64,000 nt of DNA from Sphyrna mokarran (lineage: Eukaryota): the NCBI GenBank assembly GCA_024679065.1, contig JAGIQG010000020.1:17608001-17672000 (forward strand). Direction: 5' to 3'. Both the position numbers and the translations under genes were made by a program. This document shows positions 1-64,000 of the stretch, in pieces; position 1 is the first letter of the stretch, and every line of letters starts with the position of its first letter. A model generated the notes under the pieces. It did no database searches. It was not told the origin of the DNA and saw only the letters and a list, made by a program, of their open reading frames with translations.

Positions 1-944
1 TGTATTCACACAATTTAAGCCACTAAGCTGTGATATAATTTTGATTAATCTGGCAAGACCAGTATATCTTAGTGTCTAAAATGGAGCATAGTACACAAGA
101 TGGGGACATCAGATTCATTAAAACAAGTTATTCTAATGAATGTAGATCATAGATGAGATCATGTTTGGAATACTGCATTCTCTATATCAAATGTGGTATT
201 CCAGTTGCAATAAGAACCATTAGTTTTGAGCAGAATACCAAAATGCACTTACTCAGGAGATTTTCAGGTTTTTGCTTGTCCAGGAGTTCTTTCTGTACTT
301 GCTTCACTTCCAAACAACAGCAAATTATTTAGTAATTGATTACACAGTTATCATTTGGAATCTAAATATATAAAAATAAACTCTCTTTTATTTGCTATTC
401 CATAAGGTGGCACTTGGATAAGGTGGTAAATTCAGTCACGTTGGATTGTGGGTGTTAATCTGGTGAAGATGAAACCAAGATATACACTTCTTGAGAGAGT
501 TTATTGATTTTTCAGTCTCTCTGCTCCTTCCATTCAACCCAGTGCTCCAGCTATCCCTTATTTATATGTGCTCAAAGATTCCTATTGTCTGCTTCTCTTA
601 ACCAAAACAGTGTAACTGACATGTTATCAACAAATGTTAATATAATTGACAAGACCTTATACGGGGTGGGAGAATCAAGAAGGGTCAATTCTATGCCTAC
701 TCAGGATTTAGACTAGGATTTTTCTGTCTCATTTTCTGAGTAACTCCAACTAAGTACATCAGAACTGTTTGAAGTCTTTGACTCCTAATTTAGTCAAAAA
801 TATTCATGAAGGGCCCTGGAGAAGAGGGGAATTGCCCTTCAGAAGCTTATATTTCCTGGGTAATTCCCACAGAGGTCAACACAACTTCAAAGGATCTTGA
901 GTTGTAGCCCAGTCTCTGACAATCTGGAGACGAAACAATTTGGG

Positions 945-1135
945 CCAATATTTTGAATACCTTTTGTTGACTTGATCTCTCTCTACACTTTTAGCTTTGA
1001 TTGTAACACCACATTCTGCACCCTCCTCTCCTTCTCCCCTATGTATTGTGTGTATGGAATGCCTTGTCTGTATAGCGCACAAAAAAACAATACTTTTCAC
1101 TCTATCCTAATACATATGATAATAAATCAAATCAG
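945..1135 (+). mobile_element. Rex1/Babar-like LINE 3' tail in MED13L intron
   Basis: Matches tails at 35330-35490 and 50390-50550 (aatacttttcact..ta..at.a.aataaatcaaatc). Confidence 0.7.
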
Positions 1136-1434
1136 TTTGTCAATGTTTTGTATAAATACGTGTTTGAACTGCACCTGCTCATGAGCAAGTAAATGTTAGC
1201 CATTTGTAAAAAATCATTCATTTCATCTTTGGAACAAACTATTTCTGAATAACAGGAGATTAATTTCCTTTTTGCTTCTCTTTTCCACAATTCCCTTGCA
1301 GTATAACCCCATCCAGTGCAGTAATTAGTACAGGAATTGCTAAAACATTTAGCAAAATGATTGATAAGTAAATAAAATATTCTGATCAACGTTATCATAG
1401 AAGTTATATTTTTCTATTATTTATTTGCTTTTAG

Positions 1435-1608
1435 GGTCAAGGAGGTGAGAGGCTCCTCTCCACGGAAGCTCACGAGGAAGTGGCAAATGTACTGCAGCAA
1501 CCGCTTGCTCTTGGGTATTTTGTTTCAACTGCCAAAGCTGAGAATCTTCCTCAGTGGTTTTGGTCTGCCTGCCCCCATGCCCAAAATCAATGCCCATTGT
1601 TTCTCAAG
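1435..1608 (+). CDS. MED13L: Mediator complex subunit 13-like, third-to-last coding exon ([58 protein letters not shown])
   Basis: Acceptor tgcttttAG (1433-1434), donor GTgag (1609); 174 nt open frame; [30 protein letters not shown] is the MED13-family C-terminus; AENLPQW is the MED13L state as recalled. Confidence 0.93.
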
Positions 1609-2148
1609 GTGAGCTCTGGTCCTTCAAATACAGGTCCATAATCATTATTTGGAGTACTTGTTTTATCCTTAAAGTCTGCCTCAGAGCAAAATGGAATCTT
1701 AAAACATGCAAATAGATGTGGCTGTTTGAATGCAGGCAGATCTGGTATGGAGAATATTTATACACTCCCATGTACTCTGCTCTTGTCCACCTCTGCTGAC
1801 CAGCTTCTGCAGTGATACTTAACCTACAACAGATATAAAATTGAATGAGGAGGTGATCATTGAGTGGCACCTCATCTGTTCCTGGTCATTAGTAGGAACA
1901 TTGAAGATGTTCTCTCCATCCATGTTCTTCAGACTAAAGAAATACTGAGCTGACATAGATTGAGAACTAACTGAAAGATGACTTGAACCTTTCACTATGT
2001 GAAACTTCCATAGTAAATAGTGTCCCATAACAGAATAAAATCTAGTTGAATTGGAAATAATTACAGTTGATGTTCATTGCTTCATTAAGTATTTACTGTT
2101 GCTGTGCTGAATTTGTCTACAACATTACTGTATTCTTTCTCTTTGTAG

Positions 2149-2255
2149 GCCTCTCTACATCACCACGTCTCCCTGGCACAATCTGATGAGCTTCTTCCTG
2201 GCAAGCACTCTCATCCTCACCCTCTGGATTCCAACAGAACTTCAGATGTTTTGAG
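2149..2255 (+). CDS. MED13L: MED13L penultimate coding exon ([36 protein letters not shown])
   Basis: Pyrimidine tract + AG at 2147-2148, GT at 2256; in frame with the previous exon; HPLDS..TSDVLR motif. Confidence 0.93.
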
Positions 2256-2355
2256 GTCTGTGGTGGTATCCGTCTTTTACTCTTTAATTAAACTCTTCAG
2301 AAAGATTTTGCTCTTTGATCGCTAAAAACTAACGTATTGGTTCTTCCTTTTCCAG

Positions 2356-2488
2356 GTTTGTACTGGAGCAGTATAATGCCTTATCATGGCTCAACTGTAA
2401 CCCTGCCACACAAGATCGCCAGTCCTGTCTACCCGTCCACTTTGTGGTGCTTACTCAAATGTACAATGCCATTATGAATTTACTTTGA
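2356..2488 (+). CDS. MED13L: MED13L last coding exon ([43 protein letters not shown])
   Basis: 100-nt phase-2 intron 2256-2355 ending ttttccAG; characteristic terminal peptide; TGA at 2486-2488. Confidence 0.95.
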
Positions 2489-5400
2489 AACTAGGAGTCG
2501 TGTTATACACAGACCTAATCCATTTCCTGACCAAGAACATGATGCATCATCAGCTATTTATCAATGATTTGAAGATCTTGTAAGGGAAAATGTCAAAATT
2601 TGAGCAAGTATCATTTTGAAGAGAATTGAATTCACTCCATGTCCTAATTTTTTTCAAATGTCTGAGCGTTAACCTGCAGCGAACCTTACTTGGATATTGG
2701 TGCATCAGCGGCGTACATTGTTAACCTCTTCCACATCAGTAACTTTTTTGGAAATTTTATGTTACAGCTTCTGAAACTATACTTGTCATCATTGCTACAA
2801 CACAGAATTTATTTTTCATGATAAATTGTACATTCTTTAAAAAAACACAGTATTGTGAAATCGAGGAAAATATAGTGGAGAATATCAACTAGCTAGTGCT
2901 TGTAAATGATATTTTATTGTGCATTTGAGTCACCTTTGGTGGCTTCCTTTGTATTGTAGATATAAACCAGATATATCAAAAACAGTTTGTATCTATTGTG
3001 TACAGTGTAAAATTGACAAATTGCAGTACTATTTTTTCTTAATCAGAAAAATTTCACAAGGCCTTTTGAAGAGGAAAATCAAGATTGTAAAATTGTATAA
3101 AAAGTTAACTTGGTGAGAATTGTAAGTAGAAGTTTGTAATTTTTCCATTTTATTGTCATTCTCCCTCCCAAAATTCATCAGACTGTGGATGAAAATGGGT
3201 TGTTTCGATTTCAAGACCATTTTTATCTAGGACTTGACTGATGAAGATAAATACTCATCTTCATATTTTTGGAGGTGCAGACTCAGACCTCTTGTCATTT
3301 TATTTAAGTTTTAAGTTAAAAGATTCTGGTGAAGTAATATTTATAGGTTTTTGTGCAAAAAATAAATAAATGGCAATAGATAAAATCCTATATTATGTAC
3401 TTCAATGTGAGAAAGTTGTATGTATATTTCTCATGGATATGCATATTTTAGTTGTGGATTTTTAAAAAGTTTGAGCATACAAGCCCCAGTTGAACAACAG
3501 AATCCATTTCCAGAAGATTTTAGTTTTCTTCTGGTAGAAAACATTCAAGGTTCAGAGATGGCTTACCAGTTTGTCTTCTGATAACCTGGTTTTGCTAGCA
3601 TGCTTGTATGTATATTTCAGAGCATTTTTAAATGTAAAAGCTGTACATTTCACGCCAATATGAAGTTTTTTCTTCTGAGCATTTTGCTGTGGGCTTCTTT
3701 TATATAAAATAAAATAAGTGAAGTTCATTTTAATTCTGTATTGCTGAAACAAATACACTAAAAGCGAGTTTGATAAACCTGCAGGCATTTTAATGTCATT
3801 CATATATCTTGTGGATGAGAGCTATACTTTTACACACTTTTTTAGATTAATAAATTATTAAATTATCGAAATACAATCTCCGGGTACATTTCCTTATAGT
3901 AAGTTTAGTAGCAAGTCACAGTAAGGAATGCATGACTCGAGCAGAGATTTTGTGAAGATTGGAAACTTCATTTTGTTCTGTAAGTTAAAGCGCTGGCAGG
4001 AAACAACAAAGAAAATTGTTTTTGACTTTTGTGCCCTGAGGGGTTTCGTTTTCCAGGATGTAGTTGATACCCTTGTGCTCAGCAGAGGAACATTTTTATG
4101 AATAGATTGCTCTCCTAATTTTTAACCAATTATGTGGTTCTATTCAAAAGCTTGTAAGAGAGTGAAAATCATTTTTTTAATAAATCATCACTTTAGTTAA
4201 TTGAGCCTGTAAACTCGAAGCTTTAGGATTCGTAGGGAAATGCATTGTTCATGGCAACACCAGCCTTTGTATCTTTATTCATTCCTCCCCTACACACATT
4301 TGGTGCAGTTTCACATGTTTCAGTAGAATGACTAAAATGTGATTCTACATTTTCTATATACCCCAGGGCTGATGATTTTCACTCATGGGTGGAAAAATGC
4401 CAGAGGGTAAATTTCACAGCTGAAGAACTGTAACATTTTTTTTCGTGAAGCACATTCCTGAATTGGCAGATCCAGGGGTGTTTTCATTAGCAAGTCTATT
4501 GGGCTGTGAACACAGGAATAATAATATATCCCATGAGAAAAGTGCATCTGAAACAAGAATGCCATCATAGAATATTTTTTCGCTCCTAATTAAGCTGGAG
4601 TTTTCTATGCTGATTGTCATCATGAACTGTGTTGAAAGGAAAGGGGGAAGAAATGAAGCCTGCAAAAATAAATATTCATACACTTACTGCAGCAGCAGAC
4701 CGTATATTGTTTCTTGTAAAACAAAGGATGAAAATGATCTTGCCAGTGCAATTAACTTTTGCTACAGGTAGGCAAAAGAATCTTTAATTTCTGAATTTAT
4801 TTTTGCTGTGTTGATGAATGAGACCATCAGTTTACTTTTGTTATTTAGTTCTTGATATCAGTGCTGTGTATACAAAATGGAAGAACTATGAGATAACACA
4901 TCTGGTAATCTCCCAGTGGCTGCTGTAGCATTTCTGTGTGTATCCTAAATTTCTGCTTATCTACCAGGGTTACAGCAGCAGAGCAGAAGAGAGGTACAAG
5001 AATTCCTGGTACACTAGTACTTGGGATGAAAGGGTGTATGAACCATTTGCCCATAGTGACTCTTGAAGGTTCTGTTGGTAGATGTAGATGTGTTGGTTCA
5101 AACAAATATGTATCTTTTGGTAGTTCAAATGTTAAAGACAGTATAATTTTTGATATAGTTAAATGGAAAAAAAGCAAATTCTCTGCAAATTTCACAACTG
5201 GCGCTCTCAGTTAATGACTTATAATGTGTGTGTGTGTGTGCGCATAGTTCTAAAACATTTAATATCAGTTGTTTATCTTATTGGAAATGGTGGATACATG
5301 TTTAAATTTGCAACAGAGAAACAGACCATTCAATCCAACCAGTCTGTGCCAGTGTTTATGTTCCCCTCTTTGTCATATAATCCTATCAGTTTAATCTTCT

Positions 5401-5610
5401 TTGTTGCTGCTTCATATACGCCTCTAGCTTCCCCTTAAATATCTTTGCTGTTCACCTATAGGTGTTTATCTTTCAATGAATCATTTATTAAGAGAAATTG
5501 AGAACAAAAAGTTTCAAATATGATGAAAATGGGAGAAAACTGATAAATCAATGAGTAAAGTATTCTATAATAGGTAATGTAACTAAGTGCTTTCTAAAAT
5601 AAATTAAAAT
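2489..5610 (+). other. MED13L: MED13L 3' UTR (end uncertain, may reach ~6.5 kb)
   Basis: AU-rich, almost TE-free sequence after the stop; AATAAA at 3361, 3708, 4179, 4667, 5598. Confidence 0.6.
4667..4717 (+). terminator. Candidate polyadenylation site
   Basis: AATAAA 4667-4672, CA at ~4679-4682, GU/U-rich ttgtttcttgt at ~4707-4717. Confidence 0.4.
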
Positions 5611-7199
5611 TTAATTAGTGCTACACAGTTTGTAGATTTTGAATGATTGGTGGTTAATATGTCAGTATAATCAGCAAATTTTTGCTTTAACTTTTCTGCA
5701 TCTATCTGTATCCAGTATGTTTAATGCTAGATTGTACACCCAGCAGGAAGTTGATCAAGCATTTTTCTATCAATATATTCCAGAATCATAAATTCAGCAC
5801 AGCAAAATGAGAAATTGTTGGAAGGAAATGTAACATTGACCCTGCAGTAATGTCATCTGCATCAGAAAATCTGCCCAGATTAAACTGGACAAACTTTTAA
5901 AAGCTATAGAGACAAAAGTAAAACTTAATGTCGCCAGGGGAAACATTACAGCAAGTTGCATTCGTAACAGATCAAGAATCTCACCAGATTAAAACTAAAA
6001 AGTTGCAAGAGGCCTTTAAAGAAATTCAGCTGTCAAAGCCAGTGTTGGAAATGATGGCAGCTTGGAAAATTTCTCTAATGAACATTTTGAGGTTCGTTGA
6101 CCTTCTGTTGAGAACAAAGATATCAAACTTGATTCCCACTTTGAAAAACTCCCAATCTACTGACCCAAATTACTAGAGCATTTGTCTAGAAATTTTAAAG
6201 ATGTGTTGCTCTTTCGTACCTAATTGTCAAGACCTTTTACAGTCGTTACAAAAGCTTAGATTTCTGATTAAAGTATTTGTTCCACAAGTAGAGGATGAAG
6301 AGTAATTGTATCTCTTTAATGCAAAAGTCTAAAACAATCATAATATTCTGACAGCAGTCAAAAATTGCACAATTGTGTACTGTGCAAAATGTTTTCTTTT
6401 AAAAAAAAAAAAATTTGGTTTGGTGTGAGAAGTGTACAAAATGAATAGGAGAGTCTTAGTTGTCTTTTCATTGAGTCTTTGAGGCCTATGGACTTGAAGG
6501 AATGATTCCTGCATTGATTCAGTCTTTACTTGAGTCTTACTGAAGAAGATAACTTGTCCATTTACTTATGGTTCCTCATGAGTTGGGGTAGTGTAGGAAA
6601 ACATCCTAAGTTCTCTTCTGGAACTTGGATCGTGCTGACAGCAGCATAGATGCCCAATAGCTCTGTTTTGATAGTTCAGATAATGACACAAACATCACGT
6701 GAAGTTCGACAGATTAGTTATATGTGAATATCAAAGCTATCCAAACAGAAGACTCTTTTGAAGCAGATTGCACTCAACTAAATATGGGGAAATTGCAAGA
6801 ATAAGCATGTCTCTACTTGAATTGATGAGGAGATGGAACAGAGTAGGGATAAAAGATATGGACTCAAATGAACTAATGCAGCTGATGAAACACGAACCAT
6901 TCTTCAGCCATCTTCTGGGATCTGCTGAGTTGTCATCTTTTCAGAATATTTCTAAAATAGCTTGGAAGAAAGCAGGGAGAGCTACGTATTTGAGTTTACT
7001 GATGATGTTAAGTGGCACAGTAAAGAAGCAGATGGTGACAGAAAATAGTGAAGTAACATTAATAGCTTAAGTGAGTCATTATCACCCTGGTGTATGGAGT
7101 TAAATTGAGATAATTGGAAGTATTTAATGTGAAGAAGTAGGAACTGTGAAGGTACAGACAGATTGGGGGGTCAAATTGAAGAAATCACCTAAAGTTTCG

Positions 7200-7645
7200 T
7201 GACAGGAGCAAAAGAAATAGTGAATGGCAGTATTCTATTATCCAAGGATGCTTCAATACAAAATTTTGGGAGTATGTTAATTATTTGAAGTTCTGCTATT
7301 TATGTTCAGTTCTGAACACTACCTCAAGGAGGACATGATAGCCTTGGAAGAGGTGAAGTGCTGATTCACCAGAGTGTTATCAAGACTGAAAGGATTTAAG
7401 GACACATTGCGTCGACAAGGCAAGTAATCACTTGAGTATCCCAAGTCATGGTATAGACTTTAAAGAATTATATAGATTCAATGGAGACGATGCATTTTCT
7501 CTGAGGAGTACAAAAAGGGGCATACTTTTAAAATTAAAGCTAAACTATTTAGGGGCTATATCAGTAAGCAGTTCTGTGCACACAATATAATTCCCCAAAA
7601 AGTTGTCTCAACTGGTCAGTTGAAAATTTAAAAATAGAGATTGAT
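7200..7645 (+). mobile_element. Old decayed CR1 LINE fragment
   Basis: Residual similarity (gttcagttctg..cac.acctcaaggagga..gccttggaagaggtg) to CR1 at 8629-9279. Confidence 0.6.
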
Positions 7646-7766
7646 GCGGGATTTCTACCAACCCACCCACCATGGAATTGGAGTAGACAAGGGACAGACA
7701 GTGGATGTTTGCTGATCTTGGGCAGGGTTTTCCGGTCTTGGGTCAAGCAAGGCTATAAAATCCACC
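7646..7766 (-). mobile_element. ~130-bp MITE-like interspersed element, copy 1
   Basis: Imperfect inverted ends ggattt...aaatcc; reverse-complement similarity to 32197-32331 and 60324-60972. Confidence 0.5.
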
Positions 7767-8334
7767 ATGAAATTTTTCTGTGAGACAAAGATGTTGACAC
7801 CGACAAACCAAGTGGGATTAAGGCCATAACTAATTTGGATAATGGATTAGGCTTGAGCTGAATGTCCTCCTTATTGCTATGTTGAACTTCAGCTAGAGAT
7901 TCCATCAATCTGTTCATAATTAAGGATACTGGAAACGTCCTGTCCATGCAGAAAGTAAATGTGGATGCCATAAACAAAAACTTTTTTTCATTTTGGAATG
8001 AAAGGTTCATTGTTTGTCCATCATCGATGAGGATCTTGACACCATTAGTCATTTTGAGGCTGGGTGCCTGTCTGTCCGAACATGACTGATCGGGCCAATT
8101 TGGGCACGAAATGTCCTGGCACATATTGGACAGACATGCGCAGGTGCAGTACTGTTTGTCGGTGCGGGGATTTCCGGGTTTGTGAATAACGGTAAGGAAT
8201 TAACGGCCGAAAAGAAGTTTCAACTTCAACATTCAGCTTCAGGATTAAAATGGTGATTTACTGTGTAAATACAGTGTGTCTCTGTATAATATTAACAGAG
8301 CTGGGTGGGGGGGATGGTCAGTTAGACTGTGAGG

Positions 8335-8610
8335 CGGCTCGGTGGGGGCTCAGTGGTCGGTGCTGCGGCTTCACAGGGTCAGAGAGACCCCGGGTTTGGG
8401 ATCAGTGTCTGGGCGGAGTCTGATGCTCCTGTGTTTGTGGTGGGCTTGCTTCAGTTTCTCCAAACACCAGCAGCACAGAGACTCCGGATCATGGTCAGTC
8501 AAAAGGGAATTAGCAGGATGACTGGGATAGGGTCTGGCCGATGGACTGAATGGCCACTGGGATAGGGTCTGGCCGATGGACTGAATGGCCACTGGGATAG
8601 GGTCGGGTCA
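8335..8610 (+). mobile_element. Degenerate V-SINE/HE1-like SINE with internal 35-bp tandem duplication
   Basis: tRNA-like head; exact 35-bp unit at 8521-8555 and 8556-8590, partial third copy to 8604. Confidence 0.7.
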
Positions 8611-8628
8611 ATCACTCTGGAATAGGCA

Positions 8629-9279
8629 GTCAGGTCGAGAAGGTTGTTAGGAAGGCATATGGAGTCTTGGCTTTTATTGGTAGAGGGATTGAATTTCGGA
8701 GCCGCAACGTCATGTTGCAACTGTACAAAACTCTAGTGCGGCCGCACTTGGAGTATTGTGTGCAGTTCTGGTCCCCACATTATAAGAAAGATGTGGAGGC
8801 ATTGGAGAGGGTACAGAGGAGGTTTACCAGGATGTTGCCTGGTATGGAGGGCAGGTCTTATGAGGAGAGGCTGAGGGATTTGAGGTTGTTTTCGTTAGAA
8901 AGGAGGAGGCTAAGAGGGGACCTGATCGAAACATATAAGATGATTAGAGGTTTAGATAGGGTGGACAGTGATAGCCTTTTTCCTAGGATGGAGAAAGCTA
9001 GCACGAGGGGACACAGCTTTAAATTAAGGGGTGATAGTTATAGGACGGATATCAGAGGCAGGTTCTTTACCCAAAGGGTGGTTCGGGAGTGGAATGCCCT
9101 GCCTGCAGCAGTTGTAGATGCGCCAAGTTTGGTGGCGTTTAAGAGGTTAGTTGATAAGTATATGGAAGAGAAGGGAATGGTTTAGTTTGGAGGGGCATTG
9201 CTTTTTATATTGGTCGGTGCAACATCGAAGGCCGAAGGGCCTGTTCTGTGCTGTAATGTTCTATGTTCTATGTTCTATG
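8629..9279 (+). mobile_element. Young 5'-truncated CR1 LINE (ORF2 C-terminus + 3' UTR)
   Basis: Intact ORF 8667-9185 (LYKTLVRPHLEYCVQFWSP..LERVQRRFTRM..FFTQRVV.EWNALP), GGCCGAAGGGCC stem-loop, (TTCTATG)n tail, TAGGCA at 8623-8628 and 9280-9285. Confidence 0.95.
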
Positions 9280-9285
9280 TAGGCA

Positions 9286-10450
9286 CTGTAGTTTGTTGCG
9301 CCAGGGCTCTGGACTTGGGCAGCTCATGCTTAAGTTGTGCTTCAGCAATACACCTTGCTTCGTAAGCTTGACAGCTTTTGTGGATGAGACAGCGCCAGGT
9401 AGGGTGGTTTTGTGCCAGCGTTTCCCAGCTGATCGAGTCTATGTCAAGCAACTTCAGGGAGGCCTTGAGTGTGTCCGAAACATTTCTTCTGCCCTCCATG
9501 TGAGCGTCTTCCAGCAGCGAGTTCCTCAAAAAGGAGCTGATTAGGTATCTGGCATATGGGTGTAGTGAAGCAGGCAATGTTGAGGTCATCTTTTCTAGCC
9601 CCTTCCTCATTCTATGGAGGTCAGCAGTGCATTCCTGAAGAGGAACATTCCTCAGTCGCTCAGGTAGACGCCAAGTTTCATTGCTGCTTCGGTCAGTGGA
9701 AAATGACCGTTAGACCTGAGCCGCCAGTGTGCAGGTCTGTAACTACAGCTCCCAGTGTATCCACACCTGCTGCTTCATCATTCACCCATCGCCACAGGAC
9801 ACTGATGATGAGATGGTGCCGAGAGAAGTGCTTGATTTGGATTAAAGTGAGAGAGAGTTGCACAGCGTCAGCCTCATTCTCTCTTCCCAATTCCCATCAA
9901 GATCCAATGGCAAGATGAGTCAAGGTGGCTGGAGATGGGACTCGGCGAAGTGGATGACAGGACACCTGTGTCTTGTCCTGCTCTTCGCGTTCCATGGCGT
10001 TTACAGAGACCACTTTCTTGATTGTTGGACCTTCCGTTGATCTTCTCAATCCGCCAGAGTCTGTCTTCACGTGCTGGGATAGACATCTCTCTATCTCACC
10101 AAGGGTTGAGACCTGTCGGCGACTCCACTTGGTTTAGCCGGCTTGTTGAAATCGTTGCCCAGGGTGTGGCCGCTGTTGCGTGCAAATAGCTACAGGGAGC
10201 CACAGGTGAGAGCTGAGTGCCAGGTGGAGACAAAGGGTGAACAAACTGCCCTGAAAAGGACAACATGTTCCCCCATCACAGGTACTACCCCTCCTTGACA
10301 TCCCATGCATGCTTGGAATGAAAGGTAAGAACAGTCTTAATCCATTATCCAAGTTGAATGAACCTGGACAAAGTGTAATTTCACAGTCTTGATTTCCTCC
10401 TGTGCAAGACTGCCCACACAACAAAGATCTTAGGGTGTCATTTATAACTC
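9286..10450 (-). mobile_element. RTE-clade LINE remnant, internally deleted
   Basis: Minus ORF 9275-9610 has DTLKASLK..DID..SWETLAQ....WR, typical of RTE ORF C-termini; upstream part looks like 5' UTR-type sequence. Confidence 0.7.
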
Positions 10451-11424
10451 CCACTTGGTTGGTTCCTTACAGGTATCAATGAAGAAGGAATACAGCCAAC
10501 AAGTGGTTAAATTTTACACTGCAGACAGCCTATAGCTAAATAAGTTTGTATGCAACAATCTCGCAGATGCACATTTTAATGGCAGAAATTCTAATATGAC
10601 TTGGTTTCTTATCAATGTTTCACATAGTGCACAAACTGAGAGAAAGAGGTTCAAGTCATGTGTCCAGCATTTTTAAGGAACGATCTGGAATATTAATCTT
10701 CCTGGGTTACGTTTCCAGATGGTGTACGATTGCTGAGCTGGACAAATCATTAACAATTTGGAGTATTTTGGTTTTGTGCTAAGAAATAAACATTAATAGG
10801 TGAGAAAAATCAACAAAGAGAAAGACAACATGAGCTATAATATGCTTATCAGAAAGCCAAAAGTGGACCTTCACCTAGCGTTCCTGCTCTGGGAAGGATT
10901 TAATCATGCTTTTAGTGGTTTTTAAATCTAATTTGGTGATTGACCTGTTAATAAAGAAACTCTATATAAGGCAATGAGTCACAGGTAAGGGGTGACTTTT
11001 ATTGTTTCAGAATGGAACATCAAGCGGAACATTGAAATTGCCTACTGCTAATCGAATACTATTACTGCACTATGTAGGTGGTTTCTCTCATTCAAAGGTA
11101 AATATTTTGTATCACAGTTTTAGTCTCATTTGGATATAAGGCAGTGCCTCAATTCAATGAGAGGAGCTCAATCTACAAGGACCTTTTTTGACAGGAGTCA
11201 AACTTGACTCATTTAACAAATGGAAGCAATTTGAGTTGCAATGCTGAAATTTAAAAATCAAAGCTCTGAATCACATCAGACTTGTACATTCCAAACGTAA
11301 GCCAGACACTAATAAGCTATGTGGAATAACTTTCTTAGTGAGAAATGCCCCCATTAGGAATATATACAGATTTACATAAAAGTCTTGGGATCCAACATAT
11401 GGGGCCCATTTGAAACTATTATAA

Positions 11425-11880
11425 AGTCATAGAGGTTTACAGCATGGAAACAGGCCCTTCAGTCCATGCTGTCCAGCTTTTAACATTGAGGTAGACCCAA
11501 TTGCCTGCATTTGGCCCATATCCCAATCTTATCATGTAACTGTTTAAATGCCTTTTAAAAGACAAAATTGTACTTACATCTATTGCTACCTCTGGCAACT
11601 TGTTCCAGGCACTCTGTGAAAAAATTGCCCGCCTGGACCCTTTTGCACCTCTTCCTGCTCACCTTAAACCTTTGCCCTCTAGTTTTAGACCTCCCTACTG
11701 TTGGGAAAAGATGTGGCCTATCTACCTTATCTATGCCCTTCATTATTTTACAAACTGCTATACGATCACCCCTAAGCTCCAGGGGAAAAAAAATCACAGT
11801 CTACCCAGCCTCTCATAACTCAAACCATCAAGTCACAGTAATGTCCTAGTAAATCTTTTCTGAATTCTTCTTAGTTTAGT
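11425..11880 (-). mobile_element. CR1 LINE 3' fragment
   Basis: ORF 11555-11797 LRGD.I.V.KIMKGIDKVD...LFP....SKTRG..FKV; CR1-type tail. Confidence 0.85.
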
Positions 11881-12774
11881 ATTCAAACGAAAGCTGTGCT
11901 GAAAACTACTGCATGATTAGGAAAGGTCATTGAGCTATGTCCCTCGTAGTGAACTTGGATAAAAGCCAAGAAAAGAATAATACTTCACCTCTGCTGAATG
12001 TTCTGGGATGCAAATTATACTTTATCTTTCTTGTCTCCTCAAATAGCAGATTTTGAACACAGATTCCACATCGTGGAGTTCATGCTTTTATGAATTTCAC
12101 AGAAGTAGCTTTGATTCAACAATCTCTGACATGTAGTGAACGGAATAAAGGCAATACTTTCAAAGTCATTTCAGCAAACTGGGAACAGGCTGCATAATGT
12201 ATAAAATTAATTCTCTTCCAAGAAGTTTGATCAAGTTAATTTCTGCATCTTAGGCTAGTTTTACATCTTTACAATTTACAGAACTTTTGCTGTTGCAAGT
12301 GCAGTTATTTTGTTTGAGCTCTCATGGAAAAAAAATCTTACTCTGACCCTTTAAAATGTACTAGAATCTGAACACTAACCCTTATGTGGAAAAGGACAAA
12401 AGGAAAGTGGAGATTTTATGGCTTGTTGCTTGCCAAAACACAAACTTTTAAAACAGTCTGCTCCATTAGCTTCTGGCTTTTTTTTGATTTTTCTCTAACT
12501 ATGTCTACAGGTTTGACTAAGTACAAAGCACAGATACAGCTAACAGTAATACATAATCAAGCACTAAATAATTGAACGCACTATTCCCTCCTTGTAAAAT
12601 TGAAGGGCCTCATTATTAAGGAATCCATCCCAAACAACAAATACATATGCATCAAATCCTTTCTTCGATAAAACCACTCAGAATACAAAATACTCTGAGA
12701 TTTCTCGGTCGCTAACAGCTCTGCAATCTGAATTTGAGGTTGTGATTCCGCATGGTCACCTCAGTGAAGCAGAT

Positions 12775-13045
12775 AAGCGGCAGAGTGGTTAATGCTGCTG
12801 CCTTGGCTTTAGGACCCAGGTTTGATTCCTGGCCTGAGTCACCATCTTTGCGGAGTCTATATGTTCTCCTCTTTTCCGCATGGGTTTCCTCCCACAATTC
12901 GAAAGACATGCTGGCTAGATGCATTGGTCATGCTAAATTCTCCCTTAGTGTACCCAAACAGGTGCCAGCGTGTGGCAACTAGGGGAATTCCACAGTAACT
13001 TCATTGTAGTATTAATGTAAGCCTACTTGTGACTAATAACAAATA
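12775..13045 (+). mobile_element. V-SINE/HE1-like SINE, tail type B
   Basis: A/B-box head, gggtttcctcccaca core, tail cacagtaacttcattg..gtaagcctacttgtgactaataa. Confidence 0.85.
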
Positions 13046-13150
13046 ATATTTTGGTTTTTCAGGAAAAATGTATCCTCAGTTACTGTGCTCAAAATATCCT
13101 AGTGCGCTTGCTATCTGGCATCTCGTTCTATACTTTGTCATTCCAACAGA

Positions 13151-13370
13151 AATGATGCAGAGACGCTGGTGTTGGACTGAGGTGGGCACAGTAAGAAGTC
13201 TTACAATACCTGGTTAAAGTCCAACAGGTTTATTTGGAATGATGAACTTTTGGAGGGCTGCCCCTTCATCCTCTCCTCCACTCACCTGATTCGGAATAGT
13301 GCTCCGAAAGCTCGTGATTCCAGACAAACGTTTTGGACTTTAACCTGGTACTTGAGACTTTTTACTGTAA
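13151..13370. mobile_element. Fold-back PLE terminal-repeat derivative, family A, with hammerhead-like motif
   Basis: Inverted arms acagtaagaagtc..ggttaaagtccaa / ttggactttaacctgg..gactttttactgt; matches termini of PLE at 36298-38404; TCCAACAGA at 13142-13150 and 13371-13379. Confidence 0.85.
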
Positions 13371-14094
13371 TCCAACAGATAAATATTGGTACTGAACAAC
13401 CATTTGATCTGCTTTTATTCAGGTAGGAGTGATAATGCAACCATGTTTTTGTAATTTGGCTGTCTGAGGGGAACCCAATCTCCCAAGATCGGATTGTAGC
13501 TTCATTTGGTCAGATCGTGCTTTTGCTTCACTGTCTTGCTTTGTCATTCTGCTCATACTCTGATATTCTCACTGGATAAGGGTGATGGTGTAAGAATAGT
13601 CAGTGCACGCAAAAGTTGCAACCTGTCACAAGTTTGACCAGTGTCTTTCTGGTCAGAGAGTGTGAGAATGATCAATATGCGTGAAGCAGAATTTAAACCG
13701 ACTGTTCAAATATCTTCCCCTCTACTATGATAGCTGTCAGACTAACCTGTACCGTTGATGAATCGTTCAATGCCACTATTTTGTTTGTGGCTGGTCGGCA
13801 ATGTCAGTATTCTGTAGCTTGCAAGAAACTCCATGAACTGACTAGAAACAAAACTATGATCCATTGTTTGGACTGATGGTCTCCAGAAAACCCTATTATG
13901 TAAACGACTTGTCTTAAATGTCAGTAACGAAAGTGGCGATTATGGAATTTGTTTTAATGATTTACAGCAATGTACAAGTTAGATCACGAATAGGAAAACA
14001 AAATGGTGATTTCTAGGGTTGCTAACAGTTCGCCAAAAAAACTAATCATTTGGTAAAACAAAATTGCTCTCGCTGAAAATATTTGTTTTTGCGA

Positions 14095-14875
14095 TTTGAT
14101 TTGTTTACTATTGTCATATGTATTAGTACACAGTGAAAAATATTGTTTCTTGAATGTTATACTGACAAAGCACACCATTCGTAGAGAAGGAAAGGAGGGG
14201 GTGCAGAATGTAATATTACAGTCATAACTAGGGTGTAGAGAAAGATCAATTTAATGCGATATACGTCCATTCAAAAGTCTGATGTCAGCAAGGAAGAAGC
14301 TGTTCTTGAGTCAGTTGGTATGTGACTTCAAACTTTTGTATCTCTTTCCCGATGGAAGAAGGTGGAGGAGAAAATGTCCGGGGTGCGTGGGGGTCCTTCA
14401 TTATGCTTCGCTGAGGCAGCGGGAAGTGTAGACTGTCAGTGGATGGGAGGCTGGTTTGTGTGATGGATTGGCTGCATTCAAGACCTTTTGTTGTTTCATG
14501 CGGCCTTGGGCAAAGCAGGAACCATACCAAGCTCTGATACAACCAGAAAGAATGCTTTCTGTGATGCATCTGTAAAAGCTGGTGAGAGTCATAGCTGACG
14601 TGCCAAATGTCCTTAGTTTGCTGAGGAAGTAGAGGCGTTGGAGGGCTTTCTTAACTATAGTGTCGGCATGAGGGGTGAGGAACCAAGGCAGGCTGGTGAT
14701 CTGGACACTTAAAACTTGAAGCTCTCAACCACCCTCATTGAAGTAGACAGGGGCATGTTCTCCACTATGCTTCCTGAATTCGATGACAATCTCCTTTGTT
14801 TTGTTGATATTGAGGAAGAGATTATTGTCACCACGCCAGTTGACCAGATTCTCCACCTCATGACTGTACTGTCTT
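14095..14875 (-). mobile_element. Rex1/Babar-like LINE 3' portion
   Basis: ORF 14401-14592 FYRCITESILSGCIRAWYG; aataaatcaaatc-type tail. Confidence 0.85.
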
Positions 14876-14877
14876 GT

Positions 14878-15860
14878 TTTGTCGAAGGTCTTAATCTTTC
14901 ACTCATCTGGACAATTGCAAGATATCAAATGTAAAGGAAATAAATTATTCCACATGAGAGTGTTGACTGGTTGGCATCGCCATGGTGACTGCACTAGTTA
15001 ATGAAGACTGACAATTAACTCTCTAGCTTTGTGTGAAATTTAAACCAGGCACCTTAACTCTGCCCTAAGGAATGAATCAGCAAATGGCTGTCACTTATTT
15101 TGTTTAGCTGGAACAGGGGCAGCGTTATGTACATCTTGTCTTTGAAAAAAAACAGGGCCTTGCATATCAATATATTTAGCTTCCAAAACATGCTAAATGC
15201 ACCAATGCCCAACTGACTATCTTAAATTAGTTGCCAGCATAATTCTCAGCACACCAAGGATGAGTTAGCAAACGTTGTTCTATGTTGGAGCATCTAATGT
15301 TGGATGCCATTTGAGTTTTGCAAACACGGGCTGGTTGGATGTGGTTTGTACCTTGCCCATTGCGAATAACGGGAAGGACATTTGTTCGATTGAGTCTTTA
15401 AGGTACATACAGCCCAATACCTAGCATCCCAATGGAGCTGAAATTATGTACCACATGATTCATATTTATATGATCAGCTCAATCCCTTTTGGCTTGGCAG
15501 CAGCATCCTATGTGTTGTGGATACCACAATAGAAATAGCATGAAGTGGCTAGCTTCACCTGTTGCCCAGAGTAATCTGAGGTATTCTGGGCACTTTGCAG
15601 AGCCAAACAGGACAGTCTTAGGCCTGTTCATGAGTTTGTGTGATTATATAGTGCAAAATGATCTGTCCAAGGCAGCCGTTATCCTACGGCATGCCTCTGG
15701 TGTGCCTGTTCTGCAGCTGTTTCATGATATCAATTACCTAATTGCTAACATTCGCTTTCTAATATTGTCTGACTTGAATTTTTAAAAATCTTCTTTCTAT
15801 AGAGTCTTAGCTCTGTGATTTCTCTTAAGCTATTTCCATATCTGACAAATGACATTCAGC
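14878..15860 (-). mobile_element. Penelope-like element 3' part, family C (decayed GIY-YIG region)
   Basis: Colinear similarity to 22849-23790; decayed hammerhead motif at ~14878-14915 (minus). Confidence 0.7.
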
Positions 15861-16189
15861 AATCATTAATTCTCAAGTTATGCAGTCCAGACTATCAGCC
15901 TGGATGTTAAAGTTTAGAATTTGGAAAGCGCAAAATAATTTCAGATGTTCCCATTTTCAACAGATTTCAGCATGAGTACAAGGAAATATAATGGAAAATA
16001 AAGGATTTTACATGCTTGGTAGGTAACAAAAGTGCCAAAAACAAGTTGATTAATATGAATCTTAACCTGAAAAGGTTATGAAAAGGCGCTGTATAAATGC
16101 AAACCTCTCTCTCTCTCTCTCTCAAATCCAGCCCCCCTCCCCCCCCACAACCACAATAACCTGTCAGCAACACTACAGCACATCTATAA

Positions 16190-16450
16190 TAGAAGCAAAA
16201 TACTGTGGATGCTGGAATCAAATAAAAAAACAAACGCTGAAAAATCTCAGTAGGTCTGAATCTGTGACAGGAGAATAGAGCTGATGTTATGAGTCTAAAT
16301 GACTCTTCATCAGAACTCAAAACTAGAATCATCTAGATTCTTAATGTTTGTTCTGTTCTTTCCCTGTCAGACACTGTCAGACCTGCTGAGATTTTCCAGC
16401 ATTTTCTGTTTTTGTTTGATTCTAGCATCTGCACTATTTTGCTTTTATTG
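16190..16450. mobile_element. Fold-back element, family B (PLE terminal-repeat type), hammerhead-like motif
   Basis: Arms aagcaaaatactgtggatgctgga..aaaatctcag / ctgctgagattttccagcatt..gcatctgcactattttgctt; same family as 43590-43830. Confidence 0.85.
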
Positions 16451-17929
16451 TACTGTAGTGTTACTTACAAATTATTGTGGTTGTGGGGGGGGTAGGTTTG
16501 TGAGAGAAAGATTAGCATTCATATAGCACCTTTTCATAACAACCAGCTGTTTCACAATGATCTTTGCAGGAAATGAAGTATAATCAGTGTTGTAGGTGAC
16601 AAGAAAGGCTTGAAGGAATTTCCTAAAGACCATACAATATGGATGGGGTTAACGTAGGCCATGAAATGTTTGTGGTCGCTGGAAAAGTAATTGTAATGAT
16701 GCACTTGTCAGCAACACAAAGGATGCTTATTAATGAGGCTCACAGCCTCACTGACCGCCCTGGAGCAGCCCATTAGCTTCTTCTGTCCCCTACATGTCTT
16801 TTACACGCCTTCAGAATGTCTTCTCCCTGAGAGAGAGCTTCATCCCCCCTGAGATAATTATCCTCTGTCAGGTGACTCTCTCCTGCTGTTCTGCCCTTAA
16901 AGGGATAACCTCCACAGTAATATTTTGCTCCTCCATTGCAGCTACATAAACAAACAGTTCCAGAATAAATCACAGGTGATGTGGGAGAAAAGATTCTTTA
17001 GTCTGTTTATAGAGTTATATGGCTGTTCGTTGTGAAGGGAAATCAATATAACCAGTTTAGCGATTTGTTTTCCCCCCATCAAGATGTCTTCGCAAGAGTG
17101 TGATCATTTTTAATCATAAATCATTTGCATTCAGTAATTTAACTAACGTGGCAGGAATTTTTTGTACTATTAACTCAGTTGGAGCAATTTGAAGTAGCTT
17201 ATTAATGCCAATAAGCAGGATTGTTTGGTAAAAGATTCCAAATTGGACTCTGGTTCAGAAATTGTCTGCTAGCATGTGTTTTCTTTCCAGGTACTGTTAC
17301 ACATTTTAACTTCAATCCAAAGCAAGCCAGTTGCTGTAGTCACTTACAATATGTTGCAGGATATTACAAACACCCCTAGAAAGATAGGCTTGCGTAAAGC
17401 ATGATCGGTCTCACTCGCAACCAGCTGCAAACAGCTCGGGTGTGTACAAATATTTCCAAACTGATCTGTGAATGTGTCCAGTTACAGCTCATGGATTGTG
17501 TCGCCTTGAAAGGAAAGGTTTGCGTTTAACAGCTCCACCATGGTAGCAGAATAATGCATTACGATTTATGGTTGGTCAATATGATATTGTTGCTGTACCT
17601 TAACCAGAGGCCAGGATATAAATTCTGTGTGTTGCTTTTGACTTGTGCAATAAAACTATATTTCATTGGCTGTAGTGTATTTTGGGATGCCTGAAGGCTG
17701 TTAAAGACAGTAAATCAATGCATTCTTTTTCTTCCCACCCTACTCTGCCTCCAATAAAGGGCAAAAATACTCCAATATTACCTCATACGTGCACTCAAAT
17801 AGGTCTCTGGCCATTTTAATCTTTAACTCACCGATCCATTATTCTTTCCAACATTCTGTCCTCTACCTCTTGCACCGTTGCAATGGTGCTCATCCTGTTA
17901 CATAGCAGATTACATCCCTCTGACCTCAA

Positions 17930-18190
17930 TGGAATCACAGAATCCTACAGTGCAAAAGGAGGCCATTCGGCCCATTGAGTCTGCACTGACCACAATCCCA
18001 CCCAGGTCCTATCCCTTAACCCCATGTATTTACCCTGCTCATCCCTCTGAGATTAATGGGCAATTTAGCATGGCCAATCAACCTAATCTGCACGTCTTTG
18101 GACTGTGGAAGGAAAGAGGAGGAAATCTATGCAGACACAGAGAGTACCTGCAAACTCCACATAGGCAATGACACAAGCTGGGAATCTTGC
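17930..18190 (-). mobile_element. V-SINE/HE1-like SINE, CR1-type tail A
   Basis: gaatcctacagtgcaaaaggaggccattcggcccat tail; aatttagcatggccaatc core. Confidence 0.85.
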
Positions 18191-18684
18191 AGCTTTCCCA
18201 TTAATGATGGCTCACCCAGTGGGATGATTTACACTCCTAATGGCGTCGCAACGTGATGATTAGGGATTTTTCTCAGCAACTTCATTGCAGTATTGATGTA
18301 AGCCACAATAATCATATAAACTTAAAATGAAAACTGAAGGAATTCTTAAAATTGTATTTATTGATGGCCAAAACTGCCAAGCCATCATTGTAGAGGAGGC
18401 CTCACTTTGAGATAATGGATTGCACACTCAGCTTGTCCCTGTAGCAGTGTCTTAGGAAAGATGTGAAGGCACCAGCCTGTCTAGAAAAGCGTGCCTACAG
18501 GGATCTGCTGAGCTTCGTCCATTAGATAGGGCCTGTGTGCTGTTGGTGGTTAAAAGGCCAGTTAATTGACACTAATGAAAATCCACTGCTTCCATTTGTC
18601 CCCCACCTCCAGGAAGATCTGTTGGAGGGTGTTGGATCACCAACTCAATGTATCATTTTCCAACTTCTCTCTCCACAATTCCTG

Positions 18685-19015
18685 GGGCACAGCGGTTAGC
18701 ACTGCTGCCTCACAGCTCTAGGAACCCGGGTGCAATTCGAGTGCTAGGGACCCGGGTTAAATTCCAGCCTTGGATCACTGTCTGTGTGGAGTTTGCATGT
18801 TCTCCCCATGTCTGCATGGGTTTTGTCCAGGTGCTTCTGTTTCCTCCAAAACAGGTGGATTGGCTGTGCTAAATTGCCCCTTAGTGTCCTGAGATGTGTA
18901 GGTTAGGGGGATTAGCAGGATAAATACATGGGGTTGGGGGATATGGGCTGGGTGAGATTGTTGTTGTTGCAAGCTCATTGGGCCAAATGGCTTCTTTCTA
19001 GAGATTTCATGATAG
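18685..19015 (+). mobile_element. V-SINE/HE1-like SINE, tail A, B-box region duplicated
   Basis: ggttagcactgctgcctcacag head; tagg(a/g)acccggg present twice at 18719-18760. Confidence 0.85.
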
Positions 19016-20944
19016 GGATGTATATTTAAGAGAAGCAAATCTTTTGGCAATGTTGATAAAACTCAATGTTTGAAATGTTTAGTCTTCCAGCTGCTTTGTT
19101 TTTGCCAATCACAGGATGACTTACCATCTACCCTGAAACCCCAGAACATTACTCTAGGTTTGTAGTTTACCAATTCAGTGAACTATACAAGTAGGCCACA
19201 AAGGTCTTCCAAAGATGAGATTTGCAAATCAATAAAATCACATTAGGCACAGGATCGTTTAATTCCATGGAAAGCTGTTCAGTGCGGCCTAAACGTACAA
19301 TGTCTTATTTCGCCCATTTAAATTTTTTTTCAGATGTATCAATTTTGGGTTTGGATCCCCTGCTAGAAATGTTAAAGGTAGGATATCGGATATATTGTAA
19401 GTGGATCAACAGCAGCAAAAGAAAGTAAACTCATTGAAGCCCTTCAGGATTGCAAATTTCTTAGTAATGAATAACACCAACCACCCTGGAGTGGACTTGT
19501 TCACCTTCGAAAGGGGTTAATTTGCAGCAGGTTAATGATCCGTTGAAGTGTAAAGCGTGCTATTTATGCAAACTTAATGTAATCTCTAAGGGGAGAGGGA
19601 GGTGTTTGCCTTACAGGCAAGTGTTTGGGATTGTGGTGCAAATTAAGAAGTTGATAATTTTTATTGCAACGCTGAGCACAACATGTAAACATAATGAGAT
19701 CGTTAGAGGTCTTTAATTTCACTGACCCCAAAGATGTTCTTTAGCATCAATGTTCTGGTAAAGTGTTTTGGCAGGACAGGATAAAATGCTGTGGACCATG
19801 TCGAGCTACGTTTTGTCAGGAAAAAATGACTGCAACATTTAACAGAGGAAATTGATCCAAGCCTGTAATTTCAAGTTCTTTTCCTTGGACTAAGTGGTTA
19901 TTTAACCTGGAGGAAGGAGGGGATGGGGAGGGTGCGAGTGGCAGTGCGCACAGTGCTGAACGGAAATGTTCGTAAAATCTTTGTGTATGTTACAGTCAGG
20001 CTGATAAATCATTACTCGTGAAACTCTTAATAGTTTTATAGTGTTAATGAAGGACATTAATAGGCGATTGTAACCTACTTATTATACGTTTTTCTCTTTT
20101 TTGTTTTAGTTCGTGAATGAGATGATCATTTAATGCAGCCGTTTTTTTTGGGTAAGTTTGATTTTAAACAAATTGTAGCCTTGTGAGTTACAAACAAATA
20201 AAGACCACGGAGCAATAAGAGATTTAAATGACCTCAGTCGTCAGAGCTCAGACTAGCAATGAAACGGGCCTCTTCCTAACTAGACCATCTTACTGTATTC
20301 ATCTACAGCCAACTTGACAACCTACTGATTAGTTAAAGGAGATTTGCCTCTTATACCCAGCATAGACGTTGCTTCTTGTTTATTTTCCAGTTACCACTTT
20401 CGATAAAGTTGTTGTTTCAGTCCTCCTGTGTTTCCATTGAATTGTCTCCTACCTGTTAGCCAGCAGTTGGATGTGTTACTGGAGTGTTTCCCCAGCCTCC
20501 AACTTCCAATGCATCTGACGTTGGACAGCCAACAATCTTCAGGGTATACCACCACCCTGTGCCAATTAGGAAGTGAGAAGACCCTGTGTCGGCCCCCACC
20601 ACCATAGGGAAGTCTTGATAGTTAAAGAACCGTTTCTTTTATTGATTATTAACAAAGGTATTCAGAGACAGAGGTATGCAACACAACTTGAAAAACCCAT
20701 TTGTTTATTACCCCTATGAGTTTTCTCCCTGGCAATGTTCTCACCAGTATCCACAATATTAATTGTCAATCCCGAGGGTTTGACAATTCTTGTAAACTTC
20801 TGAGTTTCTTCTTTATGAACAATTTAGTAATTTTTATTGCAAAAACTGAGTAGAGCATGTAAACATGATGAGATTGTTATAGTCTTGAATTTCACTGTCT
20901 AAGATTATCCTTTAGCATCAATGCTCGGGGTGAAGCGTTTTGGG

Positions 20945-21130
20945 TTGTGATCTATGGAATTCTTTAGGCTCAGTTCAGTATGTTCAAGGCTGAGGGAGAT
21001 TTTTAATCAGTAAGGGAGTTGAACGTTATGGGGATAAGTGAAGGTGAGGATTATCAGATCAATCATCAGCTCGTTGAAATGTGGAGCAGACTTGATGGGC
21101 TGAGTGGCCTATTTCTGCTCCTACGATGTC
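20945..21130 (+). mobile_element. CR1 3' end fragment
   Basis: gatgggctgagtggcctatttctgctcct tail. Confidence 0.65.
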
Positions 21131-22029
21131 TGGTTTTCTCTCGCTGTTTTTTTTCCTGCTTATGAATTATGGATTTTTCCATTTGTAAAAGGAGTTCAGT
21201 GCCTGCTGTAGCATGAGCATCATGACGTGCCGAGTTTGACAATGGGAGAGGTCATGCGGACATAAGACATTTTATTCGGGAGAACCTTTTAAAAGTGTAA
21301 TCATTCAAATGAGATCTTCAGAGTTGATTTTTTACTTCACCTCAAAAACCCAGGAGAGAAAAGTGTCAATGGGTCTCATTAGACCAGCAAATTGAACAAA
21401 GATGGCTTGCTTGCCCTATAGTTATCATTGTAAACGGCCTGGCTGATTTCTCAGTTGCATCTTGTCCAGAAGAGCTCTTGTGCACAATTGTCCAGAATTA
21501 TATCCAGCATGGTGCATGGCTTTGCATATTATTTTGCTGCTTCTCTAAGATCTCATTCTTAAAGTTATTTGTTCAACACTTTGAAATACATTCTGAGCTT
21601 TCTTAGCCAAAAAACCATTCCTTTCCTCCTTGTAAAATCTATCTTTTTTGAGGAGAAAGGATAGTTGCATTTTTTTTAATCTTTAATGTTTAATCTTGGG
21701 AGAACGATGATATTTAAGCACTAATTTAAGCATTTTCATTCAGGGAATTATAACAATCTGAAACTTGCATTACTTCACAATACGTGGCAGTAATTGTGCT
21801 TAGCTGTTCTCTTTTCTGCTCATGTTCATTTGCATCCACTTATTGGAAGAGGCACTGATAGAATGCTTATTTCCAGACTATGGATAATAAATCAAATTCC
21901 AATTCTTTCACTTCAGTTAATTAAAATGTTTTAACATCTGTTCATTCTCGTCTCAGATTTATCAATCTCCCAAGGAGGTTTGGAAAGATATTTAGTGAGT
22001 GAGGCTAGAAGCAATCATAGATGTTAATG

Positions 22030-22540
22030 AGAACAAAGAAAGAACAAGGAAAAGTACAGAACAGGAACAGGCCCTTTGGCCCTCCAAACCTGTGTCAATC
22101 ATAATGCCCTGACTAAACTAAAAATAAAATTTTCTGCTCTTACTCCCTCTATTCCCTCCCTTTTCATATACCCATTCAGATACCTCTTAAATATTGCTAA
22201 TGTGCCTGCCTCCTCTGGCACTGCGTTCCAGACACCCACCACTCTCTGCGTGAAAACTTCCCCCACACATCTCCCTTGAACTTTCCCCCTCTCATCTTGA
22301 ACCATGTAATTGACACTTCTTCCCTGGGAAAAAGTTCTGACTATTTACTCTGTCTGTGCCCCTCATAATTCTGTAGACTTCTATCAGGTCTCCCCTCAGC
22401 CTCTGTCTTTCCAGTGAAAACAATCCTAGTTTATTCAACCTCTCCTCGTAGCCAATGACGTCAAGACCAGACTACATCCTGCTGAACCTTTTTTGCACTC
22501 ACTCCAAAGCTTCCACATCCTTCCGGTAATGTGGCACGCT
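22030..22540 (-). mobile_element. CR1 LINE 3' fragment
   Basis: ORF 22099-22305 FTQRVVGVWNA; gaacaaagaa tail repeats. Confidence 0.85.
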
Positions 22541-22848
22541 AATCGGTGATTCCTGATGTGCTTCAAGCTGAAAGAATGCAGAGATTTATGAGCTGCTGTG
22601 ATTGATTAATGCTCTGAATTCACAAGACTTCTGGATGACCCTTCCCCTGCTTAGTATGTTTCTAGGGTTTAATAACATGTTGGATGTTGTCATATCTGCT
22701 CTAAAACTCACTTCTTTTGAAATTGGTCTGCATGGGATACCTATTCATTAGACCTTGTAAAATTTTACATACACTGCACCTCATTATATAATGTAACAAT
22801 AATTCTAGTAAGCACTTCGTTTAATGTGTCTTCATCAAGACAACTTGA

Positions 22849-23790
22849 ATATTGCTGAAAAAATACATTTTGTTTCATCTTGCACTCATCAGGGCAATTA
22901 CAAGAATGCCAATGTCAAGGCAAATAATTTTGTACTCTGTGATCAGAGTGCTGACTAGGTGACAAGTGGTTGAGTCATTGCCATGGAAAATGTATCAATT
23001 AGTGGTGACTGACAATTAATTACCAAATATTGTTTGAAATTTAAAGCAGGCAGCTTCCTTTATTTTGTCAAGACGTTGTCTTGGGGAATGAACGAGTAAA
23101 TTGCTATCACTTATTTTGTTTAGCTGAAACAAATGCAATGTGTGTACATGTTCTTTCTGTCTCCAAAGGACAGGATCCTGTGTGTTAATATATGTAACTT
23201 CCAGTGTGCACACATGTGCTACAAAGCGAGCCATATCGATAATCTTAATTTAGTTGTTAGTGTAATTCTTAATTCACTGCAGATTATTCAGTAAGTATTG
23301 TTCAATCTCAAAATCACATCTAATATTAGACACTGCTTTGAACTTTGCAAGCACAGGTTGGTGAGGTAGGGTCTGTACTTTGCCATTTGTTACAGCGGGA
23401 GGGATATTCTATTTGATAAAATTGCCAGTCTTTGGGATATACAGTCTACATATCAGGCATGACGTTGGCACTGAAACTCATACCACGAGGAATGGACAGA
23501 ATGTCTTTTTGACTTGATGGTAGCATTCTGTTTGTGGTGAACACCCACCTGTGTTGTACTGCATGGTAGCAGCATGAAGCAGATAGCTTCACTTATTGAT
23601 CAAATATTTTAGTAATGCCTCTACCAATCAGAGTTCACTTGCTGACCAATCAGCACCCTCTCCTCAAACAGTCTGAAGTTATTGTTTCTCTGACATTGTT
23701 ACTCTTGCAATTGTCCTGATGAGTACAAGGTAGGAAGTTCCAACAATAGCTTCAGCAATGCTCAAAATCTATCCTAACAAATGACACTTA
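22849..23790 (-). mobile_element. Penelope-like element remnant, family C, with ~130-bp inverted termini
   Basis: 22849-22975 is the imperfect reverse complement of ~23630-23765; minus strand at ~23400-23490 reads as decayed YEFQC...YV...SQRL...IK (GIY-YIG-like); CTGATGA cores in both termini. Confidence 0.75.
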
Positions 23791-25499
23791 GTTCAAAGCA
23801 TAATTGAAAGAAATACAACAAACAAGTGTCTGTGTAATTCTGTATACTTAGGCAATTTGATTTTCTACTACTAAATTTTTGCAACACCTGTGCTTATGTA
23901 GATAGCACTTCCAGTATTAAATAACTATTTTCATTTTTAGATAGAATAAGTCAAGCCTCTGTGGTGTTGCACATGGAAAAGACTGAGAGCTAGCCAAGAG
24001 GGAAGAAAATAACTGGACATTGATGGAGTCGGAAGCGGCAAGTGGGAAGCTGATGGAGGATGGACACAGAGGGAAGGTAAGGAGCAGGAGAAACTGGGGA
24101 GTTAAGGTTAGTGATGGGAAGGAGTGAGGGGGATGGGGTGGTTGACTTGTGGGTGTGGACAGGGGTCAGGGTGAGAGGAGAATGAGAGGTGGGAGGTGCC
24201 TGAATGATCTGTAATATCAAGGGAACGTTTTCCAAGTATCCAGTTTCCTGTTCTGTGGAGGAAGGAATGCAGCAACAGAGTTGAAGCATTGCCTTTCACT
24301 GGAGAAACAAGAAGCTAGAGATCTGATCGATACAGTGAGAATGAAGTGAAACAGGTAGAATGGTGTGGAGAGAATTGGGCAAGTACAGGTGTTAAGATAT
24401 TGTTGGGTTGTGTAGAGGAAGAGGGCCCTAAAACTCTTCTCAGTAGTGGAGAGGGGGCTCAGGGGACACATACTTTGTGAAAGAAAGCAATAGCCAAAAT
24501 TGCGACAGAAAATCTATTGTATTTGTGGGGGAGGGGGCAATTCCCCAGTCAGTGGGAAGGGGGGAGGGTGCACATTTTCAGATGATCATAAAACTCATAA
24601 TTATGAGGGACTGAGGTTCCAGTGCAATCCACTGGAGTTTAGTTACAGTGGACAAAAAAAACTGCTCGCTGGGTGATGGACAGGATTCCGGGATGATTCT
24701 CAGGAGCCAATGGGCTTGACAATTGTGTGGGAACAATCAGTTTATCATAAGAAACGACACAAAGATTGGGTTGGTGCAGGTCAGAAATCCCGGGAATCTC
24801 AGACTCTTTGGAGAGAAAATTCTCATTGGGTTGTGTAAGTGGAACCCCTAATAGAGTGGTAAGGATTTTAAACCATTAGCCATTAAGGCACTGACAAAGC
24901 TGGCATCGTGCAGCTCAATGACTTTTAAAGTAAGAGTAAGAAGAAGCAACTTGCACATATGAGATGTAGTAATTGATTCAAACAATTGATTATGATTGTA
25001 AAATGTGCCGATAGTTTGAATGTATTATTATTGATTTTAAGGAAAGATGTGCTCTTAGGCTAATTGGCAGAACAAATTCTCCCTGAATTGTCTCAAATTT
25101 GGTTTCAATCCATAGATTTATAAACATAGACAAGTATCATGGGTAGAGGTGGGAACATCGAGGTGTGACGGGGGCTCGTTGGGACAAAGGGTCTGTTTCC
25201 CGTGCTGTTTTGTTCTTTGTTCTTTGAATATTGTTCACTTTAGCCAAGAGCAATTTAATGTGAGGATCAAGGTAGAAAGACATTAGGATGAAGCCAATTC
25301 AAAAGGATAATTGAAGCATGGAAATATGCAAGATTTATCAGTTAACGTTTCGGTTGGAAAGAACGTTTGGAACACTTAATCTTATGTCATGAGTAGAGTT
25401 TATTCACTGTCCAGACGAGATGGACTGGTGCCCAGATTTGGTGTTATGAGTTAATCTGGTCAGAAAGTGACCTTGCAGGGAACTCAAGAGATTGTTTGT

Positions 25500-26330
25500 T
25501 TTATTAATTCATTTGTGGGAAATGGGTGTTACCAGCTGGCCAGCGTTTATTGCCCATTGCTAATTGCCCTTGAGGAGGTGGTGGTGAGCTGCCGCCTTTA
25601 ATTGCTGCAGTCCATGTTCTGTGGATTGATCCACAATTCATTAGGGAGGGAATCCCAGGATTTTGACCCAGAGACTGTGAAGGAACGGCGATATATTTCC
25701 AAGTCAGGATGGTAAGTGGCTTGGAAGGAAATTTGCAGGTGGTGGTGTTCCCATTTATCTGCTACGCTTGTCCTTCGAGATGGAAGTGGTTCTGGATTTG
25801 AAATGTGCTGTCTAAGGATCTTTGATGAGTTGCTGCAGTGCATCTTGTAGATAGTGCACACTGCTGCTACTGAGCATTGGTGGTGGAGGGATTGAATGTT
25901 TGTGGATGTGGTGCCAATCAAGCGGGCTGTTTTGTCCTGGATGATGTCAAGCTCCTTGAGTGTTGTTGAAGTTGCACCCATCCAGGCAAGTGGGGAGTAT
26001 TCCATTCCACTCCTGACTTGTGCCTTGTAGATGGTGGAAAGGTTTTGGGGAGTCAGGAGGTGAGTTACTTGCCACAGTATTCCCAGTCTCTGACCTGCAC
26101 TTGTGGTTGAGTTTCTCTGGTCAATGATAACCCCAAGGATGTTGGCAATGGGGGATTCAGTGATGGTAACACCATTGAATGTCAAGGGACAGCGATTAGT
26201 GAGTCTCTCATTGATGATGGTCATTTCCAGACATTTGTGGTGTGAGTATTACTTGCCACTTGTCAGCCCAAGCCTGGATATTATCCAGATCTTGTTGCAT
26301 TTGAACATGAACTGCTTCATTTGAACTCTG
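25500..26330 (-). mobile_element. CR1-group non-LTR retrotransposon (non-classical lineage), 3' portion
   Basis: ORF 25598-26224 IYKAQVRSGMEYSPLAW..LDIIQDK.ARLIG..SLHH..VAAVCTIYKMH; tail agggcaattagcaatgggcaataaa on minus. Confidence 0.85.
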
Positions 26331-27082
26331 GGCTGACCAATTAGGTTACTAAATAATGGGGGATCAGCCAAGACAGGAGTTAGCTTTACAATTTCACAGA
26401 CTAATAAAATACCATTATGCTGGGAAGCGGGATGCAATTGGCTAAAGTATTTGACAGATATTATTGTTGATTTGTGTATCCTGAAGATGATTGATATAAA
26501 GTTACTGAAAGACAGGAATGATGGATAAGAAAACCTATAAATTGATCTGTTTTGAATTATATACGGCAGATTTTCATCGGAGAGCTCTGGCAGTTCTGAG
26601 TGTCCTGATCCCTTGGTTTCCTAGCAGTTGCTGATTTAAATCAAGTTGTGTCTTTATACAGAAATACCTGCCTCATGAGTCTAGTATTGTCTACACTGTC
26701 AGCGGTAGAGGTCACCTCAGTTACTCCACAACAGACTGAAATAAAAGAAAGTTCATGAGAATGAAAAAGGGGACAAAAGCTTGTCTTACCAATTCAAAAT
26801 TTACTTCTAAATGCCAATATTTTGTCAGAATGCATCAGTGTGACAATTGATTAGAGACTAAGCTACAATCAGACCATGTAACTTCAAACAGATTCTCCTA
26901 TACTTTCGGCATCAACCCTCAATGTTGCAAAAACTGCTGTCTTTGAGCAGCTAATGTTGGGATATTTAATACTGGAAAACTGTTTCACAATGCCATCTAC
27001 AAATGTAATACTCAATGAAGCTGATCGTTGACATATTTTAGTGGACTTTCCCATTCAGACAACAAGACACAGGAATTTTAAG

Positions 27083-27332
27083 ATAAAAGCAAAATATTGC
27101 ACATGCTAGGATCTGAAACAAAAGCTGAAAATGCTGGAAAATCTCAGCAGGTCTGGAGAGAGAATAGAACCAACATTTCAAGTCAGGATGACCATTCATC
27201 AGAAGTGGAGCCAAGGGAAATGGGACAAGATTTATATTGTTGGGGGGAGGGATGGTGGGTTAGGGGGGGGTCTGTAATTGATGGAGATAGCATAGACAAA
27301 GGGAATGTAAATGATAAAGGCTGCGAATGGTG
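27083..27332 (-). mobile_element. Family B PLE-type terminus plus purine-rich flank
   Basis: aaagcaaaatattgcacatgct..gctggaaaatctcagcaggtctgg; minus CTGATGA-A-TGGTC-ATCCT-GACTT-GAAA. Confidence 0.75.
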
Positions 27333-27337
27333 TTAAT

Positions 27338-27440
27338 TCAGTAAGAGGTCTGACAACACCAATTTTAAATCTAACCTATTTATTTGATAGTAAACTTGCA
27401 AGCTTTTGGCCTTTGTAGCCTTCGCCTGACAAAGGCCTGG
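27338..27440 (-). mobile_element. Family A PLE terminus fragment
   Basis: cagtaagaggtctgacaacacc..tttatttgatagtaaacttgcaagcttt matches 36298-36365. Confidence 0.75.
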
Positions 27441-27889
27441 TTCACCCAAACAAACGCACCTCTTTTTGAGGGAATTTGGCACTGAGGCGCCATCATCCTT
27501 GTACTGTGCAGCATTAGCAGTGACCACCACTCACCAGCCACTGCAGACTTGCCGGACCTTAAAGCCACCAGCTTTGGGGATAGGTTTTATGAGGTGATGG
27601 AAGAGTTTTATGCTGTATCCTCCGAGCCCCTCGGAGATGGACAGAGAGGACGGAGGGCTGGCTAAGTGGGTTTTCAGTTAGATGGCAGGCCTGGTGACCC
27701 CCTATTAATTGGCTGTCACCCAGTGTGTCCCACCACATGCAGAAATGGAGCCAGCTTCCTCTTTTAGCCTTGGCAGTGAGACTGGAAATATTCAGCTTAT
27801 TGGTGCTCAGGGAATACCAGTAACTTGATTCTTTTGGATAATTCAAAAATTTATATACCAGTGCACAAAGAATGATTGGGAAGTGTGGG

Positions 27890-28230
27890 AGATGGTGGAA
27901 TAATAGTGTTGTCACTGGACTAGGAATCTAAAAATCCAAGATAAAGTTTCGTTCACCTGGGTTCGAATCCCACCATGGCAATGGTGAAATTTGAATTCAA
28001 TTAAAAAAAAAAAATTGCAATCATAAATTTAACCGTGAAACCATTGTCAATTGTCGTAAAAAATCCTTCTGGTTCACGAATGCCCTTCAGTGAAGGAAAT
28101 CTGCTGTCCTTACCTGGCCTGGTGACTCCAGAGCCACAGCAATGTGGTTAACTCTTAAATACACACTCGATCCAAGGGCAATTAGGGATGGGCAATAAAT
28201 GCTGGCCCAGTATCCCATGAATGAATAATA
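27890..28230 (+). mobile_element. Second tRNA-headed SINE family sharing its 3' end with the LINE at 25500-26330
   Basis: B-box gggttcgaatccc; tail agggcaattagggatgggcaataaatgctggcc. Confidence 0.75.
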
Positions 28231-28514
28231 AAATGTTGAAAGATACTGGATGTATTTAATTATTCAGCATCTTAAAAACTGTAACCATTTGGAACTGACA
28301 AAGCGAATGACTGGTGTTTGTGTAAGAATACAAACAGGCGGTTTTTCCACATCAAGTTGGAACTAAATATTGGAAAAATACCATCTCTTAGAAGGGATTT
28401 AACAATATTGTGCTCTCAAAATAGAATATTTTTAGCCAATTACATAATATTTTAGGTTGATATTCTGTGCAATAACCTATCTCCCTGCAGTTATGAATTG
28501 AAATCTTTGGAGTC

Positions 28515-28610
28515 AGTGGCGAGGCTGATTAGCTCAGTTGACTTGATGGTTAGCATTTGGTTCAGAGTAAGGGCAGTAGCACTGGGTTCGATCCCTGTTC
28601 CAGCTGATGT
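28515..28610 (+). mobile_element. tRNA-derived SINE head of a third family
   Basis: A-box tagctcagttg and B-box gggttcgatccc, no intact cloverleaf. Confidence 0.5.
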
Positions 28611-28871
28611 ACAAATCACAGCACAGGGTATAGTTCAGCGACCCTTGAATAATTAACAATATTACCATGGAAAGAGGCATCAGTGTCAATCTGTCTGAAA
28701 CTGGCCCATAACCCGGTGATGAGCCGGCTGCTTTGCACTTGTACACTACCTGTGACTTGTGCATCATAAATTATCCGATTGGCCATGTCCAGTCATGTAT
28801 TTAATAACAATCCTTCAGGCTTCTATTGTGAATGACTTCACGCTGGGAACTGTAAGGAACCCATTTCCAAA

Positions 28872-28890
28872 CTACCAGCAGATGGCAGAC
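28872..28890 (+). promoter_or_regulatory. Candidate CTCF site
   Basis: CCAGCAGATGGCAG at 28875-28888 matches CTCF core. Confidence 0.45.
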
Positions 28891-29064
28891 AGGTACTGTC
28901 TATACTGCATCTACATAGAATGTCAGACTGTATAACCAAGGATCCTGAACGTATTATAAAATACTCATGTTTTAACTATAAACCAACTTCTATATTACCT
29001 TCACTGTCAACATGTCAGTCTTTTTTTTAAACAGTGGCCATTGATATATTAGTGTTTTAACTAG

Positions 29065-29552
29065 CTAGGGTGTAATGGTTAACACTGCTGCCTCTCAGCT
29101 CTAGGAACCTGAGTTCGATTCCAGCCTTGGGTGACTGTTTGGAGTTGCATGTTCTCCATGTGCCTTCATGATGCAAAATAGTGTCCCAAGTTATATAGAT
29201 TAGGGGGATTAGCAGGTTATGTGAATAGGACAGGTCGTGGGCCGAGGTGAGGTGGTCTGTCAGAGAGCTAGTGCAGACCTGATGAGCTGAATATCCTCCT
29301 TCTGCACTGCAGGGATTTTAAGCGTGGGTTCCCTCCTGGTGCTCCAGTTTCCACCCACCATCTAAAGATGTGCAGGTTAGGTGGATTGACCATGCTAAAT
29401 TACTCTTTAATGTCCCAAGATGTGTAGATTAGATGGGTCAGCCATGATGCATGTGTGGGGTTACAGGGACAGGGTGGGAGAGATGCACTGTCAGAGAATT
29501 GGCACAGACTCAGTGGGCCGAATGGCCTCTTCTGCACTGTAGGCGTTCTATG
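29065..29552 (+). mobile_element. Two tandem V-SINE copies (one with head, one headless), tail A
   Basis: Head at 29065-29135; tails ending ~29320 and ~29552. Confidence 0.8.
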
Positions 29553-30258
29553 AAGCTCTTCTATAAGCTCCCACTCTTGTCTGCGTTGGGGAGAGGAGTC
29601 AAGCGGCACAGGCTTGCTGTTTCCAGAAGGATCAATTGATGAGATGAGGGTGTCCAGGACGAATTTATCTGTCCCTCCTGAGGTGCCTGAGACTGGTGTT
29701 GGAAGAGCTTGGAACCTTGTGGTCTCGATGCTGCCTTCTGATTGCAGGAGGCACAGGGAGGGTGTGGAGCGACCTGCAAGTGAAGTAAAACAATTATTTT
29801 TGAAAGATGACAGACATTGTGGGGATGGGGGGTGGGGGGAGCAGGCATGTCCCCTGTGCAGTGAATAACATCGATAAGACAGTTCCTCAGCCAAATTCAG
29901 ACGTGGAAAGCTCTTTAATAATGCACAGATGGTCTCACAGCTGAATGCAATTAAGGATTTTTGCCACCCTGTCTGTAAAATCTGCACTGCTTTCTGTTAG
30001 AGGTCAGCCAGTGTCTCACATTATAGACTGGCAAATACTGAATTTTTAAATTTACTTCAAGCATGCCTAAAGCACAACGCGGAGTGCTTGTTCTACCTGG
30101 CTTAGGGATTTGTTGGCATGGTCTTGCATGTTAAAATAGTGTCAAAATTGGTTCATGGCCTTGAAAGCTCTGGAATCTTCTATTGTATATTTATTATGGG
30201 CACAGTCCTTGCACAGTAGCAGAAATCATTCCAATAATTCTGCTTCTCCCAACGATTT

Positions 30259-30293
30259 GGCACTCCACCTGGTGGCCAGCCCGGCAATGGCAG
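30259..30293 (-). promoter_or_regulatory. Candidate CTCF site with upstream module
   Basis: Minus strand CTGCCATTGCCGGGC-TGGCCACCAGGTGGAGTG. Confidence 0.5.
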
Positions 30294-30479
30294 GATTTGA
30301 TCATAAATCTCCTTGAATGGGATTCCTGCGTCTTTTTCTTAAAAAAAAATTAGTTTCACTTTTTTTTTGCTTTTCAATCAGTGAACGGATCCATTTACAA
30401 AGAAAGAGAACAATAGACCTACTCCTTCCTGGGAGCTGAACTGCCAAAAATTGTACAATTTACATTTTCATTACAATTT

Positions 30480-30756
30480 ATTTATACCAGTAGACTTGCA
30501 TTAACACTGCAAAGAAATCACTATGAATATCCCCTAGTCATCACACTACGGCGCCTGTTCGGGTACACTGAGGGAGAATTTAGCACAGCTGATGCACCTA
30601 ATCTTTCGGACTGTGGGAGGAAACTGGACCTCCGGGAGGAAACCCATGCAGACATGGGGAGAATGTGCAGATTCTGCACAGACAGTGACCCAGGCCAGGA
30701 ATCGAACCCAGGTCCCTGTGAGGCTGCAGTGCTAACCACTGTGCCATCGTGCCTCC
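30480..30756 (-). mobile_element. V-SINE, tail B
   Basis: ggcgcctgttcgggtacactgagggagaatttagca; gcagtgctaaccactgtgcc. Confidence 0.85.
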
Positions 30757-32196
30757 TGTTGCAAACTGAAGTAATTCTTTTTCTCCCCCATTTGATTGCC
30801 TCTTGTCTCTCCACGAGAACTCGTATTCTGTTCTGTTTTCTCTCCACCCCAATAACGAAAGCCCAAACTCTGCCACCAAAACACAAGGATACGCAGTGAC
30901 ACGTCCAGCCCTTAAAATGAGTTGCTTTTAAACACCAGCACGTTCCCTCAGCACGCTGCCTACTTTCACACCTTTTCAATCAAACAGCAGTTTAAAAAAA
31001 CACCCAGAGGGCACAACATGCTGAACTGCTCGCGTCCAACTGCTAATGTTTGAGCTTAACTATCGCTGCAAAGTAGCCTAACTGTAAAGGGGCCAGATTA
31101 CATCTTGGGTACAGTGAATCGCGGCTGGCAGGAAGGAAATTCCTGTGATCTCAGGGGAATCAGCCGATAAAGGAGCTAATGTACTATATCACCACCTCAA
31201 CATACGCAACACGAAATGAGAAAATCCCGCATAGAAAGCATATCGTGGCTTGTCCACATTCAGTCTGGACCGCACTCCCTTCACCTTGTGAAATTCACAT
31301 GATTCTTGGGCCACGAGTGGAGCAAACCTTTCCATTAACCCAATCCTTGCGCACTTTTGTCTTAAAGGAACAGTTATTTTTAACAATCCCTTGGTAATTT
31401 TACCCCGAGATAAAATATAAGCCGTGTCCTTTGGTGTGGCGTTTGGGTGTTTTGAGGAGCAGCCTGTGCTTAGTATTTGACTGATTACTAACAAGTGTTT
31501 ACAGCGTGTAGATAAAAAGTCTGTTGGATTGTTATAAATGACAGGAAGCTAACTTTGCCATGTGTATCAACACGGTAACTGGTGGTTTGCTTCGCTCCTT
31601 ACAAAAGCCCAGTTGCCTTCTGAACTATCCATAGAGCCACATCATCAGCACTCTATCAATCAAGGGCACTGTTTCCGTCTCCATAATATGTAAAAAAAAA
31701 ACCCCCAATGGGCTTGATTAATGGAAGCAAAAAAAGATATTTTTCTTGTGTATACATCTGGTAACCATATTTTGTTCATCTGTTGCACATACCCTCGGTA
31801 TAATAGATGTATTTTTTTTTTCATGTTTGTGATGATACTGGTCCTGACTAGCACTCACACTAGCTGCTTTTTTTTTGAACGGGTGCTGAAATTAAGCTTT
31901 TGAATAGAACGACTTAAAAGAGGTAGCATTAGACTAAGCATAGATTAGTATTGATCCAAGTGCTGTTGTATAAGATGTAACCTCATTAAGGAAGGCCAAA
32001 GAAAGGTGAATGTGGTTGTCGTGTCTCGTTGATACTCCTGCCGTTTGCTTAGCAACAGATTCTCTGCACCTTTTTTTTAAAACAAATTCTCCTTCATGTG
32101 AAGCAACGATTGTTTTAAGGAGAAATGAAACTGTTTGCAGGGTCAGGGTTGAAATCAAGCCTGGTGTTCTATCAGTGTGAGGTGGAAATGGCAACA

Positions 32197-32331
32197 GGGC
32201 TAGGATTTTCCGGTCACGCTTGCCCCAAGGTTGGAAATTCCCGCCCAAAGCCAACGGGTCTTTACCCACTCTCTCTCTCCCCCCTCCCACCCGCTACAAA
32301 TACTGTGGCGGATGGGACAGGAAAATACCGC
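32197..32331 (+). mobile_element. ~130-bp MITE-like element, copy 2
   Basis: ggattttccgg...caggaaaatacc inverted ends. Confidence 0.55.
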
Positions 32332-32929
32332 TCTAGGTTCTTAGCATGTGACAGGCTTATTTACAAATTGCAAAATATCTCTGCCAAAGCAAATACCTGC
32401 ACCCAAACTTATAGTTCAGCTTCTAGTAGTTGCTATGGCATCTGCTTACTTTGCTCCAACTCCAATCAAATGTAAGCAATCAAGTGCAGTGAGCATAGGT
32501 CAGTTAGCAGGCGCTCGTAATTGAGCACAGAAAATTAAACCATTCAACACCACAACCAGATCATCAAAATGCAAATCACCTCACTTTCCAGCTGTAAGAA
32601 TCTCCCGCATGTTAATTTGGGCAGTCAACAGAATGTTTAGTGCACGTGGGTCACAAGCACAAATTATCCATCGCTCTAAAAGCGGCTGGAGTTGGAATGG
32701 AAAATGCACTTTGATTTGATCTGGGACGCTCTCTTTAAGTTTGGAATGGAGGAAGACCATTGAGGGAATAGAAGGAGCTTTAGTTTTAATCCCTGTGTCT
32801 GCCTGTGAGTGCTTTTTTTTCTTACTGATGTCGAAGGTGGAAAAGTGTGCCCTCATTTTGAGCACAAAGGAAGAATTTTTCAATGGAAATCAAGGATGGT
32901 GTTGATGTAAAAATGCTGTTCTGTCTCCT

Positions 32930-33095
32930 CAGTGCAGGTTAGGTGGACTGGCCATGTTAAATTGCCCCAAGATGTGAAAGTTAGAAGGATTTGTGAGGTA
33001 AATATGTGGGATTATGGGGACAAGGTGTGTGTAAAATGCTTTGTTGGAAAGTCAGCGCAAACTTGATGGGCCAAATGCACTATAGTAATTCTATG
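32930..33095 (+). mobile_element. Headless V-SINE, tail A
   Basis: gtgcaggttaggtggactggccatgttaaattgcccc..gatgggccaaatg..ttctatg. Confidence 0.75.
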
Positions 33096-33349
33096 AAATC
33101 AAGTGCCAGCAATTGGTCAGAGTTGGTCAGTCTGGAATTGTGACTGTTCTTAGACTTACCAATATTGATCATTGCAAAAGAGAAGGGGCCAAGTACAACA
33201 GTGTTCTGATTTTCCCAGTCCAAGGGGAGAGGTAAGGGAACATAGCTAAAGCTAATCCAGTCATCTGCTGGAAGAAGTGTGGTGCTGTCTCGGAGTACTT
33301 CAGAATCAGTGAATTACTTCGCTCACATTGTCAATCTTGTACGTAATTT

Positions 33350-34000
33350 TTTTAATCTTTCATGAGATGTGAGCATTGCTGATGAGACCAGCATTTGTTG
33401 CACATCCCTAATTGCCCTTGAACAGAGTGGCAGGCTAGACCACTCAGAAAGGCAGCTAAGAGTCAACGGCACTGTTATTTGTCTGGAATTACACGTTGGT
33501 CAGATCAAGTAAAGATGGTGAATTTAAAATAAAGTTTATCTATTAATCACAAGTAAGGCTTATGTTAACCCTGCAATGAAGTTACTGTGAAATTCCTCTA
33601 GTTCCCACAGTCCAGTGCCTGTTTGGGTCGATGCACCCTAACTAGCGCAGCTTTAAGACCGTGGGAGGAATCTGGAGCACTCGGAGGAAACCCACGCAGA
33701 CACGAGGAGAAAGTGCAAACTCTGTGACCCAAACTGGGAATTGATACCCAGGTCCCTGGCATTGTGAGGCAGCAGTGCTAACCATTGTGCTACCCTAAAT
33801 TTCCATGCCTAAAAGACATTGGAGAACGAGATGAGATTTTACGACAATCAGTGGCAGTTGTCATGGTCACCATTATTGAGACTAGCTTTATATTCCAAAT
33901 TTATTAGCTGAATTTAAACTCTCATCAGTTGCCGAGGTGGGATTGGAACCTATGTACCCTGAGCATCAGCCTGCGCCTCTAGATTATTAATCCAGTGACT
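33350..34000 (-). mobile_element. Second-family SINE interrupted by a V-SINE (tail B, ~33527-33796, minus)
   Basis: catccctaattgcccttg tail; host element resumes after 33796 (atttcc..cctaaaagacatt). Confidence 0.75.
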
Positions 34001-34954
34001 TGCAGCTATGTCAACACCTTCCCCTGCCATAGCATCCTGCGAACAGAATGAATTAAGGAAGATCAAAAGACTTGTCTGCACTTCTTTGAATACCGTCAAA
34101 GCATCTTTTACATAAATGTGGACAGGCAGATGAGATCCCAAAGTCTTCAAAATACTCTGAAAATTCACAAAATGTGCTTGCTTAGAATTATGAATGGAGG
34201 TGAGAACATAAGAACAAGGAGCAGGAGTAGGCCATTTGGCCCCTCGAGCCTGTTCCGTCATTCCATAGGATCATGGCCGATCTTTGTGTGGACTCAGTTC
34301 TACTTACTGCCCGCTCCCCGTCACCTTTAATTACTGTTGAAGAATCAATGATCTATCTTGGAGGGCAGATAAAAACTGAGGCAAAGTGATGGTTTGGAGC
34401 AGGCCAATATTTTGGGAGGGGAAAAGTAGCATTAGAAAAGACAGCTTGAAAATCATGTGCAATGAAAGCAAATCAATTGTTGCAGTTTAAAAAAAATCTA
34501 GATTGGAGAAAATGTCCCAAAGGAGTTTATTATAAATATTAAGGGATTCACTATAATTCTTTTTTATCAACAGTCAGTTGAATAAAGCTATTGCCGGCAA
34601 CTTGACTCCTTTCGAAGGAAATATATGATTTTGAAGTATACAATTGTTCCAATACCTCATCTGTCACTGTCAAACTGTAAGATGAATCAAAAGGGAATTG
34701 AAACATTGGATCCCAAGCCCTTAAATCAGTTTTTAATTGCGGATATAAAATGTTTTCTCCTCCAGCTCTTGCTTGACTGGAGAGTCCTCTGAGTTGAGCA
34801 GTCACTCAAATTATTCCTTTTCCGGCAATCTGCTAATGCAATGTGAGCAGACCTTTGAAAATAAGTCCTCCCTCAGCACCAGGTCTCTCACTCCAGCTGA
34901 GTGTGGATTGAACTGGAGTTCCTTTGCCTTGAGACGTGATGAATCAAAGCACTT

Positions 34955-35490
34955 TTTGAATGCCAGCTGCAATTCTCACCAACCTTTACAGATGCACCGT
35001 AGAAAGCTTTCTTTCTGGTTTTATCACAGCTTGGTATGGCTCCTGCTTTGCCCAAGACTGCAAGGAACTACAAAAGGTCGTGAATGTAGACCAATCCATC
35101 GTGCAAACCAGCATCCCATCCATTGACTCTGCCTATACTTCCCATTGCCTCGGCAAAGCAGCATTATTAAGAACATCTGCATACCCCAGATGTTCTCTCT
35201 TCCACCTCCTTCCGTCAGGAAAAAGATATAAATGTCTGAGGTCACATACCTACTGACTCAAAAACAATTTCTTTACTGCCCATCAGTAATTTCTTTACTG
35301 CCCATAGGTCCATCAGACTTTTGAATGGACCTACCTCACATTAAGTTGATCTTTCGCTATACCCTAGCGATGACTAACACTTCATTCTACACTCTCTCTT
35401 TTCCATCTTTACAAATGGTATGCTTTGTTTGTATAGCAAGGCACAGTACTTTTCACTCTGTTAATACATGTGACAATAATAAATCAAATC
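34955..35490 (+). mobile_element. Rex1/Babar-like LINE 3' portion
   Basis: ORF 34960-35256 LYRCTVESFLSGFITAWYG..ELQKVV..LLPSGKRY; tail catgtgacaataataaatcaaatc. Confidence 0.85.
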
Positions 35491-35777
35491 ACTGTCTCAC
35501 CATGGCTGTCTTTAATATGGAGAAAATGTCCAAAGGCATTTCAACCAACGCCTAAATGGAGAGAAAATTGACACCAGTTAAGGAAAGAGCCATTAAAATC
35601 CAGGTGAACTTGACTCTTAGCTCAGGAGTTAGGCCTTAATAATCAGAGATTTGAATACAGAATTTTGCAGCTAAGAGCACAAACTACTTGGTCTTTAATT
35701 ATTGATGACATGAGTGGAGGTGCACAAGATTTTAGAGTTGGAAGAAAGCAGTCTTTGTATATTTGTATATGTGAAAA

Positions 35778-36085
35778 GGGTGGCACAGTTGTTAGCACTG
35801 CTGCCTCACAGTGCCAGGGACCTGGATTCAATTCCCGGCTCAGGTCGCTGTCTGGGAGAAATTTTCCCGTTCTCCCTGTGTCTGCATGGGTTCTCTCCAG
35901 GTGTTCCTGTTTTTTCCCACAGATTTGAAGGTTAGGTGTATTGGTCATGATAAATTGTCCCTTATTGTCAGGGGGACCAGCATGAATAAATGCATGGGGT
36001 TATGGGGATAGGGTCTCAGGTAGGATTGTTGTTGGTGCTGACTTGATAAGCTGAATGACCTCCTCCAGCTTTGTAGGATTCTCTG
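35778..36085 (+). mobile_element. V-SINE, tail A
   Basis: gggtggcacagttgttagcactgctgcctcacagtgccagggacc head. Confidence 0.85.
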
Positions 36086-36297
36086 AAAAGGGATTTTTTA
36101 TTTCGGAAATTGAATCCTGTGCTGACTGACTAATTGGCTTGCCATAGTCATGAGGTACAGTGCCTGTGGACAGATATCTTGGGTTCAGCCCAATAAAAAC
36201 TTTCCCACAGTAGAGGTTACACAAGCAGAGTCCCCTCTTTCAAATTAAAGAGAGTTCACAAAAAAAACAGAGTTAGATGTCTGGAGGACAAGATAAA

Positions 36298-38404
36298 ATA
36301 AGAAGTCTGACAACATCAGGTTTAAGTCCAACCGATTTATTTTATAGTAAACTCGCAAGCTTTCGAGGTTTGCCCCTTCGTCAGGTGAATGGAGAGTTCT
36401 GGCCTCAGACAGAGCATACAACAACACAGACATTTTACAGATTACTGATTAGAATGCCAGTCTTTACAACTAACTTGCTATTCAAGTTTTAAAGAGGCCG
36501 TGCTCTCATTCCATGTACTCTCCACATTGGGGATCTCTACTGCCTCCCAAAGATACACAAGGCAAACACACCCGGCCGTCCCATTGAATCGGGCAGTGGG
36601 ACCCTGTGCGAGAACCTCTCCAGCTATGTTGAGGGCATCCTGAAACCTATTGTATAGGTCCGACACTACGGACTTCCTACAGAAACTCAGCACACGTGGA
36701 GCAATTGAACCATGGACACTCCTCATCACAATGGATGTCTCAGCACTCTACACCAACATCCTCCATGACAATGGCATTGCTGCCTCAGTACTCAATGCCG
36801 ACAACTGCCAGTTTCCAGATGCAATTTTATAACTCACCAGCTTTATCTTGGACCATAATGTTTTCATCTTTTTCATCCAGACACATGGAACAGTTATGGG
36901 GACCAAATTCACACCTCAATTTGCCAACATCTTCTTGCACAGGTTTGAACAAGTCTTCTTCACCGCATGAGATCTTCAACCAATGCTATACACTAGATAC
37001 ATTGATGACATTTTCTTCCTTTGGACTCATGGTGAACAATCACTGAAACAACTATATAATGATATCAACAAGTTCCATCCCACCATCAGACTCACCGTGA
37101 ACTATTCTCCAGAATCGATTGCATTCTTGGACACATGCATCTCCGTCAAGGACGGTCACCTCAGCACCTCACTGTATTGCAAGCCTACCGACAACCTCAC
37201 AATGCTCCACTTCTCCAGCTTCTGCCCTAAACATGTGAAAGAAGCCATCCCCTATGGACAAGCCCTCCATATACACAGGATCTGCTCAAATGAGGAGGAT
37301 TGCAGCAGACACCTCCAGATGCTGAAAGATGCCCTCTTAAGAACAGAATATGGCGCTCGGCTCATTGATCGACAGTTCCGATGCGCCATAGTGATAAACC
37401 GCACCGACCTCCTCAGAAGACAAACACGGGACACGGTGGACAGATTACCCTTCGTCATCCAGTACTTCCCCAGAGTGGAGAAGCTACAACATCTTCTCTG
37501 GAGTCTTCAACATATCATTGATAAAGACACCATTTAGCCAGGGCCTTCCCCACACCCCCACTTTTTGCTTTCAGACAACCGCGCAACCTCAAACAGACCA
37601 TTGTTCGCAGCAAACTCCCAAGCCTTCAGGAGAACAGTGACCACAATACCACACAACCCTGCCACAGCAACCTCTGCAAGACATGCTGGATCATTGACAT
37701 GGATGACATCATCATACGTGAGAATACTATCCACCAGGTACACGGTACATACTCTTGCAACTCGACCAACGTTGTCTACCTAATACGTTGCAAGAAAGGA
37801 TGTCCCGAAGCATGGTACATTGGGGAGACCATGCAGACACTACGACAGCAGATGAATGAACATCGCTTGACAATCACCAGGATTCCTGTTGGCGAACACT
37901 TCAGCTGTTACGGGCATTCGGCCTCTGATCTTTGAGTAAGCATTCTCCAAGGGGGCCTTCCCAACACACGACAGCACAGAGTTGCTGAGCAGAGACTGAT
38001 AGCCAAGTTCCCACACATGAGGATGGTCTTAACAAGGACCTTATGTTCATGTTGCACTATCTATAACCCCCATGACTTGCCTGGGTTAGCAAAAAACTTC
38101 ACTTACTGTGCTGTCTGGAGACAATACACATCTCTTTAACCTATGCTTAATGCTCCTTCCACTCACATTGTCAGCCACTTTAAGACTTGAATAGCAGGTT
38201 AGGTGTAAAGACTTGCATTCTAATCAGTAATCTGTAAACTGTCTGTGCTGTTATATTCTCTGTCTGAGGTCAGAACTCTCCATTCACCTGACGGAGGGGC
38301 AAACCCCAAAAGCTTGTATTTCCTATCTATCGGTTGGACTTAAACCTGGTGTTGTCAGACTTCTTACTATGTTTACCCCAGTTCAATGCTGGCATCTCCA
38401 CAGC
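36298..38404 (+). mobile_element. Penelope-like retroelement (RT + GIY-YIG), 5'-truncated, inverted terminal repeat, family A
   Basis: TMDVSALYTNI and YTRYIDDIFFLW RT motifs; NVVYLIRC..C..WYIGET GIY-YIG; 36298-36470 is reverse complement of ~38200-38368; AGGACAAGATAAA at 36285-36297 and 38405-38417; stops/frameshifts present. Confidence 0.93.
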
Positions 38405-38417
38405 AGGACAAGATAAA

Positions 38418-39360
38418 GACGGAGAAGAAGTAGACCATGAATGGATATGAAGTATACATTAATTGAAAGATGTCAGATCCTGAACGGTATTGATAAGGTG
38501 GAGGTAGAAAAGATATTTCTGCTTCTGGGTAGATCCAGAACGAGGAGGAATTGTTTTAAAATTAGAGATTACCCTTGTGGGATAGAAATGAGAAGAATAT
38601 TTCTCTGTGGGTTGTGCAAATTTGGAACTCTCTGCCTCAGAAGGTGAAGGAAGGAGATCAGTGAATATTTTTAAGTCAGACATAGATACATTCTCCTTCT
38701 TGAGCAAGGGAATCAAAGGTTATAGGGACAGGTGGGAAATGTGATACTTGACACAGTTCAGCCATGAGCTTATTGAAAGGAACAGATTTGAGGGGCTGAA
38801 TGGCCTACGCCCTCTTTTATTTTGTATGTTTGTATCTGATGAGAGTTTAAATGGGAGGTTTACAGAGCATGCATGTAAAAGCACTAAGGGTGGTGAGCAG
38901 GTGCAAAGAAGCAAGTGGGAATATGATGCTGTTGCAATAATGGAGATAGAGACGACAAACTGCGTAATAAATATTCCTGGACAGAAGGTGTTTAGAAAAG
39001 AAAGTTGGAAGAGTGGACGTATTGATTAAGGAGAGTGTTACAATGCTGGAGGAAGGAGGTGTCCTGGAATGGTCAAGGCCAGAAGTTAGATTGCGACTGG
39101 ATTAGGAACTATACGATAGGAAGGAGGTGAATGCATTGGAGAGAGTGCAGGAGAGGTTTACAAGAGTAGTTCAAGAGATGAACTATTTCAGTTGTCAGGA
39201 TAGAGTGGAGAGATTGGAACTATTCTCTTTGGAGAGAAAGTGGCAAAGAGAAGATTTGATAGAAATAGTCAACATCATGATGTGTTGGACAGAGTAGATA
39301 AGGAAGAACTATTCCTGCTTGTAAAAGGTTCAAAGGGAAAAGAGATTTGCAAAAGAAGTG
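38418..39360 (+). mobile_element. Decayed CR1 fragments (one split by the PLE)
   Basis: ILNGIDKVEVEKIF...SRTR..FKIR; aatgcattggagagagtgcag..aggtttaca. Confidence 0.75.
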
Positions 39361-40089
39361 CGGCCTGTGAAATATTTCATCTTACATTTATCTCCAGTGC
39401 CTTCAGTTTGTGAGACAGATAAAGAAGCTTAATTAAAAACACTCACGGATTGAAGAAATAATTCTTACACAATGGATAAAGTTAACATTCCCGAGATGAA
39501 GCTAATTCCCTGTGAAATAGGAAGTATCTGGTTTGGCGAAATCAATTGGGCTGCTGGATTCAATTCACTGAGTTCGCGGAGACAAATGAACTTGGGGTCC
39601 TCTGAGCACAAAGATGGATCTCGCGCATGCACCCATTCTTGACTCAGGTCACAGTTGGTTTGGTGGGGTCTTGGCTGGAGTTTGTCTTGAATATGGCTGT
39701 TTTTATCCTTTCGCTTCCTCCTCTGAGCGTTCCCTAACATTCGGCTGATGGGGTGATATGAGGGAAGTCACAACGTCCAATGAGGTTAGGCCAGGTCATC
39801 TTTAGCAGCAGAGAGTCCGCCTGAAACTAGGGAATCCCCAGTCATTGATGTCTGAGTACCTCCTGATGAGTTTCTGCCATTTCGATTGCAAAGTTTGAGC
39901 CCCTTTATTCAATATATAAGAGGTCTGGGTTCTGGTTTCAGGTCATGATGTCTTTGCTATTGTAAAAGTGTAGCACCCACCCCTATTCAATATGAGGGAC
40001 AGTTCTAGTATGTGTCCTTGTTGACGTTTGACCTGTGGTAACTTTATGTCGTATTAATTTAAAATGTCCAGTTTTACATTGAGCCTAAT

Positions 40090-42730
40090 TTTTCAGGCCA
40101 TGTCCATTTGACCACATCTGCAAATATGATGTCTGGAATGCTGTTCTTGGAAGTGTGGTGGAGGCAGTTTCAATTGAGGCATTTGAGAGGGCAATAGATG
40201 ATTGTTTTTATTCAAATAATGTGTAGGGGTAGAGGGCGAGATAGGGGAATGTCTCTTAGTCATGATGCTCATTTGAAGAGCCAGTGCAGATATGATGGGC
40301 AAATGAGTCGTAACAATTCTGGGAATTTTAGTTAGAGTTAAAAAAAACAAGTAGTAGAATTACTTTTTTGGATTAGTTACAGAGAACTGGTCTGTCCCAG
40401 GTAAATTGGGATCACAGATTGGCAGGCAAAATGGGAATCTGTTAACCTTCAAAGAGGTGATAGTTTGGGTACGGTTGAGGTACATTCCCAGGTAGATGTA
40501 ACATAGAGCAAACAAAGCCAGAACTCCCTGGATGACAGATGAGATCAAGAATAAGATGAAGCAGGAAATGGGGGTGTGTGACTGATTTTACATTGATAAT
40601 TCGTTTCAGAATCAGCCTGAACACAAAAAATTCAAAGAGAAAGTGACAAGAAAGAAAAAGAGAAGCAAAGAGGGAGTTGAGCAAGAGACCGACAGATGAA
40701 ATAGAAAGGAATGCTAAAGTCTTCTCCAGGTACGTCAGTACAAAAAGGCATTGAGAGGACGGGCTAATAAGGGACTAAAAAGGGGGTCTATGTATGGAAT
40801 TGGAATGCTTGGCTGAAATATAAATAAAATACCTTTAAATGTGTTTACCAAGGAAGAATATACTGCCAGGGTCAGAGTGAATACTTAAGTTCTGTTTCAC
40901 TGAACTGTTTCTGCTTTCTCACTGTTATGCCACTATCAATACCTTCTTTGGTCTTTAACACAACCATTACCACCCCTCTTTTCTTGTGCCCATAACATCT
41001 TTATTAAATTGATTCTAAACTTCGACTAGCTTTGACCTTTGACTTTGCTCCATCTACACCATCCCTGGATAAACTGTTTAAGTGGGGTGGGGGGGGGGAG
41101 GCTAGATTAATATCACTGGGGGGTGGTATAGTCAAGGGAAGTTCTCTGTAGTCAAGGTAGAGTGTCTTGAAGGCTGGGTTGGTTGTCTCTGTCAGGGTTC
41201 AGGACATCTGCTCTGGGCTGGAGAGGAACTTGCATTAGAGCTGGTTCAGAGTCTGGTGTGGGAGAAATGGGTTTCTGTTCATGAGGCACTGGCATCAGCA
41301 CTGGGAAAGTAAGGGCTGTACCATTGGAGTGGCTTACATCTGACTGATGCTAGGACAAGTGTTCCGGCAAACCGCATTACTAAGGAAGTCGAGAGGGCAT
41401 TAAATTAGAAAATTAGAAGGGAAAATTAGAAAGGCAAAGTTAAAGAAGATAGGGGTACAGATGAGTCCAAATGCCAACAGAAAGCAAAAGGTCATGGCAA
41501 ATCAAATGAAAGTCACGTATCAGTAACTCTCACAAGAGGAGGGAAACTGGAGAATAAAATGAACTTGAAGACTTTGTATCTGAATGCACGAAGTATTCAG
41601 AATAAAAATAATCAAATAACTGCGCAAATTGAGTCAGATGAGTATGATTTAATAGTGATTTCTGAGATGTGGTTGCAGGGAAACGGGGTTTGGGGATTGA
41701 ATGTTCAAGGATACTCAGTATTTTGGAAGGATGGGTAGGAAGGAAAAGGAGGAGGTGTAGTTTTGTTAGTTCAGAAAGAGAACAGTGCTGTAGTGAGAAA
41801 TGGAATTGGCACTGGAGTCCAATACATAGAATCAGTCTGGGTAGGAATAAGAAACAACAAGGAAAGAAGTGCTGTGTGGGAGTAATCTATAAATCCCAAT
41901 CTGTCGTTCCTCAGTGGGTCACAATATAAACCAAAAAATATTGAAAGTTTGTAAGAAATGTACGGCAACATCCATGGGTAATTTTTAACATACACATTGA
42001 CTGGAATATTCACGCTGGCAAGGGTAGACTTGAGAGAGAGTTCATTGTGGAACCAATCAGAGAGCAGGTTATTCTAGACTTGATATTATGTGATGAGGTG
42101 GAGCAAATAAACTATCATACTTAAGGATCCTCTAGGGAAGAGTGATCATAGCATGGAAATTCAAATTCAGTTTAAGGGTGAGAAATTGGAGTCCCACGTA
42201 AGCATCGTGGGGTTATTCAAAGGAAATTACATAGGCATAAAGACAGATTTGGCCCGAGTGGACTGGATAGGAAGACTACAAGATAAGATAGTGGCAGATA
42301 TTTAAGAAGATATTGAAGTCCTCCCGATTAAAATATATTCCAGAGAGGAGGAAAGATGGTAAGAGGGGGGAAAAGACTTCCATGGCTAATGGATGGTAAG
42401 GGTAACATAAAGGCAGAAATGAAGTTATACCATATTGCTAGAAGACTGGAGAATTTTAACTATTACACCCTTGTTTAAACAAAAAAGATGGCAGGATACA
42501 CCCAGCAACAATCGGCCTGTCAATTTAATGAAGAGAAGATTTTTAAAATTAATGGTCACTTGGGCAAGTGTAGATTAATTAAGGAAAGGCAAGTGTGGAT
42601 TTATTAAAGGTAAATTGTGTTTAACCAGCTTGATTGAGTTGTTTAATTAAGAGCCTGGGAGAGTTGATGTGATGAATACAGCTAATATGAAGTATGTACA
42701 GTTCCTAAAGGTATTTGCTGAAGTGCGTAG
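40090..42730 (+). mobile_element. Mosaic of old CR1 pieces including ORF2 endonuclease region
   Basis: 41570-41700 reads LYLNARSIQNK..YDLIVISEMWLQ; 42120-42150 PLGKSDH (APE catalytic SDH). Confidence 0.75.
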
Positions 42731-42744
42731 AACTAGTTTCTGGT

Positions 42745-43565
42745 TTGATTTATTATTATCACAGGCACTGAGATACAGTGAAAAGTATTGTTTTACGTGC
42801 AATCCATACAAATCATATCATACATAATCCATCAGGACAGTGTGCATAGGGCAAGGAAGATACCTGAGAGCCATTTAAAAATCTGGTAAAGCAGAAAAGA
42901 AGCTGTTCTTCAGTCTGTTGATACATGTCTTCAAACTTCTGTATCTTCTGCCTGATGGAAGAGGGTGGAAAAGAGTGTGAGAGAGTGTAATGGATGGGAG
43001 GGGGTTTTTTGGTTGATTGTGTTCACTACTTTCTCAAGGCAGTGAGATGTGTAGGCGGAGTCAATGAATGGAAATTGGTTTGTGTGATGGACTGGGCTGC
43101 ATTCACAACACTCTGTAATTTCTTCTGGTCTTGGGCAGAGCACTTGCCATAACAAGCTGTGATGCATCCATGTAGGATGCTTTCTATGGTGCATCTATAG
43201 AAGTTGATAAAAGTCATTGTGGATATATTGAATCTCTTAGTCTTCTGAGGAATAAAAAGCATTGGTGTGCTTTCTTAACTGTGGCGTCTACATGGGTGGA
43301 CCGGGACAAATTGTAGTTATCTTTACTCCTAGAAACTTTAAGCTTTCTCCATCTCATTGACACAGGTAAGAGTGCGTCCTTCACTCTGCTTCTTGAAGTC
43401 AAAGACCAGCTCCTTTGTTTCACTGCCACTGGGGGGGGGGAGGTTTTTCCCTTTGCAGCATGTCGCTCTGCTCTTTATACCTTTCCTATCCTCTGTCTTG
43501 TTGTTTGAAATCTGACTTAATATGGTGGTGTCATCAGCAAACTTAAATGGAGTTAGAGCCAAAGT
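42745..43565 (-). mobile_element. Rex1/Babar-like LINE 3' portion
   Basis: KFADDTT RT motif; FYRCTIESIL.GCITA.YG. Confidence 0.88.
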
Positions 43566-43589
43566 TGGATTGCCAGCAGTAATAACTAG

Positions 43590-43828
43590 ATAAAAGCAAA
43601 TTACTGCAGATGCTGGGATCTGAAACCAAAAGAGAAAACGCTGGAAAATCTCAGCAGGTCTGGCAGCATCTGTAAGGAGAGAGAAAGAGCTGATGTTTCA
43701 AGTCCAGATGACCTTTTGTTAAAGTTTTGACAAGGGGACATCTGGACTCAAAATGCCAGCTCTTTCTCTCTCCTTACAGATGCTGCCAGACCTGCTGAGA
43801 TCTTCCAGCATTTTCTCTTTTGGTTTTA
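43590..43828. mobile_element. Fold-back element, family B, near-perfect ~100-bp arms
   Basis: gctggaaaatctcagcaggtctggcagcatctgtaaggagagagaaagagctg / cagctctttctctctccttacagatgctgccagacctgctgagatcttccagc; GATTGCCAGCA at 43568-43578 and 43829-43839. Confidence 0.9.
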
Positions 43829-44434
43829 GATTGCCAGCAAAGTTGAAACGCAGAGAATAAATGGGAGAGTGTTAGCATTCTCCCTTCTGAATCAGAATGT
43901 TCTGAGTTCAAATGTCAGTCCAGAGATTTTGGAACAGTATTTCAGTCGCATTCTGAGGAGAGCAACGAGAGAGTGCTTCATTATCAGAAAGGATGTAGGA
44001 GTAACGTGACAAATAAAATCTCTTTTAGCTTTCAGTTTTGTGTTGTTAGGCTTTGTGACTGCAACAAAAATGGAAATGATCATACAATTAATTCCACAAT
44101 CTTGACTGTGACGTAAGGGAAAGAGGACAGGAAATTAGACAACAGACTGTGCTGGCTTTGCAATCTTTCTAGTGAGTGGTTGAAATGTCATTAAGTTGTA
44201 TAAATTGCCAAGGTTTTGAGTGAGAAATGGGAAGGGTCACAAAAAGGAGGAAAGTACAATTAAAGTGACTATTTGTGTGCAATGGGGAGAAACCCTATCA
44301 TTAACACAATTGAGGTTTATAAAGTTAAAAGTCTTTTTCTTTATTTAACAAGTCAATGTGGATGCTTTGGCCACTTTCTGAGGGGGTTACTCATAAAGAC
44401 TTCTTTTATTATTTCTAATAACCTGCCTCTCTTT

Positions 44435-44770
44435 ATAGAACCATCGAATCCCTACAGCACAGAGCGAGACCATTCAGCCCATCGTGTCTGCACCAAGTCT
44501 GTCTGACAGAGTACCCGAAACCCCATATATTTACCATGACTAATCCATCTGATTTACACATCTTGAGGGACGTAAGTGGCAATTTAGCATGACTAATCCA
44601 CTTAACCTGCACACTTTTGGCCTGTGGGAGGAAACTGGAGCACCCAGAGGAAACCTCCCACGCAGTGGCGGGGAGAACATGCAAGCTCCAACCAGAAAGT
44701 GACCCAAGGCTGGAATTGAACCCAGGTCCCTGGAGCTGTGAGGCAGCAGTATTAATCCACTGTGCCTGAT
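44435..44770 (-). mobile_element. V-SINE, tail A
   Basis: ccattcagcccatcg tail; ctgtgaggcagcagt head. Confidence 0.85.
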
Positions 44771-46324
44771 GTGCTTTTTCTAAAAGGAGCTGGATAGTTT
44801 GCTAACTGTAAATCAGTGCTCTTGGGAGAATAGGAACATTTGCTTTGTCAAAATGCTCAAAGTTTTCCCACATTCTCATGTGAATACACCCTTGACAAAG
44901 CAGTAATATCCCTCCTGGACCAACTCAAGCATTATCCACTACATGATTCATATACACACTGACTAACAAACTGCAGTTTTAACAGTAGAATTCTGAAATT
45001 AAATCAGGAACACTTGATGCTTTATGTACCTCCGATAATTCCACAGAAATGGGGATGGATTAGATATTCTTCTGTTTGAACAGGCAGTAAATTTACTCAC
45101 CATTTTCTTTGAAGAGAACAGTGAATCCAAAAACAGCACTAAAACCTATTGTGGGTCAACATTGCCTTTATAAGTGGAACTCCTTCCAAAGTTGAAGAGC
45201 TTTCAACAAACTGAGTCACTGATATTTAGCTTCTCGATTGTCTGCTGCTCTTTAAAATGCCAACAAAAATAGGTGTCCATGTGGCAATGTCCTCTAATGA
45301 TACTCAGTGACTTTATAACTCTAAATGGTTCTTTTTATTGAATGGAACATATTGCTGAGAATTTAATACTGACTGATTTTAAATAGGAATAGTTTGGAGC
45401 TTGATCTTATTCAGAATCATGATTCAGATCTTGGAAAACAGAAGCCGTTCTGTTTTCTCCTGGGCGCAATATGGAGAACGCGGGAACAACAGGAATTCTG
45501 CCGCTAACAAGTTGCTTTGTGTAAGTGCGTAAAAAGTGCAGTAAATTGATTAGCTATTTGTAAATTTCATGCTGTGACTAAACTAATAAGAACTCATCAG
45601 CGTGAGTACCAAAAATTGAAGTTTAACAGCAATGTGAGATTGTACTTTTTTAGAGTAAAGTAATATTTGTACACATAATGTGTGATGATAAGATTATTAG
45701 TAGCTTTCTGTGTTTACAGGTTACTATTACAGGGATGATAGCATCACTATCTAACCTCTCTGAGCTGGTGAGAGCCCAAGCTGATGGAGATGTCAGGAGA
45801 TTAGAGAGTCTGAGAATGGGAGTGATCACAGTGAGACTCTGACCTGGTTACAGAGCTGCAGAGGAGCCCGAGTCACAGATACGAGTAATTCAGTAATAGA
45901 TTGGAATTCTAGCAGATTGGTGACAGAGAATTGGAACAGCTCTGAGCCTGATCACAAGCTACTAAATTGCCTAACTTACGCTGGGACGTTAACCTGATTT
46001 AGCAGGATTATACAATCACCCTTCAGGCTTCTTTCTGCACCAATTTTAACAATTCCCATAACGCAGTGTCCAATTTTGGGGGTGGCAGTGTAATAGACAC
46101 ATTCCACAGACCTTTCAATACAACCTAGATTTTAAAATGTTTTTGGGCAGTGTAGAGTTGCTTTTGGATTGAAACATTGGATCTTTTCAATTGGTTAAAG
46201 CTTACTATGTGCTACTCAGCTGCATGGCTGCAGTAAGAGTTACCACTGAATCCAGGCTGGTCACTTGACCACGTAAGATGACTAAAATGGTGAAGACTAA
46301 TGCCCGTATTTTTATGTTTATTTT

Positions 46325-46605
46325 ACTTTTATTGTCACAAGTAGATTTACATTAACACTGCAATGAAGTTACTGTGAACAATTCCCTCGTCACCACAACT
46401 CTGGCACCTGTTCGGGTACACTGAGGGAGAATTTAGCATGGCCAATGCACCTAACCAGCACATTTTTCGAGTGTGGGAGGAAACTGCAGCACCCGGAGGA
46501 AACCCATGCAGACACGGGGAGAATGTGCAGACTCCATATACAGACAGTGATCCCAGGATTTGTATCCAGGTCCCTGTGAAGCAGCAGTGCTAACCACTGT
46601 GTTAC
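46325..46605 (-). mobile_element. V-SINE, tail B
   Basis: tcacaagtag..cattaacactgcaatgaagttactgtga. Confidence 0.85.
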
Positions 46606-47216
46606 TGTGTTTTTAAACTGTGAGGGAACTGGGGGCATAGTAGGATACATATTGATCTTTTGTGCCGGGGAGCTGGGGGTGAGAACAAACTATTGTGATG
46701 CAAAGGAAGTCTCGCTGATGTGAGTACAAAATTTGGCATATCACTAATTAGAAAATTCATTGAGATGCTACCAGACACTTGGGCAATGGAAAAGGCAATT
46801 TTCCTTGGCAGAGTACAGATTTCTGTTTTGCAGGTAAGGCTGCTTTGGGTTCTTTGAGCAAGCTTTGCACTGTATCTAGCTATATGCTACCTGAGCGAAA
46901 AGCAGTTTGATTTGAGTGATCATTAACCTCCATGGAAAACAATATCAGATGAGGTGCAAAGCAGATATTGATCTACCATATCCATTTCCTGCCAGGCAGG
47001 TCAGACTAATACTTCACCGAGGTGTGTGAGATGACAGCAACAACTCTCTTCGGCAGCAGCACTTTTAGGAAAAGAAATTTCATCACAAAAGCTATTTAAA
47101 AAGGTTGACTAGTCTTTATATGTGACAAACCACATATTGGAAAAACATGATTAGATTCCTATGAACACTATTAGTTACTTGATTAGTCAATCACATTATT
47201 GAAATTATTTTCTAAG

Positions 47217-47515
47217 GGCGGAGACACAGTGGTACAGTGATTAGCACTGCTATCTCACAGCGTCAGGGACCCAGATTTGATTGCAGCCTTGGGTGACTGT
47301 CTGTGTGAGGTTTGCACATTCTTCTTGTGTCTGTGTGGGTTTCCTCCCAGAGTCCAAAGATGTGTGGGTTAGGTTGATTGGCCATGCTAAAATTGTCCCT
47401 TAGTGTCAGATGATTAGCAGGGTAAATATGTGGGGTTACAAGAGTAGGGCAGGATTGTGGTCAGTGCGTACTCAATGGGCGGAATGGCAGCCTCCTGCAT
47501 TGTAGGATTCTATGA
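47217..47515 (+). mobile_element. V-SINE, tail A
   Basis: Full head to gattctatga tail. Confidence 0.85.
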
Positions 47516-47828
47516 TTACCTGTGATGGCTCTGGTGATTCAGCCCGTTTTGACGATTGCACCTTGCCATGTAATAGAACCCCAGATGTTTTCCAACATCT
47601 GGAGCTTCTTGCCTCTGCCTTTGATATTGGAAGTCATTGACAGATCTAGCTCGGCAATCTGAATCATTTTACTACAAATTGCTGCTGGTTGGTTCAAAAA
47701 GGCAGAAATGGGTGACTGGAATTGAACGAATATCAGTTTTCAGAAGTGGTAGGGAGTGTGTATTGAATACTGCATTGATCAGGAAATAGATGTGTGTCAC
47801 CAATATCAGTATCCCCTTGAACTCTAAT

Positions 47829-48339
47829 TGATATGGAATTCTTCTTCTATCCAGTTAAATTCGCACTTTGCACCTTCGACAGAGTAGACAAACTTTGGGT
47901 TTTAAATTAGTCTTTATTCAAGCTATAACAAGGAAGTCTGTCTTCCACAACGTAGTGTACAGACTTGCTGAGTGATACATAGCACAAACAGTTATACCTT
48001 TGCTTATCTTACAAGTATTTTGCATATAGCAATCACAAGTATATATTTGTTCTGATGTAATTAGTATCCAGTTGCAACGAATAGTTCTGATTACTTCATT
48101 TATGTTAGGTGAATATTGTTAACCGGTACAACCTATATATGCTTGTCTGATTATAATGATTAATTACTAATCAGGTTACAGTGTTATACCATTCAAACAT
48201 CTACATCCTTATGGTTACCACTTTGTGGTTATCAGGGATCTCACCCTTTTGTCCCTTGGTCAGCTTGTTTGTGCTGTTCATCTGCAAGTGTGGGAACTGC
48301 ACATCTTCACAGCACCTACCTAGAGAACTGTACTGTACA
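47829..48339 (-). mobile_element. Candidate solo LTR (~510 bp)
   Basis: TG...CA ends, TAAT at 47825-47828 and 48340-48343, minus-strand AATAAA (~47913-47918) and TATA-like GTATAA (~47992-47997) in U3-R-U5 order. Confidence 0.4.
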
Positions 48340-48348
48340 TAATTGTAG

Positions 48349-48520
48349 TCATGATGTGGAGATGCCAGTGTTGGACTGGGATAAACACAGTAAGAAGCCT
48401 CACAACACCAGGTTAAAGTCCAACAGGTTTATTTGGTAGTAAACGTCACTAAAGCTAGTGGCATTTGCTACCAAATAGACCTGTTGGACTTTAACCTGGT
48501 GTTGAGACTTCTTACTGTAC
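48349..48520. mobile_element. Fold-back element, family A, perfect-centred hairpin
   Basis: acagtaagaag..accaggttaaagtccaacagg..tttggtag / ctaccaaa..cctgttggactttaacctggt..cttcttactgt. Confidence 0.88.
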
Positions 48521-48552
48521 TTAATTCACAGGGAACATTCAATTTTTTTAAA

Positions 48553-49050
48553 TTAATTTGAGAGTATTGCTGGCTGGCCAGTATTTATTGCCCATCCCTA
48601 TTTGCACTTGTTTAGAGGTACTTTAGAATCAGCTACATTGGTGTGCCTTTGAAGTCACATGTAGGCCAGACCAGGTAAGGACAGCAGATTTCCTTCCCTA
48701 AAGGACATTAGTGAACCAGATGTTTCTTTAAAAGCAAAATATTGCAGATGCTGGAATCTGAAACAAAAGCAGAAAAATGCTGGAAAATCTCACAGGTCTG
48801 TCAGCATCTGTGGAGGGAGAAATAAAGTTAACGTTTTGAGTCTAGATGACCCTTCATCGGAGTTGTTTTTCATATTGTAGATATTTCTTTTTTGACAATT
48901 AACAATGGTTTCATGGTCAACAATGGATTCTTAATTCCAGATATTTTTTACTCAATTCAGATTCCATCTTCTGTCGTGGTGGAATTGAACCTGGCTCCTC
49001 TGAACGTGAGCTGAGTTTCTGGATTAGTATTCTAGTGATAATATTACTTG
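48553..49050 (-). mobile_element. Second-family SINE interrupted by a family B terminus (~48730-48865)
   Basis: tttattgcccatcccta tail; insert flanked by AGAT(G/A)TTTCTTT at 48718-48729 and 48879-48890. Confidence 0.75.
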
Positions 49051-49399
49051 GCCATCGCCATCCCCACTCATGGACCGGGGTCTGGGTTGGTGGATGAATT
49101 TTGTTTTGGCAATGGTCAAGGGTAGGCAGAAATGAAGAGATGGAGGTGGCTTGAAATTGATGCTGAGTGGACAACGATACTGCGTACATCTACAAACTCT
49201 GGATCATGTCCGTCTACGGTAGTCAGTTTACTATTGGCACGAAGACAACTGAAGTTAAAGAGTTGTCCAAACAGACAGTATTTTATAGATGAGAGGGTGG
49301 TTGATCTTTGAGATGAATAGTTACTCAGGTAGATTGTAGATACCCCAGCTCCCAAAGCTATCTCCCAAATATGTTGAAGGAGAGAGGGAGCAATAGATT

Positions 49400-49900
49400 G
49401 AGTTAGTCCCACACCTTGGCAGCTGCCTCACTCAAAAAGGCCACCATTGACATGGAGATTCCACACCCCATCAGCTGCACCAGCTCAGCCTCCTACAAGC
49501 CGTGAGTGTTTGATAGCAAGGACCTCTGTAAGAAATACAGTACAGAGTTCCTGTGCTGCAATGAGATGCAGACTGCCTATCAGTGATGGAGAAGTGTTTT
49601 TTTCCATAGTAATGCCTTCGGTGTGTCCTTGGAACTGAGTGAGAGGACCGCTGACCAAATGTTCACGTTCTTCTTGAAAGCAGCTCCAAAGGATTCGGGG
49701 TGCTGGCTCCAGATGGCTGAAAATCATCTCCCCCAATGGTTTTTGTTTTCTCAATTCTCCAGAAGCTAAGAGAGGACAAAGAAAATACTTCAAAGACACT
49801 GTGAAGCTCCCTTTGAAACATGGCAGCCAATCGTTGGTCAAAATGGCAACAACTTGTGCATCAAGTTGCGTAAGCTTTGAGGCAGAGTAATGGCAGAGAA
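49400..49900 (+). mobile_element. Decayed RTE-like fragment
   Basis: 49765-49820 reads RGQRKYFKDTVK..LK, RTE C-terminal motif. Confidence 0.45.
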
Positions 49901-50074
49901 GGAAAGAAAAGGAAGCAAATCCTGCACGTGGGATCTTATTACTTCATGGGACATCTTGTTTCATGTGGCCTGTGGGCTGAAAATCAATTTGTTCAGTCAC
50001 ACAAAGGGAAATGGCAGAAACTTGCAGTGGGTGTCATAAACCACTGCCTCTACTTCTCTAGGAGGCTATGAAAA

Positions 50075-50555
50075 TCTGAGGTGTCAGCTACGACTCTCTC
50101 TAATTTTTACAGATGCATCATGGAAAGTATCCTTACCGGATGTATCACAGCTTGGTATGGCTTCTGCTCTAACCAAGACTACAAGAAACTATAAAGAGTC
50201 ATGAACCAACTTCCCATCCGTTGACTCCATCTGGATTTCCCACTGCCTCGGAAAAGCAGCCAGCATAATCAAGGACTCCACACACCCCGGACATGTTCTC
50301 TTCTGTCGGGAAAAGGTACAAAAGTCTGAGATCACGTACCAACTGACTCAAGAACAGTATCTTCCCTGCTGCCATCAGACTTTGAATAGTCCTATCATAC
50401 ATTAAGCTGATCTTTCTCTTCAATCTATTGGTAACTGCAACACCATATTCTGTACCCTATCCTTTCCTTTCCCTCATGTACTCTATGTTTTGTCTGTATA
50501 ATGCATGAGAGACAATACTTTTCACTATATACTAATTCATGTGACAATAAACCTT
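50075..50555 (+). mobile_element. Rex1/Babar-like LINE 3' portion
   Basis: ttttacagatgcatcatggaaagtatcc..gcttggtatgg; catgtgacaataaa tail. Confidence 0.85.
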
Positions 50556-50819
50556 CATCCCCTCTCTCTGAATCCCAAACCATGGGGAAAGTAGCTGGAT
50601 CAGGTTCAGAAATAGAATGAAAGGGCAGTAGGGTGGAAATTGGTGACACTGGGTACAGTCTTCCAATTCTTCGATGCAGGAGGAATTTCTAATGTTGCAG
50701 CTTTTTTTCAAATAAGTGAATAAGGATAAATACAAAAATTACAGAGCAGCCAGTTTAAACTTAGTGGTGGCAGAAATTTTAGAAATAATAATCTGATTGC
50801 AATTAATAGTTACTTAGAC

Positions 50820-52110
50820 AACACTGGCATCTATCCAGCAATGTGGAAGATTGCCCAGGTATGTCCTGTGCACACAAAGCAGGAAAAGTCCAACCCAAAT
50901 AATTACCACCCTATCAATCTACTCACACTCATCAGTAAAATATTGAAAGGGATCTTATCAAGCACTACTTGCTTAACAATAACTTGCTCAGTGACACTCA
51001 GTTTGGATATGACCAGGGTCACTCAGCTTCTGATCTCATTATAATCTTGATTCAAACATGGATGAAAGAGCTGAATTCAAGAAGTGAGGTGAGGTCGACT
51101 GTCCTTGACATCAAGGCAGCATTTGACTGAGTGTGGAGCTCCAGCAAAACTGGAATCAATAGGAATCGGGGGGAACTCTTTACTCATTAGAATCATAGCT
51201 GGCACAATGGAAGATGGACGTGATTCTTGGAGGTCAATCATCTCAGTTCCAGGGCATCATTGCAAGAATCCCTCAGAGTAGTGTCCGTCTTCAGCTGCCT
51301 CAGCAATGATTTTCCCTTCATCGTGAGGTCAGAATTGGGAATGTTCGCTGGTGATTGCAAAATGTTTGGGACTATTTGCAACTCCTTAGTTACTGAAGCA
51401 GTCTATGTCCATATGCAACAAGGCCTGGGCAATGCCTAGCTTGGGTTGATAAGTGACTAGAAACATTTGTGCCACACAAGTGCCAGGCAACAACCATCTC
51501 CAACAAGTGTGAATCCGGCCATCGCCCTTTGACATTTGTTTAAGATTATCATCAATTAAATCCCTACTACCAATGTCATGCCAGGGTGACCATTGACCAA
51601 CAACTGAACTGGGCTAGCCATATAAATATTGTGACTATAAGAGCAGATCAGAGGCTAGGAATCCTGCAGTGAATAACTTACCACCTGACTGCTCGAATCT
51701 TGTCCACCATCCGCAAGGCACAGGAATGCGATTGACTACTCTCCATTTGTTTAAATGAGCGCAACTCTAGCAACACTCAAGAAGCTTTACACCACCCAGG
51801 ACAAAGCAGCCCACTTGACTGGCATGCCATCCACGAATATATTCAATCTCTCCCCCACTGATGCACAATGGCAGCCGTATGCATCACCTGAGATTCTTCT
51901 CCAAGATGTACACCATCTTGGCTTGGAAATATGTCAGCGTTCCTTCGCCGTCACTAAGTCATAATGCTTGAATTTCATCCCTAATAGCACAGCGGGTGTA
52001 CCTACACCAGAGGATTTTAACAGTTCATGAAGGCAGCTCACCACCGCCATCTCGAGGGCAATTAGGAATGGACGATATGTCCAAATCCCAGTGATGAATA
52101 AAGAAAAAAT
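50820..52110 (+). mobile_element. CR1-group LINE, same family as 25500-26330 (RT region to 3' end)
   Basis: WKIAQVCPVH.KQ.KSNP.NY.PI.LL; LDIKAAFD; MFAGD (decayed FADD); agggcaattaggaatgg tail. Confidence 0.85.
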
Positions 52111-52114
52111 ATGA

Positions 52115-52650
52115 ATTAATGAAGGAAGACAAATGGATTTGTCGCCAGCAAATCACGTTTAATTTGGATGAGTTTTTCAATGAAGTAGCAAAGAGATTTG
52201 AAGATAATGAGCGTCCAAGAGGTATTTGGTAAAGTGCCACATAACAAACTTGTCAGGAAACACATGGAATAAAAGTGAGAGTGGCAGTGTGGATGTGAAG
52301 TGGTAGGAGTGAGGGGAAACAGAGTAATGGTGAACACACTGGTTTTTTCACACTGGAATGAGGTGTACACCGGGAATCCCCAAGGGTCAGTATTACATTT
52401 TGTGATTTATATTAATGGTCTTGACTTGGGTATGCTGGGAATCAGTTTCAAAATTTGCAGATGGAGCAAAACTTGGAATTATTGAGGGCTGTAAGGGGGG
52501 ATAGTGGCAGATTTCAGGAGGATGTATGCAGGCTGGTGGATTGGGAAGACACGTGGCAGATGGAACTTAATACTGTGAAGAGATGCTTTTTGGTCGGAAG
52601 AACGTGCAGAGGCTGTATTGAATAGAAGGTGAGGGATCTCAGTGTGGATA
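52115..52650 (+). mobile_element. Decayed CR1 RT fragment
   Basis: G.PQGSVL..FVIYIN.LD; KFAD. Confidence 0.7.
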
Positions 52651-52654
52651 ATTT

Positions 52655-52895
52655 AGGTGGCATGGTGGCACTGTGGTTAGCACTGCTGCCTCACAACGCC
52701 AGGGACCCAGATTTGATTCCTGGCTTGGGTCACTGTCTGTGCAGAGTCTACATGTTCTCCCTATGTCTGCGTAGGTTTCCTCTGGGTGCTCTGATTTCCA
52801 TTTACAATTAGCGTTATAAATACAGGGATAGGGCCCTGGGTGGGATTGTGTTTGGTGCAGTAGATGGACTGAATGGCCTCCCCCTACACTGTATG
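52655..52895 (+). mobile_element. V-SINE, tail A, internally deleted
   Basis: ggtggcatggtggcactgtggttagcactgctgcc head; gatggactgaatggcc tail. Confidence 0.85.
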
Positions 52896-53021
52896 GCACT
52901 GTTTCTCTGGTTCAGCTGACCTAAACTGATACAGAACCTAATGAACATAATAGCTTCACAGAGCAGTCAGCTCAGTCGGACAGCAAGATGAAAGGATGCC
53001 ACAGAGTGGGCTCCTTAACCA

Positions 53022-54253
53022 GTTTCTGTAATGAACAGTATTTTCATTTCCATTTGAAAAGGCAAATGAAAAAGCAAGTACAAATAAGAAAAGGCCTGTG
53101 GATACTGTCAAAAGCGTCAAGTACACAGATGCGTACAGGGGCCTGAGATAGTTGAGCCGCCTTTGATAGTGTGTTGCTTGCTTATAGTTCAAGATGAAAG
53201 AGAGGGAAAGACACATGAATGTCTGATGTCATTGCATGTCATGTGACTAATCCTCCAGGGATGCATTGGTTTACATGTAAAGAAACCGAATGATATGTTG
53301 ACCTTCATTGCGAGAGGATTTGAGTGTAGGAATAGGGAGGTTTTCTAATGTGGATAAAGGTGAGGTTATGCACTTTGATAGCAAGAATAGGAAGACAGAT
53401 TATTATGTGAATGGGTGTAAACTGAGAGAGAGATGAATACTCAGTGTACGTTGGTGTCTTGTGCATCAGTCACTGAAAGTAAGCGCGTAAATGCAGCAGG
53501 GAGTAAGGAAGGCAAATGATATGTTGGCCTTCATAGTAAGAGGATTTGAGTGTAGGAAAAAGATGGTTTACTGCGATTGTATAGGGCACTGATGAGGTGA
53601 TGAGGCCGTACCTGGAGTATTGTGTACAATTTTGGTTGCCTTATCTGAGGAAGGATGTCCTTGCTATAGAGGGAGTGCAGCAAAGGTTTACCAGGCTGAT
53701 TTCTGGCAAGGCAGGTCTGTCATATGAGGAGAGACTAAATCAGTTGGGATTATATTCATTAGGAATCTCATATAAACTTATAAAATTCACACAGTATTAG
53801 GGTAGATTCAGAATGAATATTCTCAATGGTGGGGGAGTCCAGAATTAGGGATCATAGTTTGAGGATGAGAGGTAAACCTTTTAGGACTGAGGAGGAGAAA
53901 TTTCTTCACTGAAAGAGCGACAAATCAATGGAATTCACTACCACAGGAAGTAGTTGTGACCAAAACGTTGTCTGCTTTCATGAAGAAATTAGATATAGCT
54001 CTTGAAGTTAAACAGATCAAGGGTTATGGAGGGAATCAGGATTTGCTGGTCAGCCATGATCAAAACGAATGGTGGAGCAAACTCGATGGGTCGAATGGCC
54101 TACTCCCTCTTCTAGTTTCTATGTTTCTGTAATGAACAGTATTTTCATTTCCATTTGAAAAGGCAAATGAAAAAGCAAGTACAAATAAGAAAAGGCCTGT
54201 GGATATTGTCAAAAGCGTCAAGTACACAGATGCGTACAGGGGCCCTAGATAGT
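53022..54253 (+). repeat. ~131-bp direct repeat (53022-53152 and 54123-54253) bracketing a CR1
   Basis: Two copies differ at about three positions. Confidence 0.9.
53280..54128 (+). mobile_element. CR1 LINE 3' portion
   Basis: RPYLEYCVQFW.PYLRKDV.AIEGVQ.RFTRLI; gatgggtcgaatggcc..ttctatgtttct tail. Confidence 0.88.
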
Positions 54254-55029
54254 GCAAATGCTTCCTACAGTCAAGAATCTTTACCCAGTCAGACCAATAT
54301 TGTCTTTTGTTATTATTGTTTCCTTCAATTCTCAGCTCCCTCCCCCCTCATTGTGTGCCAAGATCTGTCCATTTTTCTTAACATTGAGCGTTGAAATGTT
54401 AGATGTCTTTAAAATGTGGCTTCAAGTCTCAAAATATTTATGGAGAGTGGAAGTTGATAATCGAGTCAAAAATCAACACACGTTTCTAGCAGAAGAAAAC
54501 ACTGTGACCTTTGCTCCTTTCCTGGTGTTGCTGGATATTGTTTTACAATGTATGTAAGTGCGCCTCCATTTAATTTTTGCACTTTGTTCTTTCAAAGGAA
54601 TAAATGCCATGAAGCTGGAGTGTAGTTGTGTTTAAAGGGCCAGATTTATAGCAGAAAGTTATTTTTGAAGGCTTAAGGGAGGCCTTAATATAAAAGTTTC
54701 CTTTTAGCTGTCCATTGAGAAATTAGCAAGTAGTGTGAAAAATTACTCGTCACTGATTGTCAAGATTCCATGTCCCAGTGAATTCTGGAACATGCTGCTA
54801 ACACTTTTCAGACAAGGTGTTTGGGGAAGTTCTGTCAACGCAGAGTGCAAAGGTTACAGATGTCAGCAGAAGTGTAACTAAAGCATTCTCTATAATAACT
54901 GTAACAAGGCTGATAGAAATCATTTAGTGTGACTCTCTATTCTATTTCTCTGTCGTTGTAAATGCTCATTGAATCACTCTGAGTGGCTCTTGTTCTGCTG
55001 ACTCTTTGGTATTCAGCAGGCATATTATT

Positions 55030-55270
55030 TATTTACTTCATTTATTCGTGTCACAAACAAGCTTACACTGCAGTGAAATTACTATGGAAGTCCCCTTGTT
55101 GCCACGCTCCAGCGCCTGATCGGGTCCATTGAGAGAGAGTTTAGCATGGCCAATGCATCTAACCAGCACATCTTTCAGACTGTAGGAGGAAACCTACACA
55201 GACGTTGGGGGAATGTGCAGATTTCGCACGGACAGTGACCCAAGCCGAGTATTGAACCCAGGTCCCTTTA
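55030..55270 (-). mobile_element. V-SINE, tail B
   Basis: gtcacaa..acactgcagtgaaattact; tttagcatggccaatgca. Confidence 0.8.
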
Positions 55271-56694
55271 CAGGCTTGTAAGAGAAAGTGATGTGATTCA
55301 GTGGTTTTCAGTGATGCGCCTTTGCACCTATGTTCTTGATATTCGTTATGCTGTTTGGACCTTTGGGACCACTGAGGTACAATAATGCTTACTTTGGAAT
55401 ATGCTTGATTTACGAAAGTGATCTTCTCTTTATTCTTTATAACCAAGAAGCCACAGATATTCTCGGATGGGAATCTAAATCTAGATTACTGCAATATTGC
55501 TATTGATGCAGATGTAAGAACATTCTTGTGTAATATGGATGGTGTGAACAGCTCCTCTCCCTGATGAGGACAATTTCTCAACATATTGCAATATCCCTGT
55601 ACATAGGAAGCTGAGGCATAAAGGCTAATAATTCAGGGCACTTCCATCATTCACACATAAAGATCTGGAGTCTTGTTGTTGCTGTCTCTCTGTGATCCCT
55701 GTGTTGCTGGCTTGATCTAGTTTCATTTTCGGTCCCTTACACCATACTACTGCTCGCAGCCGATAGTATGTCTCACGATCGTCAATTTTCAGTTCCAGCT
55801 TTCTGGAATCACATTAACAAATTTGAAGTTTAGCACCGCAAGGAAGCATGAAGGTGTTACAACGGATTCTTTAAAATACATCAAGTTTTGTTTTGTAATT
55901 TCTTTTCAAATCTCTCCCACCCCACCCACTCCTTTCACCCTGGCTTCTTGAAGAAGCCATCTCATGCTGGACTATGGTTCTGTAAATTCTAGTAGATCCT
56001 CTGATATCCAAGTGACTATTTTTCCTGTGTGTGTGTGTTGACAGTGAATACAGGTAGGTTATTAAACCATAAAAGGGAATCATAGCTTGCCTCTACCCTA
56101 TCTTATGCCGGCATCCATGTTGCTGCATTGTCTACCTGGAGTTATTGGATAACACTCGATTGAAAAACTCCTGGCTGATGATGTTTCTAGTCCAGTGGGT
56201 TGGGGATTAATCATGTCCCCCCACCCCACCCCACCCCAAACCCCTAATATCTATCTGGGATTAGTTAGCTTAGCTTTAAGTAGGAATTGGGGCTGCAACT
56301 TTTTTGGTTTGTAGGCCAATGAGCCATGCCATGTAGCACATTTACCCAGGAAACCATTGAGATGATCCATATTGCATTGGTGAAGACCAGACTTTTGTAC
56401 TTGTGAAATGTGGAAGAGTGGTGACATTGGACCATGACAGTTTTTTTTCCATACGAAAGAACTAAAATTGCTGTATCTGTCATCTGTCTAACACAATGCA
56501 CTAATATGATGTCCAAATGCTCCTCTGGAATAAAATGGAAACACAGATTGAGGGTGGTTATGAGGATGATTGGCATTATCTTGGTGCGCTAGTCCTACTC
56601 CCCTCCAGGTTTGCTCTCTTTAGCATTTGGAAGAGAGATGCGCCAGGTATCTGGTGCATCAGGTACCAGGTATTTTAGAAATGATGATAACATT

Positions 56695-57095
56695 TAAGTT
56701 ATGAAGAAAGGTTGGATAGGCTTGGGTAGTTTCCATTGGAGCAGAGAAGACTGAAGGGCGACCTGATCAAGTTGTACAAGATTATGAGGGACATGGACAG
56801 AGTGGATAAGGAGCAGCTGATCATCTTATTTGAAGGGTCAGTTACAAGAGGACATAAATTCAAGATGAGGGGCAGGAAGTTCAGGATGGATGTGAGGAAA
56901 ACCTTGACTTGGAATGCACTGCCTGAGAGGGTAGTAGACATCACATCCTTTAGAAAGAATCCGGATGAAAACATGGCATGTCATAACATTCAGGGTTATG
57001 GGCCAAGTGTTCGTAGATTAGGTGGGATTCCAGCTAACGTGTTGGTGTGGGTTTGATGGACTGAAAGCTCTCTTCTGCATTCTATAGTTCCATGA
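56695..57095 (+). mobile_element. CR1 3' fragment
   Basis: ORF 56736-57056 QRRLKGDLIKLYKIMR.MDRVD..VTRGHKFK..WNALP. Confidence 0.85.
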
Positions 57096-57109
57096 TGGGT
57101 GTGATGATT

Positions 57110-57345
57110 GTGTTCAGATGCCTGAAGATTGCCACTTTAACCATGAAATGTCGAATGTCCTTCAAAGAGACAAATCTGCTATCCTTATCTGATCTGGCCT
57201 AGCTTAACTTGTGACATTGGAACCACTGCAGTGTGATTATCTCTCAACTGCCCTCTGAAGTGGCCTAGAAAACTATTCAGTTCAAGAGCAACTAAGGATG
57301 GGAAATAAATATTGGCTAGTCAGTGATACCCATGTCCCATGAGTA
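57110..57345 (+). mobile_element. Second-family SINE, 3' half
   Basis: aaatctgctatcctta..ctgccctctgaagtggccta..ggatgggaaataaat. Confidence 0.65.
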
Positions 57346-57861
57346 AAACCATGTAGGGAACATGTCAAAATATAACCCACAAATACATTTCTGTTTTCAT
57401 AAAACTATTTTTATTCTAGATGCTTTTGACTTCACATAGTTGAATCTTATAATTTCCTATATCACGTGTATGGCTAAATGAACCAACCAGCATAGAAACA
57501 GCAAACTGTGAGCACATTTCAACTACTTGTTCTACACAATACTGTAAAGATTGCAGAAAGGTAGTAGAATAATACTTTGAGTTAGACTGTAATATGCAGA
57601 CAAATGTATTTAGTAGTACAAACAAACAGCAGAAAGACCAGGATACACATTTTTAAAATAGTTATATTTTAAGAATAGTAGCATTTTATTAGCTCCTCTT
57701 CATACGATTTTCAGTTGTCTAAATTTCAGGCAGACAGCCCTTTTTTTTGAAGGATACAAACAAATTAACTGGAAAATATATATATCTGGTAAATGGTGGC
57801 TGGTGTTTTGTGATTTTAAATAACGTGAATTGAAAAATATTAGTTAATCAAACATTTCGTT

Positions 57862-58150
57862 AGAATCATAGAATCCCTATAGAGCAGAAGGAGGCCATTC
57901 AGCCCATTGTGCCTGCACCAAAGACAATTCCACACAGATCCTTGTAACCCCACATATTTACCCTATTAATCCTCTGGCACTAAGAAACAATTTAGCATGG
58001 CCAATCCCATCTGCACATCTTGGGACTGTGGGAGGAAACCCATGCAGACACAGGGAAAACATGCAAACTCCACACACAGTGATCCAGGATGTGAATTGAA
58101 CACAGGTCTCTGACACGGTGATGCAACAGTGCTGTCCACCGTGCCGCCCA
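57862..58150 (-). mobile_element. V-SINE, tail A
   Basis: tagaatcatagaatccc..ggaggccattcagccc; ccaccgtgccgccc head. Confidence 0.85.
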
Positions 58151-59193
58151 CTGAATAAATCTCAGCTTGGTTTCTTGTGCAACTGTTTTTTTAAAACCTC
58201 AGCATTTCCAAGATGTTCTGAAATGTCTGTTTGATTTATTTAGCATTTGGAAATCAATAGGAGCTGCAGGAGAGCTTGTTCGTAATGCAGAGCACGGTAG
58301 ATTCATATTTTGTTTTTCGGTCTGCTGTAACAAAGCCCTGTAAAAAGATTAACTCTAAGGAGAATGAAAAAAAGGAAAGCAATATGTAAATATCTCCAGA
58401 ATGAAGTGGAGAAATCCTTCAAAATATGGCAACTTATATTTGAAGTCCAGACAATTCCACACTTGTCGAATGGAGAAAAACATTTCACTAATTACTCTTC
58501 TGACTGAACGAACGTATGAAACCCTCTGATCCCACATTGGTTGATTTTATCCTAAAATCATTGGCTGTTTGTCTGGAATTTAAATAATTAATCTGGTGTA
58601 TGTGAACAATGATATGATTAAACCACAGGAGGGTTTAAACTGAATCCTCAATGAACGCACCAAATGCCAGCCCCCAAAAAGCACTGTGTGATTCCTGGAT
58701 TCTCTATGTTCTCTCTCTCTCTCTCTCTCTCAGTGTAATGCACAGTTTCTACATTGATTATTCTGATGTTATCCTTTGTGTGTCAAAAGAGGAGATGGGG
58801 AGTTCCTGGGAGAGTACCGTATGCCCGAGAGCTCCTTGGGCAGGAAGGTTTTCTGACCGTGCCTGAGAGAAAATTTATCTCACTGAAGTGACTTTATATT
58901 AATATTTCAGAATGAACGTTATGGATGTGAGGATGTTTTGTGCAGTCACAGAATTTCTTTTTTGATTCTTCCTGAGCAATTTACATTTCCACGTTGTCTT
59001 TGGTAAACTAAAATATTTGAAAAGAAGTAATAGACAAATGATTTTGCAATTTAAAATCTAGTGAAAGAATTAGTTATAGTTTTGCCTGTTTTTTTCTTTA
59101 CTCTTGAACAATATTTCTGTTCCACGATGGGTGATATTCTTTTTCCATTGAATCCCTCATGATTGTTCCTTTTCCTGTTTGGCCAGGTTACAA

Positions 59194-59195
<2 letters not shown>

Positions 59196-59226
<31 letters not shown>

Positions 59227-59245
59227 TCCCCCCCTCCCCCCCCAT
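59196..59245. repeat. (CT)n microsatellite / C-rich tract (others: (GT)n 5226-5241, (CT)n 16106-16123, 58709-58731)
   Basis: Directly visible. Confidence 0.9.
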
Positions 59246-59339
59246 AATTTGGCCTGGTTCATCTTTAGAACCAAGATGGCAACCTGATCTTTAGTCTCTG
59301 CACCCCTCAGCTGTCCATTGGAGCTTCAGTTACCCGTCC

Positions 59340-60100
59340 AATTTGATTTATTATTGTCGCATGTATTAATATAGAGTGAAAAGTATTGTTCCTTGCATGC
59401 TACACAAACAAAGCATACCCTTCATAGAGAAGGAAATGCGAGAGTACAGAATGAAGTGTTACAGTTAATAGCAAGAGTGTAAAAAAAAATCAACTTAATG
59501 CAAGGTAAGTCCATGCAATAGTCTGATGGCAGAAGGGAAGAAGCTGTTCTTGAGTAGGTAACCTCAGACTTTTATATCTTTTTCCTCACAGAAACAGATG
59601 AAAGAGAAAATGTCCGGGGCACATGGAGTTATTAGTTATGCTGGTGGCTTTGTCGAGGCAGCGGGAAGTGTAGACAGAGTCGATGGATGGGAGGCAGGTT
59701 TGTTTGATGGATTGGGCAATATTCACAATGTTTTGAAGTTCCTTGCTGTCTTAGGTAGAGCGGGAGTCACATCAAGGTGTGTTACCACCAGATAGAATGC
59801 TTTCTATGGTGCATCTGTAAAAGTGGTGAGAGTCATAGCTGACATTCCAAATTTCCTTAGACTTCTGAGAAAGTAGAAGCATTGGTGATGGGCTTTCTTA
59901 ACTGTAGTGTCGGCACGGGGGAACCAGGGCAAGTCATTGGTGATCTGGATATCTAAAAACTTGAAGTTCTTGACCATTTCTACTTCATCCTTGTTGATGT
60001 AGACAGGGGCATGTTTTTCGTTATGCTTCCTGAAGTCGGTGAGGGAGAGATTATTGTTGCTGCAGCAGTTCACCAGATTCTTTATCTCATTCCTGTACTC
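59340..60100 (-). mobile_element. Rex1/Babar-like LINE 3' portion
   Basis: VEMVKNFKFL..ITNDL.W....DTTVKKA..YFLRSLRKF. Confidence 0.85.
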
Positions 60101-60323
60101 TGAAACCAGATTTCAGCATTGTTATGTGCGATTGACAATATTTGTCATTTTGCAGACTGAACTGTGCCTGAGCATGGATGATTCGACTCCACACCTATAG
60201 GTTTGTGTCCAGGCTTGTGTAGCCTTACACTGGCTGACCAGTGCCTTGGTTTTAAAATTTGTTGTTTGTGACCTAACCATTCCCTTTTCTTATTATATCT
60301 TGCAGTTCACAATCACCCTAGGT

Positions 60324-60972
60324 GCTGGATTTTCTGGCCATGCTCACCCCAAAACCTAAGAATTCCACCCAAGATCAATGGATCTTTGCATGGCGTGCCC
60401 CTCTCCACCCCGTCCACTACGATTTCTGTGGAGGGAACATAGAACATAGAACATTACAGCACAGAACAGGCCCTTCGGCCTTCGATGTTGCGCCGACCAA
60501 TATAAAAAGCAATGCCCCTCCAAACTAAACCATTCCCTTCTCTTCCATATACTTATCAACTAACCTCTTAAACGCCACCAAACTTGGCGCATCTACAACT
60601 GCTGCAGGCAGGGCATTCCACTCCCGAACCACCCTTTGGGTAAAGAACCTACCTCTGATATCCGTCCTATAACTATCACCCCTTAATTTAAAGCTGTGTC
60701 CCCTCGTGCTAGCTTTCTCCATCCTAGGAAAAAGGCTATCACTGTCCACCCTATCTAAACCTCTAATCATCTTATATGTTTCGATAAGGTCCCCTCTTAG
60801 CCGCCTCCTTTCTAACGAAAACAACCTCAAATCCCTCAGCCTCTCTTCATAAGACCTGCCCTCCATACCAGGCAACATCCTGGTAAACCTCCTCTGTACC
60901 CTCTCCAAAGCCTCCACATCTTTCTTATAATGTGGGGACCAGAACTGCACACAATACAATGGAAAACTCCCC
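60324..60972 (+). mobile_element. ~130-bp MITE-like element, copy 3, split by a young CR1
   Basis: ggattttctggcc start; ggaaaactcc end resumes after the CR1. Confidence 0.5.
60435..60957 (-). mobile_element. Young 5'-truncated CR1, same family as 8629-9279
   Basis: ORF 60525-60959 identical in protein; (CATAGAA)n tail. Confidence 0.95.
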
Positions 60973-61749
60973 CCAAGATCTCTATTCCTCCAACTCTCTT
61001 CATTTCCAGTTCCTTAGGAACCTAGACCTCTCCACTGCTCTGAATTCTTTTCAGATGCTCCTTAAAATCTAGCTCTTTCATCGAACTCTTAGTCACCTAT
61101 CTTACTGTGGTTCCAAATTTTTGCCTCTTGTCGAATCTTGACAGAATGCTATCCAATGAAGTACCTTTTATGGTTATCTACCTTAGTGGCGCTATTTAAA
61201 AGCAAATTATTGGTTGGAGAAGATCTCACTCAGAGCTGACTTTATTTTGGCCACACAATTATTTGGAGTAGAAGAAAAAAGACAATCCATTTCATTTTTC
61301 AAGGGGAAATAATTCAGGTAGTCATCACGACATTTCTCTGAAAGCAGGCTCAGTCACTTGTCTCACCCCAAATTCTATTTTTGTTGGCATTGATACATAC
61401 CTGACACCACTTCCCTTCAGGAACAATACTTTAACTACATCTTCTGAGGCCCATCATGGTGAACTAGCCCTAAGAGACTTGTGGAGATGAGATTATGGTC
61501 AAGACTTTTTCTCACAAATTAATTTTCTAGCCTCTTTAGCTTTCTACGCTGATTTCCACGGCTCTTATTCTTTTCGATTCTTATTTGCCCTGCTTTTATA
61601 AATCATCACTTAATGCTGAATTGTGTGTAATGGGCCATTGGTAAAATGTTTGACACGTGGAACTACTCAATCTTCATACCCATGGGACTGTTCTCTCCTC
61701 AGGAAAGATAATTCACTTCCTTGTGCACTCCAGATAATATCTGCTTGTC

Positions 61750-62155
61750 TGATAATCTTACTTGATAGCCAAGTTTCATACACATGAGGACAGCTTCAAT
61801 CAGGATCTTGGGTTCATGTCACACTATCTGTAACTCCCACAACTTGTCTGGGCTTGCAAAATCTCACTAACTGTCCTAGCTTGAGACAATTTACTCTTTA
61901 ACATGTGCTTAGCTCTCTCTCCACTTGCGATGTCTACTTGACAAGACTTGACTATCTGTTAAGACTCTCATTCCAACCATTATCTTGTAATTGAGTTTAT
62001 GTCTACATATGTTCTGCTTGTGAACCCAGCTCTTCAGTCAGTCAGGGACAGTACTCTGAAAACTCATGCTACCAAAAAAAATGTTGGACTTTAACTTGGT
62101 GTTGTGAGACTTCTTATTGTACCCATCCTGGTCAATGCTGACATCTCCACATCAT
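61750..62155 (+). mobile_element. PLE family A 3' end
   Basis: gatagccaagttt..acacatgagga..ttggactttaac.tggtgttgtgagacttctta..catctccaca matches 37995-38404. Confidence 0.85.
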
Positions 62156-62216
62156 CTCCGAAAATTTGGCAATTAAATGCCAGTATTGAATTTAGAATAC
62201 CCACCATCGCATTATA

Positions 62217-62556
62217 GAACATAGAACATTACAGCACAGAACAGGCCCTTCAGCCTTCGATGTTGCGCCGACCAATATAAAAAGCAATGCCCCTCCAAAC
62301 TAAACCATTCCCTTCTCTTCCATATACTTATCAACTAACCTCTTAAACGCCACCAAACTTGGCGCATCTACAACTGCTGCAGGCAGGGCATTCCACTCCC
62401 GAACCACCCTTTGGGTAAAGAACCTGCCTCTGATATCCGTCCTATAACTATCACCCCTTAATTTAAAGCTGTGTCCCCTCGTGCTAGCTTTTTCCATCCT
62501 AGGAAAAAGGCTATCACTGTCCACCCTATCTAAACCTCTAATCATCTTATATGTTT
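62217..62556 (-). mobile_element. Young 5'-truncated CR1, third copy
   Basis: ORF 62300-62545 identical in protein; ATTATA at 62211-62216 and 62560-62565. Confidence 0.95.
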
Positions 62557-62674
62557 TATATTATAAGTGACTTCATGATGTGGAACCTGCATAATCCTTC
62601 AAATCTGTTCATTTCTACAAATCTGAATGTGTTGAAGTCAATGTATCTTTCAAAATATACAGATGTTTAAGATA

Positions 62675-62980
62675 TAACAAAGAACAAAACAGCACGGGAA
62701 ACAGGCCCTTTGGCCCAACGAGCCCACGCCGCCACCCCAATGTTCCCACCTCTACCCATGATCCCTGTCTATGTTTATAGATCTATGGATTAAAAACCAA
62801 ATTTGAGACAATTTAGGGAGAATTTGTTCTGCCAATCAGCCTAAGAGCACATCTTTGGGATGTGGGAGGAAACCGGAGCACCCGGAGAGAACCCACGCAA
62901 GCACAGGCAAAATGCGCAAACTCCCACAGACAGGCCCAAATCCATGTATCTGCACAGCACAGTGATAGTCACTAACCTCA
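62675..62980 (-). mobile_element. V-SINE variant with (AACAAAG)-type CR1 tail
   Basis: gtgggaggaaaccggagcacccggag core; acaggccctttggccc stem; tail like 25170-25228. Confidence 0.7.
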
Positions 62981-64000
62981 TTTTCTGTTATGTGATATAA
63001 TGCTGATTATGTCAAAGTTTAAGTCAGAAAGTTTATGTGACTTGGATGAATGTTTTGTCAGATTCAAAATTAGCATTGGATATAGTTGTACTGTGAATGC
63101 ACAACACGAGGAGCACTTGAGTGTAGAAAATATGATCGTGTGCATCACATTCAGATTCTCAGGCACAGCAGGCATCTATATATATATTAGAGGTGGGGGA
63201 GCACTATCCATGACTGAGTTTAATGGTGGTACTGTGCCTTTAGGAAATATATATGCATCATTTATCTTGAGCAGGATTTTCTTTAACAGTTTGTTCTGTT
63301 TTCAGTGCCACGTTGTCTGTACCCATCAGCCCATATCGTTACGGCAGTGTTGTGGGGTGAAGTGAGATGGTCAGTCCTGTCTTCAACTACAGACGATACA
63401 AAACTCCTGAGGCAGATATCTCTGTATAAAGATGTGGCATTTATTTGAAACAAAAACACAACAAGCAGCTGCTCAGAGATTGCCAGAAGTGTTAAATAGC
63501 TCAAGAACAGAGCGACAAAACCTCCCTGATGAATCTAATATGTACAATCAAAAAGTATAGATTTTCTTATCAATCATTCCTGCCTCTCATTAGTTTAAAA
63601 TCAATTACATTTCATAAACACACATCAGTAACAATCACTGATATTCCATCTGGTATAATGATACCTTATTCGTCCATTTAATCCAGACACTAGCTCCCAT
63701 TTTGGCTGAATTAATTTTCCTGTTGTTACGTAATGATGGATGCTTATCACACAGGTCAAAGTGAACATTCCCACTGCATAGATAAGTGATCCTGCATCCA
63801 GGTATGTATCTATTCAATGTCTAAACAATTAATATCCTTATTCATAATGTTGCAAATTGTGTTCCCTCTCCAGAGACTTTCTGAGATGATTTCTGCTAAC
63901 TACCAGGGTTCCCAGGCCTTTGGCTCTGAACTTTTCATCTTTACTATCATACCTTGCAGTAATCTGCTTTTGACTGTAATAGACAATAGTTCATTCAATA

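Follow-up and report, generated by a model that had tools for sequence, protein, structure and literature searches.

Short hammerhead-bearing copies in Sphyrna mokarran are probably 5' run-off products of three Penelope-like element families

Why should a 64-kb stretch of the Sphyrna mokarran genome (the window, meaning the whole of the DNA analysed) carry so many hammerhead ribozyme motifs, several of them in short inverted pairs devoid of coding sequence? A sequence-only reading had named nine such motifs, divided them among three families and proposed a very abundant non-autonomous system. Our study recovered all nine in place, and family profiles bore out the division (families A, B and C), revealing 12 loci with 17 arms in the window. 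The families are indeed abundant, at approximately 165 arms per Mb of genome, and the window is slightly denser than the 1.0 Mb genome sample used for counts (17 arms against an expectation of 10.8; Poisson p 0.049, with clumping disregarded). The hammerhead motifs in the window are not due to chance. A strict descriptor matched once in the window and 11 times in the genome sample, with all 11 matches lying within families A or B, compared to one match in 9.6 Mb of dinucleotide shuffles and none in the reversed 1 Mb; the family profiles gave no match on reversed sequence. The proposed Rfam search was unproductive, as no hammerhead family was returned at E <=10 and the 16 matches obtained were all under the gathering score. 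Rfam miRNA matches simply reflect the hairpin at 43.6-43.8 kb.

Family A accounts for a short hairpin insertion at 13152..13372, with arms on both strands and an 11-bp target-site duplication; its tailed minus arm begins inside CUGAUGA and its plus arm approximately 11 nt before C3, and the plus-strand motif (13281..13319, core 13282-13317) has a deletion in CUGANGA. A second A hairpin, at 48345..48516, has its fold at the palindrome of helix III, is missing CUGANGA and helix II, and is flanked by a 14-bp duplication. A coding A copy occupies 36299-38404 between 13-bp duplications (36285-36297 and 38405-38417), and comprises an inverted partial pLTR (36299..36500, minus), a 5'-truncated, frameshifted Neptune-type RT, CxxxxCxxC linker and GIY-YIG frame (36520..38070, limits approximate, plus) and a direct 3' pLTR with tail (38139..38404, plus), in whose hammerhead (38282-38321) A9 and G12 are changed. 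The remaining A loci are a short minus-strand arm of another subfamily adjoining a B copy (27322..27440) and a plus-strand pLTR with UTR, tail and damaged core (61895..62151), the latter beyond the range of the earlier reading. Family B is represented by a hairpin at 16190..16450 (minus-strand hammerhead 16278-16318, GAAA changed to AUAA, duplication not detected) and another at 43588..43828 (motifs 43687-43760, arms on both strands, 11-bp duplication), both arms of which begin 4-5 nt before C3 with CUGANGA damaged. A minus-strand B solo at 48727..48866 (motif 48825-48865) begins approximately 5 nt before C3 and carries CCGAUGA and AAAA, and a minus-strand B pLTR that includes the upstream UTR and a TATAAA box lies at 27093..27341, its hammerhead (27165-27205) having an intact core, a broken helix I and no G10.1-C11.1 pair. 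The three family C loci are pLTR remnants, namely 14877..15024 (minus, motif 14878-14915, core damaged to CAGAUGA), 22839..23026 (minus, motif 22872-22895, helix III and UH deleted) and 23610..23810 (plus, motif 23711-23750, GAAA lost), the last with an upstream UCUUGCA complementary to loop II. Short hairpins make up only 4 of the 12 loci, none of them family C, and target-site duplications of 11-14 bp were found at four of the five inverted units. The arms at 27322-27440, 38139-38403, 48354-48528 and 61895-62151, and the RT-endonuclease frame between inverted arms at 36.3-38.4 kb, were not named in the earlier reading.

Each of the three families corresponds to the end repeat (pLTR) of its own coding Penelope-like element (PLE), of Neptune type for A and B and of Poseidon type for C, the clade calls being made from the linker motif only. 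The RT piece from the window gave 26,307 first-look candidates for family A parents, of which 150 were scored. Open frames reached 913 aa among these (882-913 aa in long-frame copies), and matched Pfam RVT_1 (E 1e-9) and GIY-YIG (E 5e-4, below the curated cut-off, with the motifs visible); none of five window fragments matched Pfam, the domain matches coming from full-length relatives. [quoted passage not shown] Its hammerhead motif directly follows the ORF in 12/12 long-frame copies, and an endonuclease remnant lies upstream of the motif at 20/25 B and 15/25 C loci, where coding regions survive only as decayed remnants (approximately 25 % diverged in B). The linker between RT and endonuclease is CxxxxCxxC in A and recognizable (Neptune CX2-5CxxC) in 7 of 25 decayed B copies; 25 decayed C copies shared no linker zinc-finger motif and gave four scattered chance matches. 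The pLTR with an adjacent inverted, 5'-truncated copy, as at 36299-38404, recurs in copies L221, L224-L226 and L228-L232. Two assembled contig sets, one only guessed to be RNA, cover the PLE element; they are silent on starts, ends, strand and level.

Per-family consensuses kept CUGANGA, GAAA and UH in all eight profile majorities, within a minimal type I core (C3 U4 G5 A6 N7 G8 A9, G12 A13 A14 A15, U16 H17) that most single copies fail. Helix III is palindromic (AGCU, ACGU or AAGCUU), and the motifs are minimal type I hammerhead motifs such as Penelope elements carry; in one young A subfamily, helix I spans just 2 bp. Damage is widespread, with the core intact in just 34/82 A, 6/54 B and 2/15 C genomic arms. 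The claim that every copy has a lesion was accurate for eight of the nine named sites, but holds only weakly, since the minus-strand A motif at 36351-36390 has a fully intact core, is the sole window motif to pass the strict descriptor and shows one A-C mismatch in helix I. Non-CpG core positions departed from the majority at roughly half the rate of other non-CpG positions (A 0.060 vs 0.124, B 0.089 vs 0.188, C 0.152 vs 0.284); CpG core positions differed at 0.23-0.39, and lesions were enriched at CpG sites. The anticipated helix covariation was present in family A, but absent in B (55 motifs) and C (27 motifs), although their helices pair. In the set of 111 distinct A motifs, pair 3 of helix II occurred as C-G 37, G-C 30 and A-U 30 times (94 % paired vs 43 % shuffled) and helix I pair 2 as A-U 49 and G-C 40 times, a signal that reflects approximately six subfamily states, as the shuffle ignores relatedness. 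Predicted folds of two copies paired through helix III in natural A and C copies, and the B copy folded otherwise. In family C, loop II may pair with the strand 5' of helix I, with a 7-bp run in 16/37 motifs (mean 5.6 vs 4.06 shuffled, maximum 4.49) and no compensatory change among the 37. When other loops were allowed in a pattern search for C-type ribozymes, the five matches obtained all belonged to the same family.

In A and B, 5' ends cluster at the 5' edge of the ribozyme. Our data place the 5' starts of 37/87 A arms in -17..+2 (9.7 expected if uniform) and of 48/95 B arms in -9..+3 (6.9 expected), these windows having been picked after the first sample was viewed and the profile-based ends being fuzzy by several bases. 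In both families helix I opens with an A, and a conserved TATA box stands 30 nt upstream of that base, at -36 in the two older A subfamilies (28/43 and 24/36 arms) and at -34 in 33/59 B arms; in family C it is at -45 in 27/68. The short copies lack this upstream box, as do young A subfamilies. The DNA upstream of B solos is unrelated. Of 359 exact B matches, the first 100 were tallied by eye, and in roughly half of these 100 the sequence turns unrelated no more than 3 nt from helix I. At the other end, tailed A arms stop at the ORF start codon or a few bases inside. In family C, 13/16 arms carry long UTR and no start pile-up is apparent.

We consider it probable that the motifs are the pLTR hammerheads of three coding PLE families and that the short solo and hairpin copies are dead-end cDNAs run off the 5' end of element RNA. 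The TATA box would drive a Pol II transcript opening with the ribozyme, its predicted start being at -6 in A and -4 in B. The element protein would nick DNA and prime internally at either of two sites, as in Anolis Poseidon, and reverse transcription would begin approximately 100-130 nt into the element RNA and then run off its 5' end. A cDNA that reached this end, and was not transferred to another pLTR, would either become a solo of 110-135 bp on being sealed into the site or be joined head-to-head with a second cDNA to give a hairpin. Such copies would not propagate themselves, having lost the TATA box. The template RNA would have been mostly uncut. The ribozyme would be selected in master elements, and its cleavage would require either a dimer or the assistance of protein; an inverted pair would be unable to give the dimer's second sense copy, because the predicted fold of its transcript is one long duplex. 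Inserted copies would then decay, quickest at the CpG sites from C11.1-G12 and C7-G8. A bolder formulation, which we advance tentatively and hold at slightly below even chances, is that PLEs in this genome make a retrovirus-style 'strong-stop' cDNA, with a hammerhead-first RNA primed at the start-codon end of the 5' UTR, unsuccessful transfers leaving some hundreds of thousands of 5' UTR fossils that map the start with the ribozyme uncut, family C being pseudoknotted by a strand that forms the first transcript bases. An extra G preceded the predicted start in 8/14 B solos (post hoc, with 10 UTR-remnant rows set aside), and was a weaker signal in the larger exact-match B set, where the commonest preceding base was C; a cap-derived G is suggestive only.

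Several observations count against the run-off reading, the lack of an apparent pile-up in family C among them. Among 18 ORF-joined copies, all from young TATA-less A subfamilies with the TATA-bearing A subfamilies not represented, none begins at -6 (ungapped extents -23 to -193, one at approximately +21). A weak second A cluster lies near the cleavage site (10/36 downstream starts, 5.4 expected, p 0.037; for B, 7/33, p 0.14). Drosophila Penelope has an internal, TATA-less promoter (PMC2377424). Two A-B chimeras joined near the B cut site (L023 and L029) were considered as cleavage-site fossils and rejected, as A is inserted in a B copy whose 5' part lies upstream.

The same elements could instead produce the pile-up through structure, by RT stalling or by snap-back self-priming of cDNA at the hammerhead helices or short palindromes, such as AGCU in B helix I. 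Self-priming at junction palindromes has been proposed for rotifer Penelope (PMC3846280), several hairpin centres fall on AGCU palindromes (including that at 48345..48516), both arms of a unit carry the same subfamily variant, and the missing -6 start in young ORF-joined copies also fits. However, solos with unrelated upstream DNA share the pile-up position, a stalled RT would be expected at helix entry from the 3' side rather than past the exit, and the TATA box lies exactly 30 nt upstream of the pile-up in two families unlike in sequence. We regard a structural origin as unlikely.

Less likely still, the short copies would form a true non-autonomous family, transcribed and re-mobilized in trans like SINEs or retrozyme monomers, which comes closest to the original proposal. 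Just 5/97 B arms in an unbiased set reach >30 nt upstream, B coding copies are well diverged, a template in trans could come from any dead pLTR that has a TATA box, and pLTRs have been described as the source of animal retrozymes (bioRxiv 10.64898/2026.07.22.740005). Yet the hairpin junctions are never shared (29/29 A and 13/13 B distinct), which indicates that each hairpin formed at insertion, and no combination of fixed ends with an internal junction, as from a shared master, occurred among them. In addition, 5' ends spread over several bases with unrelated flanks, the TATA box is not carried along, and no head-to-tail tandem array of hammerhead units is present in the 64 kb. Hairpins usually pair one tailed and one tail-less arm; exactly one arm is long in 25/29 A pairs (14.4 expected if independent) and 9/13 B pairs, and the 5' reach is greater for the tailed arm in 7 pairs and for its partner in 14, with 4 ties. 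Coding-less hairpins do exist, as first reported, but look like terminal products rather than their own family, and the notion of a self-propagating system is unsupported, given motifs downstream of their own RT/GIY-YIG frames, non-recurring junctions, the absent TATA box and the predicted inability of an inverted pair to provide a dimer. A 3' splice site at the B boundary, with short copies arising from spliced RNA, is highly improbable: upstream, the B majority shows a tract of pyrimidines that closes with CAG at -5..-3, just ahead of the core, and the Drosophila Penelope intron ends at helix I (PMC4209133), but 61 B solos have no common upstream exon and A shows the same pile-up with no AG there.

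Elements of this kind have been described before (Cervera and De la Pena 2014, PMC4209133), and what could matter is their anatomy. As in the metazoan pLTR hammerheads described there, the core is intact, helix I short, G10.1-C11.1 paired and helix III palindromic, an extra base precedes helix II (here in A and B), and each genome holds many variant families, mostly single motifs from truncated elements, with opposite-strand pairs too. Sharks are not named in the parts of that paper drawn on here. Strict motifs extrapolate to approximately 30,000 (11 per Mb; Poisson approximately 15,000-55,000); the published counts, obtained with a different descriptor, are approximately 4,000 for coelacanth and 9,000 for Xenopus. 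Family C departs from those hammerheads in its helix II of 1-2 bp, lack of the extra base and possible pseudoknot. It resembles pseudoknot-stabilized hammerheads (Perreault et al. 2011, PMC3088659) in having stem II of 1-2 bp and a loop II complementary over 6-7 bp to the strand just 5' of helix I, but differs in a palindromic minimal helix III within a PLE and in being known from sequence, with no covariation. Our literature search found no report of shark PLE hammerheads, although Lunse, Weinberg and Breaker 2016/17 or supplements may list shark copies or pseudoknotted variants.

The canonical endonuclease-bearing PLE unit (Craig et al. 2021, PMC8557442; Arkhipova et al. 2013, PMC3846280) shares the RT with C-terminal GIY-YIG, the pLTR, the adjacent inverted 5'-truncated copy, a 30-40 bp tail at one end and a variable duplication. 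A TATA box and initiator were already noted in the rotifer Penelope pLTR (PMC3846280), whereas 5' ends at TATA+30 and a ribozyme-first transcript are not reported in the portions of these two papers cited here. Literature searches did not find Penelope-like, hammerhead, transcription start site and TATA in combination, and found Penelope with strong-stop only alongside Copia. As proposed here, Anolis Poseidon PAc (Frangieh et al. 2024, PMC11167929) starts reverse transcription internally at two tail-bounding sites, with both strands cut and extended, a hammerhead near the RNA 5' end and uncut RNA as the main template, activity having been shown in PAc and being a prediction here. The PAc ORF begins inside the hammerhead, whereas that of family A begins where the tail ends, 129 nt downstream of C3. 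Non-LTR retrozymes (Cervera and De la Pena 2020, PMC7229834; Li et al. 2026 preprint), reported in one chondrichthyan, are also coding-less, pLTR-related type I hammerhead repeats, but form head-to-tail arrays of 150-450 bp with circular RNA, whereas the copies here are solos or inverted pairs.

The origin of PLE inverted ends and the role of the hammerhead are open questions in the field (PMC8557442, PMC11167929). Families A and B have the ribozyme at the RNA's predicted first base and very many short copies ending there. This yields a precise start-site prediction and points to uncut RNA as the in vivo template. A young family, with copies 98-100 % identical and open frames, offers a practical substrate for work on the start site and ribozyme.

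Our study found the hammerhead observation in the window to be real, as every motif named in the sequence-only reading is present. Family profiles, each built from 28-30 genomic relatives, located 17 arms (single copies of a Penelope-like element (PLE) end repeat, or pLTR) at 12 loci, namely five of family A, four of B and three of C. Among these are four short hairpins, each of two inverted arms, and one coding unit with inverted ends. The same search of a 1.0 Mb genome sample, made up of 100 pieces of 10 kb placed at round coordinates of large contigs, found 85 arms of A, 67 of B and 12 of C, and none in the reversed sequence; extrapolated to the 2.77 Gb assembly, this suggests roughly 450,000 arms genome-wide. 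A strict minimal-hammerhead descriptor matched once in the window (36384, minus strand) and 11 times in the 1.0 Mb sample, compared to one match in 9.6 Mb of shuffled sequence.

All positions given here count from C3, the base that opens CUGANGA. The core was complete in each of the eight profile majorities (six from A subfamilies, one each from B and C), and U16-H17 and a palindromic helix III were present in each as well. Helix covariation, offered by the sequence-only reading as a further check, was seen in A but not elsewhere: 111 distinct A motifs showed compensatory states at pair 2 of helix I and at pairs 2-4 of helix II, including C-G/G-C swaps, which CpG decay cannot mimic, whereas 55 B and 27 C motifs displayed pairing without covariation. 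Non-CpG core positions carry half the variation of other positions in A, B and C alike, which we read as selection on master elements. Most single genomic copies are broken, the core being intact in 34/82 A, 6/54 B and 2/15 C; the most frequent lesions turn G8 or G12, each preceded by C, into A. Natural intact copies include 36351-36390 (minus) of the window and relatives L226 and L354. Among young A subfamilies (relatives L221-L232 and L333-L350), helix II is strongly variable between copies otherwise 98-99 % identical, and one variant has helix I reduced to 2 bp; ribozyme constraint may be relaxing here, or the loop may be hypervariable.

An extra base precedes helix II in A and B, as described for PLE hammerheads (PMC4209133), but not in C. 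Helix II of family C has just 1-2 pairs, and its loop is the complement of the stretch lying 5' of helix I (UCUUGC/GCAAGA); the match reaches 7 bp in 16/37 motifs, with an average run of 5.6 versus 4.06 when shuffled and no covariation among C motifs. This recalls the pseudoknotted hammerheads with tiny stem II described in PMC3088659, and the pseudoknot is putative here. The AUG within CUGAUGA of the C majority (from 23716 in the window, and in the family generally) opens a short frame through the ribozyme, resembling Anolis Poseidon, whose ORF start sits inside the hammerhead.

A frameshifted RT-endonuclease frame occupies 36.5-38.1 kb of the window between inverted and direct A arms, the unit being flanked by a 13-bp duplication. 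It has numerous relatives, with frames of up to 913 aa that match RVT_1, match GIY-YIG weakly and carry DKG and a CxxxxCxxC linker; the A motif follows the ORF in 12/12 fetched relatives, and copies of one young A subfamily are 98-100 % identical. Walking upstream from B and C motifs reached decayed GIY-YIG frames, with a motif of the same family downstream at 20/25 B and 15/25 C loci. In these decayed copies the linker finger is present in B and absent from C. Its presence distinguishes Neptune from Poseidon types in PMC8557442 and, by that criterion, A and B are probably Neptune-type (or Nematis-type) and C Poseidon-type.

The hairpins of A and B represent the known PLE insertion pattern with inverted ends (PMC8557442; PMC3846280), arisen anew at each insertion, and the non-autonomous system proposed from sequence alone was not supported. 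An unbiased set combined the window, the random stretches and any arm belonging to a family other than the one its locus was fetched for; arms lying ≤15 nt from the edge of a locus, or with an end before +45, were dropped. Every hairpin in this set (29 of A, 13 of B) has its own junction coordinates, and exactly one arm carries a long 3' end in 25/29 A and 9/13 B pairs (threshold set after viewing). Target duplications of 11-14 bp accompany four of the five inverted units in the window. Snap-back at palindromes is a fair alternative account of how the hairpins were made. On either strand, the four hairpins of the window are predicted to fold into long duplexes (67-88 % paired), helix II still forming locally in the two most diverged; the inverted partner arm is antisense and therefore unable to act as a dimer partner.

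The 5' ends of arms starting between -120 and +60 were counted in windows picked after the first sample had been viewed. In A, 37/87 arms start within -17..+2 (9.7 if uniform) and in B, 48/95 within -9..+3 (6.9 if uniform); no pile-up was found in C. The DNA upstream of B solos (single short copies) is unrelated between copies, with no shared upstream exon found, and inspection by eye of the first 100 of 359 genome matches to an exact B pattern gave the same result. In arms retaining the upstream UTR, a TATA box sits at a constant position, -36 in two older A subfamilies, -34 in B and -45 in C. A TATA-to-start spacing of about 30 nt is well established in general, and 30 bases past the box lies an adenine after a pyrimidine, at -6 (A), -4 (B) and -15 (C). 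This adenine opens helix I in A and B, and in C it opens the possible pseudoknot strand. Tailed A arms stop 3' at or just within the ORF start codon (+129).

Anolis Poseidon is described as priming internally at two sites, with both strands extended and the template mostly uncut in vitro (PMC11167929). By analogy, the reverse transcriptase would prime internally at two sites, and from the 5'-end pile-up, TATA placement and tail stops we infer that the short copies would be run-off cDNAs of the 5' UTR, from RNA mostly uncut. Against this, the young A subfamilies (including L221-L232 and L333-L350) lack the TATA box, and 0/18 of their ORF-joined copies start at -6, starts instead lying at -23 to -193. 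A weak excess of A starts near the cut site (10/36, p 0.037) suggests that some A templates may be cleaved before copying. A cap-like extra G before the predicted start is suggestive at most. Minimal hammerheads, TATA/initiator motifs, truncated and opposite-strand copies and tails of pLTRs are already in print; a literature search of partial coverage found no report of shark copies or of 5' ends at TATA+30, and the start-site pattern is the part of the finding worth a bench test.

Two A elements (L023:1263-1729 and L029:1199-1714) lie at the identical place within B copies, just after the B ribozyme, with duplications of about 14 bp, and A also adjoins B in L058, L147 and at 27.3 kb of the window; a target preference between the families is possible. 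The window's repeats have a shark-like character. An abundant SINE-like repeat (repeat families D1, D3-D5 and D7-D9), probably the shark HE1-type SINE, occurs at 12812-13030, 18686-18922, 29069-29448, 30486-30735, 35779-35971, 44581-44757, 46399-46593, 47228-47408, 52664-52799, 55067-55267 and other sites. A young LINE-like RT frame is represented by three 3' fragments, 99 % identical, at 8601-9275 (+), 60435-61013 (-) and 62214-62556, and the two copies of a 131 nt direct repeat, at 53022-53152 and 54123-54253, are 1.1 kb apart and 98 % identical.
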